Shown here one piece after another: positions 1-64,000 of a stretch of 64,000 nucleotides of DNA. Positions within the stretch are counted from its first letter, which is position 1; each line of letters starts with the position of its first letter. The DNA comes from an uncultured Candidatus Rokubacteria bacterium (GTDB lineage Bacteria > Methylomirabilota > Methylomirabilia > Rokubacteriales > CSP1-6). A program made the position numbers and the translations under genes. The stretch is from positions 160,001-224,000 of the forward strand of contig CAVXJS010000011.1 of NCBI GenBank assembly GCA_963762145.1. Reading direction: 5' to 3'. The notes under the pieces were generated by a model. That model saw nothing but the letters and a program-made list of their open reading frames with translations. It had not been told where the DNA came from and searched no databases.

Positions 1-1158
1 AAGGGCGTGTTTCCCGGCCCCCAGCCGAACAAGCCCATCATCAACCCCAACGCCAAGCAGCAGTCGGAGACCACCATCTACAGCCTGGAGGGCAAGACGC
101 GGCCGGTCGAGTGGTGGGAGAGCCGCGCCCGCATCTCGAGCTACCAGAACAACCAGGGCTTCCAGGATCCGGTGGATCCCGGTTTCGACTTCGACGTTCC
201 CATCTTCTCGCAGGTGAACGTGGAGCGGCGGGAGGCGGAGTGGGTGAACTCGTTCCTCATCGGCAAGTGGAGCACCAGCAGCGTCGGGCTCGAGTATCGC
301 AAGGAGGAGGGCGACAACGTGCACCTCTTCCGTGACTCCACCGAGACCGGGTCGGTCTTCTTCGAGCAGCAGCTTCGCTTCTTCGAGCGGCTGTTCGTGA
401 CGGGCGGCTTCCGCGTGGAGGACAACGACGTGTGGGGGACCCAGACGACCGAGCGGGGCTCGGTGGCCTTCGTGATCCCGGAGACCGGGAGCCGCATTCG
501 CGGAAGCGCCGGGACCGGCTTCCGGGCCCCCACCTTCAACGACCTGTTCTTCCCCCAGTTCGGGAACCCGGACCTGGAGCCGGAGACCAGCCTGTCCTGG
601 GACGTCGGGATCGATCAGAAGCTCTGGAAGGGCCGGATCCGGCTCGGGCTCACCTACTTTCACAACAACTTCGACAACCTGATCACCTGCTGTATCCCGC
701 TCCCCACCGCCCCTTTCGGGGGGCCCTTCAACGTGGGCCGGGCGCGCAGCGAGGGGGTGGAGGTCACCGCCGAGGTGGACGTGCTGTCGAACCTGGTGGT
801 CTCGGCCAACTACACCTACACGAACAGCAAGAACCTCCAGACGGGGCGGCGGCTGCCGCGGGAGCCGGAGAACCGCTGGAACGTCGGCGTCACCTGGGAG
901 CCGATCCCGAAGCTCTCCCTGTTCACCCAGGTTCACGTGGAGTCCGGGCAGTTCGAGCCGTTCGGCGAGGTGTACACCGGCGGGTACACGCGGGTGGACG
1001 TCGGCGGGACGTGGCGGATCCTGGAGCGCTTCGGATGGCTCCAGAAGCTCGAGTTCACGACGCGCATCCAGAACGCGCTCAACGCCAGCTACTCCGAGGT
1101 GCGCGGCTTCCCCGCGCTCGGCATCAACGCCCTCGTGGGGCTCCGGGCCTCGTTCTAG
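1..1158 (+). CDS. TonB-dependent outer-membrane receptor, probably BtuB-like (5' end outside window)
   Basis: Barrel motifs GFRAPTFNDL and NPDLEPE, C-terminal Phe (GLRASF); first gene of a cobalamin operon. Confidence 0.85.
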   Translation, partial: KGVFPGPQPNKPIINPNAKQQSETTIYSLEGKTRPVEWWESRARISSYQNNQGFQDPVDPGFDFDVPIFSQVNVERREAEWVNSFLIGKWSTSSVGLEYRKEEGDNVHLFRDSTETGSVFFEQQLRFFERLFVTGGFRVEDNDVWGTQTTERGSVAFVIPETGSRIRGSAGTGFRAPTFNDLFFPQFGNPDLEPETSLSWDVGIDQKLWKGRIRLGLTYFHNNFDNLITCCIPLPTAPFGGPFNVGRARSEGVEVTAEVDVLSNLVVSANYTYTNSKNLQTGRRLPREPENRWNVGVTWEPIPKLSLFTQVHVESGQFEPFGEVYTGGYTRVDVGGTWRILERFGWLQKLEFTTRIQNALNASYSEVRGFPALGINALVGLRASF

Positions 1159-1165
1159 GGCACGC

Positions 1166-1819
1166 ATGATCGTCGGGGTCTCCGTCGAGGTCGGGAGCGA
1201 GGCGGTGGTGGTCCGAAGCGCGGCGCCGCTCCGCGTCCTGTCCTCGGCGGTGCACCTCGGCGGCTTCGCGCACGCCCGCGCGATCGTCAACCTGCACGTG
1301 AGCAAGAACGATCCCTGCGTGGACCCCGCGGGGATGATCGGGGATTTCGCCCGTCGCGCGGGCGTGCCGTCGCCGTGGGTCGGCCTGCTCACGGGCGCCC
1401 ACACCGAGCGCGCGACGCAGGCCGAGGAGTCCGCCGGCGGCTTCCACGCGCTGGCCGTGGTGACGGTGGGGCTCAGCAACCCGGTGGCCGCGGGCGCCTC
1501 GCCGGTCGCGACGTGGGCCGCGTCCACCATCAACACGATCGTGGTGGTGGGCGCGGATCCGGAGCCGGCCGCTCTCGTCAACGCGGTGATCACCGCGACG
1601 GAGGTCAAGGGGCTCGCCCTGCGCGAGGCCGGTTTGCTGGCCGACGGCGGCCGGGCCGCCAGCGGGACCTCCACCGACGCGGTGGTGATCGCCGCGACCG
1701 GCCGCGGACCCGCGGCGCGCTTCGGGGGCCCCGCGAGCGAGATGGGCTGGGTCGTGGCGCGCGCGGTGCGCGCGGCGCTCGATCGGGCCATCGCGGACTG
1801 GCAGGAGCGCCACCGGTGA
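1166..1819 (+). CDS. cbiZ: Adenosylcobinamide amidohydrolase CbiZ
   Basis: LSSA-x3-GG, GLLTGA, TVGLSN, TINTIV, ALVNAVITATEVK and SGTSTD motifs; B12 gene context. Confidence 0.85.
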   Translation: MIVGVSVEVGSEAVVVRSAAPLRVLSSAVHLGGFAHARAIVNLHVSKNDPCVDPAGMIGDFARRAGVPSPWVGLLTGAHTERATQAEESAGGFHALAVVTVGLSNPVAAGASPVATWAASTINTIVVVGADPEPAALVNAVITATEVKGLALREAGLLADGGRAASGTSTDAVVIAATGRGPAARFGGPASEMGWVVARAVRAALDRAIADWQERHR

Positions 1820-2673
1820 TCGCGCGGCTCGGAGGTGTCGTGCTGTCGGTGCTGCTGCACGGCGGGCTCATCGCCCTGCTGCTGGCCTGGTCCGCCGTCG
1901 ACTGGACGCGCCCGCTCTTCGTGGACCTCGTGGAGAACGCCGACACGCCCGGCTCGCCCGCCGCGGGTTCCTCGCCAGCGCCGGCCCCGCCCTCCGCGCC
2001 GCGCGCCAAGGGGACCGCGCCCGTCCCGTTGCGCAGCGCCGCCCGGCCCGCACCGATGCAGTCCGCGGCACCCTCTGCGCCGACTCCCTCGCCGGCGCCG
2101 CAGCCGGCGGAGGTCGCGGCGCCGGCGGCCCCATCGCCTCCGACGACACCCAACCTGGCGATCGAGCCGCCGGCGGCCCCACCGGACGCGGCCGCCCCGG
2201 CGCAGATCGCGTCCGGGCCGATCGCTCCGCCCGACGGCCGTGGCGCAGCGTCCGACAACGGCTCGAGCGCCGCCGCCGGGAGCGGAACCCGGACGCAGGG
2301 GGATGCTGACCGCGGATCGAGTGCCGGGCCCGGCTCGTCGGTCGCTCTCGCGGTCCCGGGAGCCGGCGGCTCTGGCGCCCCGCCGGCCGAGTACGGCTCG
2401 TATCTCCGGCAGTTCCGTCAGCGTGTCCAGGAGAGCCTCGTCTATCCGCTCGCGGCACGCCGCCAGGGGCTCCGGGGCACGGTGGAGCTGCACGTCTGGC
2501 TCGAGGCCACGGGCCGCGTGCGTGACGTCCAGGTCGTGCGCTCCTCGACGCACGACGTGCTGGACGACGCGGCGCTCGAGACCGTCCGCCGGCTCGGCCC
2601 CGTCCCGTTCCCCGAGTCGCTCCCGCGCCGGCCCCTGCTGATCCGGATCCCGCTCGTCTACGACCTGCGATGA
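1816..2673 (+). CDS. tonB: Energy transducer TonB
   Basis: GTG overlaps cbiZ stop; TM anchor SVLLH, Pro/Ala linker, C-terminal YPLAARRQG..GTV..G.V..V..SS..LD.AAL. Confidence 0.85.
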   Translation: MIARLGGVVLSVLLHGGLIALLLAWSAVDWTRPLFVDLVENADTPGSPAAGSSPAPAPPSAPRAKGTAPVPLRSAARPAPMQSAAPSAPTPSPAPQPAEVAAPAAPSPPTTPNLAIEPPAAPPDAAAPAQIASGPIAPPDGRGAASDNGSSAAAGSGTRTQGDADRGSSAGPGSSVALAVPGAGGSGAPPAEYGSYLRQFRQRVQESLVYPLAARRQGLRGTVELHVWLEATGRVRDVQVVRSSTHDVLDDAALETVRRLGPVPFPESLPRRPLLIRIPLVYDLR

Positions 2674-2680
2674 GCTGATC

Positions 2681-3616
2681 GTGACGCTGCTGGCTCTCGC
2701 GGTCGCGCTCGATCTCCTCGTCGGGGACCCGCCCAATCGCTGGCATCCGGTGGCGTGGATCGGCCGGCTCATCACGCTCGCCCGCGCGCGCGCGCCGCGC
2801 GCCCCGGACGACCTGGCGCTCTACGGCTCCTTCCTCATCTTGATCGTGGCCGGCCTGGCGGCGGGCGGCGCGCTGGTCGCGCAGGCCCTCCTGGGCGAGC
2901 TGCCCGGCACGGCCGCGCCGCTCGCCCAGGCGTGGCTGCTCAAGTGCAGCTTCTCGCTGAGCGGGCTCTTCGCCGCCGTCGAGATCGTGCGTGGGCATCT
3001 GGTCGCGGGGGACCTCGACGGCGCCCGGCGCCAGGTCGCCCGCCATCTCGTCAGCCGCGACACCGCCGCCCTCGACGAGGGCGCGGTCGCGTCCGCCGCG
3101 GTCGAGTCCCTCGCCGAGAACCTCACCGACAGCGTCGTCGCGCCCATCTGCTTCTACGTGGCGGGCGTGGCCCTGGGCGGTGTCGCGGGCGGCCTGGCGC
3201 TGGCGTGGGCCTATCGCGCGGTGAACACCGCCGACGCGATGATCGGCTACCGGCGCGACGAGCTGGAGTACCTCGGCCGCGCCACCGCGCGCACCGACGA
3301 CGTCGCCAACTACGTCCCGGCCCGGCTGGCCGCCGCCGCGCTCGTCGCGGGCGCGTGGCTCGCGCGGGCGTCGGCGGCGGGCGCGGCGCGCGTGCTGCGC
3401 CGCGACGGCCGCCGCACCGAGAGCCCGAATGGCGGCCTGACCATGGCCGCTATGGCCGGGGCGCTGGGCGTGACGCTCGAGAAGCGCGGGCTCTACCGCC
3501 TGGGCGATGGGCCGCCGCCCGATCCGGCCGCGATGGATCGCGCGATGGCAGTGGCGCGGTGGACGGGAGTGGTCTGCGTCGGGATCGCCGCGCTCGCCCT
3601 GGTCGCGCGCTCGTGA
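2681..3616 (+). CDS. cbiB: Adenosylcobinamide-phosphate synthase CbiB/CobD
   Basis: GDP..HPV, VSRDT, ESLAEN..D, YRAVNTADAMIGY, SPNGG motifs. Confidence 0.93.
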   Translation: MTLLALAVALDLLVGDPPNRWHPVAWIGRLITLARARAPRAPDDLALYGSFLILIVAGLAAGGALVAQALLGELPGTAAPLAQAWLLKCSFSLSGLFAAVEIVRGHLVAGDLDGARRQVARHLVSRDTAALDEGAVASAAVESLAENLTDSVVAPICFYVAGVALGGVAGGLALAWAYRAVNTADAMIGYRRDELEYLGRATARTDDVANYVPARLAAAALVAGAWLARASAAGAARVLRRDGRRTESPNGGLTMAAMAGALGVTLEKRGLYRLGDGPPPDPAAMDRAMAVARWTGVVCVGIAALALVARS

Positions 3617-5091
3617 GCCGCGGGCGCGCCCGGGCCATCATGCTGCAGGCCACCGGCTCGCACGCGGGCAAGACCGTGCTGGTCGCGGGCCTGTGCCGGC
3701 TCCTGGCCCGTCGCGGCCTCCGCGTGCGGCCGTTCAAGTCGCAGAACATGTCGCTCAACGCTCACGTCGCGGCGGACGGCGGGGAGATGGGCTGGGCGCA
3801 GGTGATGCAGGCCGAGGCCGCGGGCGTCCCGGCCCGCGTGGAGATGAACCCCATCCTGCTCAAGCCGCGCGCGGAGGCGCGCAGCCAGGTCGTGCTTCTC
3901 GGCCGGGTGCTCCGGGAGGCGGATGCGGTCGGCTACTACCGGCTGACGCCGCGGCTCTGGCCGGCGGTGCGGCGGAGCTACGAGACGCTGGCGCGCGAGG
4001 CCGACGTCGTCGTGATCGAGGGAGCGGGGAGTCCGGCCGAGCCCAACCTGATGCGGCGCGACCTGGCCAACATGCGCGTGGCGCGCCTGGCCCGCGCGCC
4101 GGTCCTGCTCGTCGGCGACATCGACCGCGGCGGCGTGTTCGCGAGCCTGCTCGGGACCATGGCGCTGCTGCCGCGCGCCGACCGGCTGCGGGTGCGCGGG
4201 TTCCTGATCAACAAGTTCCGGGGCGACGCCTCGCTGCTCCGGCCGGCGCTGCGTGATCTCGTCCACCGCACGCGCGTGCCCGTCGTCGGGGTGATGCCCT
4301 TTCTCCCGCGCCTCGGCCTGCCCGAGGAAGACTCGGTCGCGCTCGACGCCGCCCCGCCGCCCGCGCGCGGCGGACTGCGGGTGGCGGTGCTGCGCCTGCC
4401 TCACCTCGCCAACTTCACCGATTTCACTCCGCTCGAGACCGAGCCGGGCGTGGATCTGGTCTACGCCGAGGAGCCGGCCGCCCTCGCGGGCGCGGCGCTG
4501 CTGGTCCTGCCCGGCTCCAAGGACACCATCGCCGATCTGCGCGCGCTCAAGGCACGGGGACTGGCCGCCGCCGTCCTGGACCACCGCGCGCGGGGCGGTC
4601 TCGTGCTGGGCATCTGCGGCGGCTACCAGATGCTCGGCCACGGGGTCACCGATCCGCACGGGGTCGAGAGCGGAGGCGAGGAACCCGGGCTCGGGCTCCT
4701 GCCGGTGCGGACCATGCTCGGACGCGACAAGGTCACCCGCCGCGTGCGCGCGCGGTGGCGGCCCGACGGCCCGGGCTTCGAGGCCTACGAGATCCACGTC
4801 GGAGAGACCGTGGCCGAGGGGCGTGACCGGCCACTCCTCGAGGTGGACGGTCGGCCCGAGGGCTGCGCCTCCGACGACGGGCGCGTGTGGGGCACGCATC
4901 TGCACGGGCTCTTCGAGTCCGGCCCGGCCCGGCGCCACGTGCTGGACTGGGCGCAGCGCGCGCCCGCCCCCGCATCGGCGCCCGCGCCGGCCGATCACCG
5001 CGTGCGGCGCGAGGCGGCCTACGATCGCCTCGCGGACGCGCTCGACGCCGCGCTCGATCCACGCGTGCTGAGCGACCTCGGCGTCTCGTAA
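3613..5091 (+). CDS. cobQ: Cobyric acid synthase CobQ/CbiP
   Basis: GSHAGKT, PFKSQNMSLN, MNPILLKP, EGAGSPAE, DIDRGG, NFTDF, GICGGYQMLG; GTG overlaps cbiB stop. Confidence 0.95.
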   Translation: MSRGRARAIMLQATGSHAGKTVLVAGLCRLLARRGLRVRPFKSQNMSLNAHVAADGGEMGWAQVMQAEAAGVPARVEMNPILLKPRAEARSQVVLLGRVLREADAVGYYRLTPRLWPAVRRSYETLAREADVVVIEGAGSPAEPNLMRRDLANMRVARLARAPVLLVGDIDRGGVFASLLGTMALLPRADRLRVRGFLINKFRGDASLLRPALRDLVHRTRVPVVGVMPFLPRLGLPEEDSVALDAAPPPARGGLRVAVLRLPHLANFTDFTPLETEPGVDLVYAEEPAALAGAALLVLPGSKDTIADLRALKARGLAAAVLDHRARGGLVLGICGGYQMLGHGVTDPHGVESGGEEPGLGLLPVRTMLGRDKVTRRVRARWRPDGPGFEAYEIHVGETVAEGRDRPLLEVDGRPEGCASDDGRVWGTHLHGLFESGPARRHVLDWAQRAPAPASAPAPADHRVRREAAYDRLADALDAALDPRVLSDLGVS

Positions 5092-5174
5092 GCGCCCGAA
5101 TATTCTTCCTTCGCCCGAAGGCCGGGGGGTATCATTCTCTATCGCCGCCGTGAGCAGCGCGGCATTCTCTGTCT

Positions 5175-6857
5175 TTGAACATCACCGATCATCTGACGGA
5201 CGCATTGAGGCACGCGCTCGACGCCGCCGGATTGCCCGCACCCCCCGAGGTGCAGTGGGAAATCCCGCGCGAAGCGCGGCACGGCGACTATGCGACCAAT
5301 GCCGCGATGGCGCTGGCGCGTGAGGCCCGCCGTCCGCCGCGCAAGATCGCGGAGGCGGTGGTGGCCAATTTCCCGAAATCGGAGGCCGTCCAGCGCCTGG
5401 AGATCGCGGGCCCCGGCTTCCTGAACGTCTTCCTCTCGCCGCGCTGGTGCGCGGCCGGGCTCCACCAGGTGCTCGCGGCGGGCGCGGAGTACGGCCGGTC
5501 CGACGCGGGCAAGGGCATGGGCGTGCTCCTCGAGTTCGTCTCGGCCAATCCGACCGGCCCGCTCGTGATCGTCAACGCGCGCGCGGCCGCGGTGGGCGAC
5601 GCGCTCGCGCGCATCTTCCGGAGCCAGGGCTACCGCGTCGAGTCGTGGTACTACGTCAACGACGCGGGCAATCAGTTCCTCGCCCTGGCGCGCTCGGTGG
5701 ACGTGCGGCTGCGGCAGGCGCTGGGCGAGGCGGCGGAGCTGCCCGAGAACTCGTACCCCGGCGAGTACGTGATCGACATGGTGGCGGAGTGGCTGGCCCG
5801 GGACCCGCAGGGGATGCGCGCGCTCGCCGCGCGGCCGGACGCGGAGCGGATCGAGCGCCTCGGGCGCCTCGCGGTCGACGCGATGGTGGAGAGCCAGCGG
5901 CGCGTGCTCGAGGCCTATGGCACGCGCTTCGACCGCTGGGCCCACGAGCAGCGCGACGTGCGCGACGTGGCTCGCCCCGAGGCCGCGATCGAGGCGCTGA
6001 CCGCGGCGGGCCACACCTACGAGCAGGACGGGGCGCTCTGGTTCCGCTCCACCGCGTTCGGCGACGACAAGGACCGGGTGCTGCGGAAGTCGGACGGGGA
6101 GCTGACCTACTTCGCGGTGGACATCGGCTTCCATCACTTCGAGAAGTTCCTGCGGGGCGACCACGTCATCAACTTCCTGGGGCCCGATCACCACGGCTAC
6201 GTGGAACGCATGCGCGCGGCGATGCGGGCGCTCGGCCACGCGCCCGAGCGCTTCGACGTGCTGATCGTCCAGCTCGTGACGCTGCTCCGCGACGGCCAGC
6301 CGGTGCGGATGTCCAAGCGCCGCGGCGAGTTCGTGCTGATGGAGGAGCTGCTGGAGGAGGTGGGCCGCGACGCGGCGCGCTTCACCTTCCTGACCCGGCG
6401 GCACGACAGCCCGCTCGAGTTCGACCTCGCGGTCGCCACGCGGCAGTCCTCCGACAACCCGGTGTTCTACGTGCAGTACGCCCACGCGCGCGTCGCCAGC
6501 CTCTTCCGGACCGCGGCGGAGCAGGGGGTGACGGTGCCGCCCTGGGCGGAGGTGGACTTCTCCCCGCTCGCGCTCGACGAGGAGCAGGCGCTCATCAAGC
6601 GGCTCCTGCAATACCCCGAGCTGGTGGCCGGCGCGGCGCGGGCCCGCGAGCCGCATCGCGTCGCCTATTATCTCAGCGAGCTGGCCGGGATCTTCCACCC
6701 GTACTACAAGGCCCATCGCGTGATCGTGTCGGACCGCGCGACGACCGTGGCGCGCCTGGGCCTCTGCGCCGCGGTGGGCCAGGTGGTCCGCAACGGCCTC
6801 GACCTCCTGGGCGTCTCCGCGCCCGACCGCATGAGCCGCGGCGAGGAGCGCGACTGA
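5175..6857 (+). CDS. argS: Arginine--tRNA ligase
   Basis: HGDYATN, GPGFLN, EFVSANPTGP, MSKRRG, NPVFYVQYAHAR; TTG start. Confidence 0.95.
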   Translation: MNITDHLTDALRHALDAAGLPAPPEVQWEIPREARHGDYATNAAMALAREARRPPRKIAEAVVANFPKSEAVQRLEIAGPGFLNVFLSPRWCAAGLHQVLAAGAEYGRSDAGKGMGVLLEFVSANPTGPLVIVNARAAAVGDALARIFRSQGYRVESWYYVNDAGNQFLALARSVDVRLRQALGEAAELPENSYPGEYVIDMVAEWLARDPQGMRALAARPDAERIERLGRLAVDAMVESQRRVLEAYGTRFDRWAHEQRDVRDVARPEAAIEALTAAGHTYEQDGALWFRSTAFGDDKDRVLRKSDGELTYFAVDIGFHHFEKFLRGDHVINFLGPDHHGYVERMRAAMRALGHAPERFDVLIVQLVTLLRDGQPVRMSKRRGEFVLMEELLEEVGRDAARFTFLTRRHDSPLEFDLAVATRQSSDNPVFYVQYAHARVASLFRTAAEQGVTVPPWAEVDFSPLALDEEQALIKRLLQYPELVAGAARAREPHRVAYYLSELAGIFHPYYKAHRVIVSDRATTVARLGLCAAVGQVVRNGLDLLGVSAPDRMSRGEERD

Positions 6858-6858
6858 C

Positions 6859-7668
6859 ATGGCTTCCTCGGCGCGGCGGCGGGCGGGCGGCGCCCCGGGC
6901 GGGGCCCAGTGGATCGCGCTCGGCGGGTCCGTGCTGGTCATCCTGGGCCTCACGTTCGCGCTCGGGCTGCTGGTCGGTCGCCAGTGGGCGCGCCAGCCGG
7001 CCACCTCGGTGGTCGCGGGCGTCACGGACGCCGCCAAGAAGCCCGCCGCGTCCCCGCGCCGCAGCGGCATCGCGGCCGAGACCATGGCCGATCGCGCGCC
7101 CGAGTCCACCGAGAAGCTCACGTTCTACAAGACGCTGACCGAGCCGCTCGACGGACCCGGCGCCGCGCCGAAGCCCGAGGCGAAGTCGGTTGCGGTCAAG
7201 ATCCCGCCCGCCACACCCTCGAGCCTGCCGCCGCCGGCACCCGCGCCTCCGGCGGCCGCAGCCAGGCCCGCGCCCGCCCCGACGCCTCCGGCCGCTCAGC
7301 CCTCACTGCCCCCACCTCCCGGCAAGACTGCGGACGGGGGGAGTGCGGGGGCCATTTCTGGGCCCCCGCATTCAAACAATGCCTCAGCGAGCGCTCCAGT
7401 CAGCGCGTCCGCTAGCCCGTCCGCGAGCCCATCCACCCCGTACACCATCCAGGTCGGCGCCTACAAGAACCGCCGCCAGGCCGACGAGTCGCGGCAGCAG
7501 CTCGCCAGCGCCGGGCTGGACGCCTACGTGGTCGCCCTGACCGCGCAGGAAGGGGTGGCCCGCTACCGGGTGCGCGTCGGCACCTACCGGTCCCGCGAGG
7601 AGGCGGTCTCGGCCGCCGAGCGGATCCGGGCGCAGCGCTCGCTGCCCACGTTCGTCACGCCCAAGTAG
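6859..7668 (+). CDS. SPOR-domain cell division protein (FtsN/DedD-like)
   Basis: N-terminal TM, LTFYKTL motif, Pro-rich linker, C-terminal YTIQVGAY...YRVRVG; follows argS as is typical. Confidence 0.85.
7336..7372 (+). repeat. REP-like palindromic element, copy 1 (in frame inside SPOR gene)
   Basis: GGGGGAGTGCGGGGGCCATTTCTGGGCCCCCGCAT; 10-bp perfect stem, 7-nt loop; recurs at 10232 and 10345. Confidence 0.85.
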
Positions 7669-7673
7669 CGCCC

Positions 7674-7777
7674 GTGAATGGCGAGGCGCAGCCCAAGGCG
7701 AGCCGAGCGGATATGGTGTGGGAGGCGAGGGGGTGAGTGGCGAGGCGCAGCCCAAGGCGAGCCGAGCGGATATGGTG
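7674..7777 (+). repeat. Direct repeat, 2 x 45 bp (1 mismatch), period 59 bp
   Basis: GTGA(A/G)TGGCGAGGCGCAGCCCAAGGCGAGCCGAGCGGATATGGTG at 7674-7718 and 7733-7777. Confidence 0.9.
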
Positions 7778-8311
7778 GACCGGCGCATCGGACGCATCCT
7801 GATCTCTCGCGACGAGATCTCGGCCCGCGTGAGCGAGCTGGGGGAGGCCATCGGCCGGGACTACGCGGGGCGGTCGCCGGTGCTGGTCGGCGTGCTCAAG
7901 GGCGCGGTGGTCTTCACGGCCGATCTCCTGCGGGCCATCCCGCTGCCGGCCGCGATGGACTTCATGGCGGTGTCCTCCTACGGCTCGGGTACCCGCTCCT
8001 CGGGCGTGGTGCGCCTCACCGCCGACCTGTCGCTCTCCATCGAGGGGCGGGACGTGATCATCGTGGAGGACGTCATCGACTCGGGCCGGACCATCAGCTA
8101 CCTGCGCCGCAACCTGGCCACCCGGCATCCCAGGAGCCTGGCGCTCTGCGGGCTGCTGGACAAGGTCTCCCGCCGCGAGGTGGACGTGGACGTGGACTAC
8201 GTGGGCTTCGTGATCCCGGACGAGTTCGTGGTGGGTTACGGCCTCGACTTCGACGGCCGGCATCGGGAGCTGCCCGATCTGGCCGTCCTGGAGCCCTTGA
8301 CGCCCTCGTGA
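7772..8311 (+). CDS. hpt: Hypoxanthine phosphoribosyltransferase
   Basis: [26 protein letters not shown] loop, FVVGYGLD. Confidence 0.95.
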
Positions 8312-8349
8312 TCCGGGGTGGGCCGGCCCCCGCAACCCCTCGCGGCGTA

Positions 8350-8358
8350 TGGTATGAT
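8350..8358 (+). promoter_or_regulatory. Extended -10 element (TG-G-TATGAT), probable leaderless ftsH promoter
   Basis: 7 nt before ATG 8366; no Shine-Dalgarno sequence. Confidence 0.55.
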
Positions 8359-8365
8359 CCCCCCT

Positions 8366-10178
<1,813 letters not shown>

Positions 10179-10231
10179 CGGCCTGACGGAGCCACGCGGG
10201 CTGTCCGCCGAGCGCGGACTGTCCGCGGCCT

Positions 10232-10380
10232 GGGGGAGTGCGGGGCCATGTCTGGGCCCCCGCATTAGAAAAAGGGGCGGGTTCGTAAGTCAGCCCTCGC
10301 GGAAGGCCTCCGCGGACTCTGGTTTACCTCCTCAAACTTTCCATATGCGGGGGCCCAGAAATGGCCCCCGCACTCCCCCA
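10232..10380. repeat. Inverted pair of REP-like elements (10232-10266 + and 10345-10380 -)
   Basis: Copy 3 is the reverse complement of copy 1 at 7336; copy 2 differs by about 2 nt; flanked by CGCGGAC..GTCCGCG mini-hairpins. Confidence 0.85.
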
Positions 10381-10463
10381 ACGCGCGGACTGCGTCCGCG
10401 CCCAATTTCCGGCTCCCGCGGGCGCCGGGTGCGGTGATAAGTTAGTCGTGGAGCAATCCCCCT

Positions 10464-11315
10464 ATGAACCGCGCGATCGTGGCAGGAGTGTCGGTCGGCG
10501 ATGGCCTGGACGTGGCCGTCGTGGGGGCGCTCAACGTGAGCCCGGAGTCCTTCTACGCGGGCTCCGTGGTCGCGGACGCCGATCGGCTGCTCCAGGCCGC
10601 GGAGGCCATGGCCCGGGCGGGAGCGGCGTGGCTCGACCTCGGCGCCATGTCCACCGCGCCCTATCTGGAGACCCGGATCCCGGAGGCGCAGGAAGCCGAC
10701 CGACTCCACTGGGCGGTAGGGCTGCTGACCGCCAAGCTCGATCTGCCCGTGTCCGCCGATGTGAGCCGCCTGGGCCCGGCCCGGGCCGCCCTCGAGGCCG
10801 GGGCCCGCATGATCAACGACGTGACCGGCCTGGCGGGTGATCCGGGCCTGGCGCGGCTGACCGCCGAGTCGGGTGCCGCCCTCGTGCTCATGGCCGCGCC
10901 GGCCGCGGCCGGCCCCCTCGGCGAGCCCGTGGCCACGGTGCGCCGGGCGCTCGAGCGCAGCCTGGCCCTCGCGCGCGCCGCCGGGATCCCGGATGAGCGC
11001 GTCCTGGTGGACCCGGGCATCGGCTTCTTCCGAGGCGACGGCGCGAGCTGGCCGGAGTGGGACTGCCGGGTCCTGGCGGGGTTGCCCGCGCTGCGTGCCC
11101 TCGGCCGCCCACTCCACGTCGGCGTTTCCCGGAAGTCGTTCATCGGGTCCGTGACCGGCGCGGCGGATCCCGCCGAGCGCCTGCCGGGCTCGCTGGCGGC
11201 GGCGGCGGCGGCGGTGCTGGGCGGCGCGCACGTCATCCGCGCCCACGACGTGGGCGAGACGATCCAGGCGGTCCGGGTGGCCGAAGCCATCCGTCGCGCC
11301 ATCGAGCGCGGGTAG
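10464..11315 (+). CDS. folP: Dihydropteroate synthase (divergent loop motifs)
   Basis: NVSPESF, INDVTG, DPGIGF, GVSRKSF, IRAHDV; follows ftsH. Confidence 0.92.
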   Translation: MNRAIVAGVSVGDGLDVAVVGALNVSPESFYAGSVVADADRLLQAAEAMARAGAAWLDLGAMSTAPYLETRIPEAQEADRLHWAVGLLTAKLDLPVSADVSRLGPARAALEAGARMINDVTGLAGDPGLARLTAESGAALVLMAAPAAAGPLGEPVATVRRALERSLALARAAGIPDERVLVDPGIGFFRGDGASWPEWDCRVLAGLPALRALGRPLHVGVSRKSFIGSVTGAADPAERLPGSLAAAAAAVLGGAHVIRAHDVGETIQAVRVAEAIRRAIERG

Positions 11316-11321
11316 CCCGCC

Positions 11322-12146
11322 ATGTGGCCTGCGCTGCAGACCTTCCGGCTCCGTGACGCCATCGACATCGTGGTGGTGGCCATCGTGCTCTACCGCGTCT
11401 TCGTGATGTTCAAGGAGACGCGGGCGATCCAGATGCTCCTCGGCCTCGCCGGTCTCATGGTCGCGTCGTTCGTGGCGCGGCAGTTCGACCTCTTCAGCAC
11501 GAGCTGGCTGCTCGACAACTTCTGGTCGTTCTGGGTGCTCGCTCTGATCGTGCTGTTCCAGCCCGAGCTGCGCCGGGCGCTCACCCGGCTCGGCGAGAGC
11601 CGGCTCCTCCAGGGCATGGCCCTGGGGGCACGGGAGGAGCGCGGCCAGCTCATCGACGAGGTCATCAAGGCGGCCGACGCGCTGGCCAGCAAGCGCATCG
11701 GCGCCCTCATCGTGCTCGAGCGCAGCACCGGTCTGCGCAACTACGCGGAGCTCGGGGTGCCGCTCGACGCGATGGTCTCGGCCGACCTGCTCGTGAGCCT
11801 GTTCCTGCCCTACTCGCCGCTGCACGACGGCGCCGCCTTCATCCGGGGCGATCGGATCGCCGCGGCCGGGTGCTTCCTGCCGCTGTCGCGCAACACCCAG
11901 CTCGGCCGGAACATGGGCACGCGGCACCGGGCCGGCCTGGGCCTGGCCGAGGAGACGGACGCGGTCGTGCTGATCGTCTCCGAGGAGGCCGGGCGCATCT
12001 CGCTGGCGGTGGACGGCCAGATGGAGTCGCCGCTCGATCTCGACGCGCTCCGCCGCCGTCTGGCCGAGCTCTTCTCACTGGAAGAGGCGCCCCTGCCGCG
12101 CCGAACCGCCTGGTGGGAGCCGGCGCGTGAGTGGCTGCGCAAATGA
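11322..12146 (+). CDS. cdaA: Diadenylate cyclase CdaA
   Basis: 3 TM, FQPELRRAL, PLHDGA, GTRHRA, VSEE motifs. Confidence 0.95.
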   Translation: MWPALQTFRLRDAIDIVVVAIVLYRVFVMFKETRAIQMLLGLAGLMVASFVARQFDLFSTSWLLDNFWSFWVLALIVLFQPELRRALTRLGESRLLQGMALGAREERGQLIDEVIKAADALASKRIGALIVLERSTGLRNYAELGVPLDAMVSADLLVSLFLPYSPLHDGAAFIRGDRIAAAGCFLPLSRNTQLGRNMGTRHRAGLGLAEETDAVVLIVSEEAGRISLAVDGQMESPLDLDALRRRLAELFSLEEAPLPRRTAWWEPAREWLRK

Positions 12147-12520
12147 GCGTGCTCACGCGACACTGGGAGCTCAAGCTGCTCGCGCTGGGCGTCTCCATGG
12201 TGCTCTGGGCTTTCGTCATGACCTCCGAGAAGTCGGACCTGATCATGGCCGCGCCGCTGGAGCTCGACAATATCCCGGCCGGGCTCGAGGTGAAGGGAGA
12301 CCGACCGGACAGCGTGGACGTGCAGCTGCACGGTCTGCGCGGAACGCTGTCGCGCCTCGGAAGCGATCGGGTGAAGGCGCGGCTCAACCTCTCAGGATCG
12401 AAAGCGGGTGAGGTGACGATGCGTGTGCTTCCCGAGCAGATCACGGTGCCGCCCGGCGTCACGGTGGTGCGGGTGAATCCCTCCCGCGTCCGCCTCATCC
12501 TCGGATCTCCCCGCTCGTGA
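12143..12520 (+). CDS. cdaR: CdaR/YbbR-like regulator (single YbbR domain)
   Basis: KLLAL...LWAFV TM followed by a short beta domain; between cdaA and glmM. Confidence 0.75.
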   Translation: MSVLTRHWELKLLALGVSMVLWAFVMTSEKSDLIMAAPLELDNIPAGLEVKGDRPDSVDVQLHGLRGTLSRLGSDRVKARLNLSGSKAGEVTMRVLPEQITVPPGVTVVRVNPSRVRLILGSPRS

Positions 12521-13866
12521 GCCGCCTCTTCGGCACCGACGGCATCCGGGGCCTCGCCAACACGCCCCCGCTGACCACCGAGCTGGCCTTCCGCCTCGGG
12601 CGGCAGCTCGTCGCCACCCTGATCCAGCACGACCCCACCAAGAAGACGCGCCTGGTCGTCGGGCGCGACACGCGGCTCTCCGGGCCCATGCTCGAGGGCG
12701 CGCTGGTCTCCGGCGCGCTCTCCGCGGGCGGCGACGTCTATGCGGTCGGCGTGCTGCCGACCCCCGCGATCGCGTATCTTACGCGGCGGCTCGAGGCCCA
12801 CGGCGGGGTGGTGCTGTCCGCCTCCCACAATTCGTTCGAGGACAACGGCATCAAGATCTTCTCCTCGGAGGGCTCCAAGTTTCCCGACGCCTGGGAAGAG
12901 GAGATCGAGGGACGGCTGAACGGTCCCGACACCGCGCCGTGGCCCACCGGCGTCGACATCGGCCGGCTCGTGGTCCACGAGGCGGCCGAGGCCGACTACA
13001 TCGCGCACGCGCGCGCGTCGTGCCCGCACGATCTCCGTGACGTGCGCATCGTCCTCGACTGCGCGCACGGCGCGACCTACCGGGTGGCTCCCGAGATCTT
13101 CCGCCGCCTGGGCGCCGACGTGCGGGTGCTGAACGCGAGCCCCGACGGGCAGAACATCAACCGCGGCGTCGGCGCCATGCACCCGGAGGGCCTGCAGAAG
13201 GAGGTCCTGCGCTCGCGGGCCCACCTCGGGCTCGCCTTCGACGGCGACGGGGACCGGCTCATCTCGGTGGACGAGACGGGCGAGATCCGGGACGGCGACT
13301 TCGCGCTGGCCATCTGCGGGCGGCATCTCGCGCGGCGCGGGCAGCTCAAGGGAGGCACCGTGGTCACCACCGTCATGGCCAACCTCGCGCTCGACCGGAC
13401 CCTGACCCGGGCCGGCATCGGGGTCGCGAAGGTCGCGGTCGGGGACCGGTACGTGCTGGAGGAGATGCTGCGCATCGGCGCCAACCTGGGCGGCGAGCAA
13501 TCCGGCCATCTGCTCTTCCTCGATCACACCACCACCGGCGACGGCATCGTCTCCGCCCTCCAGCTCATCGGGGTCATGCGCGAGAGCGGCGTCTCGCTGG
13601 GCGAGCTGTCCCGGTGCCTCGTGAAGTTCCCCCAGGTGCTCGTCAACGTGCGGGTGAAGAGCAAGCCGCCGGTGAGCACGATTCCGGATCTCGCGGAGCG
13701 GGCCCAGGTGCTCGAGGCGGAGATGAACGGCGCGGGGCGGATCCTGCTGCGCTACTCCGGCACCGAGTCGCTCCTGCGCGTGATGATCGAAGGCGAGGAG
13801 CAGGCGCGCATCGAGCATATGGCCGAGGAGCTCGCCGGCATCATCCGCCGGTCCATCGGGGCATGA
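12517..13866 (+). CDS. glmM: Phosphoglucosamine mutase
   Basis: FGTDGIRG, SASHN, DGDGDR, GGEQSGH, RYSGTE. Confidence 0.96.
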   Translation: MSRLFGTDGIRGLANTPPLTTELAFRLGRQLVATLIQHDPTKKTRLVVGRDTRLSGPMLEGALVSGALSAGGDVYAVGVLPTPAIAYLTRRLEAHGGVVLSASHNSFEDNGIKIFSSEGSKFPDAWEEEIEGRLNGPDTAPWPTGVDIGRLVVHEAAEADYIAHARASCPHDLRDVRIVLDCAHGATYRVAPEIFRRLGADVRVLNASPDGQNINRGVGAMHPEGLQKEVLRSRAHLGLAFDGDGDRLISVDETGEIRDGDFALAICGRHLARRGQLKGGTVVTTVMANLALDRTLTRAGIGVAKVAVGDRYVLEEMLRIGANLGGEQSGHLLFLDHTTTGDGIVSALQLIGVMRESGVSLGELSRCLVKFPQVLVNVRVKSKPPVSTIPDLAERAQVLEAEMNGAGRILLRYSGTESLLRVMIEGEEQARIEHMAEELAGIIRRSIGA

Positions 13867-14276
13867 GCCGGGTGCTGGGCATCGGGGTCGACCTCACCCA
13901 GATGTCCCGGATGCGCCGCGTGGTGGCCCGCTGGGACGAGCGCTTTCTTCAACGGGTCTTCACCGAGCAAGAGATTGCGTATTGCCGTCGGCGCCGAGAT
14001 CCGATCCCTCACTTCGCGGCGCGCTTCGCGGCCAAGGAGGCCACGCTCAAGGCGCTCGGGACCGGTCTCAGCATGGGCGTGAGCTGGCGCGAGCTCGAGG
14101 TCCGGCGCGAGCGTGGGCAGGCCCCCACCATGACGCTCCACGGCGCGAGCCGCGCCATCGCCCTGGCCAAGGGTGGCGCCCGTGTGCTGCTCTCGCTCAC
14201 CCACGATGGCGAGTACGCGATGGCGCAGGCCATGCTGATCGGCGACTCCGCGGATGACGAGGCGAGGCCCCGGTAG
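13863..14276 (+). CDS. acpS: Holo-ACP synthase
   Basis: GIGVD, FAARFAAKEA..KALGTG, SLTHD. Confidence 0.93.
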   Translation: MSRVLGIGVDLTQMSRMRRVVARWDERFLQRVFTEQEIAYCRRRRDPIPHFAARFAAKEATLKALGTGLSMGVSWRELEVRRERGQAPTMTLHGASRAIALAKGGARVLLSLTHDGEYAMAQAMLIGDSADDEARPR

Positions 14277-15048
14277 TCTCGTGGTCGGTCTCGCCCTCCT
14301 CGTCCAGGGTTGCGCGGGGCTGATCACGGGGAAGGATTCGGCCGAGGCGCCGCCCGCGCCCGCCACCCCGACGCCCCGGACGCCGGTTCCCGGCGGGACG
14401 GTGCAGGTCGAGAAGGGCCGCCCCGGCTTCGTCATCGCCGCCCCCCACGGCAGCTCCGACATCGCCACCGACGTGATGGGGCGCGCGCTCGCGAAGCTCA
14501 CCGACTTCGGTCTGGTCGTCGCGACCGGGTACACCAACCTCGACGGCGAGGGCCGCCGGTTCAACGTCAATCGCCCGACCGAGAGCGTCCCCGGGGCCGC
14601 CGCGCGGCTCGAGGTGGAGACCGCCGCCGCGCGCCAGGTCTACCAGGACTATCGCCGGTACGTGGCCGAGGCCGCCCAGGGCGTGGTCCGGCTCTACGTG
14701 GAGCTGCACGGCAACATGCGGCCGGAGAGCGCGGGCCGTGTGGAGATCGCCACGGTGGGCGTGAGTCGGGACGAGGCCTGGCGGCTCAAGACGCTCCTGG
14801 AGCTGATCCGGGACAGCCGGCTGCCGGCGGACGGTGACGTGCCGCGCCTCGAGGTGTGGGTGGAGTTGCAGGATCCCGTGGTCTACACCGCTTCCGCGGC
14901 GAAGCAGTCCGGCATCCTGGCCCAGACGCCGCTCGCGCTGCACATCGAGCTGCCGCGCGTGGCGCGGACCACCCATCGCGAGGCCTACACGACGGTGCTC
15001 GCCGACTTCCTCATCCAGTCGGCGGCCCTGCTGCTGCCTCCCCGCTGA
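14254..15048 (+). CDS. Lipoprotein, possible Zn-exopeptidase/amidohydrolase fold
   Basis: Lipobox LVQGC; VIAAPHG and VELHG motifs. Confidence 0.5.
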   Translation: MTRRGPGSLVVGLALLVQGCAGLITGKDSAEAPPAPATPTPRTPVPGGTVQVEKGRPGFVIAAPHGSSDIATDVMGRALAKLTDFGLVVATGYTNLDGEGRRFNVNRPTESVPGAAARLEVETAAARQVYQDYRRYVAEAAQGVVRLYVELHGNMRPESAGRVEIATVGVSRDEAWRLKTLLELIRDSRLPADGDVPRLEVWVELQDPVVYTASAAKQSGILAQTPLALHIELPRVARTTHREAYTTVLADFLIQSAALLLPPR

Positions 15049-15053
15049 CGCCC

Positions 15054-16604
15054 GTGTTGCCCGTCTTCACCGCCGCGGAGATGCGGGCGCTCGACGCGCG
15101 CGCCATCCGGGAGCTCGGCATTCCCGGGCCCCGCCTCATGGACCACGCGGGCACCGGCGCGGCCACGCTCATCGCGCGCTGGCTCGCGCCGATCCGCGGC
15201 AAGACGGTCGCCGTCGTGTGCGGCAAGGGCAACAACGGCGGCGACGGCTTCGTGGTCGCGCGCCGGCTCAAGGCCCGCGGCGCGGTGGTGCGCGTGCTGC
15301 TGGTGGGCCGCCGCGCCGAGGTGCGCGGCGACGCGGCGGACGCGCTCGAGCGCTGGCGCGGGCGCGTCGAGGAGATCGCGGACCCGGCCGGGCTCGCCCC
15401 CGCCCTGAGCGCCGCCGATCTCATCGTGGACGCGCTGCTCGGCACCGGTGTGAGCGGCGCCGCGCGTGGAGCGGTCGCCGCCGCCATCGAGGCGATCAAC
15501 CGGGCCGGCGCCACCGGGGTGCCGGTCGTCGCGCTCGACCTGCCCTCCGGCCTCGACGCGGATCACGGCGCGCTCCTGGGGCCGACGGTCAAGGCCGGGC
15601 GCACCGTCACCTTCGCGGGACTCAAGCGAAGCCTGCTCCAGGCCCCGGCGGCCGCCCAGGCCGGCGCGGTCGAGATCGGCGACATCGGCGTGTCCGCCGA
15701 CGAGGCCCGCCGGGGTATCACCACCTGGCGCCTCGAGGTCCCCGACGTGCGCCCGCTCTTTCCGCCGCGCGATCTCGACGCCCACAAGGGCCGCTTCGGC
15801 CACCTGCTGGTGGTGGCGGGCTCGCTCGGCAAGACCGGCGCCGCCGTCCTCGCGGGGCGGGCCGCGCTGCGCAGCGGCGTCGGCCTCTGCACGATCGCCG
15901 CACCCGCCTCGCAGCAGCCCATCATCGCCGCGCAGGCGCCCGAGTACATGACCGAGGCGCTGCCCGAGACGAGCGCGCAGAGTCTGTCCCTCACGGCCGC
16001 CGACCGCATCCTGGAGCTGGCGCGGCGCATGGACGCCGTCGCCATCGGTCCCGGGCTCTCGCTCGATCCGGAAGCCCAGGAGCTGGCGCGGCGGCTGATC
16101 CGCGAGATCGATCGGCCGATGGTGGTGGACGCCGACGCGCTGAGCGCCCTGGCCGGCCATCTCGATCTGCTGCGCCATGCGGCGGGCCCGCGTGCGCTCA
16201 CCCCGCACCCCGGCGAGATGGCGCGGATGCTCGGCACCACGGTCGAGGTCGTGCAGGCCGACCGGATCGAGATCGCGCGTGGGTTCGCGCGCGATCACCG
16301 CGTGGCCATCGCGCTGAAGGGGGCTTACACCGTGATCGCAGGTCCGGACGGCCACGTGGCGATCAATCCCACCGGCAATCCCGGCATGGCCAAGGGGGGA
16401 TCGGGTGACGTGCTGACCGGGATCGCGGGCGCGCTGCTCGCGCGGGAGGTCGGCCCCGCCGCCGCGCTGCGCGCGGGCTGCTACGTCCACGGCCTCGCGG
16501 CGGACGTGGCGGTGCGCGACCGGGGCGAGTACGGGATGCTGGCGGGCGACATCGTCGAGGGGCTGCCCGCCGCCCTCCGCGCGCTCGCGGAGGGGGGCGC
16601 GTGA
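15054..16604 (+). CDS. nnr: Bifunctional NAD(P)H-hydrate epimerase/dehydratase
   Basis: GKGNNGGDG, DALLGTG, DLPSG, HKG..G, DADAL, TPHPGE, GGSGDVL. Confidence 0.95.
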   Translation: MLPVFTAAEMRALDARAIRELGIPGPRLMDHAGTGAATLIARWLAPIRGKTVAVVCGKGNNGGDGFVVARRLKARGAVVRVLLVGRRAEVRGDAADALERWRGRVEEIADPAGLAPALSAADLIVDALLGTGVSGAARGAVAAAIEAINRAGATGVPVVALDLPSGLDADHGALLGPTVKAGRTVTFAGLKRSLLQAPAAAQAGAVEIGDIGVSADEARRGITTWRLEVPDVRPLFPPRDLDAHKGRFGHLLVVAGSLGKTGAAVLAGRAALRSGVGLCTIAAPASQQPIIAAQAPEYMTEALPETSAQSLSLTAADRILELARRMDAVAIGPGLSLDPEAQELARRLIREIDRPMVVDADALSALAGHLDLLRHAAGPRALTPHPGEMARMLGTTVEVVQADRIEIARGFARDHRVAIALKGAYTVIAGPDGHVAINPTGNPGMAKGGSGDVLTGIAGALLAREVGPAAALRAGCYVHGLAADVAVRDRGEYGMLAGDIVEGLPAALRALAEGGA

Positions 16605-17047
16605 GCGCGCCGCGGACGCTGCACTCGCGGAGCCCCGAGGAGACGCAGGCCATCGGCGAGCGGCTCGGCGCGCGCCTCACTCCGGGCACGGTCGTGGCCT
16701 GCACCGGCGAGCTGGGGGCGGGGAAGACGTGCTTTCTCCAGGGGCTCGCGCGCGGCCTCGGCGTCACCACCGACGTGACGAGCCCGACCTTCGTGCTGAT
16801 CAACCAGTATCGCGGGCGCCTGCCCGTCTACCACCTCGACGCCTACCGCACCGGCAGCCTCACCGAGCTGGTGGACCTCGGGCTCGAGGAGATGCTGCAC
16901 GGCGACGGGGTGACCGTGGTCGAGTGGGCCGACAAGCTGCTGCCGCTCCTGCCCGCGGCCCGCACCATCCACGTCCACCTGCGCGGCCTCGGCGACGAGC
17001 CTCGCGAGATCACGATCGAGGGCCCGGCGATCTCCGCCGCGGAGTGA
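16601..17047 (+). CDS. tsaE: tRNA threonylcarbamoyladenosine ATPase TsaE
   Basis: GELGAGKT, SPTF, YHLDAYR, VEW. Confidence 0.95.
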   Translation: MSAPRTLHSRSPEETQAIGERLGARLTPGTVVACTGELGAGKTCFLQGLARGLGVTTDVTSPTFVLINQYRGRLPVYHLDAYRTGSLTELVDLGLEEMLHGDGVTVVEWADKLLPLLPAARTIHVHLRGLGDEPREITIEGPAISAAE

Positions 17048-17063
17048 TGGAGGATCGCGGCGT

Positions 17064-19211
17064 CTAGCCCCCGGTGCGGAGGAAGAAGAAGTCGCCGCCC
17101 TCGTGGCCCGCGTACTTGATGGGGGCGTACTCCGGCACCTGGGGTACCGCCCAGCGCTGCGCCATCGCGTTGACCCGCAGCTGCACCCGCTGGAACACAT
17201 CGCGTCCGAGCAGGACGCCGTCGTTCGTCCGGAGCGTCTCGATGAAGATCTGGGCAAACACGGAGTGGGCGCCTCCGGTGTTGTCGAGCACCGGCTCCAC
17301 CCCGCCGGACGTCAACACCAGTCGCGCCCGCTTGTTGGCGAGATTCTGGACCGCGCGGGCGAGCTCTTCCTCGGTCATCGCCGGCTCGAGGCGACCGGAG
17401 GCCGAGCGGGTCAGGGTCGCCGCGTAACACGAATCGGCCACGACCAGCAGGTGCTTGACCGCCATGAGGTTGAGGATGTCGCTCAGATCGATGTTGGAGA
17501 TCCAGTTCGCGGTGTTGCCGGGCTCGGCATCGGTCGGCAGCCAGTAGCCCCGCTGGTTCTTCTGGTCCAGCTCTCCGTGCCCCGCGTAGTAGATCAGCAG
17601 GTTGTCCTTGTCGGTGAGCCGTTGCCGGAGGTCGTTCAGCTCGGAGAGGATCTGGGTCCGCGTCGCGTTGCGCAGGAGCTTCACCTTGAAGCCGTAGCGA
17701 TCTCGCAGGATGCCGGCGATCACCTCGGCGTCGTTGACCGCGGTCTGGAGACGCTTGAATCCCTTGTACTCGTTGTTCCCGATGACGAGCGCGTGATAGG
17801 TCCCGAGCGTCAGCTGCGGAGCCGGCCGGGCCGGCCGCTCGCCCTCGGCGGCGGGACCGGAGCTCGACACCCGGACCCGGTTGGGGACGATCATCTCGAG
17901 GGTCGCCTTGCGCCGGGACCGGTCCAGCGCGAGGACCGTCACGCGCTCGCCCTCCGTCCCCTTGAGCGGCACCCGCGCCTTGAAGAAGCCGTCGCGGTCG
18001 ACGACCTCCTCGCGATCGTTGATGGTCAGCGACTGCAGGCCCCCCGCGGCCTTGACCTTCCCGGCCAGCAACAGCGTGGGGCCGGCGCCGGCGGTCCGGG
18101 TCGGCTGGACGCGGATGTCGCGCGTCAACGCGACGAGCTGGGGCTCGACGATCTGCACCTGGGTGAGCTCGATCTCGGGGCCCGCCTGCTCGCGCTCCCG
18201 GCGGAGCTGATCGAATCCGGCCCGTTGCGCCGCCGAGTCCGCTTCGGTGCGCGCGAGCTGCTCGCGCAGGCGGAGGATCTCGCGATCCTTCTCGGATTGC
18301 TGGCGGCCGGAGTCCTCCTGGGCGCGCGCCAGGCGGGCCTGGAGGGCGCTCGTCTCGCGCTCCTTGTCGCGGAGCCGGGTTTCCGACTCCCCGATCGCCC
18401 GCTGCAGGTCGTTGAGGCGCGTCATCGCGGCCGCGTCGGTGCCCTGGACGGCGGCGCGCTCGCGGCGGAGTCGGTCCAGCTCGGCGCGCGCCGTCTGGGT
18501 GTCCCCCTGGAGCTGGGCGAGGCTCTTGCGCGCCTCGGCGAGACTCCGCTGGTTCTGATCGAGCTCCGCCTGCTTGGCTTGCAGGTCGGCGCGCAGCGTC
18601 TCGACCTGCGCCTCCAGCCGGCGGACGTCGCTCTGCGACGCGCCGGAGGTATTGACCGCGACGCTCGATGCGCCGGTCGCGCGGCCGTACCATTGCGCCG
18701 CCTGCTTCGGGTCCTTCGGGACGCCGAGCCCGTTCTCGTAGAGCACCCCGAGACTCAGCGCGGCCGGCGCAAAGCCTTGCTCGGCCGCGCGGCGGTACCA
18801 TTGCGCGGCGGCCGCGTAGTCCGGGGCGACGCCCAGCCCCTTCTCGTAGATCTCTCCCACGTAGGTCTGCGACTTGGCGTCGCCTCGCTGCGCTGCGTCC
18901 ATCCAGACCTGCAACGCGGTCTTGTAGTCCGCGCGGTCGTAGGCGACGTACTCGCCGCCTCGGATCTCGCAGTCGCGCGCGGTGGTCTTCTCGCCCCGCC
19001 GCGCGCCCAGATAGGTGACCTGGTTGCCGAGCCGGCGAATCTGCCCGGGCAGGAGGCAATCGACGACCAGGAATGCATCCGCGGCCTGGCCGGGCGTCGC
19101 CGGGCGTGGCTCCGCCGCCTTGGGGGCCGGCGCCGGCGCGCAGCTCAGCGCGACGAGCGACAGCATGGCGACGCCGATCCCGCGAATGGTCAGCGCCACG
19201 CGCGGGCTCAC
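17064..19211 (-). CDS. Exported (lipoprotein-like) Sel1-repeat, coiled-coil, caspase-family (C14) peptidase
   Basis: Lipobox VALSC; Sel1 repeats (YEKGLGV, YENGLGV); coiled coil; ALVIGN..Y, YYAGHG and DSCY dyad. Confidence 0.88.
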   Translation of the reverse strand: MSPRVALTIRGIGVAMLSLVALSCAPAPAPKAAEPRPATPGQAADAFLVVDCLLPGQIRRLGNQVTYLGARRGEKTTARDCEIRGGEYVAYDRADYKTALQVWMDAAQRGDAKSQTYVGEIYEKGLGVAPDYAAAAQWYRRAAEQGFAPAALSLGVLYENGLGVPKDPKQAAQWYGRATGASSVAVNTSGASQSDVRRLEAQVETLRADLQAKQAELDQNQRSLAEARKSLAQLQGDTQTARAELDRLRRERAAVQGTDAAAMTRLNDLQRAIGESETRLRDKERETSALQARLARAQEDSGRQQSEKDREILRLREQLARTEADSAAQRAGFDQLRREREQAGPEIELTQVQIVEPQLVALTRDIRVQPTRTAGAGPTLLLAGKVKAAGGLQSLTINDREEVVDRDGFFKARVPLKGTEGERVTVLALDRSRRKATLEMIVPNRVRVSSSGPAAEGERPARPAPQLTLGTYHALVIGNNEYKGFKRLQTAVNDAEVIAGILRDRYGFKVKLLRNATRTQILSELNDLRQRLTDKDNLLIYYAGHGELDQKNQRGYWLPTDAEPGNTANWISNIDLSDILNLMAVKHLLVVADSCYAATLTRSASGRLEPAMTEEELARAVQNLANKRARLVLTSGGVEPVLDNTGGAHSVFAQIFIETLRTNDGVLLGRDVFQRVQLRVNAMAQRWAVPQVPEYAPIKYAGHEGGDFFFLRTGG

Positions 19212-20239
19212 CGGCTGATCTCCAGCTCGATCATGGCGCGGGCCTGTTCGCGCAGCGGGATCGACTTGGCGGCCACGTTGATGTCGCGGGTGACGCGAGA
19301 CACGCGATCGGTCGTCGAGGGAAACACCGCGCCGGGCGAGGAGAAGTCGGTCGCGAGGAACAGCACCGGCTTGAGGGTCAGCAGGGCGTAGACGAGCTCC
19401 ACGCCGGGAGGGCCCTTCAGCTCGAGCTCGTAGCTATCGGTGGCCTCGGGGATCCGGTACGTGCGTCCCGCCTTGACGCCGTGCCCCCCGGAGAAGCGGT
19501 TGGGATAGAGAATCGTCACTTCCCCGCTCGTCCCGACGTTCACGATGGTGAGGAACGCGTCCCGATTGGACTCGAAGCCGAGGCTCAGTCGCTCGCCGAC
19601 ACGGTACTTCGACTTGTCCGCCCAGAGCCTCACCGTGACGCCATCATCGCCGGCCGCCTTGGGCGCCGACGCGGGCGGGGGAGCGGGCGCGGCCGGGGCG
19701 GCGGGCGTGGGAGCGGCGCCGGCCGCCGACGCCTTCGTATCGACGAAGAAGCCCGTTTCCTTCTGCTCGGGCCCGCCTCCGCGAGTTGCAGGGCCCATCC
19801 GCTCGACCGTGGTCGTCACCGCGTACCATCCTTCGGCCGCGTCCCGGGGCACGTCCACCCGGTACTCGCTCAGGACGTTGCCGCCCGGTCGCGCGATCAC
19901 GCGCTCGATCCGTGCCAGGACGAGGCCGTCGTAGCGAATGATCCGGGTTTCTCGGACCTGGCTGGACTCCGGGACCTCATAGCTCGCCCGGAGCGTGGCC
20001 GCTTCCCCCGGCTGCAGTCGGGGCCGTTGCACCGCGGTCTCGCCGAGGGCCAGCTGCTTGGTGCCAGATCGGGTGGTCACGTTGGTGTCCCGATACTGTC
20101 CGGCTTGCCAGCCCCCTTGGGCGAGGGCGAAACTTTTGCGTAGCAGGACCGCGGGAACGAGGGCCAGGGCCAGCAGGCCGGCGATCACCCCGAATCGGAG
20201 GAGTCGTTCGAACCGGCGGGCGACACGGGGGACGGGCAT
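19208..20239 (-). CDS. Exported DUF4384-domain protein
   Basis: Signal peptide; C-terminal DK..Y.VGE..., FLTIVN..G.VTILYPN, PPG.E pattern. Confidence 0.75.
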   Translation of the reverse strand: MPVPRVARRFERLLRFGVIAGLLALALVPAVLLRKSFALAQGGWQAGQYRDTNVTTRSGTKQLALGETAVQRPRLQPGEAATLRASYEVPESSQVRETRIIRYDGLVLARIERVIARPGGNVLSEYRVDVPRDAAEGWYAVTTTVERMGPATRGGGPEQKETGFFVDTKASAAGAAPTPAAPAAPAPPPASAPKAAGDDGVTVRLWADKSKYRVGERLSLGFESNRDAFLTIVNVGTSGEVTILYPNRFSGGHGVKAGRTYRIPEATDSYELELKGPPGVELVYALLTLKPVLFLATDFSSPGAVFPSTTDRVSRVTRDINVAAKSIPLREQARAMIELEISR

Positions 20240-20288
20240 CGTCTTCCTCTCGGAAGGGGCTCCCGCAAGCGCAGCCCCAACGCGATTT

Positions 20289-20354
20289 ACACTACGTCGG
20301 CCCGATGCGGGGAGTCAAGCTAGCTTGACTCCCCGTCAGGTGCTCTACTACTCT
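20289..20354. promoter_or_regulatory. Back-to-back sigma70-type promoters built on a perfect 28-bp palindrome (20308-20335)
   Basis: CGGGGAGTCAAGCTAGCTTGACTCCCCG; + strand TTGACT-18nt-TACTCT, - strand TTGACT-18nt-TAGTGT. Confidence 0.7.
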
Positions 20355-20480
20355 GCGGTTTACTAGGCTATCTAGGCTCACCGGAGGGCAGGGGACGCTT
20401 GGGATCGGGTGCTCGTTGCGATTGAAGCGTCGTACTGCCGGCGACTCGCGGCTCGGCGCCGCACCTTCCGCTGAGAGCGC

Positions 20481-23400
20481 ATGATCTATCTCAAGCATGT
20501 CGAGGGAAGCAAGCGCGGCCAGGTCGAGGAGTTCGATCTCGAGCGCATTCGCATCGGACGCCACCCCGACAACGATCTGAAGTTCGATCCCGGTGCGGAC
20601 CGGGAGGTCTCCGGCCACCACGCCGAGATCCTCTGTCAGGGAGAGCAGGTCTCGATCCGCGATCTCCAGAGTCGCAACGGCACCCTGGTCAACGGGCGCC
20701 GGATCAATCAGACGACGGTCCTCCGGCACGGGGACGCCATTCAGTTCGCGCCCACCGGCCCCAAGGTCATCTTCTCGCTGGGCGAAGCCGAGTCGGGCAC
20801 CGGCACGATGGTGATCGATCGCGATCAGGTCGTCGCCGCATCCCGGTCGGCCCCCGAGCCGGCGGCCCCGGCCGCGTCCCGGCCCTCGGCCGCGCCGCGC
20901 CGGAAGACCTTCGTGCTGGCCGGCTTGATCGTGGTGCTCCTGCTGGTGGTCGCGCTCCTCGCCGTCGCCGCTTGGCGCTCGTGGACCCTCTTCTTCGTGC
21001 TCCTGGGTGTGGTCGTGCTCCTGGCCATCGCGGGCGCGGTCACGTGGTGGTGGACGCGGAAGCGTGCCGGGACCGCGGCGTCGCACGCCGACGCGAGCCG
21101 GCGGGCCGGCGACGAGCCCGGTCCCGCGCCGGGCGAAGCGACCGGGGACACGATCCGGGAGCTGCGGGCGAAGTGGAGCCAGGCCCTGGCCCGGCTGCGC
21201 GGCTCCAAGCTCGGGGGGCCGGACGACGACGCGGTGGGGGCGCTGCCGTGGCTCGTGGCGCTCGGCGAGCGCGGATCGGGGAAGAGCGAGCTCATCAGGG
21301 CCGGCAATCCGCCGGCGTCCGTCTCGACGGTCCGGCAGGCGGTCTCGGGGACCCGAACGTGCGACTGGTGGTTCTTCGACGGCGCCGTGATCCTCGACAC
21401 GCCCGGACGGTATGCCTTCCCGGTCGACGCGCGGGGCGACGGGCGTGAGTGGGAGGAATTCCTCTCGCTGCTGCGCGGCGCGCGACCGGTCGACCCCCTC
21501 AACGGCGTCATCGTCACGGTGGCGGCCGACTCCCTCGCGGCCCGGTCGGCCGCGAGCCTCAAGGACGAGGCCACCCAGATACGCCGGCGGCTCGACCACC
21601 TGACCCGGCGGGTGGGAGTGAGACCGCCCATCTATCTGGTCGTGACCAAGATCGACCTGCTGGCCGGCTTCCGGGAGTTCTTCGCCGACGTGCCCGAGGC
21701 GCACCGCAGCCAGGCCATGGGCTGGGTCAGCGAGGACGGGCGTGAGGAAGCCCCGGGGAGCCTCTTCGTCCGGGCGGTCGACACCGTCGCCAGACAGCTC
21801 GATCGCCTGCGCCTCTCCGTCCTGGACCGACGGGACACCGATGCGCAGGTCGGGCGCCGGTTCCTGTTCCCCGAGGAGTTCCGGGCCCTCGCGCGACCCC
21901 TCCATGCCTTCGGCGAGGCCCTGCTTCGCGCCAATCAGTACGATGAGACTCCCTGGTTCCGGGGCGTGTTCTTCACCTCGGCGCCGGGCGACGGGGCGCC
22001 CTCCTCGTACCTGGCCCGGACCCTGGGCCTGGAGGACGGCGTGCCGTCGGCGGGGTCGCGCGCGGCCGGCTCCCTCTTCGTCCGCGATCTGTTCGGCGCG
22101 ATCCTGCCGAAGGACCGCGAGCTGGTGCGGCGCACCGGAGCCACGCGCCATCGCCACCGTGGCGGCCGCCAGAAGGCCCTCTACGCCGTCGGCGCCGGCG
22201 CGGCGGTCCTGTCGCTGTTGCTGACGGTCTCCTTCGTCCGGAACTCGCGGGCTCTCGCCCGCCTCGACGTGAGCCCCTGTCTCGGGTCGGCGGGATCCGC
22301 CGCGGGCGCCACGCTGGGCGGCCGCCTCGAGCGCCTCGACCGGTGTCGGAACACGCTGGCGACGCTCGTACCCCACGGCTTCTGGGCCCGCGCCACGACC
22401 GACTTCTGGCTCCGTCAGGCCGAGCGTCTCGAGGGCCCCATCGCACGCCGGTACGTGGAGGTATTCAAGGTCGAGGTCGAGGGGCCGATCGATGGAGCCG
22501 TCGATCGCGCGCTCGCGCCGGGGCCGAAGGCCCCCGTCGTCGTCGGCGCGGTGCTCCAGCGGATCGCGCTGGTCGGCCGATGCCGGACCGACGGCCGCTG
22601 CCCGACCGACGACGCCGGCGCCTGGCCCAGCTATCGCACGCTCCTCGGCGCCGCGGAGCCCAGGGCCCAGGACAACGAGGAGACCGTGAAGGCCCTCCGG
22701 CGGACTCACGCCGCGTACCTGGAGCTGCACGCCGATCCCGCTGCCCTCGACGAGATGCGCGCCCGCGACGTGGCCCGCGTCAGTCGATGGCTGAGCGCGG
22801 GCGGGTTGCGGACCGAGTGGGTCCTCGCGTCCGCCACCAGTCAGTTCGCGCCGGTGCGCTCGCGAGATTTCTGGGCGTGGGACGGTCCGCTCCAGGTCGA
22901 CGCGCCGTTCACCGGCCGGGCCTGGGGCGAGGCCATCCAACCGCTGACGCAGGGCCTGCGAGCCCTCGCGCCGAACGCGGCCGACGTGCGTGACGCGGTC
23001 GCGCGATTCGAGAACGACTACCGCACCGAGGCACTGCGTCAGTGGGGGCAGTTCCTGATCGGCTTCCCGCAGGAAGAGCGGGTGCTGGGCGGGCGGCGCG
23101 GGTCGCGCGATCTCGCGGTGCGGTCCCTCGAGGCGGAGTCGCCGTATCGACGCGTGCTCGACCAGGCCGCCGCCGATGTCGGCGCGATCGTCGGCCCGGC
23201 TCGCGGCGACGCCGACCTGCCGGCCTGGGCCGGCACGCTGCTGCGCTACGCGGCGCTGCGCAAGATGGCGGCGAGTCCGCCGCCCGCGCCCGGACAGAGG
23301 CCGGCCGACCCGAAGGCGCAGCCCACGGAGGCCGAGCGTCTGGCGATGGGGTACGTCAAGGGATACGGCGAGGCCCTGGATCAGCTCAAGGGCGAGCTGG

Positions 23401-23885
23401 GCGGTCCGGAGAAGGCCTACGCCTCGGTTCAGAAGGTGTTCGACGAGGGAGAGTCGAGCGAGCGGAGCGTGCACCCGGTGCACAAGACCCTCTGGAATCT
23501 GCGCGCCCTCCGCAACCAGATCGGCGCGCGTCAGGGCGACGACCGCATCGTGTGGGATCTGCTCTCCCGGCCGGTCACCCTGGTGTGGCGGACCATGCTC
23601 GGGGAGGCCGCTCAGCAGGTGCAGGGCGTGTGGGAGGCGATGATTCCGGGGCTCACGGGTCTGACCCCGGGCCTCCAGGCCACCCGGATCATCGAGTTCG
23701 CCAACACCGGGCCCGCGGGGCCGCTACTCGAGCGGTCGAGAGATCGGTACGTGGTGCGCCGCTTCCTCGGGGAGGGCGCCCCGCTGTCACCGGGCTTCGT
23801 CGATTTCATCTCGCGCATTCGCACGATGCCGGTCGAGCGCCTGGACAAGATCGACCCGCCACGCCTCATCGTCACATCCTCATGA
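20481..23885 (+). CDS. tssM: FHA domain-TssM/IcmF fusion (T6SS membrane complex)
   Basis: FHA motifs IGR..S.HH..SRNGT; 2 TM; LPW, GERGSGKS, CDWWF, DTPG, PLNG, YLVVTKIDL..GF.EFF, RGVFFTS; third TM. Confidence 0.85.
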   Translation: MIYLKHVEGSKRGQVEEFDLERIRIGRHPDNDLKFDPGADREVSGHHAEILCQGEQVSIRDLQSRNGTLVNGRRINQTTVLRHGDAIQFAPTGPKVIFSLGEAESGTGTMVIDRDQVVAASRSAPEPAAPAASRPSAAPRRKTFVLAGLIVVLLLVVALLAVAAWRSWTLFFVLLGVVVLLAIAGAVTWWWTRKRAGTAASHADASRRAGDEPGPAPGEATGDTIRELRAKWSQALARLRGSKLGGPDDDAVGALPWLVALGERGSGKSELIRAGNPPASVSTVRQAVSGTRTCDWWFFDGAVILDTPGRYAFPVDARGDGREWEEFLSLLRGARPVDPLNGVIVTVAADSLAARSAASLKDEATQIRRRLDHLTRRVGVRPPIYLVVTKIDLLAGFREFFADVPEAHRSQAMGWVSEDGREEAPGSLFVRAVDTVARQLDRLRLSVLDRRDTDAQVGRRFLFPEEFRALARPLHAFGEALLRANQYDETPWFRGVFFTSAPGDGAPSSYLARTLGLEDGVPSAGSRAAGSLFVRDLFGAILPKDRELVRRTGATRHRHRGGRQKALYAVGAGAAVLSLLLTVSFVRNSRALARLDVSPCLGSAGSAAGATLGGRLERLDRCRNTLATLVPHGFWARATTDFWLRQAERLEGPIARRYVEVFKVEVEGPIDGAVDRALAPGPKAPVVVGAVLQRIALVGRCRTDGRCPTDDAGAWPSYRTLLGAAEPRAQDNEETVKALRRTHAAYLELHADPAALDEMRARDVARVSRWLSAGGLRTEWVLASATSQFAPVRSRDFWAWDGPLQVDAPFTGRAWGEAIQPLTQGLRALAPNAADVRDAVARFENDYRTEALRQWGQFLIGFPQEERVLGGRRGSRDLAVRSLEAESPYRRVLDQAAADVGAIVGPARGDADLPAWAGTLLRYAALRKMAASPPPAPGQRPADPKAQPTEAERLAMGYVKGYGEALDQLKGELGGPEKAYASVQKVFDEGESSERSVHPVHKTLWNLRALRNQIGARQGDDRIVWDLLSRPVTLVWRTMLGEAAQQVQGVWEAMIPGLTGLTPGLQATRIIEFANTGPAGPLLERSRDRYVVRRFLGEGAPLSPGFVDFISRIRTMPVERLDKIDPPRLIVTSS

Positions 23886-23907
23886 AAGGCTTCGAGCGAA
23901 CAACGCC

Positions 23908-25245
23908 ATGACGCAATCGGGCAAGGTCGTATGGGGTGAGGGCATGTTCCTCACGCCCCATCTCTTCCAGCAGGCGGATCGCCATCACGAGCACGTGCTC
24001 GACTTCCGGCTGCGCGCGGTCGTTCCGTTCGGCTGGGGCTTCGTCGAGCTGGAGCTGGACGACGAGGCGGTGACCAACGGCGACATCGCGGTTCGGCGCT
24101 GCGCGGGCGTGCTGCCGGACGGGCTCGTCTTCCAGGTGCCGCAGCCCGACCGCGGCCCGAGCAGCCGCTCGATCAAGTCGCACTTCTCCGTCTCGACCGA
24201 CCGCGTGTCGGTCTACCTGGCGTTGCCGGTGGTCCGCGAGGGGACGAACGTGCGCCTCGACGGCGCGGGAGGCGGGCCGCCCACGCGATACGAGACCGAG
24301 ATGGTCCGGGTCGCGGACGAGACGGCCGAGGACAACGAAGGCGAGATCCCGTTCGCGCGGAAGAACTTCCGGCTGCTCTTCTCCGGCGAGGCGCTCGACG
24401 ACACCGTCTCCATGAAGCTGGGGGAAGTCACCCGGACCGAGTCGGGGGCGTTCCGGCTGTCCGAGTCGTTCGTGCCCGCCTCGCTGACGATCCGCTCGTC
24501 TCCCCGGCTTCTCGCGATGCTGCGCGAGGTGCTGGAGCTGCTGAGCGCCCGGAGCACCTCCCTCGGGTCCCAGCGACGCCATCTCGCCGACTTCTCGCAG
24601 TCCGACATGGCCACGTTCTGGCTCCTGCACACCGTCAACTCCTGGATCCCGCTGCTCGCCCACATCGCGGCGTCTCCCGACCATCATCCCGAGCGGGTGT
24701 ACGTGGCGTTCGCTCAGCTCATCGGCCAGCTCTCGAGCTTCGCCCTCGACAGCGATCCCCGGGACGTGCCGGTGTACGACCACGATCGCCTGGGCGACGT
24801 CTTCAGCGAGCTGGTCCGCCGGATCCGCACCCTCCTCGACACGGTCATCCCGATCCGGTACGTGATCATCCCGCTCGTGCGGACCCGGGACCTCCTGCAC
24901 GTGGGGCGGGTCGAGGACGAGCGGCTGCTCCAGACCGCCCAGTTCTATCTGGGGGCGGACGCCAAGATGCCCGCCGGCCGGCTCGTGGAGGAGCTTCCCG
25001 CCAAGTCCAAGATCAGCTCCCCGGACCACGTCGGCGACCTGATCGGGCGCGCGGTGCCCGGGGTGGAGCTGCTGCACGAGCCGGTCCCGCCGGCCGCGAT
25101 TCCGGTGCGCGCGGGCTTCAAGTACTTCCAGCTGAGCCGGCACGGGCGCGCGTGGGAAGCCATCAACCGGGCCAAGGCGCTGGCGCTGTATCTGCCCGAT
25201 GACTTCCCGGAATTGAAGCTTGAATTAGTCGCTATAAAGTCGTAG
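23908..25245 (+). CDS. tssK: T6SS baseplate subunit TssK
   Basis: VVWGEGMFL.PH.FQQ.DR, G..PDG, HPE..Y, YDHD, YFQL. Confidence 0.95.
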   Translation: MTQSGKVVWGEGMFLTPHLFQQADRHHEHVLDFRLRAVVPFGWGFVELELDDEAVTNGDIAVRRCAGVLPDGLVFQVPQPDRGPSSRSIKSHFSVSTDRVSVYLALPVVREGTNVRLDGAGGGPPTRYETEMVRVADETAEDNEGEIPFARKNFRLLFSGEALDDTVSMKLGEVTRTESGAFRLSESFVPASLTIRSSPRLLAMLREVLELLSARSTSLGSQRRHLADFSQSDMATFWLLHTVNSWIPLLAHIAASPDHHPERVYVAFAQLIGQLSSFALDSDPRDVPVYDHDRLGDVFSELVRRIRTLLDTVIPIRYVIIPLVRTRDLLHVGRVEDERLLQTAQFYLGADAKMPAGRLVEELPAKSKISSPDHVGDLIGRAVPGVELLHEPVPPAAIPVRAGFKYFQLSRHGRAWEAINRAKALALYLPDDFPELKLELVAIKS

Positions 25246-25303
25246 GTTAGGCTACCTTGAGCGCGGCACCGAGCGGCTTGCCACAGGCGGGATAGAGGCG
25301 CCG

Positions 25304-26386
25304 ATGTCCTCACCGGAGACCGTCGATTTCGAGTCGCTCCTCGCCCCCATTCCCGGGGACAAGCCGGGGGGAGAGTCCATCCGCTATGCCGGCCCCTACG
25401 ACGCGATCGAGGACGCACGGCGGGCCGACGACGAGCTGACCCAGGGGGACTGGCAGCGCGACACGAAGACGTCGGACTGGCGCCGCGTCGTCGATCTCGC
25501 GGGCGACGCGCTCTGCAAGCGCAGCAAGGATATCCAGGTCGCGGCGTGGATGACCGAGGCGCTCATCCGCCTGCACGGCTTCGCCGGCCTGCGCGACGGC
25601 AGCCGCCTCCTGCGCGAGCTGAGCGAGCGATTCTGGGACCATCTCCATCCCGAGGCGGAGGGGGACGATCTGGAGGGCCGCGCCGGGCCCATCGAATGGA
25701 TGAACCAGCGCCTGCCCGAGGCGGTGCGCTTCGTGGCGATCGCTCAGTCGAGCCAGGGAGACAAGTACGGGTGGTGGCACTGGCAGGAGTCCCGCTCCGT
25801 CGACAACCTCGGCCGGACCAACCCGGAGGCGAAGGCCGCCGCGCTGGCCGAGGGGAAGATCTCGGGCGAGGATTTCGACAAGGCGGTGGGGACGCTCCGG
25901 CGCGTCCACTACGAGCAGGTCTTCGCGGACGTCACGCAGGCGGGCGAGCAGATCCAGGCCTTGATCGCGGAGGTCGATACCCGCTTCGGACGGAACGCGC
26001 CGAGCCTCGTCGCGCTGAAGCAGGCCGCCGAGGACTGCCGCGCGCTCGTCGAGACGATCGTCAAGCGGAAGCGGGAGCTCGAGCCCGACGCGGCGACGAG
26101 CGAGGCCGCGCCGGGCGAGGAAGCGCCCAGCGCGACGGGCCGCCGGGGCGCCGCCCTGGGCGATCGAGCGGCCGCGCTGCAGCAGCTCGCCGAGGTCGCG
26201 GCGTTCTTTCGCCGCACCGAGCCGCACAGCCCCGTGTCCTATCTGGTACAACGAGCCGTGCAGTGGGGGCACATGCCGCTGGAGAACTGGCTCCGTGACG
26301 TCATCAAGGACGAGACCGTCCTGGCCAATCTCCGCGATACGCTGGGTCTGAAGGAAGGGGCTCCGGGGGCGGACAGCGCTCCCTAG
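25304..26386 (+). CDS. tssA: T6SS TssA (ImpA)
   Basis: LLAPIPGD.PGG, SKDIQVA.W, FWD.LHP, FFRRTEPHSPVSYL. Confidence 0.93.
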   Translation: MSSPETVDFESLLAPIPGDKPGGESIRYAGPYDAIEDARRADDELTQGDWQRDTKTSDWRRVVDLAGDALCKRSKDIQVAAWMTEALIRLHGFAGLRDGSRLLRELSERFWDHLHPEAEGDDLEGRAGPIEWMNQRLPEAVRFVAIAQSSQGDKYGWWHWQESRSVDNLGRTNPEAKAAALAEGKISGEDFDKAVGTLRRVHYEQVFADVTQAGEQIQALIAEVDTRFGRNAPSLVALKQAAEDCRALVETIVKRKRELEPDAATSEAAPGEEAPSATGRRGAALGDRAAALQQLAEVAAFFRRTEPHSPVSYLVQRAVQWGHMPLENWLRDVIKDETVLANLRDTLGLKEGAPGADSAP

Positions 26387-26414
26387 AGCCTGAGTTCACC
26401 AAGGAGGAGTTGCC

Positions 26415-26944
26415 ATGGCGCGAGAGAGTACACAGCACAAGCTGGACCGTGTAAGGCCGCCGCGGGTGCAGATCACCTACGACGTCGAGACGGGTGACGC
26501 GATCGAGATGAAGGAGCTACCCTTCGTTCTCGGCGTGCTCGCGGACCTGTCCGGGAAGCCCGAGGAGCCCCTGCCACGCCTGAGGGACCGCAAGTTCGTC
26601 GAGATCGACCGCGACAACTTCGACGCGGTGATGCGCGGCATGAAGCCGCGCCTGGCGTTCCGGGTCGACAACAAGCTCAGCGACGACAACACCCAGATGG
26701 CCGTCGAGCTGAAGTTCAACTCGCTCGAGGACTTCGAGCCGGAGCAGGTCGTCCGGCAGGTCGAGCCCCTCCGCAAGCTGCTGGAGACGCGCCAGCAGCT
26801 GCAGGCGCTGCTGGCCAAGATGGACGGCAACGACAAGCTGACGACAAGCTGCAGGAGATCATCAGCAACACCGACATGCTGAAGAAGATCGGCAGCGAGG
26901 TCGGGGCGGGCGAGGACGGGAAGGAGGGCCGGGGCAATGGCTAA
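26415..26944 (+). CDS. tssB: T6SS sheath small subunit TssB (frameshift near 26845)
   Basis: RPPRVQITYDVE, ELPFVLGVLADLSG, DFEP; C-terminus continues in another frame to TAA 26944. Confidence 0.92.
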
Positions 26945-28427
26945 CGAGGCGAAGGGCGCCAAGTCCCAGTCGGCCGAAGCGGCCAGTCAGGAAGCGAGCC
27001 TGCTCGACCAGGTCATCGGCCAGACCCGCTCGCGCAACGACGAGCAGCGCGAGGAATCCCGGCGGCAGATCTCGACGCTGGTCGAAGAGGTGATGCAGGG
27101 CACTGAAGATCTCGAAGGATCTCGAGACCACGATCAATGCCCGCATCGCGGAGATCGATCAGCTCCTGACCAAGCAGCTCAACGAGATCCTGCACCAGCC
27201 GGAGTTCCAGAAGCTGGAGGCCTCGTGGCGCGGGCTGCACTACTGGTGCACGAGAGCGAGACCGAGCACGATGCTCAAGATCCGCGTGCTCAACGTCTCG
27301 AAGGAGGACCTGCTCCGCGACCTCGAGCGCGCGGTCGAGTTCGACCAGAGCGCGCTCTTCAAGAAGGTCTACGAGGAGGAGTACGGCACCTTCGGCGGCG
27401 CCCCCTTCGCGGCGCTGATCGGCGACTACGAGTTCTCGCGCGACGAGCCCGGACATCGGCGCTGCTCGAGAAGATCTCGAACGTGGCGGCGGCGCGCCCA
27501 CGCGCCGTTCATCGCCGCGGCCGCGCCCGAGCTGTTCAACCTGGACAGCTTCACCGAGCTCGACCGCGCCGCGCGACCTGGCCAAGATCTTCGAGAGCGT
27601 CGAGTACGCCAAGTGGAAGTCGTTCCGGGAGTCCGAGGACTCCCGCTACGTGGGCCTGTGCCTGCCCCACATCCTGATGCGCCTGCCCTACGGCCCCGAC
27701 ACGATCCCGGTCGAGGCGTTCAACTTCGAGGAGGACGTCGACGGCCGCGACCACAGCAAGTACCTGTGGGGCAACGCGGCCTACGCGCTGGCCACCCGGC
27801 TCACCAGCTGCCTTCGCCAAGTACGGCTGGTGCGCGGCCATCCGCGGCGTGGAGGGCGGCGGCCTGGTCGAGGGCCTGCCGACCCACACCTTCCAGACCG
27901 ACGAGGGCGACGTCGCGCTGAAGTGCCCGACCGAGATCGCGATCACCGACCGGCGCGAGAAGGAGCTGGCGGACCTCGGGCTTCATCCCGCTGGTGCACT
28001 GCAAGGGCACCGACTACGCGGCGTTCTTCGGCGCCCAGTCGGCGCAGAAGCCGAAGAAGTACGACACCGACGCGGCCAACGCCAACGCGCGGCTCTCGAC
28101 GCAGCTGCCGTACATCCTGGCGATGTCGCGCTTCGCCCACTACCTGAAGGCGATCATGCGCGACAAGATCGGCAGCTTCATGTCCCGCGCCGACGTGCGA
28201 GTACTTCCTGAACCGCTGGATCACGAACTACGTGACCCTCGACGACGACGCCAGCCCGCCTCAAGGCCCAGAAGCCGCTGCGCGAGGCGCGGATCGAGGT
28301 GTCCGAGGTCGCCGGCAAGCCGGGGGTGTACCAGGCGGTGGCGTTCCTGCGGCCGCACTTCCAGCTCGACGAGCTGTCGGTGTCGCTGCGGCTGGTGGCC
28401 GAGCTGCCGCAGTCGACGCGCAAGTAG
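26937..28427 (+). CDS. tssC: T6SS sheath large subunit TssC (multiple frameshifts)
   Basis: FQKLEASWRGL, YEEEYGTFGG, RLPYG, YLWGNA, CPTEIAITDRRE, SRFAHYLK, FLRPHFQL pieces across frames. Confidence 0.92.
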
Positions 28428-28464
28428 TGTTCACAACTCACGTACGGGAGGCGGAGGCGAGAAA

Positions 28465-28950
28465 ATGGCCGCGGTAGACTACTTTCTGAAGCTCAAGGGA
28501 ATCGATGGTGAGTCGGAGGACTCGAAGCACAAGGCCGAGATCGACGTCGAGTCCTGGTCGTGGGGCGAGTCCAACTCGGGCACCCACTCCGGCGGCGGCG
28601 GGGGCGGCGCCGGCAAGGTGGCGATGCAGGACTTTCACTTCACGATGAAGGTCAACAAGGCGTCACCGAAGCTGTTGCTGGCCTGCGCCAACGGGGAGCA
28701 CATTGCGGACGCGAAGCTCACCTGTCGCAAGGCCGGCAAGGAGCAGCAGGAGTACCTGATCTTCAAGTTCACCGACCTGCTGGTCTCCTCGTACCAGACC
28801 GGTGGTTCTCACGGCGATCTGGTGCCGACTGACCAGATCTCCTTGAATTTCGCGAAGGTCGAGGTGGAGTACAAGCCGCAGAACACCGACGGTTCGCTGG
28901 GCGGCTCGATCAGCGCCGGCTACGACCTGAAGAAGAACAAACAGGTCTGA
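28465..28950 (+). CDS. hcp: T6SS tube protein Hcp
   Basis: FLKL.GI.GES.D..H..EI, KASPKL, SLNFAK, GYDLK.N; GGAGG RBS. Confidence 0.96.
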   Translation: MAAVDYFLKLKGIDGESEDSKHKAEIDVESWSWGESNSGTHSGGGGGGAGKVAMQDFHFTMKVNKASPKLLLACANGEHIADAKLTCRKAGKEQQEYLIFKFTDLLVSSYQTGGSHGDLVPTDQISLNFAKVEVEYKPQNTDGSLGGSISAGYDLKKNKQV

Positions 28951-28967
28951 TCCCTCCGGAAGAGGAT

Positions 28968-29001
28968 CGGAACCGGCGCGTCGGGAGACGCGCCGGTTCC
29001 G
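28968..29001 (+). terminator. 15-bp stem with GNRA loop after hcp (stabiliser or partial terminator, no U-tract)
   Basis: CGGAACCGGCGCGTC-GGGA-GACGCGCCGGTTCCG. Confidence 0.6.
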
Positions 29002-29016
29002 GCCATTCAGGGCCCA

Positions 29017-29763
29017 ATGTCGCCGCGACGCCAGGACGAACCGAACATCGTGCCGTCCGTGCTGGATCGGTTGCTGGGCGACGAGCGGAGATCGGCTCGC
29101 CCGCAGCTGTCCGCCGACTCGGAGCTGGACGCGCTATGGGTTCGCCTGCTCGACGCGGCCGCCACCCGGCTCCGGCCGGAAGTGATCGACGCGTGGGTGC
29201 GGCCGTGTCGTCTCCTCGCGGTGGAGGGTGATCGGTGGCGCGTCGTGGTCCCCGACCGTCTGCTTCGCGACCGTCTCGTCCAGAGCTACCAGGAGGCCCT
29301 CCAGGACTCCGCGGCTGACGTCGCGGGGGGCAAGGTCCGTCTCGCCTTCAGCGTCGACACCGCCCTCGGCAGCTACGGGATCCGGGAGCTCAAGCGGGCG
29401 GTGGCCCGGGACCTGGAGGCCTTGCTCAACACCCGGCAGGAGGCGCTCGACGAGCTGCCGGAATCGCTCGAGGAGGTCCGGCGCTCACTCGTCACCTACG
29501 GCCTGCCGGACTTCACCGCGGCGAGCCTGCAGAGCTCGCGTGACCGGGCGCGCATCCGCCGCGCTCTCGAGGACACCATCGCCGCCTTCGAGCCCCGCCT
29601 GGACCGGGTCCGCATCGAGCTCGAGGACTCCGAGGGCAACGAGCGGGCGATGCGCTTCCGCGTCGAGGGCTGGTTGCGCCTCGAGCCCACGCCGGAACCG
29701 GTCGCCTTCGACACGGTGCTGCAGCTCACCACCCGCGAATATACCGTGCAGGGCCGGGACTGA
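29017..29763 (+). CDS. tssE: T6SS baseplate TssE (gp25-like) with inserted DnaA-N-terminal-like domain
   Basis: PSVLDRL, RDLEALLNTR, YGLPD, FEPRL, FDT; about 80-aa insert at residues ~37-114. Confidence 0.88.
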   Translation: MSPRRQDEPNIVPSVLDRLLGDERRSARPQLSADSELDALWVRLLDAAATRLRPEVIDAWVRPCRLLAVEGDRWRVVVPDRLLRDRLVQSYQEALQDSAADVAGGKVRLAFSVDTALGSYGIRELKRAVARDLEALLNTRQEALDELPESLEEVRRSLVTYGLPDFTAASLQSSRDRARIRRALEDTIAAFEPRLDRVRIELEDSEGNERAMRFRVEGWLRLEPTPEPVAFDTVLQLTTREYTVQGRD

Positions 29764-31574
29764 TGGCCGACGAGATCCTCACGTACTACGAGCGGGAGCT
29801 GTCCTTCCTTCGGCAGACCGGGGCCGAGTTCGCGGCGAGCTATCCCAAGATCGCCAGCCGCCTGCTCCTGGAGGCGGACAAGTGCGAGGACCCCCACGTC
29901 GAGCGCCTGATCCAGGCGTTCGCGTTCCTGGCCGCCCGCATCCGCTACAAGCTCGACGACGATTTCCCCGAGATCACCGACTCGCTCCTCAGCGTGCTGT
30001 ACCCGCACTATCTCGCTCCGGTGCCGTCGATGGCGATCGTGCAGTTCGTCCTGGACGCCGAGCGCGGAAAGCTCACCGAGCCGTTCCGCATCGCCCGGGG
30101 CGCGAAGCTCTTCTCGCCGCCGGTGAGCGGCGCGCCGTGCCGGTTCCGCACCGCCTACCCGGTGACGCTGTGGCCCTTGACCGTCACCTCGGCACGCCTG
30201 GGCGCGGCCGACGGCCTCGGCGCCTCCAAGCGGGCGGTCTCGGTCATCCGTCTCGGCCTGCGTGCCCAGGGGGGCACCTCGATCGCCGGGCTGCGTCCAG
30301 AAGCGCTGCGCTTCTTCCTGCACGGGGAAGGGCACCAGACCTGGCCGCTGTACGAGCTGCTCTGCAACAACGTCCGCGAGGTGCATCTCCGTCCCGGCGC
30401 CGGGCGCCCCGCCCCGCCGATCCGCCTCGGGCCCGAGTGCATCCGGCCGGTGGGCTTTGCCGCCGACGAGGGGCTGCTGCCGTACGGCCCCCGGTCCTTT
30501 CTCGGATACCGGCTCCTGCACGAATACTTCGCGTTTCCCGAGAAGTTCCTCTTCGTCGACGTGACCGGTCTGGACGCCGCCGCGAAGGCGGGCTTCGGGG
30601 AGGAGCTCGAGATCCTGATCTTCCTCGACCACATGCCGCAGCTGGGCGACGTCGTCGCGCCGAGCACGTTCCGCCTCGGCTGTGTGCCGGTGGTCAACAC
30701 CTTCGAGCAGATCGCCGAGCCCATCCGGGTGAGCCAGACCGACTCGGAATACCGGGTGGTGGTCGACGGGCGACGGCAGGATGCCACCGAGGTGTACTCG
30801 GTGGATTCGGTGGTGAGCGTCTCCCCCGACGACCCGCAGCCACTCGTCTACCGTCCGTTCTACTCGTTCAAGCACGAGATGGACCAGGACCAGCAGCGGA
30901 CCTTCTGGTACGCCACCCGCCGCGCATCCGATCGCAAGGGCGACGCGGGCACCGAGGTGTACCTGTCGCTGGTGGACCTGGACTTCAAGCCATCGAGACC
31001 GCCCGCCGATACGCTCACCGTGCACGTGACCTGCACGAATCGCGATCTGCCCGCCCGGCTGCCGTTCGGGGGCGAGCGCGGCGTGCTCGAGCTGGAGGGG
31101 GCCGCGCCCCTGTCGCGGATCCTCTGCCTGACGAAGCCGACCACGGTGGCCCGCCCGCGCATGGGCCGGGGCGCCCAGTGGCGCCTGATCTCTCACCTCT
31201 CCCTGAACTACCTGTCGATCTGCGACGGCGGCCGCGAGGCCCTGCAGGAGATCCTGCGACTGTACGACTTCTCGGGCTCCCCGGTCGTGCGGCAGCAGAT
31301 CGCGGGCATCCTCGACGTCAGGAGCCGCCGGGTGGTGGGCCGTCCGGGCTCGATGCCCTGGAACGGCTTCTGCCGCGGCCTCGAGGTGACCGTCGATCTC
31401 GACGAGGAGCAGTACGTCGGCACCGGCGTCTACCTGTTCGCGTCGGTGCTCGAGCGGTTCTTCGGCCTGTACTCGTCCCTCAACTCGTTCACCCAGCTCG
31501 TCGCGCGGACCCGTCAGCGCAAAGAGCCCCTCAAGCGATGGCCTCCGAGAGCCGGCGAACAGATCCTTCTGTAG
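29763..31574 (+). CDS. tssF: T6SS baseplate TssF
   Basis: YYEREL.FLR..G.EFA..YPKIA.RL, DPHVERL, EYFAFPEKF, WRLISHLSLNYLS, NSFTQL. Confidence 0.96.
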   Translation: MADEILTYYERELSFLRQTGAEFAASYPKIASRLLLEADKCEDPHVERLIQAFAFLAARIRYKLDDDFPEITDSLLSVLYPHYLAPVPSMAIVQFVLDAERGKLTEPFRIARGAKLFSPPVSGAPCRFRTAYPVTLWPLTVTSARLGAADGLGASKRAVSVIRLGLRAQGGTSIAGLRPEALRFFLHGEGHQTWPLYELLCNNVREVHLRPGAGRPAPPIRLGPECIRPVGFAADEGLLPYGPRSFLGYRLLHEYFAFPEKFLFVDVTGLDAAAKAGFGEELEILIFLDHMPQLGDVVAPSTFRLGCVPVVNTFEQIAEPIRVSQTDSEYRVVVDGRRQDATEVYSVDSVVSVSPDDPQPLVYRPFYSFKHEMDQDQQRTFWYATRRASDRKGDAGTEVYLSLVDLDFKPSRPPADTLTVHVTCTNRDLPARLPFGGERGVLELEGAAPLSRILCLTKPTTVARPRMGRGAQWRLISHLSLNYLSICDGGREALQEILRLYDFSGSPVVRQQIAGILDVRSRRVVGRPGSMPWNGFCRGLEVTVDLDEEQYVGTGVYLFASVLERFFGLYSSLNSFTQLVARTRQRKEPLKRWPPRAGEQILL

Positions 31575-32647
31575 AAGAGCTCCTCTTCGACGAGGGGTTC
31601 CGGTTCGAGTTCTTCCAGGCGGTGCGCCTGCTGGAGCGGGTGTTCCCGGAGCGCGGGCCGGTCGGGCGCGACGTGCGCCCGGGCGAGGAGATCGTCCGGT
31701 TCCGGGCGCACAACTCGCTGACCTTCCCGCCCAGCTCGATTCACGATCTGTCCCGCACGGACGGCGAGGGGCCCGCCTCGATGGTCGTCGCCTTCATGGG
31801 GCTGACGGGTCCCTCGGGCGTGCTACCCCGGCACTACACCGAGATGGTGCTCGAGGAGGAGCGGCGCCGCGAGCACGGCCTCGCCGGCTTCTTCGACGTC
31901 TTCAATCACCGGATGATCTCTCTCTTCTACCGCGCGTGGCAGAAGTATCGCGTTCCGATCGCTCACGAGCAGGCGCGCCGGCCGGGGGCGGCGCCGGACC
32001 CGTTCACCGAATCGCTGTTCGCCCACTTCGGCATGGCGACGGGCGGGCTCCGGGGTCGGCAGCGGGTCGAGGATCAGGGCTTCGTCTTCTATGCCGGGCT
32101 GCTCGCCCAGCAGCCCCGCTCCGCGAGCGCGCTCGAGGGGATGATCGCCGACTACCTCGCGGTGCCGACCAAGGTCGGGCAGTTCGCCGGGCAGTGGCTG
32201 CCGCTGGTGGAGGAGAACCGGTCGCGCGTCGGGCGAGCCGGCCGGCCCGGAGAGGATGATCGCGGGGCCCACAATGTCCTGGGACGTACCGCGGTCCTCG
32301 GCAAGCGGTTCTGGGACCAGCAGGCCGGGTTCCGGCTGCGCCTGGGTCCCATGGGCTATGCCGAGTTCCTGGAGCTCCTGCCCCTGGGCTCTCGATTCCG
32401 GGTGCTCGTGCAGATGACCCGCTTCTTCGTGAGCCAGGGGCTCGACTTCGACGTGCAGCTCGTCCTGAAGGGCGAGGACGTTCCCGTGTGCCGGCTGGGC
32501 GACCGGGGGCCGGGCGCTCCCCGCCTCGGCTGGTCCACCTGGCTCGGGGGAGGCGTGCGCGCGCGAGATGTCGACGACACCGTCCTGGGCCACCGCTGGA
32601 CTCGTGGCGTGCTACCCGATCGTGAATCCGTGAGGAGAGCCGCATGA
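31538..32647 (+). CDS. tssG: T6SS baseplate TssG
   Basis: FEFFQAVRLL, FMGLTGPSGVLP.HYTE, FDVFNHR..LFYRAW.KY, LGWSTWL. Confidence 0.95.
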   Translation: MASESRRTDPSVEELLFDEGFRFEFFQAVRLLERVFPERGPVGRDVRPGEEIVRFRAHNSLTFPPSSIHDLSRTDGEGPASMVVAFMGLTGPSGVLPRHYTEMVLEEERRREHGLAGFFDVFNHRMISLFYRAWQKYRVPIAHEQARRPGAAPDPFTESLFAHFGMATGGLRGRQRVEDQGFVFYAGLLAQQPRSASALEGMIADYLAVPTKVGQFAGQWLPLVEENRSRVGRAGRPGEDDRGAHNVLGRTAVLGKRFWDQQAGFRLRLGPMGYAEFLELLPLGSRFRVLVQMTRFFVSQGLDFDVQLVLKGEDVPVCRLGDRGPGAPRLGWSTWLGGGVRARDVDDTVLGHRWTRGVLPDRESVRRAA

Positions 32648-35317
32648 ACGTCACCCTGAAAGCCCTGGTCGCGAAGCTGAACGACACCTGCCGCGCCGCC
32701 CTCGAGGGCGCCGCCGGACTGTGTCTGACCCGGACCCACTACGACGTCGACGTCGAGCATTTCCTCGTGAAGCTCTGCGAGGCGCCGAACGCGGACACCA
32801 CGCGCATCATCAAGCACTACGGCGTGGATCCGGGCAAGCTCGCGACGGGTCTCAATCGAGCCCTCGACCGGCTGAAGACCGGGAATGCCCGCACCCCCAC
32901 GCTGGCGCCGCGGATCACGCGCTGGCTCAGCGAGGCGTGGACGCTGGCGTCCGTGGAGCTGGGGGCCTCGTCGCTGCGCTCCGGGCATCTGCTCCTGGCG
33001 CTGCTCTCCGAGCCGGACCTCGCCCGCCTGGCCGCGGAGTCGAGCCCCGAGCTCGCCAAGATCTCGGTCGAGGACCTGACCAAGCGCTTCGGGGAGCTGA
33101 CCGCCGGGTCGGCCGAGGACGCCTACCAGGCGCCCAGCGTGGTGGACGGGGCGCCGGCCGGGACGGCCGGCGGGAAGACGCCCGCGCTCGACCAGTACAC
33201 CGTCGACCTCACCGCGCGGGCCCGCCAGGGCGAGATCGACCCGGTGCTGGGGCGGGATTTCGAGATCCGGCAGCTCGTCGACATCCTCACACGCCGGCGG
33301 CAGAACAATCCCATCCTCACCGGTGAGGCCGGCGTCGGGCAAGACCGCGGTGGTGGAGGGCCTCGCGCTCCGCATCGCGGCGGGCGACGTGCCGCCGCCC
33401 CTGCCGCCACGGTCGCGCTGCGCACGCTGGACCTGGCGCTGCTCCAGGCCGGCGCCGGCGTGAAGGGCGAGTTCGAGAACCGGCTCAAGTCCGTCATCGC
33501 CGAGGTGAAGGCCTCGCCGCAGCCGATCATCCTGTTCATCGACGAGGCCCACACCATGATCGGCGCGGGCGGCCAGGCCGGGCAGGGCGACGCGGCCAAC
33601 CTGCTCAAGCCGGCGCTGGCGCGCGGCGAGCTGCGCACGATCGCGGCCACCACCTGGTCCGAGTACAAGAAGTACTTCGAGAAGGATCCCGCGCTCGCGC
33701 GGCGGTTCCAGGTCGTGAAGGTGGAGGAGCCGGCGGAAGCCCAGGCGGTCGGGATGATGCGCGGGCTCGTCGCCATGCTCGAGCAGCACCACAACGTCCG
33801 CATCCTCGACGAGGCGGTCGAGGAGGCGGTGCGGCTGTCGCATCGCTACATCTCCGGGCCGGCAGCTTCCCGACAAGGCCGTGAGCGTGCTCGACACCGC
33901 GTGCGCCCGTGTCGCCCTGGGCAGGTTTCGACACCACCCGCCCTCGAGGATTGCCAGCGCCTGATCGCGCGGATCGAGACCGAGATGACCATTCTCGAGC
34001 GCGAGGCGATCACCGGAGGCGAGAGCCGGGAGCGTCGGGACGAGCTGTCCAAGCAGAGCACGGAGGCGAAGACGCGGCTCTCCGAGCTCGAGGCGCGATG
34101 GCAGCAGGAGCGGCGCCTGATCGAGGAGCTGCGGGGCATCCGGACCAAGCTCGAGGCCCACGCCACGGCGGCGAAGGTGGATGCCGGCCTCGGCCCCGGT
34201 CGAGGGGCGGCTATCCGATGAGGAGCTGGCCAAGCTCCAGGCCGACCTGCCGCGGCTCAACAAGGAGCTGGCCACCGTCCAGGGCGAGGCTCCGCTCATG
34301 CAGGTGTGCGTGGACGGCCAGGCGGTGGCGGAGGTCGTCTCCGGCTGGACCGGCATCCCGGTCGGCAAGATGGTCAAGGACGAGATCCAGACCGTGCTCT
34401 CCATCAAGGACCTGATGGAGCGGCGGATCATCGGCCAGGCGCATGCCCTCGAGGCGATCGGCCGGCGGATCCAGACCGCGAAGGCCAAGCTGGAGGATCC
34501 CCGGCGTCCCCGGCGGTGTTCCTCCTCGTGGGGCCGAGCGGGGTCGGCAAGACCGAGACCGCGCCACACCCTGGCCGACCTCCTCTACGGCGGCGATCGC
34601 AACATGGTCGTCATCAACATGTCCGAGTACCAGGAAGGCCACACCGTCTCGCGCCTCAAGGGCTCGCCGCCCGGCTACGTGGGCTACGGCGAGGGCGGCG
34701 TGCTCACCGAGGCGGTCCGGCGGCGGCCGTACAGCGTCGTCCTCCTCGACGAGATCGAGAAGGCGCACTCGGACGTGATCGAGCTCTTCTACCAGGTCTT
34801 CGACAAGGGCACGCTGGAGGACGGCGAAGGCCGGGAGATCGACTTCAAGAACACGGTCATCATCATGACCTCCAACGTGGCCACCGACCTGGTCATGAAG
34901 CTGTGCGCGGACCCGGCGCGGACGCCGGACCCGGACGAGCTGATCGAGAAGATGCGGCCCGCGCTCCTGCGCGCCTTCAAGCCCGCCTTCCTGGGCCGGG
35001 CGATCGTGGTCCCGTACTACCCCATCGGCGACGAGGCCATGCGGCGGATCATCGAGCTCCAGCTCGGCCGCATCCGTACCCGCCTGCAGGAGAACAACCG
35101 GGTGCGCTTCACCTACGACGACGCGCTCGTCGCCGAGATCGCGCGCCGGTGCACCGAGGTGGAGTCGGGCGCGCGCAACGTGGACCACATCCTGACCCGC
35201 ACGCTGCTGCCCGAGATCTCCCGGGAGTACCTTTCCCGCATGGCCTCGGAGGCCAGCATCTCCCGGGTCCACGTGAGCGTGGACGAGGGCGGTCGTTTCG
35301 GCTACCAGATCGACTGA
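32644..35317 (+). CDS. tssH: T6SS AAA+ ATPase ClpV/TssH (several frameshifts)
   Basis: RRRQNNPIL.GEAGVG, FIDEAH, ATTW.EY..YFEKD.AL.RRFQ, PPGYVGYGEGG.LTE, LDEIEKAH. Confidence 0.93.
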
Positions 35318-37233
35318 TGGCGAAATACATCCAGGCGAACCGGCCGATCTCGGTCACCACCCCGCTGGGCCCGGACGTGGTCCTCCTCACCGGGGTGCGG
35401 GGGGAGGAAGGCCTGTCGCGCCTGTTCCGGTTCGAGCTGGAGCTGATCGCGGAGGATCCGCTGAAGGTCGTCTTCGACAAGCTGCTCAGCGGTCGGGTGA
35501 CCGTGCTCCTCAAGCTCGACGACAAGCGCGAGCGCTACTGGAGCGGGATCTGCAGCCAGATCGGCGAGGTGGGGCGCGACGTGAGCTTCACGCACTACCG
35601 CCTCGAGATGGTGCCGCAGCTCTGGCTCCTGACCCGGCGGGCCCAGAGCCGCATCTTCCAGAACCTGAGCGTGCCCGACATCCTGCGCAAGGTCCTCACC
35701 GGCCTCGACGTGACGTGGGAGATCCAGGGCACCTTCCATCCGCGCGACTACTGCGTGCAGTATCGCGAGACCGACTTCAACTTCGCCTCCCGGCTGATGG
35801 AGGAAGAAGGGATCTACTACTTCTTCAAGCACGGCAAGGACGAGCACAAGATGGTGGTGGCCAACACCCCCACGAGCCATCCCGACATGCCCCTGGGGAG
35901 CCGGATCATCTTCGACGAGACGGTCCGCGACCGGCTGGACGACTTGCGGATCAGGAGCTGGCACAAGAACCAGTCGCTGACGTCCGGAAAGGTCACGCTG
36001 TGGGATCACTCCTTCGAGCTCCCGCACAAGCACCTGGAAGGGGTGGGCACGATCCAGGACACGGTGGCCGCGGGCAAGGTGGTCCACAAGCTGAAGGTCG
36101 GAAACAACGAGCAGCTCGAGCTCTACGACTTTCCCGGCGAGTACGCCCAGCGCTTCGACGGGGTGGACCGCGGCGGCGCGGACCGGCCGGCGGATCTGGA
36201 GAAGATCTTCGAGGACAACTCGCGCACCGCGAAGATCCGGATCCAGGAGGAGGCGGCGGGCGGGCTCATCGTCTCCGGCTCGGGCCTGTGCCGGAACTTC
36301 GTGAGCGGCCACAAGTTCACGCTGGAGCGCCACTACGACGGCGACGGCGTGTACGTACTGACGAGCATCCAGCACCGGATCACGATGGCGAGCGCCGACT
36401 ATCGCTCCGGCTCCGACGGCCAGTTCGAGTACGGAAACGCGTTCACCTGCATTCCCTTCGCGCTGCCGTACCGGCCGCCGCGGTCGACCCCGAAGCCGGT
36501 GGTGCCGGGGCCGCAGACCGCGGTGGTGGTGGGGCCGTCGGGCGAGGAGATCTACCCCGACAAGTACGGGCGGGTGAAGGTTCAGTTCCACTGGGACCGG
36601 GAGGGCAAGGCCGACGCGGAGAGCTCCTGCTGGATCCGGGTGACCCAGAGCCACGCCGGCAAGGGCTGGGGCTCGATCTTCATCCCCCGGATCGGCCAGG
36701 AGGTCCTGGTGGCCTTCGAGGAGGGCGACCCGGACCAGCCGGTCATCGTCGGATCGCTCTACAACGCCCAGGAGATGCCGCCCTACCGCCTGCCCGACGA
36801 GAAGACCAAGACCGTCCTGTTCAAGTCGAACACCAGCAAGGACGGCGGCGGCCACAACGAGATCCGATTCGAGGACAGCGCGGGATCCGAGCAGATCTAC
36901 ATCCACGGCGAGAAGGATCTCGACGTGCGAATCAAGGACGCGGTGCGGGAGTCGATCGGGGGTAATCAGCACCTCACCGTCGAGGGTACCCTCAACGAGG
37001 AGGTCAACCAGAGCTGGTACCAGAAGACCACGATGAGCATCGTCATCGAGTCCGGCATGGAGCTGACCATCAAGTCGTCCGGCGGCTTCATCAAGATCGA
37101 TCCGAGCGGCGTGACGATCATGGGCACCATGGTCCGCATCAACAGCGGCGGAGCGCCGGGGATGATCCCGATCGGACCCGACGGCGCCGACGACAGCGAC
37201 CCGGGCGCGGTCGATCCGCCGCTCAACCCCTGA
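35317..37233 (+). CDS. vgrG: T6SS spike VgrG (no C-terminal extension)
   Basis: CVQYRETD.NF.SRL.EEEGI, GPQTAVV, D.YGRVKVQFHWDR, PRIGQEV.V.F..GDPD.P. Confidence 0.96.
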   Translation: MAKYIQANRPISVTTPLGPDVVLLTGVRGEEGLSRLFRFELELIAEDPLKVVFDKLLSGRVTVLLKLDDKRERYWSGICSQIGEVGRDVSFTHYRLEMVPQLWLLTRRAQSRIFQNLSVPDILRKVLTGLDVTWEIQGTFHPRDYCVQYRETDFNFASRLMEEEGIYYFFKHGKDEHKMVVANTPTSHPDMPLGSRIIFDETVRDRLDDLRIRSWHKNQSLTSGKVTLWDHSFELPHKHLEGVGTIQDTVAAGKVVHKLKVGNNEQLELYDFPGEYAQRFDGVDRGGADRPADLEKIFEDNSRTAKIRIQEEAAGGLIVSGSGLCRNFVSGHKFTLERHYDGDGVYVLTSIQHRITMASADYRSGSDGQFEYGNAFTCIPFALPYRPPRSTPKPVVPGPQTAVVVGPSGEEIYPDKYGRVKVQFHWDREGKADAESSCWIRVTQSHAGKGWGSIFIPRIGQEVLVAFEEGDPDQPVIVGSLYNAQEMPPYRLPDEKTKTVLFKSNTSKDGGGHNEIRFEDSAGSEQIYIHGEKDLDVRIKDAVRESIGGNQHLTVEGTLNEEVNQSWYQKTTMSIVIESGMELTIKSSGGFIKIDPSGVTIMGTMVRINSGGAPGMIPIGPDGADDSDPGAVDPPLNP

Positions 37234-37259
37234 TCGTCCGGCGCGACCGCTCGGCGCCG

Positions 37260-37781
37260 CTAGAGCTGCTGGGTATACTTCTTGCCGCGCCCGGCCAGGC
37301 CGTCCTTCATGAGGCCGATGTCCCGGTCGTTCAGGTCGGGCCCCACCGGGCTCTCCGCGAGGCCGCCGTGCCCTCTCAGGTCGTCTTCGGTGAACAGCGG
37401 GTGGGCATTGTGCAGGCCCTCGTGGAAGGCGAGCTTCGCGTACTGCAGGCCGGACAGCGTGCGGGTCGAGCCCCGGATGGTGACCGTCTTGTAGAACTCG
37501 GAGCAGATCACGTTGTCGCGCAGGGTGGTATGGCCACCGACCAGCGGGTTGATCTTGGGCGGGCGCTTCATCTTCTGCACGATGTAGGAGCCCGCCACGT
37601 CCGCGACGAAGTGCAGCACGAGCGCGTCGGAGGTTCCGGCCTTGCCCCAGCCGACGGTGGCGCTGTGGTCGCTGTCCGCGAAGACCCGGTCGAAGTAGTC
37701 TTTCAGCGAGGCGCCGATCTCACTGGTGATCTTGGTGTCCGATCCGGTATGGTCGACGAGCTTGATGGCGTAGACGGTCAT
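37260..37781 (-). CDS. Hypothetical zincin-like protein (HExxH)
   Basis: FHEGLHN motif, coding-like codon usage, RBS-like GGAGG. Confidence 0.6.
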   Translation of the reverse strand: MTVYAIKLVDHTGSDTKITSEIGASLKDYFDRVFADSDHSATVGWGKAGTSDALVLHFVADVAGSYIVQKMKRPPKINPLVGGHTTLRDNVICSEFYKTVTIRGSTRTLSGLQYAKLAFHEGLHNAHPLFTEDDLRGHGGLAESPVGPDLNDRDIGLMKDGLAGRGKKYTQQL

Positions 37782-37821
37782 CGGGAGCCTCCGAGTTCGT
37801 AGTTGTGGCCGGCCCCGCCCA

Positions 37822-39324
37822 TCAGGACACCAGAAGGGCGAGGCGGGCGACCTCGATCACCTTCCGGTCGAGGGCCGCCGCGGTCACCTCGACGGGCGCC
37901 ACCTGCGCTTCCAGGTCGCGACGGAGCATGTCCGGGGTGCGGGTCCCATCCATGAGCATCAGCAAGCGGCGGCCGATATCGTCCTCGATGTGCACGCTGG
38001 TGTGGCGCAGGGACGCCACGAAGGCGCCGCGCTCGAGCTGCAGGCGGGCCACCGGGCTCGCCGTCGGCCGGGGTCCCGGTTCCAGCGCGAAACGCGGGGC
38101 CTGGGTGGCGAGCTCCACCAGCCCGGCGGTGTAGGCGGCGAGGAGGATGTCGAGGAGCGCCCCGCTCTCGTCGCCGGTCCCGTTTCCCGAGACGGGTCCG
38201 CGGAGCTCGTCGAACCTGAGCGGCCGGGGCCAGGCGTCGCCGAGATGGAGCATCGCGGACTTGGCGAGCGGGTGGTTGGTCGCCAGGCTGGCGTTGCCCC
38301 GCCCCCGGAACTCCACCACGACACCCGGGGCGTCGACGTCGGGGCGCTCGACCGCGGGCCGGGCCGAGGACGCAACGTGAAGATCGCGCAAGGCCTCGCG
38401 CCGCAGCCGCCGGTCGAGCGCCACCTCCTCGCGGCACAGAAGCGTCTGTCGGAACCGACGATTCCGGAGAAAATCGAGGTATTGCTCCTTCTGGATCACG
38501 CTCCGGTCGGCCAGCTGCCAGATCTGTCGGGCAACCTCGGCCGGGTACGTCTCGGGCTGCATCTCGTGGACGCTCGCCTCCGCGAGGAACTGCAGGCGGT
38601 GCCGGCGAGCGTGCGCGGCGAACTCGCGGAAGTACACCGGCTCGTTGGTGGCCGCGAGGTCGTCGTGGAAGAGGAGGCTCGGGGAGTGGTCGAGCACCGC
38701 GCGCATCTCGTCCGCGAGCACCGCCGCGTCGCTGCCCGCGGCCTGCGGGCAGTCCGCCATGAAGCGGGCGAGGGCGCGGGCCTGGGCGATCTGCTCTTTC
38801 GGATCGGCGATGTCCGCGACGTGGAACCGGAGGATCTGCCACACCGCCTGGCGCAGATGGCAACCGGGATAGGTGTTGTAGCTGACGAACGCCACCCCGT
38901 GAGGCGCCAGGTGCGCCGCGCAGATGGCGAGGATCCGGTCGCGCACCGGCTCGGGCACCCACGAGTAGATACCCGGCGCGATGATGTAGTCGAAGGTCCC
39001 GAGGGAGCCGGGGAGGTCCATGATGTCGAGCCGGTGCAGCACCACGTTCCGGAGGCCGAGCGCCGAGATCGCGTCGGCCCCGACGCCCACCGCGGTGGCC
39101 GCGAGGTCGACGCCGACGAATTCGCTGTCGGGGAGACCGTAGGCCATCGGGATCAGGTTGCTGCCGTCGCCGCAGCCCAGCTCCAGCACGCGGCACCGAT
39201 CGATCGGTCGGGGGGACATTCCGTGCAGCAGGGCGATCGTGGCCAGCCGATCGGGATGGGTCTGCGGCATGGGCTGCGTCCAGTACGCGAGCCGATCGTA
39301 GGCACTCGGAGACGGCGTGGCCAT
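37822..39324 (-). CDS. SAM methyltransferase with methyltransferase-regulatory domain (PKMT-like)
   Basis: THP..L, VLELGCGDG.N, FDYII..GIYSW, SYNTYPG, EQYLDFL..R.FRQTLL. Confidence 0.85.
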   Translation of the reverse strand: MATPSPSAYDRLAYWTQPMPQTHPDRLATIALLHGMSPRPIDRCRVLELGCGDGSNLIPMAYGLPDSEFVGVDLAATAVGVGADAISALGLRNVVLHRLDIMDLPGSLGTFDYIIAPGIYSWVPEPVRDRILAICAAHLAPHGVAFVSYNTYPGCHLRQAVWQILRFHVADIADPKEQIAQARALARFMADCPQAAGSDAAVLADEMRAVLDHSPSLLFHDDLAATNEPVYFREFAAHARRHRLQFLAEASVHEMQPETYPAEVARQIWQLADRSVIQKEQYLDFLRNRRFRQTLLCREEVALDRRLRREALRDLHVASSARPAVERPDVDAPGVVVEFRGRGNASLATNHPLAKSAMLHLGDAWPRPLRFDELRGPVSGNGTGDESGALLDILLAAYTAGLVELATQAPRFALEPGPRPTASPVARLQLERGAFVASLRHTSVHIEDDIGRRLLMLMDGTRTPDMLRRDLEAQVAPVEVTAAALDRKVIEVARLALLVS

Positions 39325-39364
39325 GGCGCGGTCGTTCCGGGGCTAGACTAGCACGCGAGAGCGC

Positions 39365-40030
39365 ATGCCAACCAGTGAGCCGGCCGCCATTCGATCCGTC
39401 GCGGTCTGGATCAACGTGTTCGTCCCCTTCGACCTGCCCGGCACGACGGTCCGGATGCGCCGGGGACCCCACGCCGGCCGCTCGGCCCTCGACGTCGGCT
39501 CGGCCCTCCTGTTGACGGACCAGCGCGCGTTCTCCCGTGATCCACGTGCGGCCTCGCGGATGCACTCGCACGTGAGGATCGACCTCTCGGCGGGCGAGCC
39601 GGTCGTCACGATCCGCCATCGGGTCGACCCGGCGACCGCGTGCCATCGCCGGACCGGTGATGTCGTGCGCCAGTCCCGGCCGAGCGGACGTGGAATGACC
39701 GCCCAGGTCACCTCACGAGATCCGGTCGTGGTCTCGCTCGACTGCGTGGCGGGCGTCCCGATCCCGGATGTGCCGCCCGCCCTGCGCGAGCTCGCTTACC
39801 GGGGGACGATCACCTACCGGCTGGCCGAGCGACTGCTCGCGGTCGACCTCATGGTGGGCATGTTTCCCGCCACCGAAGGCTATGGATCGGTCAACGACGG
39901 GAACGGGATCATCATGTTCCGCCAGGCGTCACTGCCGATCGCGGCCGGCCAAGCTCCGGTCGGGGCGCTCCGCCGCATCCGGAGCAACTTCAGCGACGGA
40001 GACGGCAGCGGGTTCTTCCCGGACGTCTGA
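39365..40030 (+). CDS. Hypothetical protein, possibly DUF3238-like
   Basis: W.N.F.P, TDQR.F...SR, FP..E.Y pattern; no signal peptide. Confidence 0.5.
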   Translation: MPTSEPAAIRSVAVWINVFVPFDLPGTTVRMRRGPHAGRSALDVGSALLLTDQRAFSRDPRAASRMHSHVRIDLSAGEPVVTIRHRVDPATACHRRTGDVVRQSRPSGRGMTAQVTSRDPVVVSLDCVAGVPIPDVPPALRELAYRGTITYRLAERLLAVDLMVGMFPATEGYGSVNDGNGIIMFRQASLPIAAGQAPVGALRRIRSNFSDGDGSGFFPDV

Positions 40031-40040
40031 CGCGATCGGC

Positions 40041-41525
40041 TCAGGGCCTGGGCTCGAACCCCGGGATCCAGAGGAAACCTCCCGAGACGAGCTGGCCGAG
40101 GACCCGGGCGAAATCGAGCGGGCCGATCTGTTCCGGGAACGCACCGGCCTCCTTCAAGCTGGCGAAGTGCTCGCGGGCGGACACGCGGCCGTCGCTGCGA
40201 GCGATGAGCGCCCCCATCCACGGCGCGGCCCGCGCGTCGGTGGCGAACGGATGATCGGTTTGCATCCGGTAAGCGACCGGAGAGAGCTCACCGTCCACCA
40301 TTCGATGGGTGACCACGAGCTCGACGGTCGGTGGGGCGACGGGCCGCGCGTCGAGCAGCCAGTCGAAGCCGCGGCTCGCCAGCTCCGTCTCCCAGCGCAG
40401 GAGCCATGGCAGCGCCGCCTCGCCGACCGTCGAGCGCTGGCGTCGGAGGGTGAACCCTCCGCGTGACGAGCGGTGCCGCTGGACCACGATCGCCCCGTAG
40501 ACGAACTCACGGATCCGGAGGCTCTTGAACGCCTCCTCGAGCCGCACCGCGCCCGCCGCGCCCTGCGCCGACTTGAGCGCCACGCTCCGGGCGAGGAAGC
40601 CGACACTGATGGTTTGCCGAGCGAGGAAGGCGACGTCGAACTCGGCGTCGTCGGGCCCGAGCCACTGGCGCACCCTCCGCTCGAACGGCACGTCCTCGGC
40701 GTCGACGCCGACGGTGAGGCAGTAGAAGCGGCCGCCCGGGTTCAGGTGAGGCGCGAGCCCGGACACCGCCCGCCGGGTGATGTCCTGGCCGTCCAGGCCC
40801 GCGTCCTGGTAGATGAGGGTCTGGTGGAGCGCGGGCACATACGGTGGATGGATGACGATCCGGTCGAACCGGAGGTCGTGGACCGGCGCGTACAGGTCGC
40901 CCTGCAACACGGTCACGTTGTCCACCGCGTTCAGGCGCTGGTTGAACTGAGCGAAGCGCGCGGCCCGCTCCGTGATGTCGACGGCCCACACGTGCGTGGC
41001 TGACCCGGCCGCGACCAGGGCCGCCACCCCGGCTCCGGTTCCGAGATCCAGGAGGGCCTCGCACGGCTCGGCCGGCAGGAGCTCGAGGAACCGTTCGGTG
41101 TCCTCGGTCAGCGCCGAGAACACGATGTCCTGCATGCGCTCCAGGGGCGAGCCGTCGACGTTTCGAGACCGGTCGGATGCGAAGTAGCGTCCCCGGCGCG
41201 GATAGAGCATCACGGTTCCCGCCCAGAGCCTCTGGTTGTGGGTGCTCGGGGCCAGCAGGCCCAGCGCGGCCAGCGTCTCGAGTGCGCCCGGCGGCAGCAA
41301 CGACTCGATCTGCTCGCGGGTCGCGTAGAGGCCGTCGACGAACAGCTGGGTCATGAGCTCCAGCCTGTCCTCGACCGAGGCCGGTGTTCGACGCGACAGC
41401 CGGGAGAGGACGTCGAGGTCATAGTGGGCGCGCAGGGCATCCTCCGTGTAGGCCGTGTCCTCCAGCAGCTGCCGGCACGCGGCGAACTGCTCGGCCGTTC
41501 CGAAGCGCAGCGGCAGCGACGTCAG
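40041..41525 (-). CDS. Large class I SAM methyltransferase (PrmC/MTS-like, HPPY variant); start approximate
   Basis: LLDLGTGAG, VDITERA, GDLYAPV, FDRIVIHPPY, L.PGG. Confidence 0.8.
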   Translation of the reverse strand: MTSLPLRFGTAEQFAACRQLLEDTAYTEDALRAHYDLDVLSRLSRRTPASVEDRLELMTQLFVDGLYATREQIESLLPPGALETLAALGLLAPSTHNQRLWAGTVMLYPRRGRYFASDRSRNVDGSPLERMQDIVFSALTEDTERFLELLPAEPCEALLDLGTGAGVAALVAAGSATHVWAVDITERAARFAQFNQRLNAVDNVTVLQGDLYAPVHDLRFDRIVIHPPYVPALHQTLIYQDAGLDGQDITRRAVSGLAPHLNPGGRFYCLTVGVDAEDVPFERRVRQWLGPDDAEFDVAFLARQTISVGFLARSVALKSAQGAAGAVRLEEAFKSLRIREFVYGAIVVQRHRSSRGGFTLRRQRSTVGEAALPWLLRWETELASRGFDWLLDARPVAPPTVELVVTHRMVDGELSPVAYRMQTDHPFATDARAAPWMGALIARSDGRVSAREHFASLKEAGAFPEQIGPLDFARVLGQLVSGGFLWIPGFEPRP

Positions 41526-42400
41526 GGGAGCCTGACCGAGAATCCGGACGAGACCTGACCCCGGATCCGGGCCGCGGACGGGAGCTCGATGGTCATCGTC
41601 ACGGTGTACGGTCCCTCGGCCGCGTCGGCGGGAACCGTCAGGCGCTGCTCGCTGGCGTAGGTCCCGGGAGCGACCGTCACCGTCTTCTCGAGGCGCCGCA
41701 GATCCTGGTCCCCGAACCGGATGGTCCGGGTCTCCTTGACCACCATCGGCGGGACCTCGGGCGGGGCGATGATCGTATAGGTGACCGCGAGGACGACCTG
41801 GGCTCCGGGCCGGAGAGAGGAAGGCGCCGCCGCTCCCCGCTCGACCTTGAGCACGATGCCGTGCTCCGGCTGGTAGTGGTACGCGAGCGCGACCTCGGCG
41901 CCGCTCTTCAAGCGGGAGATATCGGTGCCGACCGGCGGCGCGTCCGACGCCGGTCGGGGAGCCGGCGCGCCGGGCGGCGGCGCCGGGGTCGTCGTGGCGG
42001 GCCCGGGGGCCGTGGCCACGGGCCGTTCTCGCACCACCACCTCGCCGCGTCTCGGGACGAGCTCGACGCCGCCGCGGCTGAGCCCGGTCACCGTATACGG
42101 GTAGGTGCCCGCGGCGCCGAAGCGAGCCGTGTACACGCCGGACTTCGAGGACACGGCCGGCATGGTCGCCACGCGGTCGAACTCTATCTTGATCTCGCCC
42201 CGGGCGGGATCGCCGTTCACCCACGTCAGCTGCTCGCCGGGCTCCGCGCCGATCGACTCGGCCGAGAGCGGGTAGCCCGGAACGAGGGGGATGATGCGAC
42301 CGGACGGGGCGGGTGTCGCGCACGCGGTCAGGCTCGAGAGCGCCACCACCAGAGTGCCGAGTAGCCGGCTCACGGACTGCCGTCTCGTGGACGTTGGCAT
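41522..42400 (-). CDS. Lipoprotein: cupredoxin-like domain, Pro linker, beta-sandwich domain
   Basis: Lipobox SLTAC; PGEQLTWVN.D...F..AGTYPY without Cu ligands; C-domain resembles N-domain of 19208-20239. Confidence 0.65.
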   Translation of the reverse strand: MPTSTRRQSVSRLLGTLVVALSSLTACATPAPSGRIIPLVPGYPLSAESIGAEPGEQLTWVNGDPARGEIKIEFDRVATMPAVSSKSGVYTARFGAAGTYPYTVTGLSRGGVELVPRRGEVVVRERPVATAPGPATTTPAPPPGAPAPRPASDAPPVGTDISRLKSGAEVALAYHYQPEHGIVLKVERGAAAPSSLRPGAQVVLAVTYTIIAPPEVPPMVVKETRTIRFGDQDLRRLEKTVTVAPGTYASEQRLTVPADAAEGPYTVTMTIELPSAARIRGQVSSGFSVRLP

Positions 42401-42535
42401 GGCGAAACCGCGCCTAAACTAGCACAGAGCGCTCACCTTCCGGCAGCTCCGCGCCGGCTGCCAAGAGAACGTATTTCCGGCGCGGGTTTGAGTTAAGCTC
42501 ACAGTCGGGGATTCGATCGGCATGAGGAGCTCGCG

Positions 42536-44329
42536 ATGAAGTACTGCCCCGTCTGCGAGACCGACTATCCGGACGACGTCAAGGTCTGTCCGCAGGACGG
42601 TGCCACGGTGCGCCGGCCGGGCGAGCGCGCCGATCCATTCCTCGGCCGCGTCATCAAGGGGCGCTATCGCGTCGAGCGCCAGGCCGGGCGCGGCGGCATG
42701 GGGACCGTGTACCTGGCCGAGCAGCTCAGCGTCGGGCGGAAGGTGGCCCTGAAGGTCCTCCGGGGCGACTTCGCCCGCGAGGAAGGCTTCGTCGCGCGCT
42801 TCCAGCAGGAGGCCAAGCTCGTGGCGAGCCTGAACGAGCGGCGGAATCCGCGCGTCACCCTGGTCCACGACTTCGACCAGACCGAAGACGGCAGCGTGTT
42901 CATCGTCATGGAGTGGCTGGAGGGCCGCGTGCTCAACGAGGTGATCCAGCGCGACCGGGGGCTCGACCTGCCCCGCGCGGTCCGGCTCGCCACCCAGATC
43001 GCCGAAGGGCTGGAGGCCGCTCACCGGACCAATGTCGTGCATCGTGACGTGAAGCCGCAGAACATCATGGTGCTCGAGGCGGGTGACGACATCAAGCTGA
43101 TGGACTTCGGCATCGCCCGCCTGCGCGACTCGGGAACGAACCTCACCCGGACCGGGACCATGATGGGCACGCCCGCCTACATGTCCCCCGAGCAGATCGA
43201 AGGGCAGGAGATCACCGAGAAGACCGACATGTACGCGTTCGGCATCGTGCTGTACGAGATGTTGACCGGGGTGGTCCCGTTCCGGGCCAGCACGCAGGCC
43301 GCCGTCCTCACCAAGCAGCTCCAGGAGCAGCCGGTGCCGCCGTCCCGGCTGCGACCGGAGATTCCGCAGGAGCTGGAGGCGATCGTCCTCAAGGCGCTCG
43401 AGAAGGATCCGGCCAAGCGCGAGCGGGACATGGCCGCCATCGTGCGTGCCCTGCGCGAGATGTCGCGACGGCTGGGGGAGGTCTCGACGGACACCTCTGC
43501 CGCCGCCGGCGCGCCGACGCTCGTCGTCGAGCGCCCGACGGCGCCGCGGCCCGAGGCGCCCCGGCCCGAAGCGCCGGATCCCACGATGCAGGTCGAGCGC
43601 ACGTTTGTCGCGCCGCGACCCCAGGCGTCGCATGAGCCGGTCCCGAGTGCCACCATCGTGCGGTCCGAGACGCTTCAGGAGAGCCCCACGCCCGGGCCGC
43701 CCGGCCGGTCGGCGTCGCACCTGGGGAGGGGATTGGCGATCGGCGGGGCCATCGCGGCCGTCCTGGTCGCGGCCGTCGGTACCGTCGTCTACCTGGTGCG
43801 GGTGCCGCCGCCCGCCTCCGCGCCGACGGCCTCCGCGCCGGCCCCGGCGACGCCGACGACCAGTCCTCCCCAGGTCTCGGCCGGCACTCCGGCCGCGTCG
43901 GGAGGTCCGCAGATCGTGCCGCCGAGGCCGCCGGCCCCGGTCAGTCCGCCGGAGCCGGTCGTGCCGCCGCCCGTCCAGTCACCGCCCGCTCCGGAGGTCA
44001 AGGCCCCCGCTCCTCCGAGGCCCGCTTCGCCGCCGCGCCCGGTCGCGCCCGCGCCCAAGCAGTCGGTGGCCGTCGCGAAGCCGGATCCGGCGAGCCCGGA
44101 CGGCCTCCGCGCGCGGCTGGAGGAGCGCCTCCGCAGTCGCGGACTGCTCCGGGGCAGCGGGTCCGATCCGAACACGGGGGTGACGGTCGAGGTGGGGCCC
44201 AATGGCGTCGTCACCTTGCGGGGGATCGTCCGGGACGCCACGCAGCGTGACGAGGCGGCGAACCTGGTGCGCATGGCCGGGGTGAACGAGGTCCGTCTGC
44301 GCGTCAACGTGCAGAGCAGCTGGAACTAG
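42536..44329 (+). CDS. Membrane Ser/Thr kinase (PpkA-like) with N-terminal Zn ribbon and C-terminal BON-like domain
   Basis: CPVC..CPQD; GRGGMG, VALK, HRDVKPQN, DFGIA, GTPAYMSPEQ; TM; GVVTLRG..V.EV. Confidence 0.9.
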   Translation: MKYCPVCETDYPDDVKVCPQDGATVRRPGERADPFLGRVIKGRYRVERQAGRGGMGTVYLAEQLSVGRKVALKVLRGDFAREEGFVARFQQEAKLVASLNERRNPRVTLVHDFDQTEDGSVFIVMEWLEGRVLNEVIQRDRGLDLPRAVRLATQIAEGLEAAHRTNVVHRDVKPQNIMVLEAGDDIKLMDFGIARLRDSGTNLTRTGTMMGTPAYMSPEQIEGQEITEKTDMYAFGIVLYEMLTGVVPFRASTQAAVLTKQLQEQPVPPSRLRPEIPQELEAIVLKALEKDPAKRERDMAAIVRALREMSRRLGEVSTDTSAAAGAPTLVVERPTAPRPEAPRPEAPDPTMQVERTFVAPRPQASHEPVPSATIVRSETLQESPTPGPPGRSASHLGRGLAIGGAIAAVLVAAVGTVVYLVRVPPPASAPTASAPAPATPTTSPPQVSAGTPAASGGPQIVPPRPPAPVSPPEPVVPPPVQSPPAPEVKAPAPPRPASPPRPVAPAPKQSVAVAKPDPASPDGLRARLEERLRSRGLLRGSGSDPNTGVTVEVGPNGVVTLRGIVRDATQRDEAANLVRMAGVNEVRLRVNVQSSWN

Positions 44330-44330
44330 G

Positions 44331-45494
44331 ATGGCCGCGACCCCGCCCGCAAAGCCCGCCGACACGCCGGCTCGATCCGGCACGCCGCTGCGCCACGTCT
44401 TCACCGACCTGATCGCCTACGCGCTCCTGTTCCGCGAGAGCTGCGCGGAGCGTACGTGGACGCCCGCGGAGCTTCGAGATCGCCTGACCGCGCTCATCGA
44501 CGCTCAGGAGCGCCGGGCGCGTGGCGGTGAGGTCTCCTGGGATTCCTACGTCGAGGCGCGCTACGCGGTCCTGGCGTGGGTCGACGAGCTGATCATGAAC
44601 TCGCCCTGGCCGCACCGGGGCGACTGGCCGCATCTGATGCTCAAGTACTACGGCACGCTCAACGCGGGGAAGCAGTTCTTCGAGCGGATCGAGCAGCCGC
44701 CCGCCACCGAGCGCGACGTGATGGAGATCTACTACTTCTGCCTGGCCCTCGGGTTCGAGGGGAAGTTCGCCCTGGCGGAAAACCCGCGGACTCTGTCGGA
44801 GCTCAAGCAGCGGCTTCACAACCAGCTCGTCGCGGCGGGCGGGGGCGTGCACCTCTCCGAGGCCCGCCTCTTCCCCGAGGCCTACCGGCGTCCCCCTGCT
44901 CCCGCCCCGCCTCCGGGACGGTCGTGGTTCGGCCTCTGGCTCGGGCTGATCGTGGCCGTGCCGATCATCCTCTTCGTCGTCTACCTGTCGCTGCTCCGAT
45001 CCGCTGCCGACGCACGCATCAGGATGCTCACGCAGCCGGTGGCGCCGGCACCGGTCGTGATTCCGGGGTGGAACCTGACGCTGGTCGAGGAGCTGCGGCG
45101 CCGCGGGGTGGACGCCCGCGACACGCCACGGGGGGTGGTGATCACGCTGCCCGGCGTCTCGTTCGAGGTGAACCGCTCCGAGCTCAACCCGGCGGGAGAG
45201 CGGAGCGTCCGGGATGTGGCGGCGGCCCTCCTGCGCCTGGCTCCCGAGCGCCACGTGGCCGTCGAGGGGCACGCGAGCCGGGAGAAGGGCACCCTGGACG
45301 AGCAGAATCAGCGCCTGTCGGACGAGCGGGCCCGGCGGGTCGGCGAGGTCCTCCTGGAGTCGGGGCTCCGGCGCGACCGGATCACCTCCCGGGGGCTCGG
45401 CTCGAGCACCCCGGTGGCGTCCAACGAGACCGAGGACGGGCGTCGCCTCAACCGACGGGTGGAAATGACCGTAGAAAAGGTAGATGGGCGATAA
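44331..45494 (+). CDS. tssL: TssL/DotU-OmpA fusion
   Basis: YA.LAWVDE, AG..FF, E.YY.CLALGF.GK, TM, VEGH..N..LS..RA..V, NRRVE. Confidence 0.93.
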   Translation: MAATPPAKPADTPARSGTPLRHVFTDLIAYALLFRESCAERTWTPAELRDRLTALIDAQERRARGGEVSWDSYVEARYAVLAWVDELIMNSPWPHRGDWPHLMLKYYGTLNAGKQFFERIEQPPATERDVMEIYYFCLALGFEGKFALAENPRTLSELKQRLHNQLVAAGGGVHLSEARLFPEAYRRPPAPAPPPGRSWFGLWLGLIVAVPIILFVVYLSLLRSAADARIRMLTQPVAPAPVVIPGWNLTLVEELRRRGVDARDTPRGVVITLPGVSFEVNRSELNPAGERSVRDVAAALLRLAPERHVAVEGHASREKGTLDEQNQRLSDERARRVGEVLLESGLRRDRITSRGLGSSTPVASNETEDGRRLNRRVEMTVEKVDGR

Positions 45495-45602
45495 TGGGGG
45501 CCGGCCTAGCGAATAACTTTGCGTAGCCCGAGTTTCCCATGGTACTTAGCTTTGCGCCGGTATGCCGTGCGTAGGTCAGAACCCTCGGGAGGAAAGCTGC
45601 CG

Positions 45603-46814
45603 ATGAGACAGATGCGGGCGGTCGTGTCCATGGTGGTAGCGGTCAGCAGTGTGCTGCTGGCACTACCGGTAGCGGTCAGTGCGCAGGGCGGCTTGGGCCT
45701 GAATGACACTATCATCCGTGCCCTCAGCAGCGACGGCGCGGGGTCCAACTGCACCGGATTGGGAGGTCCCGGGAACACCCAGGGCTCCCTCTTTAACCTC
45801 TGCGGCTCGGTCCCCCCCGCCGGCTCTGCGAGTAGCTCAGGTGGCACTCCCACCGTCGATAGCCAGCTCGGCGCGAGTCAGGAACAGCGCCGTCAGGCGG
45901 AACGCCTGGCCGAGCGGCGGGCCGGGAAGGGTGGTGCCGCCGACCAGTTGCTGAGCCCCGGGTTCGGCCTGTTCGTCAACGGGGACTACCAGTTCCTGAA
46001 CAAGGACAACACCCGGTACGAGACCGGCTTCGAGCAAAACACCGTAGGCACGACGTTTGGCCTCGACTATTCGTTCGGAAACCGGGCGGTACTGGGCGCC
46101 GCCATCAACTACGCTCACGAGTTCGGCGATTTCGCGGGGCCGACCGGCGGGTACAACAACGACGCCATCGGCCTGACGCTCTACGGGACCGTTGCCCCCA
46201 TGACGAATCTCTTCATCGATGGGTTCATCGGTTATGTCCGGAAGGAGTATTCGATCGACCGGCGCATCAAGATTCAGCTGGACAACAATGCGGTGGCCGC
46301 GGGGCTCATCGAGGGTGACACGCACTCGGACGAGTTCAACATCGGGACCAACATCGGCTACGATTTCATCCTCGGGAATTTCACGGTTGGCCCCCGGGCT
46401 GGTGTGAACTACCTGGATCGAAGGCTGGCGGGCTACAAGGAGTCCGGGAGCACCGGGATCGAGCTGGACTACGACAATCAGAACATCTCGTCGCTGACCA
46501 CAACCCTCGGGGTCTTCGCCTCGATGGCGGTGAGTACTCGGTGGGGTGTGCTGGTTCCTCAGGCGGCTGCCGAGTACGTGCACGAGTTCCTGAACAACCA
46601 GCGCACGGTGGGGTTCCGGTTCGTCGATACGATTTCCCAGCCGCGGCTCCTGTTCCGGACCGACACGCCCGATCGCGATTTCTTCAACCTCGGGGTCGGC
46701 GCGGTCTTCGTCCTGCCCAGTGGGATGTCGACGTTCGTGAACGTGCGTCAGCTGCTCGGGTACGACACGCGGCGGGCGACCAACGTGACGGTCGGGCTGC
46801 GGATGGCCTTCTAG
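45603..46814 (+). CDS. Autotransporter beta-barrel protein with very short passenger
   Basis: Signal peptide, short Cys-pair region, helix linker, amphipathic strands (GLDY, Y.ESG, EYVHEF), C-terminal Phe. Confidence 0.8.
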   Translation: MRQMRAVVSMVVAVSSVLLALPVAVSAQGGLGLNDTIIRALSSDGAGSNCTGLGGPGNTQGSLFNLCGSVPPAGSASSSGGTPTVDSQLGASQEQRRQAERLAERRAGKGGAADQLLSPGFGLFVNGDYQFLNKDNTRYETGFEQNTVGTTFGLDYSFGNRAVLGAAINYAHEFGDFAGPTGGYNNDAIGLTLYGTVAPMTNLFIDGFIGYVRKEYSIDRRIKIQLDNNAVAAGLIEGDTHSDEFNIGTNIGYDFILGNFTVGPRAGVNYLDRRLAGYKESGSTGIELDYDNQNISSLTTTLGVFASMAVSTRWGVLVPQAAAEYVHEFLNNQRTVGFRFVDTISQPRLLFRTDTPDRDFFNLGVGAVFVLPSGMSTFVNVRQLLGYDTRRATNVTVGLRMAF

Positions 46815-47607
46815 GACGAGGTCGCGGACGCGACCTCGCTCAGGATCCGGGGCCAGCGCGCCGCCCAGCAGCACACGTGGTCGAACTCGGGCACGACCAC
46901 GCAGCCGTCCGCGGCCGGTGACGCCGCGACGGACGATGTCGGCCGGCACCAGGCGATCGCGGCCGCCCGCGTAGTGGATCTGGACCACCCGGTCCGGGAG
47001 CGGGGGCTGCCGGGCGGGGTTGAGCGAGCCGACCAGGCGCAGGTCCCCGTGTAGGTCCGTCCACGCGTCGATGTCGAGGTTGGCCGCCACCGTGATCACG
47101 GCCACCGACTGTGGCACGCGAGAGGCCAGCAGCACGGCGAGCGTCCCGCCCCCGCTGTAGCCGAACCACACGACCTCCTCCACCCCCTCCGAAGCGAGGA
47201 TCCGTTGCACGGCGGCCACCATGCTGGCCAGCACGGTCTCGGAGTAGCGCGCCGAGGTCCACAAGGCATCCGGACACGACGGCTCATCGCCGAGACCGTG
47301 GTAGCAGGGCCGGCCCAGGTACGCGCTGGCGACGGGGTCCTGCGCCATCAGCTCCAGCGCGAGAGGTCGCCGCGGGGTGGGGTCTCGAGTGGGAAGCCCG
47401 GCCAGCCACGGGATGCCGTCCCCCTCCAGGTAGACGTGGAGGCGGCGGGTGGCGGGTTCCCGGTTCCTGATCAGCAGATGCTCGAACGGCGCCCCTCGCA
47501 CCCGCCCTTCCGAGAGCCCGAGGGCCGCGACTCTGCCGCGCGAACTCGCTCGAGGGCCCGGCGCACGCGGTCGCGGCGAGAAGCAGGCACGCGACCAGGA
47601 GCCTCAT
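46811..47607 (-). CDS. Lipoprotein alpha/beta hydrolase (frameshifts near 47510 and 46900)
   Basis: Lipobox ATAC; VYLEGDG, RPCY, W..ARYS, GYSGG nucleophile elbow, AANLD, SLNP, G..D..VP. Confidence 0.8.
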
Positions 47608-47698
47608 TGACTCGCGGCCGCCGTTCGTGATACTTGCCCATCCACAGCGGCCCGGGGGGCGCCCTCGGGCTGGATCGGTCGTGAACGGAGGGGTATCA

Positions 47699-48202
47699 AT
47701 GGCTAGGACGCTCCGAGCCTCGGCACTTCGCCTCGTCATCCTGGCCGGCCTGATCGCGCTCGGCGGAACCGCGGATGCTCAAGGCCGGCTGCTGCTGCTG
47801 AGCCCGGACGAGGCGGTCCGGCTGCGCCTGGGTCGCGACGAGCGGCTCGTGGTCGGGCCCACCCTGCGCGGAGCGACCGGGCCCCGCATCCTGGTGCAGG
47901 AACCGCTCGTCAAGCAGACCGCGAACGGGGCCGTGATCGAGACCACGCCGGCCACCAGCTTCTTCATCGTGTTCGAGCCGAACGGCTCTCCGGTCGACAT
48001 GGAGTCGCTCGAGATCAAGGCGAAGAAGGGCATCCTGTCGATGTCGCTGACCCCGCGCCTGAAGCCCTTCATCGAAGGGACCAGCCTGAAGGCGGGGAGC
48101 GTGACCGTTCCGGAGGGACGTTTCCTCATCCAGATCGAGATCCTCGACAAGTCCGGGGCCAAGGCGGTGGAGCAGTACCGCCTCGACGTGCGCGGTAGCT
48201 GA
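47699..48202 (+). CDS. Exported hypothetical beta-rich protein
   Basis: GGAGG RBS, signal peptide ending ADA, coding-like codon usage. Confidence 0.65.
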   Translation: MARTLRASALRLVILAGLIALGGTADAQGRLLLLSPDEAVRLRLGRDERLVVGPTLRGATGPRILVQEPLVKQTANGAVIETTPATSFFIVFEPNGSPVDMESLEIKAKKGILSMSLTPRLKPFIEGTSLKAGSVTVPEGRFLIQIEILDKSGAKAVEQYRLDVRGS

Positions 48203-48243
48203 GTCATCCTCCGGGTCCCGCGTCTACAGGGCGGGTCCCGCGT

Positions 48244-49140
48244 CTACGGGGTCCCGAACAGGATGGCGTTGAAGTTCTTGCGGAACACGTCCAGCGAGAT
48301 CGTCGGCCGCTTGACCAGCATCGGGTCGTACAGCTCGATGCGGCCGCCCTTCATGCCGAGCACCGCGAAGCCGTGCCAGGACGACACGTCCTCGGCGTCG
48401 TCCTTCGACGCGGCCATCGTGGGGATCCGGGACGCATTGTCGGCGGCGGTCTTGATGCGCGCATCGTCGGTCTTGCCGGTGACGGCGAAGCCGTCGGGCT
48501 TCGCCCCCACCACGACCTCCCAGATGGCGTTCGCGGTCAGCCCCTTCGAGTCGAGCGCTTCGTATCCGCCTTCCTTCACCGCGTAGGCCTTCTCGATCGC
48601 GCAGGCCCAGATCACGCTGTTCGGCGACCGCATGTAGGCCGGCGTCCAGTTGCGATCGGCGTCGTCCGTGTAGAGCACGCTGCTGACCTCGAACGACTTG
48701 CCGCCCAGCTTCACCGTGAAGTAGCGGGTCGTCTGGATGACGTTGCCGGGCGGCGGCTCTTCGATGCGGTCCGCCACCGCGGAGAGATCCGTCTCGACGA
48801 TGGCGGCCTGCTCGGCGACGATGGCGTCGATCCGCTTCTGGCCCGCGGCGGTGTAGGCCAGCGCCGCGAGGAGAGCCGCGAGCGGACAGTTCGCGAGCGC
48901 TCCCTGGGTGACGTCCGCGAGCGCCGGGGTGGTCTTGGCATAGAGGCTCCACGGCACGTCACGGGCCACGATGGTCTTGGCGCCGCCCGCGGGCGGAGGC
49001 ATCACGAGCTTCTTGACCACCTTGCCGACCTGCTTCGGGGCCATGAAGATTCCGGAGCCCACGCTGAGCGGGCCGGGGAGGCGACCACCTCCCGCGGGGA
49101 GCGGGCCCAGCGGTCCGGGGAGGCGCGATTGCTGGGTCAT
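48244..49140 (-). CDS. Calpain-like (C2) papain-fold cysteine protease
   Basis: QGALANC..AA..AAL, W...IEKAYA..GY..L, H.FAV, LYDP (Cys-His-Asp). Confidence 0.8.
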   Translation of the reverse strand: MTQQSRLPGPLGPLPAGGGRLPGPLSVGSGIFMAPKQVGKVVKKLVMPPPAGGAKTIVARDVPWSLYAKTTPALADVTQGALANCPLAALLAALAYTAAGQKRIDAIVAEQAAIVETDLSAVADRIEEPPPGNVIQTTRYFTVKLGGKSFEVSSVLYTDDADRNWTPAYMRSPNSVIWACAIEKAYAVKEGGYEALDSKGLTANAIWEVVVGAKPDGFAVTGKTDDARIKTAADNASRIPTMAASKDDAEDVSSWHGFAVLGMKGGRIELYDPMLVKRPTISLDVFRKNFNAILFGTP

Positions 49141-49221
49141 CGATGCCGAGCATACTACGGGACCGACCTGTACCTGATCCGGCGCATTGACCGCTCGCGC
49201 GCGCGCGTGCTACGTCGGGCC

Positions 49222-49929
49222 ATGGCATCCTCCGGCGCCGGGATCGGGCAGTGGCCGGCCGAGGACCGGCCCCGCGAGCGGCTGTACCAAAAGGGGCCCG
49301 ACGCGCTCGCCGACGCGGAGCTGCTCGCGATTCAGCTCGGCAGCGGGCTCGCCGGGTGCAGCGCCATGGACATGGCGCGCGACCTGCTGAGCCGCTACGG
49401 GTCGCTCTCGGGGCTGGCCGGGCGCGGGGTGGCCGAGCTCGGCGCCATCCGTGGGGTGGGCCCGGTGAAGGCGGTGCGGCTGGCCGCGGCCTTCGAGATC
49501 ACCCGGCGGTTGCGCTCGCGGAACGGCCACGGCCGGGTGGTGCTCGGGAGCCCGGAGCAGGTCTTCGCCCGCTACGGGCCGTTGATGGAGGATCTCAAGA
49601 AGGAAGTGTTCCGGGTGGCCCTGCTCGATGCCCAGAACGGCCTGCTGCGCGACGTGGTGGTCTCGGAGGGCACGCTCTCGGCCAGCCTGGTGCACCCGCG
49701 CGAGGTCTTCAAGCCGGCCATCCTGGAGTCGGCCGCCTCGCTCATCCTCCTCCACAACCACCCGAGCGGCGACCCGACGCCCAGCCGGGAAGACCTGCGG
49801 CTCACGCGGCAGCTCGTGGAATGCGCCGAGCTGCTCGACATGCGCATCCACGATCATGTCATCATTGGGCGGGAGCGGTTCATCAGCCTGGCCCAGCGCG
49901 GGGCCTTGACGAAAGGGGAGGACCCATGA
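49222..49929 (+). CDS. radC: RadC/JAB-domain protein
   Basis: RPRERL, ELLA..L.SG, VHPREVF, HNHPSGD..PS.ED, DHVII. Confidence 0.95.
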   Translation: MASSGAGIGQWPAEDRPRERLYQKGPDALADAELLAIQLGSGLAGCSAMDMARDLLSRYGSLSGLAGRGVAELGAIRGVGPVKAVRLAAAFEITRRLRSRNGHGRVVLGSPEQVFARYGPLMEDLKKEVFRVALLDAQNGLLRDVVVSEGTLSASLVHPREVFKPAILESAASLILLHNHPSGDPTPSREDLRLTRQLVECAELLDMRIHDHVIIGRERFISLAQRGALTKGEDP

Positions 49930-50369
49930 AGATCCAGGGTGTGGGGCACGTGGTGCTGAAGGTGCGGGATCTCGATCGCTCGGCCCGGTTCTACACCGGC
50001 GTGCTCGGGCTCAAGGAAGTGGCCCGGTTCCCGGGCCGGATGGTCTTCTTCTCGGCGGGCAGCAACCACCACGATCTGGCCGTGATGGCGGTCGGGGCGG
50101 ACGCCCCGAATCCGCCCGAGCAGGCGGTGGGGCTGGCGCACGTGGCGCTCAAGATCGGCGATTCGCTGGAGACGCTGCGGGAGGCCCAGGCGGTGCTGGA
50201 GGCCAACCAGGTGAAGATCCGCGGCCTGCGGGATCACCACGTCAGCCAGTCGATCTATCTCGAGGACCCCGACGGCAACACGATCGAGCTCTTCGTGGAT
50301 GCCGACCCCGCCATCTGGTCCGAGGACCCGACGACGGTGGCTACCTCGAAGCCCTTAACCCTTCGCTAG
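49926..50369 (+). CDS. VOC/glyoxalase family protein
   Basis: GHVVLKVRDL..S..FY, HHDL, H.A, SIY..DPDGN.IEL. Confidence 0.9.
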   Translation: MKIQGVGHVVLKVRDLDRSARFYTGVLGLKEVARFPGRMVFFSAGSNHHDLAVMAVGADAPNPPEQAVGLAHVALKIGDSLETLREAQAVLEANQVKIRGLRDHHVSQSIYLEDPDGNTIELFVDADPAIWSEDPTTVATSKPLTLR

Positions 50370-50597
50370 CTTCTCGACCTCTTTCTTCGAGAGGCTCTGG
50401 ATGCGGGTGAGGAGGCCCTTCACCTTCCGCTCCGAGGCGTGATCGGCCAGGATCAGCTTCTTCGACTTCGTGCCGGTCACGATGTAGGCCACCCAGTCGT
50501 CGAGGTTCGGCGTGCCACGCCACGCCACCGTGAGCCCGCTGAGCCGCATCCGCTTCCTGCCCTCGACCTTCGCCAGTGGCTTCCGGCTGGCCTCCAT
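50355..50597 (-). CDS. Small basic hypothetical protein (80 aa)
   Basis: Strong RBS (AGGAGAGAGG), consensus promoter, Lys/Arg-rich, good codon usage. Confidence 0.75.
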   Translation of the reverse strand: MEASRKPLAKVEGRKRMRLSGLTVAWRGTPNLDDWVAYIVTGTKSKKLILADHASERKVKGLLTRIQSLSKKEVEKLAKG

Positions 50598-50647
50598 CGT
50601 GATCCTCTCCTCCTGAAAATGTGCACTGGGACGATGAGCGCCCGATC

Positions 50648-50676
50648 ACCTTAAGAACCGGTCTCGATCCTGTCAA
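50648..50676 (-). promoter_or_regulatory. Sigma70 promoter TTGACA-17nt-TAAGGT
   Basis: Perfect -35, optimal spacer, upstream of the 50597 gene. Confidence 0.75.
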
Positions 50677-50838
50677 GGCTTCGTTTCGCCGCGACTCATG
50701 CGCGATTCGATGCACGTGAGGCCGTCGGCCTGCGTGAATGCTGTGTGCGGTGAGGGGCCTCGTGGTGGTGGACGATCAGAGCGTCACATTTCTGCGCCCC
50801 CCCTCTGGAACCGCGTCGGAACGTACGTTTTCCGCGAT

Positions 50839-50876
50839 TGTGGATCACTGTGGATAAGTGGATAACCTGTGGGTTA
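50839..50876. promoter_or_regulatory. Cluster of four co-oriented DnaA boxes
   Basis: TGTGGATCA 50839, TGTGGATAA 50849 (perfect), AGTGGATAA 50857, TGTGGGTTA 50868. Confidence 0.75.
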
Positions 50877-51863
50877 TTTTCCGGCAGGTTGCAGCGCATC
50901 CAGAATGCGGCGCGCCAGCAGCGGGCCTCGCGTGATGAATCCGGTGAAGATTCCGCACGCGGTGGCGCCCGCGTCGAGGGCCTGCCGCGCCCGCGAGGGG
51001 CTGTCGATGCCCCCGGTGGCGATCAGCTCCAGGCGGTCGCCGAACCGCTCGCGCACCCGGCGCACGTTCTCGAGCGTGGTCCGGAACAGGGCGGGGCCAG
51101 AGAGGCCACCCGAGCGCTGCGACAGGCGCGGCTCGTCCACGCGGCGGGTATTACCGTAGTTGACGATGGTGATGCCGGCGTCGAGCGCGGCCGGGATCGT
51201 GATCTCCTCGTTGGTCTCGCGGAAGTCCGGCGAGATCTTGACGATCACCGGTTTGCGGGTGACCGCCCGCACCGCCCGGAAGACGTCCTTCAGCTCGTGC
51301 GGCCGCGTGGACCAGCCGTAGACCAGCTTGGTATTGGGCGAGGAGATGTTGATCTCGACGAGGTCGCCGAACTCCTGCAGGCCCTCCACCACTCGCACAT
51401 AGTCGTCGGCCGACTCCCCCGCCGCTGCCACGATGAGCGGGACGCGGTGCGGCAGCCGGGCCAGGGCCTGCCGGTAGGCCTCGAGGCCGGGATTCTTGAA
51501 GCCGTTGCAGTTCACGAGCCCGGGGCCGTCCGCGGTCTCGATGCGCACCAGGTTCGGCTCGGGATGGCCGGGGCGCGGCCCCGGGGTGATGCTCTTCGCG
51601 GTCACCGCACCCCAGCCGAGGCCCATGGCGCGGCGCAGGATCGCGGTGTCGTAGTACATGGACGAGAGGATGAGGGGATTCGGCAGGGGCACCCCACCGA
51701 GCGTGATCGCGAGGCGCGGATCCGCGTTGCGGAAGACGCCGAGGCGATCGAGGGGAACGTGCCGGAGACCCCATTGGCCGATCGCGATCGCGGCGCGCTC
51801 CGGCATGCGGGCCAGCACGCCGCGATAGAGCGCGCGGTAGAGAAGATCGACGGCGCCGACCAT
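50874..51863 (-). CDS. pyrD: Dihydroorotate dehydrogenase
   Basis: KSIT..PRPGHPEP, NCNGFKNPG, EINISSPNT, KISPD, GGLSG, ATGGI. Confidence 0.85.
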   Translation of the reverse strand: MVGAVDLLYRALYRGVLARMPERAAIAIGQWGLRHVPLDRLGVFRNADPRLAITLGGVPLPNPLILSSMYYDTAILRRAMGLGWGAVTAKSITPGPRPGHPEPNLVRIETADGPGLVNCNGFKNPGLEAYRQALARLPHRVPLIVAAAGESADDYVRVVEGLQEFGDLVEINISSPNTKLVYGWSTRPHELKDVFRAVRAVTRKPVIVKISPDFRETNEEITIPAALDAGITIVNYGNTRRVDEPRLSQRSGGLSGPALFRTTLENVRRVRERFGDRLELIATGGIDSPSRARQALDAGATACGIFTGFITRGPLLARRILDALQPAGK

Positions 51864-51894
51864 GTCGTGATGGCGCGCATGATATCCTACAAGC

Positions 51895-52077
51895 ATGCCG
51901 CAAGACAGCACGCGACGTCTGCTGCGGGAGTTCGGAGTCGCGGTCACCGCCTTCGAGGACGCGGTCGAGGGCGGGCAGGGTGAGGCTGCGAAGAAGGCCG
52001 AGGCCGCGCTGCGCCAGCACCTGAAGGGGCTGATCGAGCTGGTCGAGCGCCTGTCCGAGCAGGCCGCCAAGCTCTAA
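51895..52077 (+). CDS. Small helical hypothetical protein
   Basis: Extended -10 TGATATCCT 6 nt before ATG; good codon usage. Confidence 0.6.
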   Translation: MPQDSTRRLLREFGVAVTAFEDAVEGGQGEAAKKAEAALRQHLKGLIELVERLSEQAAKL

Positions 52078-52086
52078 GCCGCGCCG

Positions 52087-52867
52087 GTGACGGCCCGGCG
52101 CATCGTCTCCCTCATCCCCAGCATCACCGAGATCCTCTTCGCCATCGGCGCGGGCGATCGCGTGGTGGGCTGCACGATCTACTGCACGCAGCCGCCCGAG
52201 GGGGTCGCGACCAAGACCCGGATCGGCGGGGAGAAGAATCCCAAGCTCGAGCTGATCCGGGAGCTCGGCACCGACCTGGTCATCGCCAACGTCGAGGAGA
52301 ACGTGCGCGAGCACGTGGAGACGCTCCAGGCCTGGGGCATTCCCGTGCACGTGACCTATCCCCGGAGCGTCGCGGACGGCATCCGCCTCGTGGGCGAGCT
52401 GGGCGAGCTGCTCGAGGCGGGAGCGCGCCGCGCGCGAGCTCGAGGCGTCGCTGCGGGGCGCGCTACGACGAGGTGCGCGCCGGGGCCGCGGGGCGCGGCC
52501 GCGGCGCGTGTTCTGCCCGATCTGGCGGAAGCCCTACATGACCATCAACGCCGACACCTACATCCACGACATGCTGGCGGTGTCGGGCGGGAGCAACGTC
52601 TTCGGCGGCGCGGCGAAGCGGTACCCGGAGGTCACCCTCGACGAGGTCGCGGCCTCGGACGCGGAGGTGATCCTGCTCCCGGACGAGCCCTACCGATTCC
52701 GCCGCATCCACGAGGCCGACTTCGCGCCCTATCCGGACCTACCCGCGGTGCGCGACGGGCGCGTGCACCTCGTGGATGGCAAGCTCCTGTCCTGGTATGG
52801 CCCGCGGATCGCGGAGGCGCTCCAGGTCCTGCCGCCGCTCCTGGGGTCGGAGGGGCCTGGACCTTAG
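52087..52867 (+). CDS. BtuF-like helical-backbone metal/cobalamin-binding protein (frameshifts near 52430-52500)
   Basis: RIVSL.PS.TE, GG.KNP, N.EEN, IW..PYM, EPY.F, DG..LSWYGPR. Confidence 0.85.
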
Positions 52868-53409
52868 CGGCGGCGCTTCGCGGCGGTCTTCTTCGCCTTC
52901 GCCGGCCGGGTCGCGCGGGCGGCCTTCTTCGGGGCCGGGGCGGATACGGCGTTGAGCTCGAGGATCATCTCGATCTCGACCGGGATGCCCGCGGGCAGCG
53001 AGCCCATGCCGACCGCGGAGCGCGCGTGCCGGCCGTTCTCGCCGAACACCTCCACCATCAGGTCCGAGAAGCCGTTGATCACCTTGGGCTGATCGCCGAA
53101 GCTCTCGACCGCGTTCACCATCCCCAGGACCTTGACCACCCGCTTCACCTTGTCGAGGCTGCCCAGCGCCCGGCGGGCGGAGCCCAGCAGGTTGATCCCG
53201 ACCTCGCGGGCCACCTTGTAGGCCTCCTCGACGGACATGTCGCGCCCGACCTTGCCCCGCGTGAGCGGCTGGTCGCCGACGCGAATCGGTCCGTGGCCCG
53301 ACAGGAAGAGCAGGTTGCCGACGCGGACCGCGGGGATGTAGTTGCCCATCGGATTCGGGGGGTTGGGGAGCGTGATGCCGAGCTCCTTGATCCTGGCTTC
53401 TGCGCCCAT
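52864..53409 (-). CDS. RidA/YjgF family protein with Lys/Ala tail
   Basis: NYIP, LFLSG, NG.SDL..VFG..GRHARSAVG..LP...VEIE. Confidence 0.9.
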   Translation of the reverse strand: MGAEARIKELGITLPNPPNPMGNYIPAVRVGNLLFLSGHGPIRVGDQPLTRGKVGRDMSVEEAYKVAREVGINLLGSARRALGSLDKVKRVVKVLGMVNAVESFGDQPKVINGFSDLMVEVFGENGRHARSAVGMGSLPAGIPVEIEMILELNAVSAPAPKKAARATRPAKAKKTAAKRRR

Positions 53410-53440
53410 GCGGGTCTCCTCTGAAGGCGGCGGAGTACGG

Positions 53441-53713
53441 CTACGCGGCGTGGTGGCTGGTCCCGACGAAGAAGAACGCGGCGCCGTCGTCGTCGGCGCG
53501 CCAGACAATGGCCTCGACGTCGACCGGCTCGGCGTGGGGCGGCTCGAGACGGAGATGCGCGGAGGTGCCGACCGGGAGAAGCGCCGCGTCCCGGCCGACC
53601 TTGACGCCGTGCGCGCACAGGTTCACGGTCTGCAGTCGGAGGATCTGATCCCCGCTCCGGACCGTGACCGGCCACGTGGCCGCCACGCGCGTGTACCGCC
53701 GATGCTCCTGCAC
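53441..53713 (-). CDS. Stand-alone PilZ-domain protein
   Basis: RRYTR (RxxxR) and NLCAHG (D/NxSxxG-like) motifs. Confidence 0.7.
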   Translation of the reverse strand: MQEHRRYTRVAATWPVTVRSGDQILRLQTVNLCAHGVKVGRDAALLPVGTSAHLRLEPPHAEPVDVEAIVWRADDDGAAFFFVGTSHHAA

Positions 53714-53788
53714 GCCCGGGAGTTTCGCACCGCGCCAGGGGCTTCACAAGGCCTTTTTCCGGTGAGCCGGCTCGTGCCAGAATGCGCC

Positions 53789-54586
53789 ATGAGCCCGCCC
53801 GCGATCCCATCGCCCGCCGCCACCCTGGTCCTGCTGCGCGACCGCCCCGCCGGTCCGGCCGAGATCCTGATGATCCAGCGCCACAGCAAGAGCAAGTTCG
53901 CGGCCGGGGACTACGTCTTCGCAGGGGGCAAGGTCGAGGCCGACGACATTCCCGGCGACGTCGAGCGCTTCGTGCGCGGGCTCAGCCCGGAGGAGGCGAG
54001 CGCCCGGCTCGGGGGTGATCTGGCCCCCCTCAAGGCGCTGGCCTACTGGGTGGGCGCGATCCGCGAGGCCTTCGAGGAAGTGGGCATGCTCCTGGCCTAC
54101 GATCGCCAGGGCAGCCTCGTGCGATTCACGCCGGACAACCGCGAGCGCTTCGAGGCCCACCGCGCGGCCTGCCAGTCCGCGAACCCGGCGTTCTTCGGCA
54201 TGCTGCGCGCGGAGGGTCTCACGCTGGCCACCGACCGGCTCACCTACTTCGCGCACTGGATCACGCCCGAGGAGCAGCCGCTCCGCTTCGATACGCGGTT
54301 CTTCGCGGCGGTGGCCCCGCCCCAGGAGCCGGTGGTGGACGGGCACGAGATCGTGGCCCTGCGCTGGCTGACGCCGCCGGAAGCCATGGACGCGTTCCGC
54401 CGCAAGGACATCACGCTGCGCCTGCCCACCATCAAGAATCTCGAGCTGGTTCAGAGCGGCGGCACGCGGTCGGACGAGATCCTCGGCTCGCTGCGGGGTC
54501 GCGCGGTCCCCACCATCCGCCCGCGCGTGCTGCAGGTGGACGGCAAGCCGGTGCCGGTTCTCCCCGGCGATCCTCGCTGGTACTAG
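53789..54586 (+). CDS. NUDIX hydrolase
   Basis: AATLVLLRD, VF.GG.V, AIREAFEE.G, HWITP..RFDTRFF. Confidence 0.9.
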   Translation: MSPPAIPSPAATLVLLRDRPAGPAEILMIQRHSKSKFAAGDYVFAGGKVEADDIPGDVERFVRGLSPEEASARLGGDLAPLKALAYWVGAIREAFEEVGMLLAYDRQGSLVRFTPDNRERFEAHRAACQSANPAFFGMLRAEGLTLATDRLTYFAHWITPEEQPLRFDTRFFAAVAPPQEPVVDGHEIVALRWLTPPEAMDAFRRKDITLRLPTIKNLELVQSGGTRSDEILGSLRGRAVPTIRPRVLQVDGKPVPVLPGDPRWY

Positions 54587-54655
54587 GGGCGCTGGTACTG
54601 GCCGGACGGGCCCTGATATACTCGCGCTCCATCACCGCTCGAGGAGGCCGTTCCG

Positions 54656-55652
54656 ATGCGACTCGATCAGCTGACCGTGCAGGTGGCCCCCGAGGACGTC
54701 GAGCTCAAGAAGTGCTGGACCCGCGACAGCATCTCCCCGGAGGGGTGGCTGATTCCGCTGCCCGTCGACTGCGTCGCCGAGCTCGACGAGGTCGCGGCCC
54801 GCGTGCGGGCCACGCCCCGCCCGGTGGACACCCTGGACCCCGCGGACTTCTCGCTCCGGGCCTGCACCGCGGTCATGGCCTCCGTGCGGGCCAAGCTCGA
54901 GAGCGATACCGGTCTCGCGGTGGTGGATCGGTTCCCGGTCGAGCGGTATGGCCACGCGGAGAACCTGGCCATCGGCTGGCTGCTGGCCGCGATGCTCGGG
55001 CAGGTGGTCGCGCAGAAGGCCACCGGGACCCGCCTCTACGACGTGAAGGACTCCGGCCAGGCGCTGGGCTACGGGGTGCGCCGCTCGGTGACCAACCTGG
55101 GCCAGCCTTTCCACACCGACGGCGGCTGGCTGTGGAAGGCGCCCGCCTTCGTGGGCCTCTTCTGCCTCGAGTCGGCGATGGAGGGCGGCCTGAGCCGCTT
55201 CGCCAGCCTCGTCACCGCCCATCACGAGCTGCGGCGCCGCGCGGCCCGAGCTGCTCGCGCGCCTGTACCAGCCGTTCGACTGGGACCGGCAGGGCGAGCA
55301 CGCGCCGGATGCGCCGCGCGTGAGCCGCCAGCCGGTGTTCGAGTACGAGGCCGGCACGCTGGCCTCGCGCTACTACGAGGACTACGTCCGCAACGGGGCC
55401 AAGCTGGCCGGGGTCGAGCTCGACGACGAGGGCGACCGGGCGCTCGCGGCCATGCGCGAGATCGTGGACGATCCCGCCAGCTGGGTCGAGTTCCGCATCG
55501 AGAAGGGCCAGCTGCAGTACCTGAACAACCGCCAGTTCGCGCACAGCCGGACCGCCTTCCAGGACGCGGCTCCGGGGCAGGGACGCCACATGCTCCGCCT
55601 CTGGAATCGCGACGAGGGCACCTGGCATCTCGAGGGTCGCCCGACCGCCTGA
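54656..55652 (+). CDS. TauD/TfdA-family Fe/2-oxoglutarate dioxygenase (frameshift near 55245)
   Basis: FHTD, GLFCL, GG.S, NN...AHSR..F.D, R.W; extended -10 TGATATACT and GAGGAGG upstream. Confidence 0.85.
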
Positions 55653-55666
55653 CGTCGTCCCGTCCG

Positions 55667-56389
55667 TTGACCCTCGAGACGGCGATCTACTCCGGGCTGG
55701 TGGTGCTGCTCGCGTACTGGGTTCGGGGCATGGCGGGCTTCGGCTCCGGGCTCATCGCGGTGCCCCTCCTGACGCTCATGTGGCCGGTCACGCTGGTGGT
55801 GCCGGTGGTGGTGGCGCTCGACTATCTGGGCTCGGCCAGCCAGGGCATCAAGAACGTGGACCAGGTGGCCTGGCCGGAGCAGCTCGTGCTCATCCCGTTC
55901 ATGGTGGTGGGGGTCGCAGCGGGGCTCTGGCTGCTCTACGCGGTGCCGACCTCGCTGCTCGCCCGTCTCCTGGGTGGCTTCGTCATCGCCTACGCGATCT
56001 ACCAGATGCTGCCGCTGCCCGAGCTGCGCGGCTCCCGCGTGGCCGCGAGCTATTGCGGGCTCCTGGGCGGCCTGGTCGGCACGCTCTTCGGTACCGGCGG
56101 GCCGTTCTACGTGATCTACCTCAACCTGCGCGGCCTCGATCGGGCCGTGTTCCGGGCGACCTTCGCGATGAACTTCCTGATCGACGGCGGCGTGCGGCTG
56201 GCCGCGTTCGTGGCCGCCGGGCTCTACCACCGCCAGACGTTCGGCTACCTGCTGGCCGCGGTCCCCATCGCGGGGGCCGGGCTCTACGTGGGCGGGCGCA
56301 TCCAGACCGGGCTCTCGCAGCGCGCGTTCCAGCTCGTGGTCCGCGTCCTGCTCCTGACCAGCGGCCTGGCCCTGCTCCTCAAGCGATAG
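55667..56389 (+). CDS. TauE/SafE sulfite-exporter family membrane protein
   Basis: G.AGFG.GLI.VP, G.GGP, FRAT, multiple TM helices; start approximate. Confidence 0.85.
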   Translation: MTLETAIYSGLVVLLAYWVRGMAGFGSGLIAVPLLTLMWPVTLVVPVVVALDYLGSASQGIKNVDQVAWPEQLVLIPFMVVGVAAGLWLLYAVPTSLLARLLGGFVIAYAIYQMLPLPELRGSRVAASYCGLLGGLVGTLFGTGGPFYVIYLNLRGLDRAVFRATFAMNFLIDGGVRLAAFVAAGLYHRQTFGYLLAAVPIAGAGLYVGGRIQTGLSQRAFQLVVRVLLLTSGLALLLKR

Positions 56390-56397
56390 GAGACCTG

Positions 56398-57360
56398 ATG
56401 AGACGCATCGCGTTCCCCGTGCTCGTGATCCTGGCCCTCGGGCTCCTGGCCGCGCCCGGCCGCCGCGCAGGAGAAGTACCCGTCGCGCCCGATCGACTTC
56501 GTGGTCACCTGGGGCGCGGGTGGCGGCGCCGACGCGATGGCGCGGCAGCTCGGCTCCCTGAGCCAGCCGCTGCTCGGCGTGGCCGCTGCCCGCTTCCAAT
56601 GTGCCGGGCGCCTCCGGCAATACCGGGCTCGCGCAGGTCCTGTCCGGCAAGCCCGACGGCTACACGCTCGCGACCTACATCCAGGACACGCTGATGACGC
56701 TGCCCATGGGCCTGGCGCGCTACAAGGTGGACGATCTGGAGTGGATCACGCGCACCCAGGTGGCCGACTCCTTCCTGTTCGTGCGCGCCGACGGCCCGTT
56801 CAAGACGATCCAGGAGCTGTTCAAGCACGCGGAGGCCAATCCGGGCAAGCTGCGCGTGGGCGCCACCGGCTTCGGCACGGTGGACGACGTCACCGTGCCG
56901 CTTCCTGGGCAATCGCGGCTACAAGATGATCACGGTGCCGTATCCCAAGCCGGGCGAGCGGTACGCGGCCGCCCTCGGCGGGCACACCGAGGTGCTCTAC
57001 GAGCAGGCCGGCGACGTGCTCCAGTACCTCAAGGCGGGGCAGCTCCGGCCGCTGATCATCTTTGCGGAGCGGCGCCATCCCGCGTTCCCGGACGTGCCCG
57101 CGTCGAAGGAGCTGGGGCTCGACATCACGCTGCCCCAGTTCCGCGGGGTGGTCGCGAAGAAGGGCACCCCGCCCGAGCGCGTGAAGGTGCTGGCCGACGC
57201 GTTCCAGAAGGCGATGCAGTCGCCGGAGTGGAAGAAGTTCGCCGAGGAGTGGTACTTCCGTCCCGACTCCTACCAGGGCACCACGGACTCCACGCGGTGG
57301 GTGGGCGGCGAGGTGGCCACCCTCGAGCGCCTCGTCAAGGAGTTCGGCCTCCGGCAGTAG
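56398..57360 (+). CDS. tctC: Tripartite tricarboxylate transporter substrate-binding TctC (frameshifted)
   Basis: YP.RPI, GGG.D..AR, N.PGA.G, DGYT, PDVP..E.G, KGTP. Confidence 0.85.
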
Positions 57361-57361
57361 C

Positions 57362-57869
57362 ATGGGCTCGCGCGCGCGCGGCGGCCGCCCTGCTGGCGGG
57401 CGTGCTGGGCTCGGGGCTGCTCTTCGCGTCCACCTGGCCGCTCGACGCCATGGCGCCGCGCGGCCAGCTCGGCCCGGGCTTCTGGCCCCGCCTCGCCCTG
57501 ATCGGCCTCGCGGTGGCCTGCCTGCTGAAGCTCCGGGAGGAGCGGCGCGCCGGGCCGGACGGGACGGAGGCCTCCGGGGTCCTGCCGCGCGTGTCCGTCT
57601 CTCGCCTTGCTCTCGGCATCGCCTGCATCCTCGCGTACGTGATCGCGGCGCCGCAGGTGGGCTTCCCGCTGGCCACCGCCGCCTTCATCGTGGCCTTCAT
57701 GGTGGTGGCCGGCGCCCGGGGCGTGCCGGGCATCGCGGCCACCGCCCTGCTGGGCACCGTGATCCTGCTCTACACCTTCATCAAGCTCGTATACCTGCCG
57801 TTCCCGAAGGGCGCCGCCCCCTTCGAGCGCGTCACCCTGGCGCTCTACCGCGCCCTCGGCATCTTCTGA
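57362..57869 (+). CDS. tctB: TctB small membrane subunit (probable frameshift just after the start)
   Basis: GPGFWP, GF..AT, Y..F.K..Y..P.G. Confidence 0.8.
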
Positions 57870-57879
57870 TTCGCCGCGC

Positions 57880-59370
57880 GTGATCGAGAGCCTTCTCGGC
57901 CTGGGCACGGGGTTCCAGCACGCGGTGCAGCCGCTGAACCTCGGCATGATCGCGCTCGGCCTGGTCATCGGCATCCTGGCCGGCGCGCTGCCCGGCATCA
58001 CCATGCTCAACTCGATCGTGCTGGTGCTGCCGTTCACCTACCTGATGGGCATCGTGCCCGCGCTGCTGCTCATGATCGGGGTCTACTGCGGTGGAGTCTT
58101 CGGGGGCTCGATCACCGGCATCCTCTTCAATATCCCGGGCGATCCCATGAACGTGCCTACCACCTGGGAGGGCTACCAGCTGAGCCAGCAAGGGCGCACC
58201 CAGTACGCGCTCGGGCTCGCCATCATGTCCTCCGCGGTGGGCGGGCTGGTGAGCGCGCTCTTCCTGGCCTTCTTCGCGCCGCCCTTCGCCCGCTTCGCGC
58301 TGACGCTGTCGAGCGTGGAGTTCTTCTCGGTGGTGCTGTTCGGCCTGGCCGGGGTCTCGGTCCTGAACCAGTCCTCGCTACCCGCCGCGCTCATCTCGCT
58401 CTTCGCGGGCTTGTTCCTCGGCACCATGGGCACCGAGGCCCAGTACGGGGTGGAGCGCTTCGCCTTCGGCGTGCCCTTCCTCAAGACCGGGGTGGACTTC
58501 GTCACCGTGCTGATCGGCCTCTTCGCCATCGGCGAGGTGCTGGAGCAGATCGTCACCGCCCAGCCGCGAATCGCCACGCGTGGACCGGCGCGGACGGTGC
58601 CCCGGCTGCCCCTGCGGGATCTCTGGCCGCTGCGCGGGCCGCTGGCGCGGGGCACGCTGGTGGGCATCGCGGTGGGTGGCCTCGCGGGGGCGGGCGCGAC
58701 CGTGTCGTCCTTCGTGTCCTACGGGCTCGAGAAGCAGTTCTCGAAGACGCCCGAGCTCTTCGGCCGGGGCCACGCGGGGGCGCTGGTCGCCTCCGAGAGC
58801 AGCGTGAACGGCTCGACCGGCGGGGCCATGATCCATCTCCTCACGCTCGGCATCCCGGGCAGCGCGGCCACCGCGGTGATGATGGGCGCGTTCCTCATCC
58901 ACGGTATCCAGCCGGGGCCGCTGCTCTTCACGAAGCAGCCGGAGCAGGTCTACACGCTCTTCGCGGGGATGATCCTGGCCAACGTGCTGATGGTGGCCTT
59001 CGGGTTCCTGGCCGCGATGTGCTTCGCCACCCTCATGCGCGTGCCCGCCCCGATCCTGAACACCCTGATCGTGGTCTTCTGCTTCATCGGGGCCTTCGCG
59101 CTGCGCAACGACATGGCCGACGTCTGGCTGACGATGCTCTTCGGGGTGATCGGCTTCTTCATGCGCCGGTACGACCTGCCCATCCCGCCGCTGGTCATGG
59201 GGGTGATCCTGGGCCCGATGGCCGAACAGTACTTCCTCACCAGCATGGTCGCGCACGGCAATGACCTCACCGTGTTCGTGACGCGGCGGGTGAGCGCGGT
59301 GATCCTGGGCCTGGCCGTGCTGCTGGTGCTGGCCCCGTCGCTCAGGCGGCTGCGCCGCGGGGCCGCCTGA
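57880..59370 (+). CDS. tctA: TctA large membrane subunit
   Basis: GALPG, GGSI..IL.N.PG, LTLGIPG, G..PGP.LF, G.ILGP..E. Confidence 0.93.
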   Translation: MIESLLGLGTGFQHAVQPLNLGMIALGLVIGILAGALPGITMLNSIVLVLPFTYLMGIVPALLLMIGVYCGGVFGGSITGILFNIPGDPMNVPTTWEGYQLSQQGRTQYALGLAIMSSAVGGLVSALFLAFFAPPFARFALTLSSVEFFSVVLFGLAGVSVLNQSSLPAALISLFAGLFLGTMGTEAQYGVERFAFGVPFLKTGVDFVTVLIGLFAIGEVLEQIVTAQPRIATRGPARTVPRLPLRDLWPLRGPLARGTLVGIAVGGLAGAGATVSSFVSYGLEKQFSKTPELFGRGHAGALVASESSVNGSTGGAMIHLLTLGIPGSAATAVMMGAFLIHGIQPGPLLFTKQPEQVYTLFAGMILANVLMVAFGFLAAMCFATLMRVPAPILNTLIVVFCFIGAFALRNDMADVWLTMLFGVIGFFMRRYDLPIPPLVMGVILGPMAEQYFLTSMVAHGNDLTVFVTRRVSAVILGLAVLLVLAPSLRRLRRGAA

Positions 59371-60500
59371 GCGCGGCAGGGCGAGCGCGGCGGCGAGCAC
59401 GCCCTGGGCGAGCGCCGCCAGCGCCATGCCGCGGTAGCCGCCGCTGCCGATCGCGGCGGCGCCCGCCGCGGCGCCGATCACGAGCCCGCTCTGGTTGGTG
59501 AGCGCGATGAGCCCGAAGAGGGCGCCCGCTGGCGGGGCGCCAGCTCGGAGCCGTAGGCCAGGAACGCCGGGCGGCTCGCCGAGTTGCAGAGGGTCAGCAG
59601 TATCGCGAGCGCCACGACCGGCGCGAGCGCGAGCCCCGCGCCGAAGAGGGTCAGGCCGAGGCCCGCGCTGACGATCTGGAAGATGACGAAGATCCCGGGC
59701 TTGCTGAAGCGATCCCCGAGCCGTCCGCCCAGCACATTGCCCGTGATGGCTCCGATCGCGACCAGGACGAGGACGGGCGCCACGCCCACCGCGCTCAGGT
59801 GAAGGTCAGCATGACGAAGGCGGGGAGGAAGATCACCACCATGCCGAAGAGGGAGCGCTCCAGGAGGTTCGCCCCGAGCAGGTTGAGCGCGCGGCACGCC
59901 CCAGACCGCGCGGTAGGTGGCGATCACGCTGGTGCCGGAGACCATCGGCGGGATGTCCGGGAACCACCGCCACACCGCCGCGCCGAGCAGCAGCATCACG
60001 ACGACCGATGGCCACGAAGGCCCAGCGCCAGCCGAGCGTGCCGGCCACCGCGCCCATCAGCGGCACGCCGCCGATCGCCGCGAAGCTGAAGCCCATGTTG
60101 AACCAGCCCATCGCGCGGGCCCGGCGCTCGGCCGGGAACAGATCGCCGACCGAGGCCATGAGGCTGATCGGCGCGAGCGAGCCCAGCAGCCCGGCGAGGA
60201 AGCCCACCACCACGAGCGCTGCGGAGCTCGGCGCCGCGCGCCCCGAGGCTCCAGCGCCGCCACGCTGCCGAACGCGGCGACGTCTTCGGCTTGCGCCCAG
60301 CCGATCCGACAGCAGGCCCGAGAACGGCGAGAACAGCGCCTGCGGCACGCCCGCCGCCGCGGCCAGCAGGCCGCCTGGCCCAGCGAGATCCCCAGGTCCC
60401 GCGAGATGTCCACCAGCAGCGGCCCGATCATCGTCACCGACGTGACGATCCCGGTCACGCCCGCGGTGATCAGGATCATGGGGTCAGGTCTCATGTTCAT
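59370..60500 (-). CDS. MFS transporter (several frameshifts; 3' end uncertain)
   Basis: G.LSDR.G, D.FP.ERR.RA.G, GWRW.F, GGRLGDR. Confidence 0.8.
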
Positions 60501-60509
60501 GGATTCGGG

Positions 60510-61377
60510 GCATACCTTCCCCGCGATCCAGCCCTCGACGGTCGCGGCAGGTGCGGTCTTCTTCGTCAGTCAGGTCGCCGGGGCGGGCGAGCGTCGCGCG
60601 AGAGCCGCCGGATCGTCGAGAGCCCAGTCGCGGACCGCGGCGACCTGGCATTGATCCTTGATCGAGTAGGACTGGCCGGTGCAGTCCCTAGGCTCGGCCA
60701 GAGCTCCGCGATCACGATGCTGTCACCGCCATCGCCGCGTCCCACGCGGTCTCGAAGGGCCAGAGTCGAGCGCGCGCCTCCAGGGCCGGGTGTGTGAGTA
60801 AGCGGTGGACCGCGGGCAGGCCCACCAGGGTCTGCGAGCCGACCGAGGCGCGGGTGTAGAGCTTCCACGGGCTCTGGATGCGCCGTGACGCCAGCCGCCG
60901 CTCGACCAGCCGGCCGTCGCTGATGCGCGGGGGGAACGGGCGCGGCCGCGTCGGGCTCAGGTGCGGATAGCGTGGCCCGCGGGATGGCCCCAGAACGGCC
61001 CCTCGAAGCCCCCGCCGAACGCGGCCTGGATCTCGCGGTTCAGGATCCCGGCGACCTCGAACCGATTATTCGCCGCCGTCGGGCTCGTCGCGGATCAGGC
61101 TGTCCAGCCTGGCGCAGAGCGCGCGCCCCGCCGGCAGGCCCGCGTCGGCCGGATAGCCGAAGGCGAAGTCGAAGCCCACGAGCGCAGCGCCGGGCTCTCC
61201 GACGAGCAGGCCGAAGATGAAGGCTTCCGCCTCGGGCCGGGTGCGGAAGTAGCTGCGGCGCCGGCCGCGGCTCACCGGCGCGGCCCCACGCGACCCAGCA
61301 GCGATCCCGCGCGGGCCTCGCCGGGCCCGGGTCGAGGCCGCCGACCAGTCCGCCACGACGACCAGCCGGAAGCTCAG
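60510..61377 (-). CDS. DUF429/RNase-H-like hypothetical protein (frameshifted; ends approximate)
   Basis: VADWSAA, GFDFAFGYP, NNRF, PFWG, S.WKL...SVGSQ...G, WPFE, E.WP, EGWI across frames. Confidence 0.6.
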
Positions 61378-62405
61378 GGCGTGAGGACGATCTTGCCGAA
61401 CTGCTTGCCCTCCGCAAGGCGGCGCTGGGCCTCGACGCCCTCGCGCAACGGCATCACGGTGTCCACGATGGCCCGCAGCCGCCCGGCGAAGAGCTGGCCC
61501 ATGACCGTGTTGAACTCCGCGTCGTTCGACATCGTGGAGCCGATGATCGAGAGCTGCTTCCAGAACACGAGGCGGATATCGGTCTCGGCGATCGGGCCCG
61601 ACGTCGCGCCGCACGTGACGATACGGCCGCCCTTGGCCACGGTGCGGATCGCGCCCTTCCAGGTGGCGGCGCCCACGTTCTCCAGGATCACGTCCACCCC
61701 GCGCCGGCCCGTCTTCTGGCCGATCACCTTCACCCAGTCTTCCTTCGAGTAGTTGATGCACTCGTCGGCGCCGAGGGCCCGCGCGCGCTCGAGCTTGTCG
61801 TCGCTGGAGGAGGTGACCCACACGCGCGCGCCGCAGAGCTTGCCGATCTGCACCGCGGTGGAGGAGACGCCGCCGCCCACGCCGAGGATCAGCAGGTCCT
61901 CGCCCGCGCGCAGCCGGGCCTGGGTGACCAGCATGCGCCAGGCGGTCATGTTCACGAGGATGAAGGCCGCCGCGTCCTCGTAGGTGATCGCGTCGGGCAG
62001 GGGGAGGACGTGGCGCGCGTCCACCTTCACGTACTCGGCGAGCCCGCCGTGGGTGTGCTCGCCCAGGATGCCGTAGCGCACGCACAGGCTGTGCTCGCCG
62101 CGGCGGCAGTATTCGCAGCGTGCCGTCAGGAGAGATTCGGGTTGACGGCGACGCGGATGCCGACCCTCACGTCCGCGCACGTCCGCGCCCACGCCGGCCA
62201 CGTCACCGGCGATATCGCAGCCGGTCCAGAACGGCATCGGCAGCGTGAGGCCGGGCAGGCCCTCGCGCACGAAGAGATCGAGGTGGTTGAGGGCGGCCGC
62301 GCGCACGCGGACCAGCACGTCGCCCGCCCCGATGGCCGGGTCCGCGACGTCCCGGTACTGCAGCTTCTCGAGCCCGCCGTGCTCCTGGAACGCGAGCGCC
62401 TTCAA
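61374..62405 (-). CDS. Zn-binding MDR alcohol dehydrogenase / quinone oxidoreductase (frameshifts near 62130-62170)
   Basis: ALNHLD, G.D.AG, C.YC..G...C, GG.AEY, G.GGGVS, CGATSG, GKIVL. Confidence 0.88.
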   Translation of the reverse strand: MKALAFQEHGGLEKLQYRDVADPAIGAGDVLVRVRAAALNHLDLFVREGLPGLTLPMPFWTGCDIAGDVAGVGADVRGREGRHPRRRQPESLLTARCEYCRRGEHSLCVRYGILGEHTHGGLAEYVKVDARHVLPLPDAITYEDAAAFILVNMTAWRMLVTQARLRAGEDLLILGVGGGVSSTAVQIGKLCGARVWVTSSSDDKLERARALGADECINYSKEDWVKVIGQKTGRRGVDVILENVGAATWKGAIRTVAKGGRIVTCGATSGPIAETDIRLVFWKQLSIIGSTMSNDAEFNTVMGQLFAGRLRAIVDTVMPLREGVEAQRRLAEGKQFGKIVLTP

Positions 62406-63640
62406 GCGGCGCCGAGTCCCGCCTTCGGCGCGTTCACCAGCACCGCCATGTTGCCGTAGGGATGCTTGTTCTCGAGCATGAGCTGGTGGCACTCGGCCAG
62501 CTCGTCGTAACCATACGTCTGCGACAGGCACGGGTCCACCTTGCCCGCGTCCACCAGCTTCGTCACCGCCAGGGCCTGCTGGTCGTTCGAGAGGTGGCTG
62601 CCCTGGAAGCGCTTCTGGCGCATCCAGTGATAGCGCAGGTCGAGCGTGACGTTGTAGCCGGTGGTGCCCGCGCAGATCACGATCATGCCGCCGGTGCCGC
62701 AGACGAACTCGGACGTCGGCAGGGTCGCTTCGCCCGGGTGCTCGAAGACGATCCTCGGGCTGGTGCGCTCTCCGAGCGCGTCCCAGATCGCCTTGCCGAA
62801 GGCCCGCGCGCCCTTGGCCCAGTTGCCGTAGGCCTTGCCGTCCTTGGTGTCGGGCATCGGGCCCCAGTGGTCGAACTGGGAGCGATTGATGACCCCGACC
62901 GCGCCGTGCTCCATGCAGAACTTCTTCTTGGCGTCGTCGGAGACCACCGCGATGGCGCGGCCGCCCTGCGCGCGGACGATCTCGAGCGCGAGGCTGCCGA
63001 GGCCGCCGGTGGCGCCCCAGACCAGCACCACGTCGCCCTTCTCGACGGTGTGCGGCTCCCAGCCCATCAGCATGCGGTAGGCGGTGGAGGCGCAGAGCAG
63101 GAAGCAGCCGGCCGCCTCCCAGGTGAGCCGCTTCGGCTTGGCGATGCACTGATGCGCCTGGGCGCGCGCGAACTGGCAGTAGCTGCCGTAGTTCGTCTGG
63201 TAGCCCCAGATGCGGGTGGACTCGGCGAGCATCGGATCCTTGCCGGAGAGCACCCACGGGTCGTCGGGTCGCCACCACCCGCTGTGCACGATGACCTCGT
63301 CGCCCACCTTGACGTTCTTGACGTCCTTGCCGATGGCCCACACGATGCCGGAGCAGTCGCTGCCGCCGGCGTGGAAGTCCTCGGGCTCGCCCAGCTTCAG
63401 GCGCTCCGCGATGACGTCGAGCGGCTGGCCCAGCGCGGCCCACACGTTGTTGTAGTTGATGCCCGAGGCCATCACGTAGACCAGCACCTCGTCGGGGCCG
63501 ATGGTCGGCGTCGGCAGCACCTCGCGCTTCCACGCGTCGCGCGGCTGGCCGAAGCGGTTCTGCCGGACCGCGAACGCGTGCATCCGCTTCGGGACTTCTC
63601 CGAGCGGCGGCTTGTCACCCAGGTCGTAGAGGTCTGCCAT
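62402..63640 (-). CDS. ccr: Crotonyl-CoA carboxylase/reductase
   Basis: GINYN.VWA..G.P, H..GSD.SGIVW, IWGY.T..GS..QF, FEHPG, DLRY.WMRQKR.QGSH. Confidence 0.93.
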   Translation of the reverse strand: MADLYDLGDKPPLGEVPKRMHAFAVRQNRFGQPRDAWKREVLPTPTIGPDEVLVYVMASGINYNNVWAALGQPLDVIAERLKLGEPEDFHAGGSDCSGIVWAIGKDVKNVKVGDEVIVHSGWWRPDDPWVLSGKDPMLAESTRIWGYQTNYGSYCQFARAQAHQCIAKPKRLTWEAAGCFLLCASTAYRMLMGWEPHTVEKGDVVLVWGATGGLGSLALEIVRAQGGRAIAVVSDDAKKKFCMEHGAVGVINRSQFDHWGPMPDTKDGKAYGNWAKGARAFGKAIWDALGERTSPRIVFEHPGEATLPTSEFVCGTGGMIVICAGTTGYNVTLDLRYHWMRQKRFQGSHLSNDQQALAVTKLVDAGKVDPCLSQTYGYDELAECHQLMLENKHPYGNMAVLVNAPKAGLGAA

Positions 63641-63654
63641 GAATGCCTCCGGGC

Positions 63655-64000
63655 CTATCGGCCCTTGAAGTTGGCGCGCTTCCGCTCGGCGGCGGCCTTG
63701 AGGCCCGCCTTGCGGTCCTCGGAGAGGAGCGGGCCGGAGCACTGCGCCGTCTCCCAGTCGAGCCACGCGCCCATGTCGCCGTAGTAGGTGCCGTTGATCG
63801 CCCGCTTCGCGGCCTGCACCGCGAGCGGGGCGTTGGCCGCGATCTCGCCGGCCAGCTCGGCCACGCGGGCCTGCAGCTCCCCCGCGGGGTACACCGCCTG
63901 CACGAGCCCGATGCGGAGCGCCTCCGCGGCGTCGAAGCGCCGGGCGGAGTAGATCAGCTCCTTGGCCTTCCCGATGCCGACCGTGCGCGGGAGCCGCTGC
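63655..64000 (-). CDS. Enoyl-CoA hydratase/isomerase (5' end outside window)
   Basis: QRLPR.VG...AKELI, A.EAL.IGLV, APLAV..AK, SED..G..A..E.R...F.G. Confidence 0.9.
   Translation of the reverse strand, partial: QRLPRTVGIGKAKELIYSARRFDAAEALRIGLVQAVYPAGELQARVAELAGEIAANAPLAVQAAKRAINGTYYGDMGAWLDWETAQCSGPLLSEDRKAGLKAAAERKRANFKGR

Follow-up and report, generated by a model that had tools for sequence, protein, structure and literature searches.

The window analysed here, a stretch of 64,000 nucleotides from an uncultured Candidatus Rokubacteria bacterium (source genome G000, assembly 88% complete; C7 and C17 are contigs of the same genome), contains a type VI secretion system (T6SS) island of about 32 kb (positions 17064-49140) flanked by tsaE (16601-17047) and radC (49222-49929). 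The tsaE-radC site occurs without the island in three relatives (G017, G026 and G034). The genes run FHA-tssM, K, A, B, C, hcp, E, F, G, H and vgrG with a separate kinase-tssL unit, an arrangement that had been proposed in the initial annotation and was borne out by Pfam and TIGR profile matches. The features are:

17064..19211, minus strand: caspase (C14) lipoprotein with Sel1 repeats, coiled coil, Ig-like part and H545/C595 dyad (Pfam, motifs)
19208..20239, minus strand: exported DUF4384 protein (Pfam)
20481..23885, plus strand: FHA-TssM, 1134 aa (profiles, structure model, alignments)
23908..25245, plus strand: tssK (profile matches)
25304..26386, plus strand: tssA, with ImpA_N and TIGR03363 (profile matches)
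26415..26944, plus strand: tssB; the assembly has one indel here, and the end is approximate
26937..28427, plus strand: tssC; the assembly has 11 indels here, whereas G011 and G015 have intact copies
28465..28950, plus strand: hcp (profile matches)
29017..29763, plus strand: tssE carrying an insert of some 85 aa that resembles DnaA domain I (Pfam, alignment)
29763..31574, plus strand: tssF (Pfam)
31538..32647, plus strand: tssG (Pfam)
32644..35317, plus strand: tssH/clpV; the assembly has 8 indels here, whereas relatives have intact copies
35317..37233, plus strand: vgrG, 638 aa, without a C-terminal effector extension (profile matches)
37260..37781, minus strand: 173-aa protein with an HEGLH (HExxH) motif, possible metallopeptidase (sequence motif)
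37822..39324, minus strand: PKMT-like protein-lysine methyltransferase, PF10119 and PF21782 (PDB 5DNK, E 5e-72; 5DOO, E 6e-63)
39365..40030, plus strand: 221-aa protein of no known family (sequence comparison)
40041..41525, minus strand: second methyltransferase, MTS and DUF7059, IHPPY motif, HemK/PrmC-like, start approximate (Pfam)
41522..42400, minus strand: two-domain lipoprotein, both domains without a known family, a candidate TssJ stand-in (sequence comparison)
42536..44329, plus strand: Ser/Thr kinase whose catalytic motifs are intact, with a CxxC..C knuckle at the N-terminus, a single membrane helix and a periplasmic BON domain (Pfam, motifs)
44331..45494, plus strand: tssL with periplasmic OmpA-type peptidoglycan-binding domain and Thr-containing N-terminal tail (profiles)
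45603..46814, plus strand: autotransporter-type beta barrel with very short passenger, member of the caspase module (Pfam)
46811..47607, minus strand: alpha/beta-hydrolase lipoprotein with GYSGG motif, two indels, member of the caspase module (motifs)
47699..48202, plus strand: exported protein of 167 aa without a known family, seen in G000 and G015 only (sequence comparison)
48244..49140, minus strand: calpain-like (C2) protease, Cys85/His256, no signal peptide, seen in G000 and G015 only (Pfam, motifs)

As in other T6SS-i systems, the island encodes the sheath (TssB/TssC), tube (Hcp), spike (VgrG) and ClpV, the baseplate proteins TssA, E, F, G and K, and the inner-membrane TssL and TssM (DotU and IcmF_N matches); the TIGR03348 match of TssM lies below the whole-protein cut-off, as it does for two sister-group TssMs. 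The insert in TssE, previously recognised as DnaA-like, shares 41% and 36% identity with the N-termini encoded by the source genome's two dnaA genes and matches Pfam DnaA_N at E 3.5e-4, below the cut-off; it was seen only in G000, G011 and G015, members of one genus. Relative to both G011 and G015, tssB, tssC and tssH contain 1, 11 and 8 frame-breaking indels. Among the matches listed, at least 9 of these 20 are absent from near-identical short-read contigs, as are both indels of the hydrolase gene, and assembly errors account for the frameshifts that were checked in tssC, in tssH and in the hydrolase gene. A PAAR gene (C7:1639-2172) is located outside the island with a DUF4123 adaptor gene, the pair spanning C7:735-2172, so the absence of PAAR noted earlier does not extend to the genome. 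In the loci of relatives, Rhs, PAAR-Rhs, DUF4123 and extended VgrG genes lie 3' of vgrG.

The fusion of FHA to TssM, claimed in the initial annotation, was confirmed (PF00498, E 2e-19). The protein comprises the FHA domain (residues 1-100), two hydrophobic helices, an NTPase-like IcmF_N domain with Walker A motif, a third helix and an all-helical periplasmic part. The FHA fold is matched at Z of about 18, and residues G26, R27, S44, H47, N66 and G67 do not vary among 37 sequences; the predicted phosphothreonine-binding residues are intact. FHA and IcmF_N are carried by 45 FHA-TssM clusters at 38-99% identity, none of which carries IcmF_C or PF21070. Profile alignment of clade TssM with the nearest non-FHA TssMs gives 99.5% as far as the clade TssM end; the clade proteins stop 0-32 aa past the aligned block, whereas the non-FHA proteins continue for about 155 aa. 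This extra part folds as a beta sandwich and matches C-terminal structures of EAEC TssM (6IXH, E 1e-10, also 4Y7L/M/O; 6HS7 residues 777-1107, Z 13.1, rmsd 5.4, 288 aligned), and the structure model of the island's TssM contains no such domain. The terminal P-x-x-I/V/L motif is kept (37/37 and 21/21 sequences), which does not fit a split gene. The C-terminal beta (C2-like, TssJ-binding) domain found in canonical TssJLM complexes was lost from TssM by internal deletion in this clade. IcmF_C was likewise not found in the 88%-complete source genome, with the control detected in E. coli; this search weighs little, since PF06744 misses even the sister-group beta domain. The initial annotation had overlooked the shortened C-terminus.

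Nor was the binding partner of this domain found. As first noted for the island, TssJ (PF12790) was not found in the source genome, the control being detected in E. coli, and it was found in none of 11 clade genomes (all incomplete, non-independent MAGs, three from one genus), compared with 24 of 25 genomes carrying the nearest full-length TssM, where PF12790 picks up TssJ at E 7.5e-11 or better.

Members of the FHA-TssM clade come from Methylomirabilota, Binatia and other deltaproteobacterial MAGs, and the clade has support of 99 in the TssM tree. For TssC, it forms one group in one tree (support 96) and is split by an Entotheonellaceae sheath in a second (monophyly p-AU 0.09). Quick trees with nine plasmid references group this TssC with the sheath proteins of Ralstonia, Azospirillum and an E. 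coli plasmid, in a radiation whose internal branching they do not resolve and which is separate from the references of Rhizobium/Burkholderia (SciI), Vibrio and Pantoea. We take i4a/i4b to be the subtype labels of the sheath group formed by Ralstonia, Azospirillum, E. coli plasmid and Granulicella systems. With these i4-like systems (Ralstonia solanacearum megaplasmid, Azospirillum, E. coli plasmid, Granulicella) the island shares TssA-C, E-H, K, L, M, Hcp and VgrG, and its TssC is 65% identical to those of Ralstonia and Granulicella; it differs in the missing TssJ, the deleted TssM beta domain, the FHA on TssM, the location of tssL apart from tssK-tssM and the PKMT-like gene in the cluster. 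The nearest TssM relatives (24-35% identity over the whole helical periplasmic part) belong to Desulfobacterota-type systems with a tssJ-K-L-M operon (Geobacter, Geomonas, Desulfovibrio and Syntrophus; L052-L121), which retain both TssJ and the beta domain, carry a TssM without FHA and lack OmpA on TssL in 7 of 7 tested.

Kinase genes lie beside tss genes in all 11 clade genomes. Judged by motifs, the island has both a membrane Ser/Thr kinase and a phosphothreonine-competent FHA domain, resembling the PpkA-TssL(pT14)-Fha pathway of Agrobacterium tumefaciens, which combines a membrane kinase, TssL with a peptidoglycan-binding domain and FHA with the Arg/Ser phosphothreonine-binding pair (PMC3953482). 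The Fha-first assembly described in Acidovorax, with binding of Fha to TssM/TssL, does not require TssJ for the inner-membrane complex (bioRxiv 2023.12.21.572528). Fha is free and TssJ present in both, whereas the island's FHA is covalently attached to TssM and neither pppA nor tagF is in the island. No phosphosite is conserved clade-wide in alignments of the TssL tail or TssM linker: an [ST][ST]W-like tail motif occurs in most relatives' TssL and is absent from the island's, and a linker threonine is conserved in only 70%. The island genes include no phosphatase, and its lack of pppA had been noted; genome-wide this does not hold, for a PP2C phosphatase lies in an FHA-kinase-lipoprotein-PP2C cluster at C17:55968-59473. 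Because pppA-like and tagJ-like genes each occur in the T6SS loci of 6 of 8 more distant clade members, their lack in the island is a local loss. A TagF search of the source genome gave no match, as did its control everywhere. No Pfam family of TagR (FGE-sulfatase) or TagST (ABC transporter) was found among island proteins, in agreement with the earlier statement that the accessory set is not TagQRST.

Of the accessory genes, the PKMT-like gene has the closest tie to the clade. It is in the cluster of 10 of 11 clade genomes (G064 has the T6SS without it) and in none of 132 sister loci, and five of the six phylum genomes carrying it, out of 251, are the five FHA-TssM genomes; in another phylum sample, 5 of 251 genomes have PKMT-like genes away from tssM, one beside vgrG. 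SAM-binding, PF10119 and winged-helix domains are all present, giving full-length homology, including the regulatory domain, to Rickettsia PKMT1/PKMT2 (PDB 5DNK, 5DOO), whose substrates are surface proteins such as OmpB/Sca5 (PMC9553169). Unlike these, the clade gene is T6SS-linked, mostly between hcp and tssE, and most carriers have no autotransporter gene in the loci examined. The main text of a 2026 review of T6SS accessory factors does not contain the word "methyltransferase" (PMC13584744). The second methyltransferase gene occurs in 6 of 11 clade genomes and in the canonical T6SS of G026, and the gene for the 221-aa protein adjoins the methyltransferase genes in 6 of 11.

These comparisons support the view that the island represents an undescribed variant of T6SS-i, and more strongly than the grounds on which it was first proposed, because TssJ and its binding domain on TssM are absent together throughout the clade and the PKMT-like gene is tied to it. 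No description of a TssJ-less T6SS with the beta domain deleted and FHA on TssM was found in the literature, nor any T6SS description in paper searches on the carrier lineages, which are uncultured soil and groundwater bacteria. The observations are the set of core genes, an FHA-TssM fusion with an internal deletion, the joint absence of TssJ across the clade, an OmpA domain on TssL, kinase and FHA motifs that are intact, and the tight linkage of the PKMT-like gene. On this basis we consider it probable that an i4-like T6SS is assembled outward from the inner membrane, with a kinase controlling the process, and held by peptidoglycan rather than a TssJ ring; the direction and control of assembly are suggested by the missing TssJ, the deletion of its binding domain and the phospho-sensor built into TssM. 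The membrane kinase may sense an envelope cue via its BON domain, perhaps with signals passed on by the caspase, barrel and hydrolase proteins, and would phosphorylate a threonine in the TssL N-terminal tail, in the TssM linker or on itself. The tethered FHA would then bind the phosphothreonine and lock TssM-TssL into an active platform, like free Fha in Agrobacterium, after which TssK would dock the baseplate and the sheath, Hcp tube and VgrG-PAAR would assemble, with PAAR, the DUF4123 adaptor and a probable effector supplied from C7. The spike would pass the helical TssM cage and cross the outer membrane without the canonical TssJ-TssM tip, and the PKMT-like enzyme may methylate lysines on a machine part or on cargo before export. 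A stronger version, which we put forward only tentatively, is that the clade has no dedicated outer-membrane channel at all: a TssLM cage anchored in the inner membrane and peptidoglycan and switched by the tethered phospho-sensor would fire through the cell's own outer membrane, with machine or cargo lysine-methylated by a dedicated enzyme.

Alternatively, a non-homologous outer-membrane partner, differing per sub-lineage, might replace TssJ, close to what the initial annotation envisaged; we regard this as rather unlikely. The partner could be the autotransporter barrel or the 41522 lipoprotein in the island, a 260-300 aa exported protein in Binatia-type loci, or CsgG-like and glycine-zipper lipoproteins in G061. 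The barrel gene is directly 3' of tssL, an exported protein of no known family adjoins tssM, tssL or kinase genes in G064, G065, G066 and G068, and G061 has a 303-aa exported protein ending in Phe 5' of tssL, a CsgG-like lipoprotein nearby and a lipoprotein carrying the C-terminal domain of the 41522 protein. However, no candidate gene is common to the whole clade, the barrel belongs to a module occurring mostly without T6SS, and the 41522 domain is also found beside TssJ-containing systems (G026, L194). Autotransporter barrels are too narrow for an Hcp tube, so this one could anchor but not conduct. A precedent is the TssJ-less complex of Acinetobacter baumannii (TsmK, TslA/AsaA, TagX), where lineage-specific proteins offset the missing TssJ; it retains the TssJ-interaction region of TssM and adds a GS linker and TsmK (PMC10564176), whereas clade TssM lacks the entire beta domain and no island gene is annotated as TsmK.

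It is quite improbable that this is an ordinary i4-like T6SS with TssJ and the TssM beta domain encoded elsewhere, too diverged or unassembled. The clade MAGs being incomplete and non-independent, TssJ could lie on an unassembled contig or past the reach of PF12790, PAAR and PP2C do sit outside the island, and the beta-domain search was insensitive; against this stand the contrast in TssJ detection between clade and sister genomes and the internal nature of the TssM deletion. Finally, a machine that is degenerating or has taken on another role and has ceased to inject other cells (releasing material, for example, into the periplasm or medium only) would accord with the frameshifts in assembled tssB, tssC and tssH, the lack of a clear effector-immunity pair in the island and the loss of the part reaching the outer membrane, but is very unlikely given the indels absent from near-identical contigs, the intact genes in G011 and G015, a truncated TssM conserved to 38% identity and the Rhs, PAAR and adaptor genes of relatives.

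How a T6SS opens and crosses the outer membrane is unsettled. The TssJ-bound TssM beta domain is presumed to do both, and even TssJ-less Acinetobacter retains this domain (PMC10564176); a conserved natural clade without both TssJ and the domain offers a direct test of the need for a tip. The FHA-TssM fusion provides independent genomic support for inside-out, Fha-led assembly, and with the PKMT-like gene there is a first, testable candidate for a T6SS-dedicated methyltransferase. The channel-free version, if true, would mean a new way to build the trans-envelope part and a new post-translational modification for T6SS.

The caspase, DUF4384 protein, two methyltransferases, barrel and calpain-like protein listed initially were all recovered by Pfam; of the zincin-like protease, the HEGLH motif stood and a Pfam match did not. 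The envelope-sensing and outer-membrane modules attributed to the variant did not hold as a clade property: of the 11 clade genomes, 4 were seen to have the caspase gene next to the T6SS and 2 the barrel gene, and the two genes adjoin each other in 16 further Methylomirabilota genomes, of which 14 gave no TssM match. The caspase lipoprotein, found in 28 of 251 phylum genomes, the barrel and the alpha/beta-hydrolase constitute a separate module occurring mostly without T6SS, for which no paper was found, and we think it likely that this trio is an older, independent envelope module kept in the island by the lineage rather than a defining part. Stand-alone modules, some with a kinase, have the same three genes with barrel and hydrolase likewise convergent, whereas the island's caspase gene is 26 kb from the barrel, at the opposite island end. 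The hydrolase gene had been overlooked in the initial annotation. The DUF4384 protein and the 41522 lipoprotein have a paralogous domain, N-terminal in the former and C-terminal in the latter, and the 173-aa HEGLH protein is shared with G011 and not with G015.

The island at 17064-49140 contains 24 genes flanked by tsaE and radC. Pfam and NCBIfam both bore out the T6SS core recognized in the initial annotation (FHA-tssM, tssK, A, B, C, hcp, E, F, G, H and vgrG), together with the separate unit composed of a kinase gene, tssL-OmpA and an autotransporter-type beta barrel gene. The island is also present in two genomes of the same genus (G011 and G015, ~77-91% nucleotide identity), at the same site in G015, and tsaE directly adjoins radC in three relatives (G017, G026 and G034). 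Neither a tRNA gene nor a clear GC shift was observed, and the island genes include no integrase, so that no mobility mechanism was found. Relative to both G011 and G015, frame-breaking indels occur in tssB (1), tssC (11) and tssH (8); among the rows listed, at least 9 of these 20 are absent from near-identical short-read contigs, as are both indels in the gene of an alpha/beta-hydrolase lipoprotein, an island gene overlooked in the initial annotation. These indels are read as assembly errors, and genuine pseudogenisation is ruled out for those that could be checked against the short-read contigs; as the best-matching runs may represent the source sample, the comparison bears on assembly accuracy only. 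In one metatranscriptome, short contigs matched tssB, tssC and hcp at 95-98%, with next to no coverage of 37000-49300, but these contigs, a small share from a related strain and possibly DNA, were left out of the evidence.

The proposed fusion of an FHA domain to TssM was upheld. In a protein search with 70 matches, FHA and IcmF_N occurred together in 45 clusters (38-99% identity), none with IcmF_C, and a fold search confirmed the FHA fold of the TssM N-terminus. Residues G26, R27, S44, H47, N66 and G67 of the FHA domain are invariant across 37 aligned full-length members (1117-1184 aa), and most members retain the Walker A motif. In the model, the FHA domain is followed by a pair of hydrophobic helices and an NTPase-like domain, beyond which a third helix leads into a remainder that is helical throughout; the membrane topology was taken from hydrophobicity and the model. 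As the complete model retrieved mainly FHA domains and no TssM chain in fold searches, the periplasmic part was compared via a model of the sister group, the nearest non-FHA TssMs, which are mostly from Desulfobacterota. Among the matches listed, these non-FHA TssMs align up to residue 1112 and then run ~155 residues further, and those of the FHA-TssM clade end 0-32 residues past the aligned block. Profile alignment placed clade residues 946-1111 on sister residues 9-182 (99.5%), and a beta sandwich is predicted at 187-305 in the model of the last 330 sister residues. This tail had no PDB or Pfam match as IcmF_C by sequence (hhalign probability 22%); its model matched the C-terminal structures of EAEC TssM (6HS7 residues 777-1107, Z 13.1). 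Fold searches with the predicted structure, not sequence, thus settled the tail as the TssM beta domain, the part of EAEC TssM reported to bind TssJ (PMC10564176). The C-terminal pattern P-x-x-I/V/L, although loose, is shared by 37/37 clade and 21/21 sister sequences, which makes the loss of the beta domain an internal deletion. In the shared-core TssM tree, the 11 clade rows grouped together (support 99), and the domain is retained in the sister, Granulicella and canonical rows with visible C-termini; on this midpoint-rooted tree, its loss within the clade is the parsimonious reading.

TssJ (PF12790) was matched in none of the 11 clade genomes (the window's own genome G000, G011, G015 and G061-G068) versus 24 of the 25 sister-group genomes, counts that leave out three metagenome loci and that, since the genomes are all incomplete and related, represent a pattern rather than a statistic. 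In the window's own genome (88% complete), neither TssJ nor IcmF_C was matched. Of the reported lack of tssJ, PAAR and pppA, only the first held as a genome-wide negative: the start of another contig (C7:1-2172, L001) carries an orphan PAAR gene, a DUF4123 adaptor gene and the truncated gene of a probable effector, which are the probable cargo of the island VgrG, and a cluster encoding an FHA-domain protein, a Ser/Thr kinase, a lipoprotein and PP2C (C17:55968-59473), with a second caspase gene ~12 kb off, could supply the phosphatase missing from the island. TagF had no match in this genome, and the control search was equally without match. Long-form TssL is common in itself, and an OmpA domain was found on TssL in 8 of 10 other clade genomes, compared with 0 of 7 sister genomes tested. 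The single sister-group genome without a TssJ match, an Entotheonellaceae (G088), has two sheath sets, its TssM retains the beta domain, and a PKMT-like gene lies beside tssE-F in divergent orientation (L253-L256, L114); it was rejected as an intermediate, as the sheath sets lie on unlinked contigs and the TssM/PKMT/sheath pairing is unreadable.

T6SSs without TssJ are already known as such, in Acinetobacter and on a Granulicella plasmid (L224, NC_015057.1), whose locus has no annotated tssJ but two tssK genes, PP2C and tagJ; the C-terminus of its TssM looks beta-rich by eye. A 2026 review of accessory factors gives TsmK as the factor present in loci without tssJ, and the word "methyltransferase" does not occur in its main text (PMC13584744). 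In our literature search, we found no published description of TssM fused to FHA, of TssM devoid of the beta domain or of a lysine methyltransferase linked to a T6SS, nor any report of a T6SS from these lineages; supplements and most subscription papers lay outside its scope and might include a tabulation of domain fusions in T6SSs.

Two other systems provide a framework for the assembly of this machine. In Agrobacterium, PpkA phosphorylates Thr14 of TssL, to which Fha binds via an Arg/Ser pair (PMC3953482); in Acidovorax, Fha binds both TssM and TssL, and the inner-membrane complex forms without TssJ (bioRxiv 2023.12.21.572528). In the window, these parts are hard-wired, as the kinase gene adjoins tssL and FHA sits on TssM. 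By analogy, we infer that assembly is most likely gated by the kinase and would proceed inside-out, with TssL-OmpA anchoring the machine and the TssJ tip not used. One to three membrane kinases, mostly with an N-terminal cysteine knuckle, are encoded beside the tss genes in all 11 clade genomes. Most relatives carry a [ST][ST]W-like motif in the TssL tail, and the tail in the window has threonines without that motif. In addition, PP2C and TagJ were each found in 6 of 8 distant clade members. Rhs, PAAR-Rhs and adaptor genes follow vgrG in relatives, a gene content that points to an interbacterial weapon.

No outer-membrane gene common to the whole clade was found, and several clade sub-lineages have an exported protein beside tssL or tssM. 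One such family comprises exported proteins of 260-300 aa.

Beside T6SS genes in four Binatia-type genomes: L215:14632-15498, L210:576-1385, L051:3204-4016
Beside T6SS genes in the same four genomes: L048:5804-6583, L213:348-1256

The Binatia-type proteins look beta-barrel-like by eye only; for these and the exported protein of G061, a hydrophobic-alternation barrel test gave no separation from controls, and Pfam returned 0 matches.

The methyltransferase gene at 37822 encodes a full-length homologue of Rickettsia PKMT1 (E 5e-72) and PKMT2 (E 6e-63), which are reported to methylate surface proteins (PMC9553169). Co-occurrence of the accessory genes with FHA-TssM, expected from the initial annotation, held for this PKMT-like gene and failed for the caspase and barrel genes. 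Ten of the 11 clade genomes carry the PKMT-like gene inside the T6SS cluster, usually co-oriented between hcp and tssE; G064 lacks it. Of the 251 phylum genomes, those encoding full-length FHA-TssM number five, and six, including all five, have the PKMT-like gene (E 1e-20 or better); the sixth carrier (G234) has it at 34% identity on a different contig from its canonical tssM. The gene was found in 1 of 14 phylum genomes with a non-FHA TssM match and in 0 of 132 sister loci, including 57 that cover the whole tssC-tssF interval. When 251 genomes from the phylum of G063 were sampled, a homologue was found in five others, never near tssM and in one case adjoining vgrG. A PKMT-like gene flanked by vgrG and a kinase gene was seen in G289 (L247), with tssM on another contig. 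Because the gene keeps company with tss genes rather than with the barrel gene, the putative substrate is most likely a machine part or its cargo. Six of the 11 clade genomes encode the second methyltransferase, and six the 221-aa protein (39365); none of the 22 homologues of the latter belongs to a known family, and a homologue gave no usable Atlas match. A CxxCxxCC protein occurs in 5 of 11, although not in the window.

The caspase, barrel and hydrolase were ruled out as dedicated T6SS parts of the clade, as their module lies mostly in genomes without TssM. Caspase lipoprotein and barrel genes were found in 28 and 23 of the 251 phylum genomes, respectively, and are adjacent in 16, 14 of them without a TssM match. 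Of 11 loci examined that hold both caspase and barrel genes, 8 have the hydrolase gene as the third member of a trio, and no core tss gene was matched there. This stand-alone module recurs in many Methylomirabilota genomes (L233, L235, L236, L238-L244, L251), in two of these loci beside large kinases or a PP2C.

The system is read as a variant within T6SS-i. Its closest TssCs are those of Ralstonia and Granulicella plasmids (65%), and in a quick tree of 50 rows, 14 clade rows grouped (support 96) inside an unresolved i4-like radiation, the i4 labels being presumed for the reference groups. When the G088 sheath was added, it joined Methylomirabilota members, and clade monophyly was not rejected, nor was it established (p-AU 0.09). 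Elsewhere (L052-L121), a Desulfobacterota-type tssJKLM operon accompanies two very different sheath types (TssB ~70% or ~40% identical to that of the window), which suggests module swapping. Downstream of the G065 T6SS is a TssB-TssC fusion-like protein (L211:9098-10651), and the VgrG there has a DUF6782 metallopeptidase extension.

The DnaA-like domain described in TssE is present but is not a clade property: it was observed only in G000 (the window's genome), G011 and G015, and TssE is 164 aa at L125, where TssM is 70% identical. Two full-length dnaA genes resembling the insert occur in G000 (C22:168.4 kb and C19:71.7 kb), their co-presence possibly arising from binning (contamination 5.4%). 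The same restriction to the genus was seen for the calpain-like protease, the protein with the HExxH motif and the exported 167-aa protein (47699). Two further features were delineated in the window.

48244-49140: calpain-like protein starting with two PGPL(G/S) repeats, no signal peptide
19208-20239 and 41522-42400 (two-domain lipoprotein): shared domain of ~110 aa, no known family, 41% identity

The first is a possible T6SS cargo. The shared domain is also present on a glycine-zipper/SH3 lipoprotein of G061 and is fused to PP2C in G026, and its Atlas look-alikes belong to unnamed clusters from Myxococcota and Thermodesulfobacteriota.

Follow-up and report, generated by a model that had tools for sequence, protein, structure and literature searches.

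Related systems

Among described T6SS membrane complexes, that of EAEC (TssJLM; TssM structures 6IXH and 4Y7O) contains a TssM with three transmembrane (TM) segments, a cytoplasmic P-loop domain and a helical periplasmic domain, which is partnered by TssL and whose beta-rich C-terminal part binds TssJ (PMC3213119). In the PpkA-PppA-Fha pathway (TagE/G/H) of Pseudomonas, Serratia and Acidovorax, a membrane Hanks-type kinase and a PP2C phosphatase accompany Fha, which is itself a PpkA substrate (review PMC13584744; PMC12607579); the Acidovorax Fha drives TssL/TssM foci independently of TssJ (bioRxiv 2023.12.21.572528). The PpkA-pTssL-Fha pathway of Agrobacterium (Lin et al. 2014, PMC3953482) has a Thr in the N-tail of a kinase-adjacent, long TssL-OmpA; Fha, a separate protein, requires an Arg and a Ser for pThr, and TssL-TssM docking proceeds without phospho-gating. 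In Bdellovibrio DgcB and mycobacterial GarA and Rv1747 an FHA fold has a disordered Thr peptide close by in the same chain; the DgcB FHA binds its own peptide (PMC6733907) and the linker of Rv1747 is phosphorylated (PMC8339232). How Fha and threonine phosphorylation launch T6SS assembly is an open question, as is whether TssJ is an obligatory initiator. For Acinetobacter a membrane complex without TssJ is reported (Kandolo et al. 2023). Its T6SS cluster lacks tssJ, its TssM retains the beta domain and has a GS-linker, and TsmK and TslA are present (PMC10564176).

We describe here a natural FHA-TssM fusion, encoded in a 64-kb stretch of DNA analysed as a whole (the window), which unites a phospho-reader, a candidate acceptor and the scaffold within a single polypeptide. 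It shares the domain plan of EAEC TssM and differs from it by an added N-terminal FHA domain and linker, by the absence of the C-terminal beta-sandwich and by a cluster without tssJ. A membrane Hanks-type kinase and, at two related loci, a PP2C recall the PpkA-PppA-Fha pathway, and the fusion, like Fha, is an FHA protein possibly bearing its own acceptor Thr; here, however, the FHA lies within TssM rather than in a soluble protein, and the kinase carries a BON domain at its end. With Agrobacterium the locus shares the kinase-adjacent TssL-OmpA, a Thr-bearing N-tail and the Arg and Ser of the FHA, but no TssL acceptor is apparent across the family as a whole. Compared with Acinetobacter, which also lacks tssJ, the fusion has lost the beta domain and gained an FHA, so that loss of the TssJ-binding domain goes beyond what is seen there. 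The fusion differs from DgcB, GarA and Rv1747 in having a secretion-system scaffold as its output, with the Thr some 10 residues C-terminal to the FHA. No published account of an FHA-TssM fusion was found in the titles, abstract openings and text passages of a mostly open literature. Since reader, candidate acceptor and scaffold are joined, two or three purified proteins could suffice to study the assembly step.

The T6SS island and the fha-tssM gene

The island is bounded by tsaE (16601) and a dihydroorotate dehydrogenase gene (50874), with fha-tssM as its first gene (Table 1). All 12 core genes of T6SS subtype i (tssA, B, C, D, E, F, G, H, I, K, L and M) are present; no tssJ lipoprotein gene was detected within the 64-kb window, and no tagF was found.

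Table 1. Features of the T6SS island in window coordinates
Feature	Position	Strand	Details	Evidence
fha-tssM fusion gene	20481..23885	+	1134 aa
FHA domain	20481..20780	+	residues 1-100; G26-R27, S44-x-x-H47 (SGHH 44-47), N66-G67	Pfam, AF2, conservation
Disordered linker	20781..20900	+	residues 101-140; T107 and T109	pLDDT, motif enrichment
TM1 + TM2 hairpin	20901..21077	+	residues 141-199	hydropathy, model helices
Cytoplasmic P-loop (IcmF-N) domain	21135..22130	+	Walker A GERGSGKS, residues 262-269	Pfam, motif, conservation
TM3 helix	22137..22262	+	residues 553-594, hydrophobic core 565-587	hydropathy, model
Helical periplasmic domain	22263..23825	+		model, structural match to EAEC TssM
Site of absent C-terminal beta-sandwich	23826..23882	+		alignment and models
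tssK, tssA, tssB, tssC, hcp, tssE, tssF, tssG, tssH, vgrG	23908..37233	+	hcp 28465, tssG 31538, vgrG 35317
Hanks-type Ser/Thr kinase gene	42536..44329	+	TM and periplasmic BON domain
tssL, fused to OmpA-like peptidoglycan-binding domain	44331..45494	+	N-tail T4, T12, T18
Short autotransporter-type beta-barrel gene, directly 3' of tssL	45519..46814	+	likely start 45603

The initial annotation had described an FHA domain with GR, SxxH and NG residues ahead of the first TM in one uninterrupted ORF, with a GTMVI motif in the FHA linker, and both observations stand: the gene is a single ORF with zero internal stops, the first TM region starts at about residue 141, GC3 in frame is 0.82–0.98 over codons 1–1100, the FHA-TM junction included, and GTMVI occupies residues 108–112, its T109 (T-M-V-I; codon 20805–20807) being a candidate phospho-acceptor. 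Over its full length, and without a change of frame, it can be aligned with an independent homolog (86%). Pfam places an FHA at residues 23–89 (E 2.4e-19; PF00498, 70 bits against a cutoff of 20.7) and IcmF-related_N at residues 319–563 (E 1.2e-64).

An AlphaFold model, built on a 51-row alignment, gives the FHA (residues 1–100) a pLDDT above 90 and the linker (103–143) one below 50. The FHA superimposes on those of DgcB and GarA (Z 17.9, rmsd 1.0–1.1 Å). The TM hairpin, P-loop IcmF-N domain, third TM and helical periplasmic domain of TssM were all found, and residues 768–1134 match EAEC TssM (6IXH_P 575–1109; Z 14.6, rmsd 5.6, 316 residues). The TIGR03348 score is 298.8 against a cutoff of 388.15, and an unfused full-length TssM, from locus L020, likewise falls below it (335.2). 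The protein scores 31.6 with the TagH/Fha model TIGR03354 (cutoff 120.25), Pfam gives no FHA_C match in it, and no second FHA was found in the 64-kb window. A PDB sequence search with it returned FHA domains alone and no TssM; Foldseek with the model placed 6IXH at rank 45. In the Atlas, among its larger clusters, the fusion matched ordinary TssM clusters at 0.85, none of which carries an FHA.

Conservation and phylogeny of the fusion

FHA and IcmF-N domains occur together in 54 of 95 homolog clusters (90% identity; the 8000 best candidates were scored), at 34–99% identity. The full fusion is also present in three of the 80 loci kept from a GTDB scan, labelled NC10 (L001), Deltaproteobacteria (L002) and Methylomirabilota (L039), in each of which the gene order is FHA-tssM, tssK, tssA, tssB, tssC, hcp. 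Genomic context is thus that of four loci, these three and the window. A fragment (P0365), 95% identical to the N-terminus of the window protein, is labelled Methylomirabilota, and the window probably comes from that group too.

Among 59 fused sequences the pThr-binding residues are nearly invariant (R27 59/59, H47 59/59, N66 58/59, S44 57/59), as is Walker A (G262 59/59, K268 56/59). Such conservation supports selection of the FHA for pThr binding. Trees made after removal of the FHA and C-terminal tail group the fused proteins in a single clade, with support of 91 in FastTree (33 of 110 rows) and 89 in a quick IQ-TREE run (14 of 35 rows), both below the 95 mark. The clade's neighbours are TssMs mostly of Thermodesulfobacteriota; its sister, P0219, has neither an FHA nor a beta domain. 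On the sequence comparisons, FHA-TssM without the beta domain is a T6SS membrane-complex variant of a distinct lineage.

Linker threonines, kinase and TssL

Within 30 residues past the FHA, 47 of the 59 fused proteins carry Thr-x-x-[IVLMF], against 16.9 +/- 3.3 in shuffles (maximum 30) which ignore the relatedness of the proteins. After dereplication to 60% the count is 11/17 against 4.5 and at 50% it is 6/9 against 2.2, both small sets. The motif is absent from 12 of the 59, the L039-like group P0036–P0038 among these, and the T109 column holds Thr in 35 of 59 aligned fused rows. The same Thr-x-x-hydrophobic pattern recurs in kinases: twice in the juxtamembrane region of the window kinase (T328, TLVV; T350, TMQV), whose kinase motifs are intact, and four times in one L002 kinase. 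TIAL, a word found also in some TssM linkers, occurs twice in one L002 kinase.

The kinase-tssL pair belongs to a transcription unit of its own, which follows the end of tssM at a distance of about 19 kb; the initial annotation does not mention this. The coupling of the two genes that had been proposed is confirmed by a gap of 1 nt. L002 has, within 10 kb, two kinases 54–56% identical to that of the window, a PP2C, tssL and tagJ, with tssL overlapping the PP2C gene; in L039 a PP2C and a kinase adjoin the fused locus. No PP2C was found in the window, and L001 has neither a kinase homolog nor a PP2C within 10 kb.

The likeliest mechanism, which we hold with middling confidence, is that TssM docks on the kinase, is phosphorylated on its own linker, and is clustered or activated through FHA-linker contacts. 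The membrane kinase would autophosphorylate its juxtamembrane Thr-x-x-hydrophobic sites; TssM would dock on the phosphorylated kinase by way of its FHA, and the kinase would then phosphorylate the linker Thr (we infer T109 in the window protein). The FHA domains would bind the phosphorylated linkers, so that the membrane complex clusters or becomes active, and PP2C would undo the modification. The fusion might thereby bring the Fha reader and a phospho-acceptor together on TssM and could assume the assembly-starting role of TssJ, with TssL-OmpA presumably serving as the cell-wall anchor. The termini of an FHA domain are found on the side away from its binding loops, and binding of T109 in cis would be a stretch. 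Because T109 is only about 10 residues beyond the last FHA strand, binding between adjacent TssM subunits is likelier. Parallels to the scheme are the pathways in which Fha itself is the kinase substrate, the TssJ-independent foci of Acidovorax, self-peptide binding by DgcB and phosphorylation of the Rv1747 linker.

The initial annotation had pointed to the N-tail of TssL, with its three Thr-Pro sites, as well as to GTMVI, and had proposed that phosphorylation gates TssL-TssM docking or TssM autoinhibition. In the TssL version of this scheme the N-tail of TssL would be the kinase's substrate and, once phosphorylated, the ligand in cis of the fused FHA, the Agrobacterium pathway with Fha hard-wired, and the gene arrangements just described, in the window and in L002, are what one would expect. 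The three sites are indeed present, but they are not conserved. Among 110 N-tails of at least 12 residues, drawn from the best 120 of 297 TssL matches (12 of 122 rows were dropped, and the L002 TssL alone is shown to lie beside a fused TssM), three Thr-Pro pairs occur in two, two in 12, one in 30 and none in 66. The T18 column of this same best-120 set is Asn in 55, Thr in 34 and Ser in seven, and lies just before the first DotU helix, which makes it look like a helix N-cap. In the scheme's favour, some Thr is found in 95 of these 110 tails (again from the best 120 of 297) and T18 is retained in 27 of 32 close homologs. Thr-x-x-hydrophobic is nevertheless rarer in the tails than after shuffling (20/110 against 44, best 120 of 297); a hydrophobic residue at +3 is not obligatory, since the Agrobacterium site reads pT-V-V-E, with Glu at +3 (PMC3953482). 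Gating of docking also runs counter to the Agrobacterium work itself, in which the TssM-TssL complex forms irrespective of phosphorylation (PMC3953482).

With the linker motif conserved and the TssL triplet not, kinase docking with linker phosphorylation is likelier than binding of phospho-TssL, and we regard the latter as unlikely. What survives of the switch is the fusion itself, the selected pThr-binding residues, the enriched linker Thr motif and the kinase and PP2C beside two of the three other fused loci; what does not is the Thr-Pro triplet as target. Residue patterns point to a selected site in the TssM linker more than in the TssL tail, and the self-linker branch of the earlier idea would seem to fare better than the TssL branch.

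One might also regard the FHA, linker and TM as a portable cap which tethers TssM to kinase foci or to another phosphoprotein (a baseplate subunit, for example) with no conformational switch. A search for shorter forms gave 81 matches, and eight of the 18 inspected were FHA domains on other proteins: OmpA and Yip1 proteins are capped by the same FHA subfamily (55–61% identity in the part that matches), trypsin and SLT proteins by FHAs of more distant kinship. Comparable linker motifs occur in the FHA-capped OmpA, trypsin and SLT proteins, so that motif and domain are possibly a generic module rather than a T6SS-specific switch. There is in addition a weak match, far under the cutoff, to residues 7–138 of Myxococcus GltG (E 1.9e-7), and the N-domain of Acidovorax Fha pulls down TssE, not TssL, in the passages of that report (bioRxiv 2023.12.21.572528). 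Against a tether stand the maintenance of the fusion, in one clade, across the whole identity range given above and the enrichment of linker Thr; an acceptor site of its own would presumably be superfluous for a pure tether. We think this explanation improbable.

Loss of the C-terminal beta-sandwich and absence of tssJ from the fused loci

In a feature that the initial annotation does not mention, the fused proteins lack the approximately 133-aa C-terminal beta-sandwich of their unfused relatives, both in the alignment and in the AlphaFold model; the IcmF_C or TssJ-binding region was not found in the window protein, in which a short loop connects the last helix with a kept terminal P-x-x-I-V strand. 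When a profile of the fused proteins was applied to 179 unfused ones, 134 reached its end and 126 of these ran at least 100 aa further (median 136). The coincidence of the profile end with the ends of the 55 full-length fused proteins is in part built in; what informs on loss of the tail is the extension in the unfused proteins together with the alignment, where the two groups share the same terminal P-x-x-I strand. The eight unfused exceptions comprise five N-terminally partial proteins, two short-tailed ones (P0242 and P0278) and P0219. The unfused tail matches canonical IcmF_C-bearing termini (HHalign 96.4%). Modelled from 19 unfused loci, it forms a beta-sandwich at model positions 187–305, and the model superimposes on EAEC TssM (6IXH, Z 15.7, rmsd 5.1, 291 residues; 4Y7O, Z 12.3). 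By sequence and by models, then, TssM is altered at both ends, with an N-terminal FHA gained and the beta-sandwich lost.

The gene for the partner of this domain shows the same division. Of the unfused loci that extend 3.5 kb or more upstream, 27 of 28 have tssJ (26 by our own HMM and L035 by Pfam; nine of 37 loci were too short and were left out). Our HMM, for which the TssJ of Zoogloea (E 3.1) fell outside the threshold of E<1e-5, detected none in the window, L001, L002 or L039. Pfam, applied to the window alone (145 ORFs of 105–350 aa, short of the last open ORF at 63643), found none either and did detect the positive control, L035. These searches cover the loci, and a tssJ may be encoded at another place in the same genomes. 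Five window proteins compared with TssJ and the beta domain as possible substitutes gave HHalign probabilities of at most 2.2%, and for a lipoprotein (41522–42400) the leads from the Atlas were all below 0.8.

Lacking both TssJ and the beta domain, the complex might stop short of the outer membrane, in which case the system would be decaying, or repurposed for periplasmic or inward delivery, with the FHA incidental. The lack of a substitute among these five proteins would fit, as would the frameshifts in tssB, tssC and tssH of the window. A TonB-dependent receptor and the beta-barrel gene indicate that the cell has an outer membrane, with proteins in it, and hence that a route across is needed. 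Yet each of tssB and tssC is one unbroken ORF in L001, L002 and L039, the 55 full-length fused proteins share one end point with the terminal strand kept, which is unlike decay, and Acinetobacter secretes without TssJ (PMC10564176). Decay or repurposing is in our opinion very doubtful. Loss of the beta domain does raise the question of how the membrane complex makes its way across the outer membrane.

A T6SS with FHA-TssM points to a machine activated from the cell interior. On this basis one might tentatively propose, as a conjecture which may well prove wrong, a TssJ-free T6SS lineage of Methylomirabilota and related uncultured groups, in which TssM would have traded its grip on the outer membrane for a cytoplasmic phospho-sensor, assembly would proceed strictly inside-out through kinase-triggered FHA-linker cross-linking of TssM subunits, and the outer membrane would be crossed by an undescribed route, possibly involving the beta-barrel encoded after tssL. 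P0219, if complete, lacks both the FHA and the beta domain; loss of the beta domain may therefore be older than the FHA and independent of it, and such an order would weaken a strict trade-off of one for the other.

Short forms and annotation

The other ten short matches inspected are close copies of the N-terminus: nine represent the fusion in fragmentary or frameshifted form, and the tenth, P0372 (128 aa, on a 241-kb contig), ends within the linker. The notion that sequencing or assembly had welded a separate fha to tssM, which P0372 and indels elsewhere in the window might favour, and which the initial annotation would have accepted had relatives encoded the two separately, is almost certainly wrong and is refuted on comparison by the full fusion in 54 independent clusters from several sources and in three GTDB loci, and by those nine copies.

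Stand-alone tandem-FHA genes upstream of tssJ (L004 and L032; E 4.6e-18 to the window) were considered as donors of the FHA but look less likely, the FHA-OmpA and FHA-Yip1 proteins being closer. Surveys which demand tssJ or IcmF_C would count FHA-TssM systems as incomplete. In automated annotation the fused proteins appear as "ImpL" or as "FHA domain-containing".

FHA domains and relatives of TssM and TssL

The FHA subfamily to which the domain of the window TssM belongs also caps other membrane proteins, namely those of the FHA-OmpA (P0370, P0374) and FHA-Yip1 (P0375, P0377, P0378) types. On visual comparison, P0370 and P0374 have an OmpA domain similar to that of the window TssL. Stand-alone tandem-FHA genes are present in L004 and L032, two T6SS loci from Desulfuromonadales whose TssM is unfused, and L004 also shows a weak T6SS_FHA_C match at 6488–7234.

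The sister of the fused clade is P0219, a TssM of 1000 residues which lacks both the FHA and the beta domain; it may be a truncated record or an intermediate. Many of the longer tails among TssL homologs P0133–P0212 carry a conserved segment, S/T-W-x-x-K-G-x-x-T-I/L-x-R-M, which looks like an amphipathic helix and is absent from the window TssL.

Core genes

Several core genes of the window are interrupted. The reading frame of tssB changes at approximately 26843 and tssC lies in four pieces across three frames (both within 26415–28424), while tssH (32644–35317) is broken into at least two ORFs. These breaks represent either decay or assembly indels. The N-terminal insert of TssE gave only a weak, below-cutoff match to DnaA_N (E 3.5e-4).

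Flanking and accessory genes

Features in and around the T6SS island (window coordinates unless a locus is named)
Feature	Position	Strand	Remark
Sel1-repeat and caspase-domain lipoprotein	17064–19211	-	
DUF4384 protein	19208–20239	-	flanks cluster
tssE	29017–29763		N-terminal insert
Unknown ORF, 173 aa	37260–37781	-	directly past vgrG
Two methyltransferases and unknown ORF	37822–39324, 39365–40030, ~40041–41400	-, +, -	inside island
Lipoprotein	41522–42400	-	flanks cluster
Autotransporter-type beta-barrel	45519–46814		immediately 3' of tssL-ompA
Calpain-family protease-like ORF	48244–49140	-	
Tandem-FHA genes	L004 3440–4387; L032 3402–4364		upstream of tssJ

The flanking lipoprotein and the DUF4384 protein have in common a 77-residue domain (42% identity); neither matched TssJ or the TssM beta domain. 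Homologs of the Sel1-caspase lipoprotein are also found next to the tssM loci L039 (fused) and L004. The search for homologs of the beta-barrel across the 80 fetched loci found none; this protein has a terminal Phe and a short N-terminal part. The methyltransferases and their neighboring unknown ORF have homologs in the fused loci L001 and L002. The calpain-like and 173-residue ORFs are possible accessory or cargo genes.
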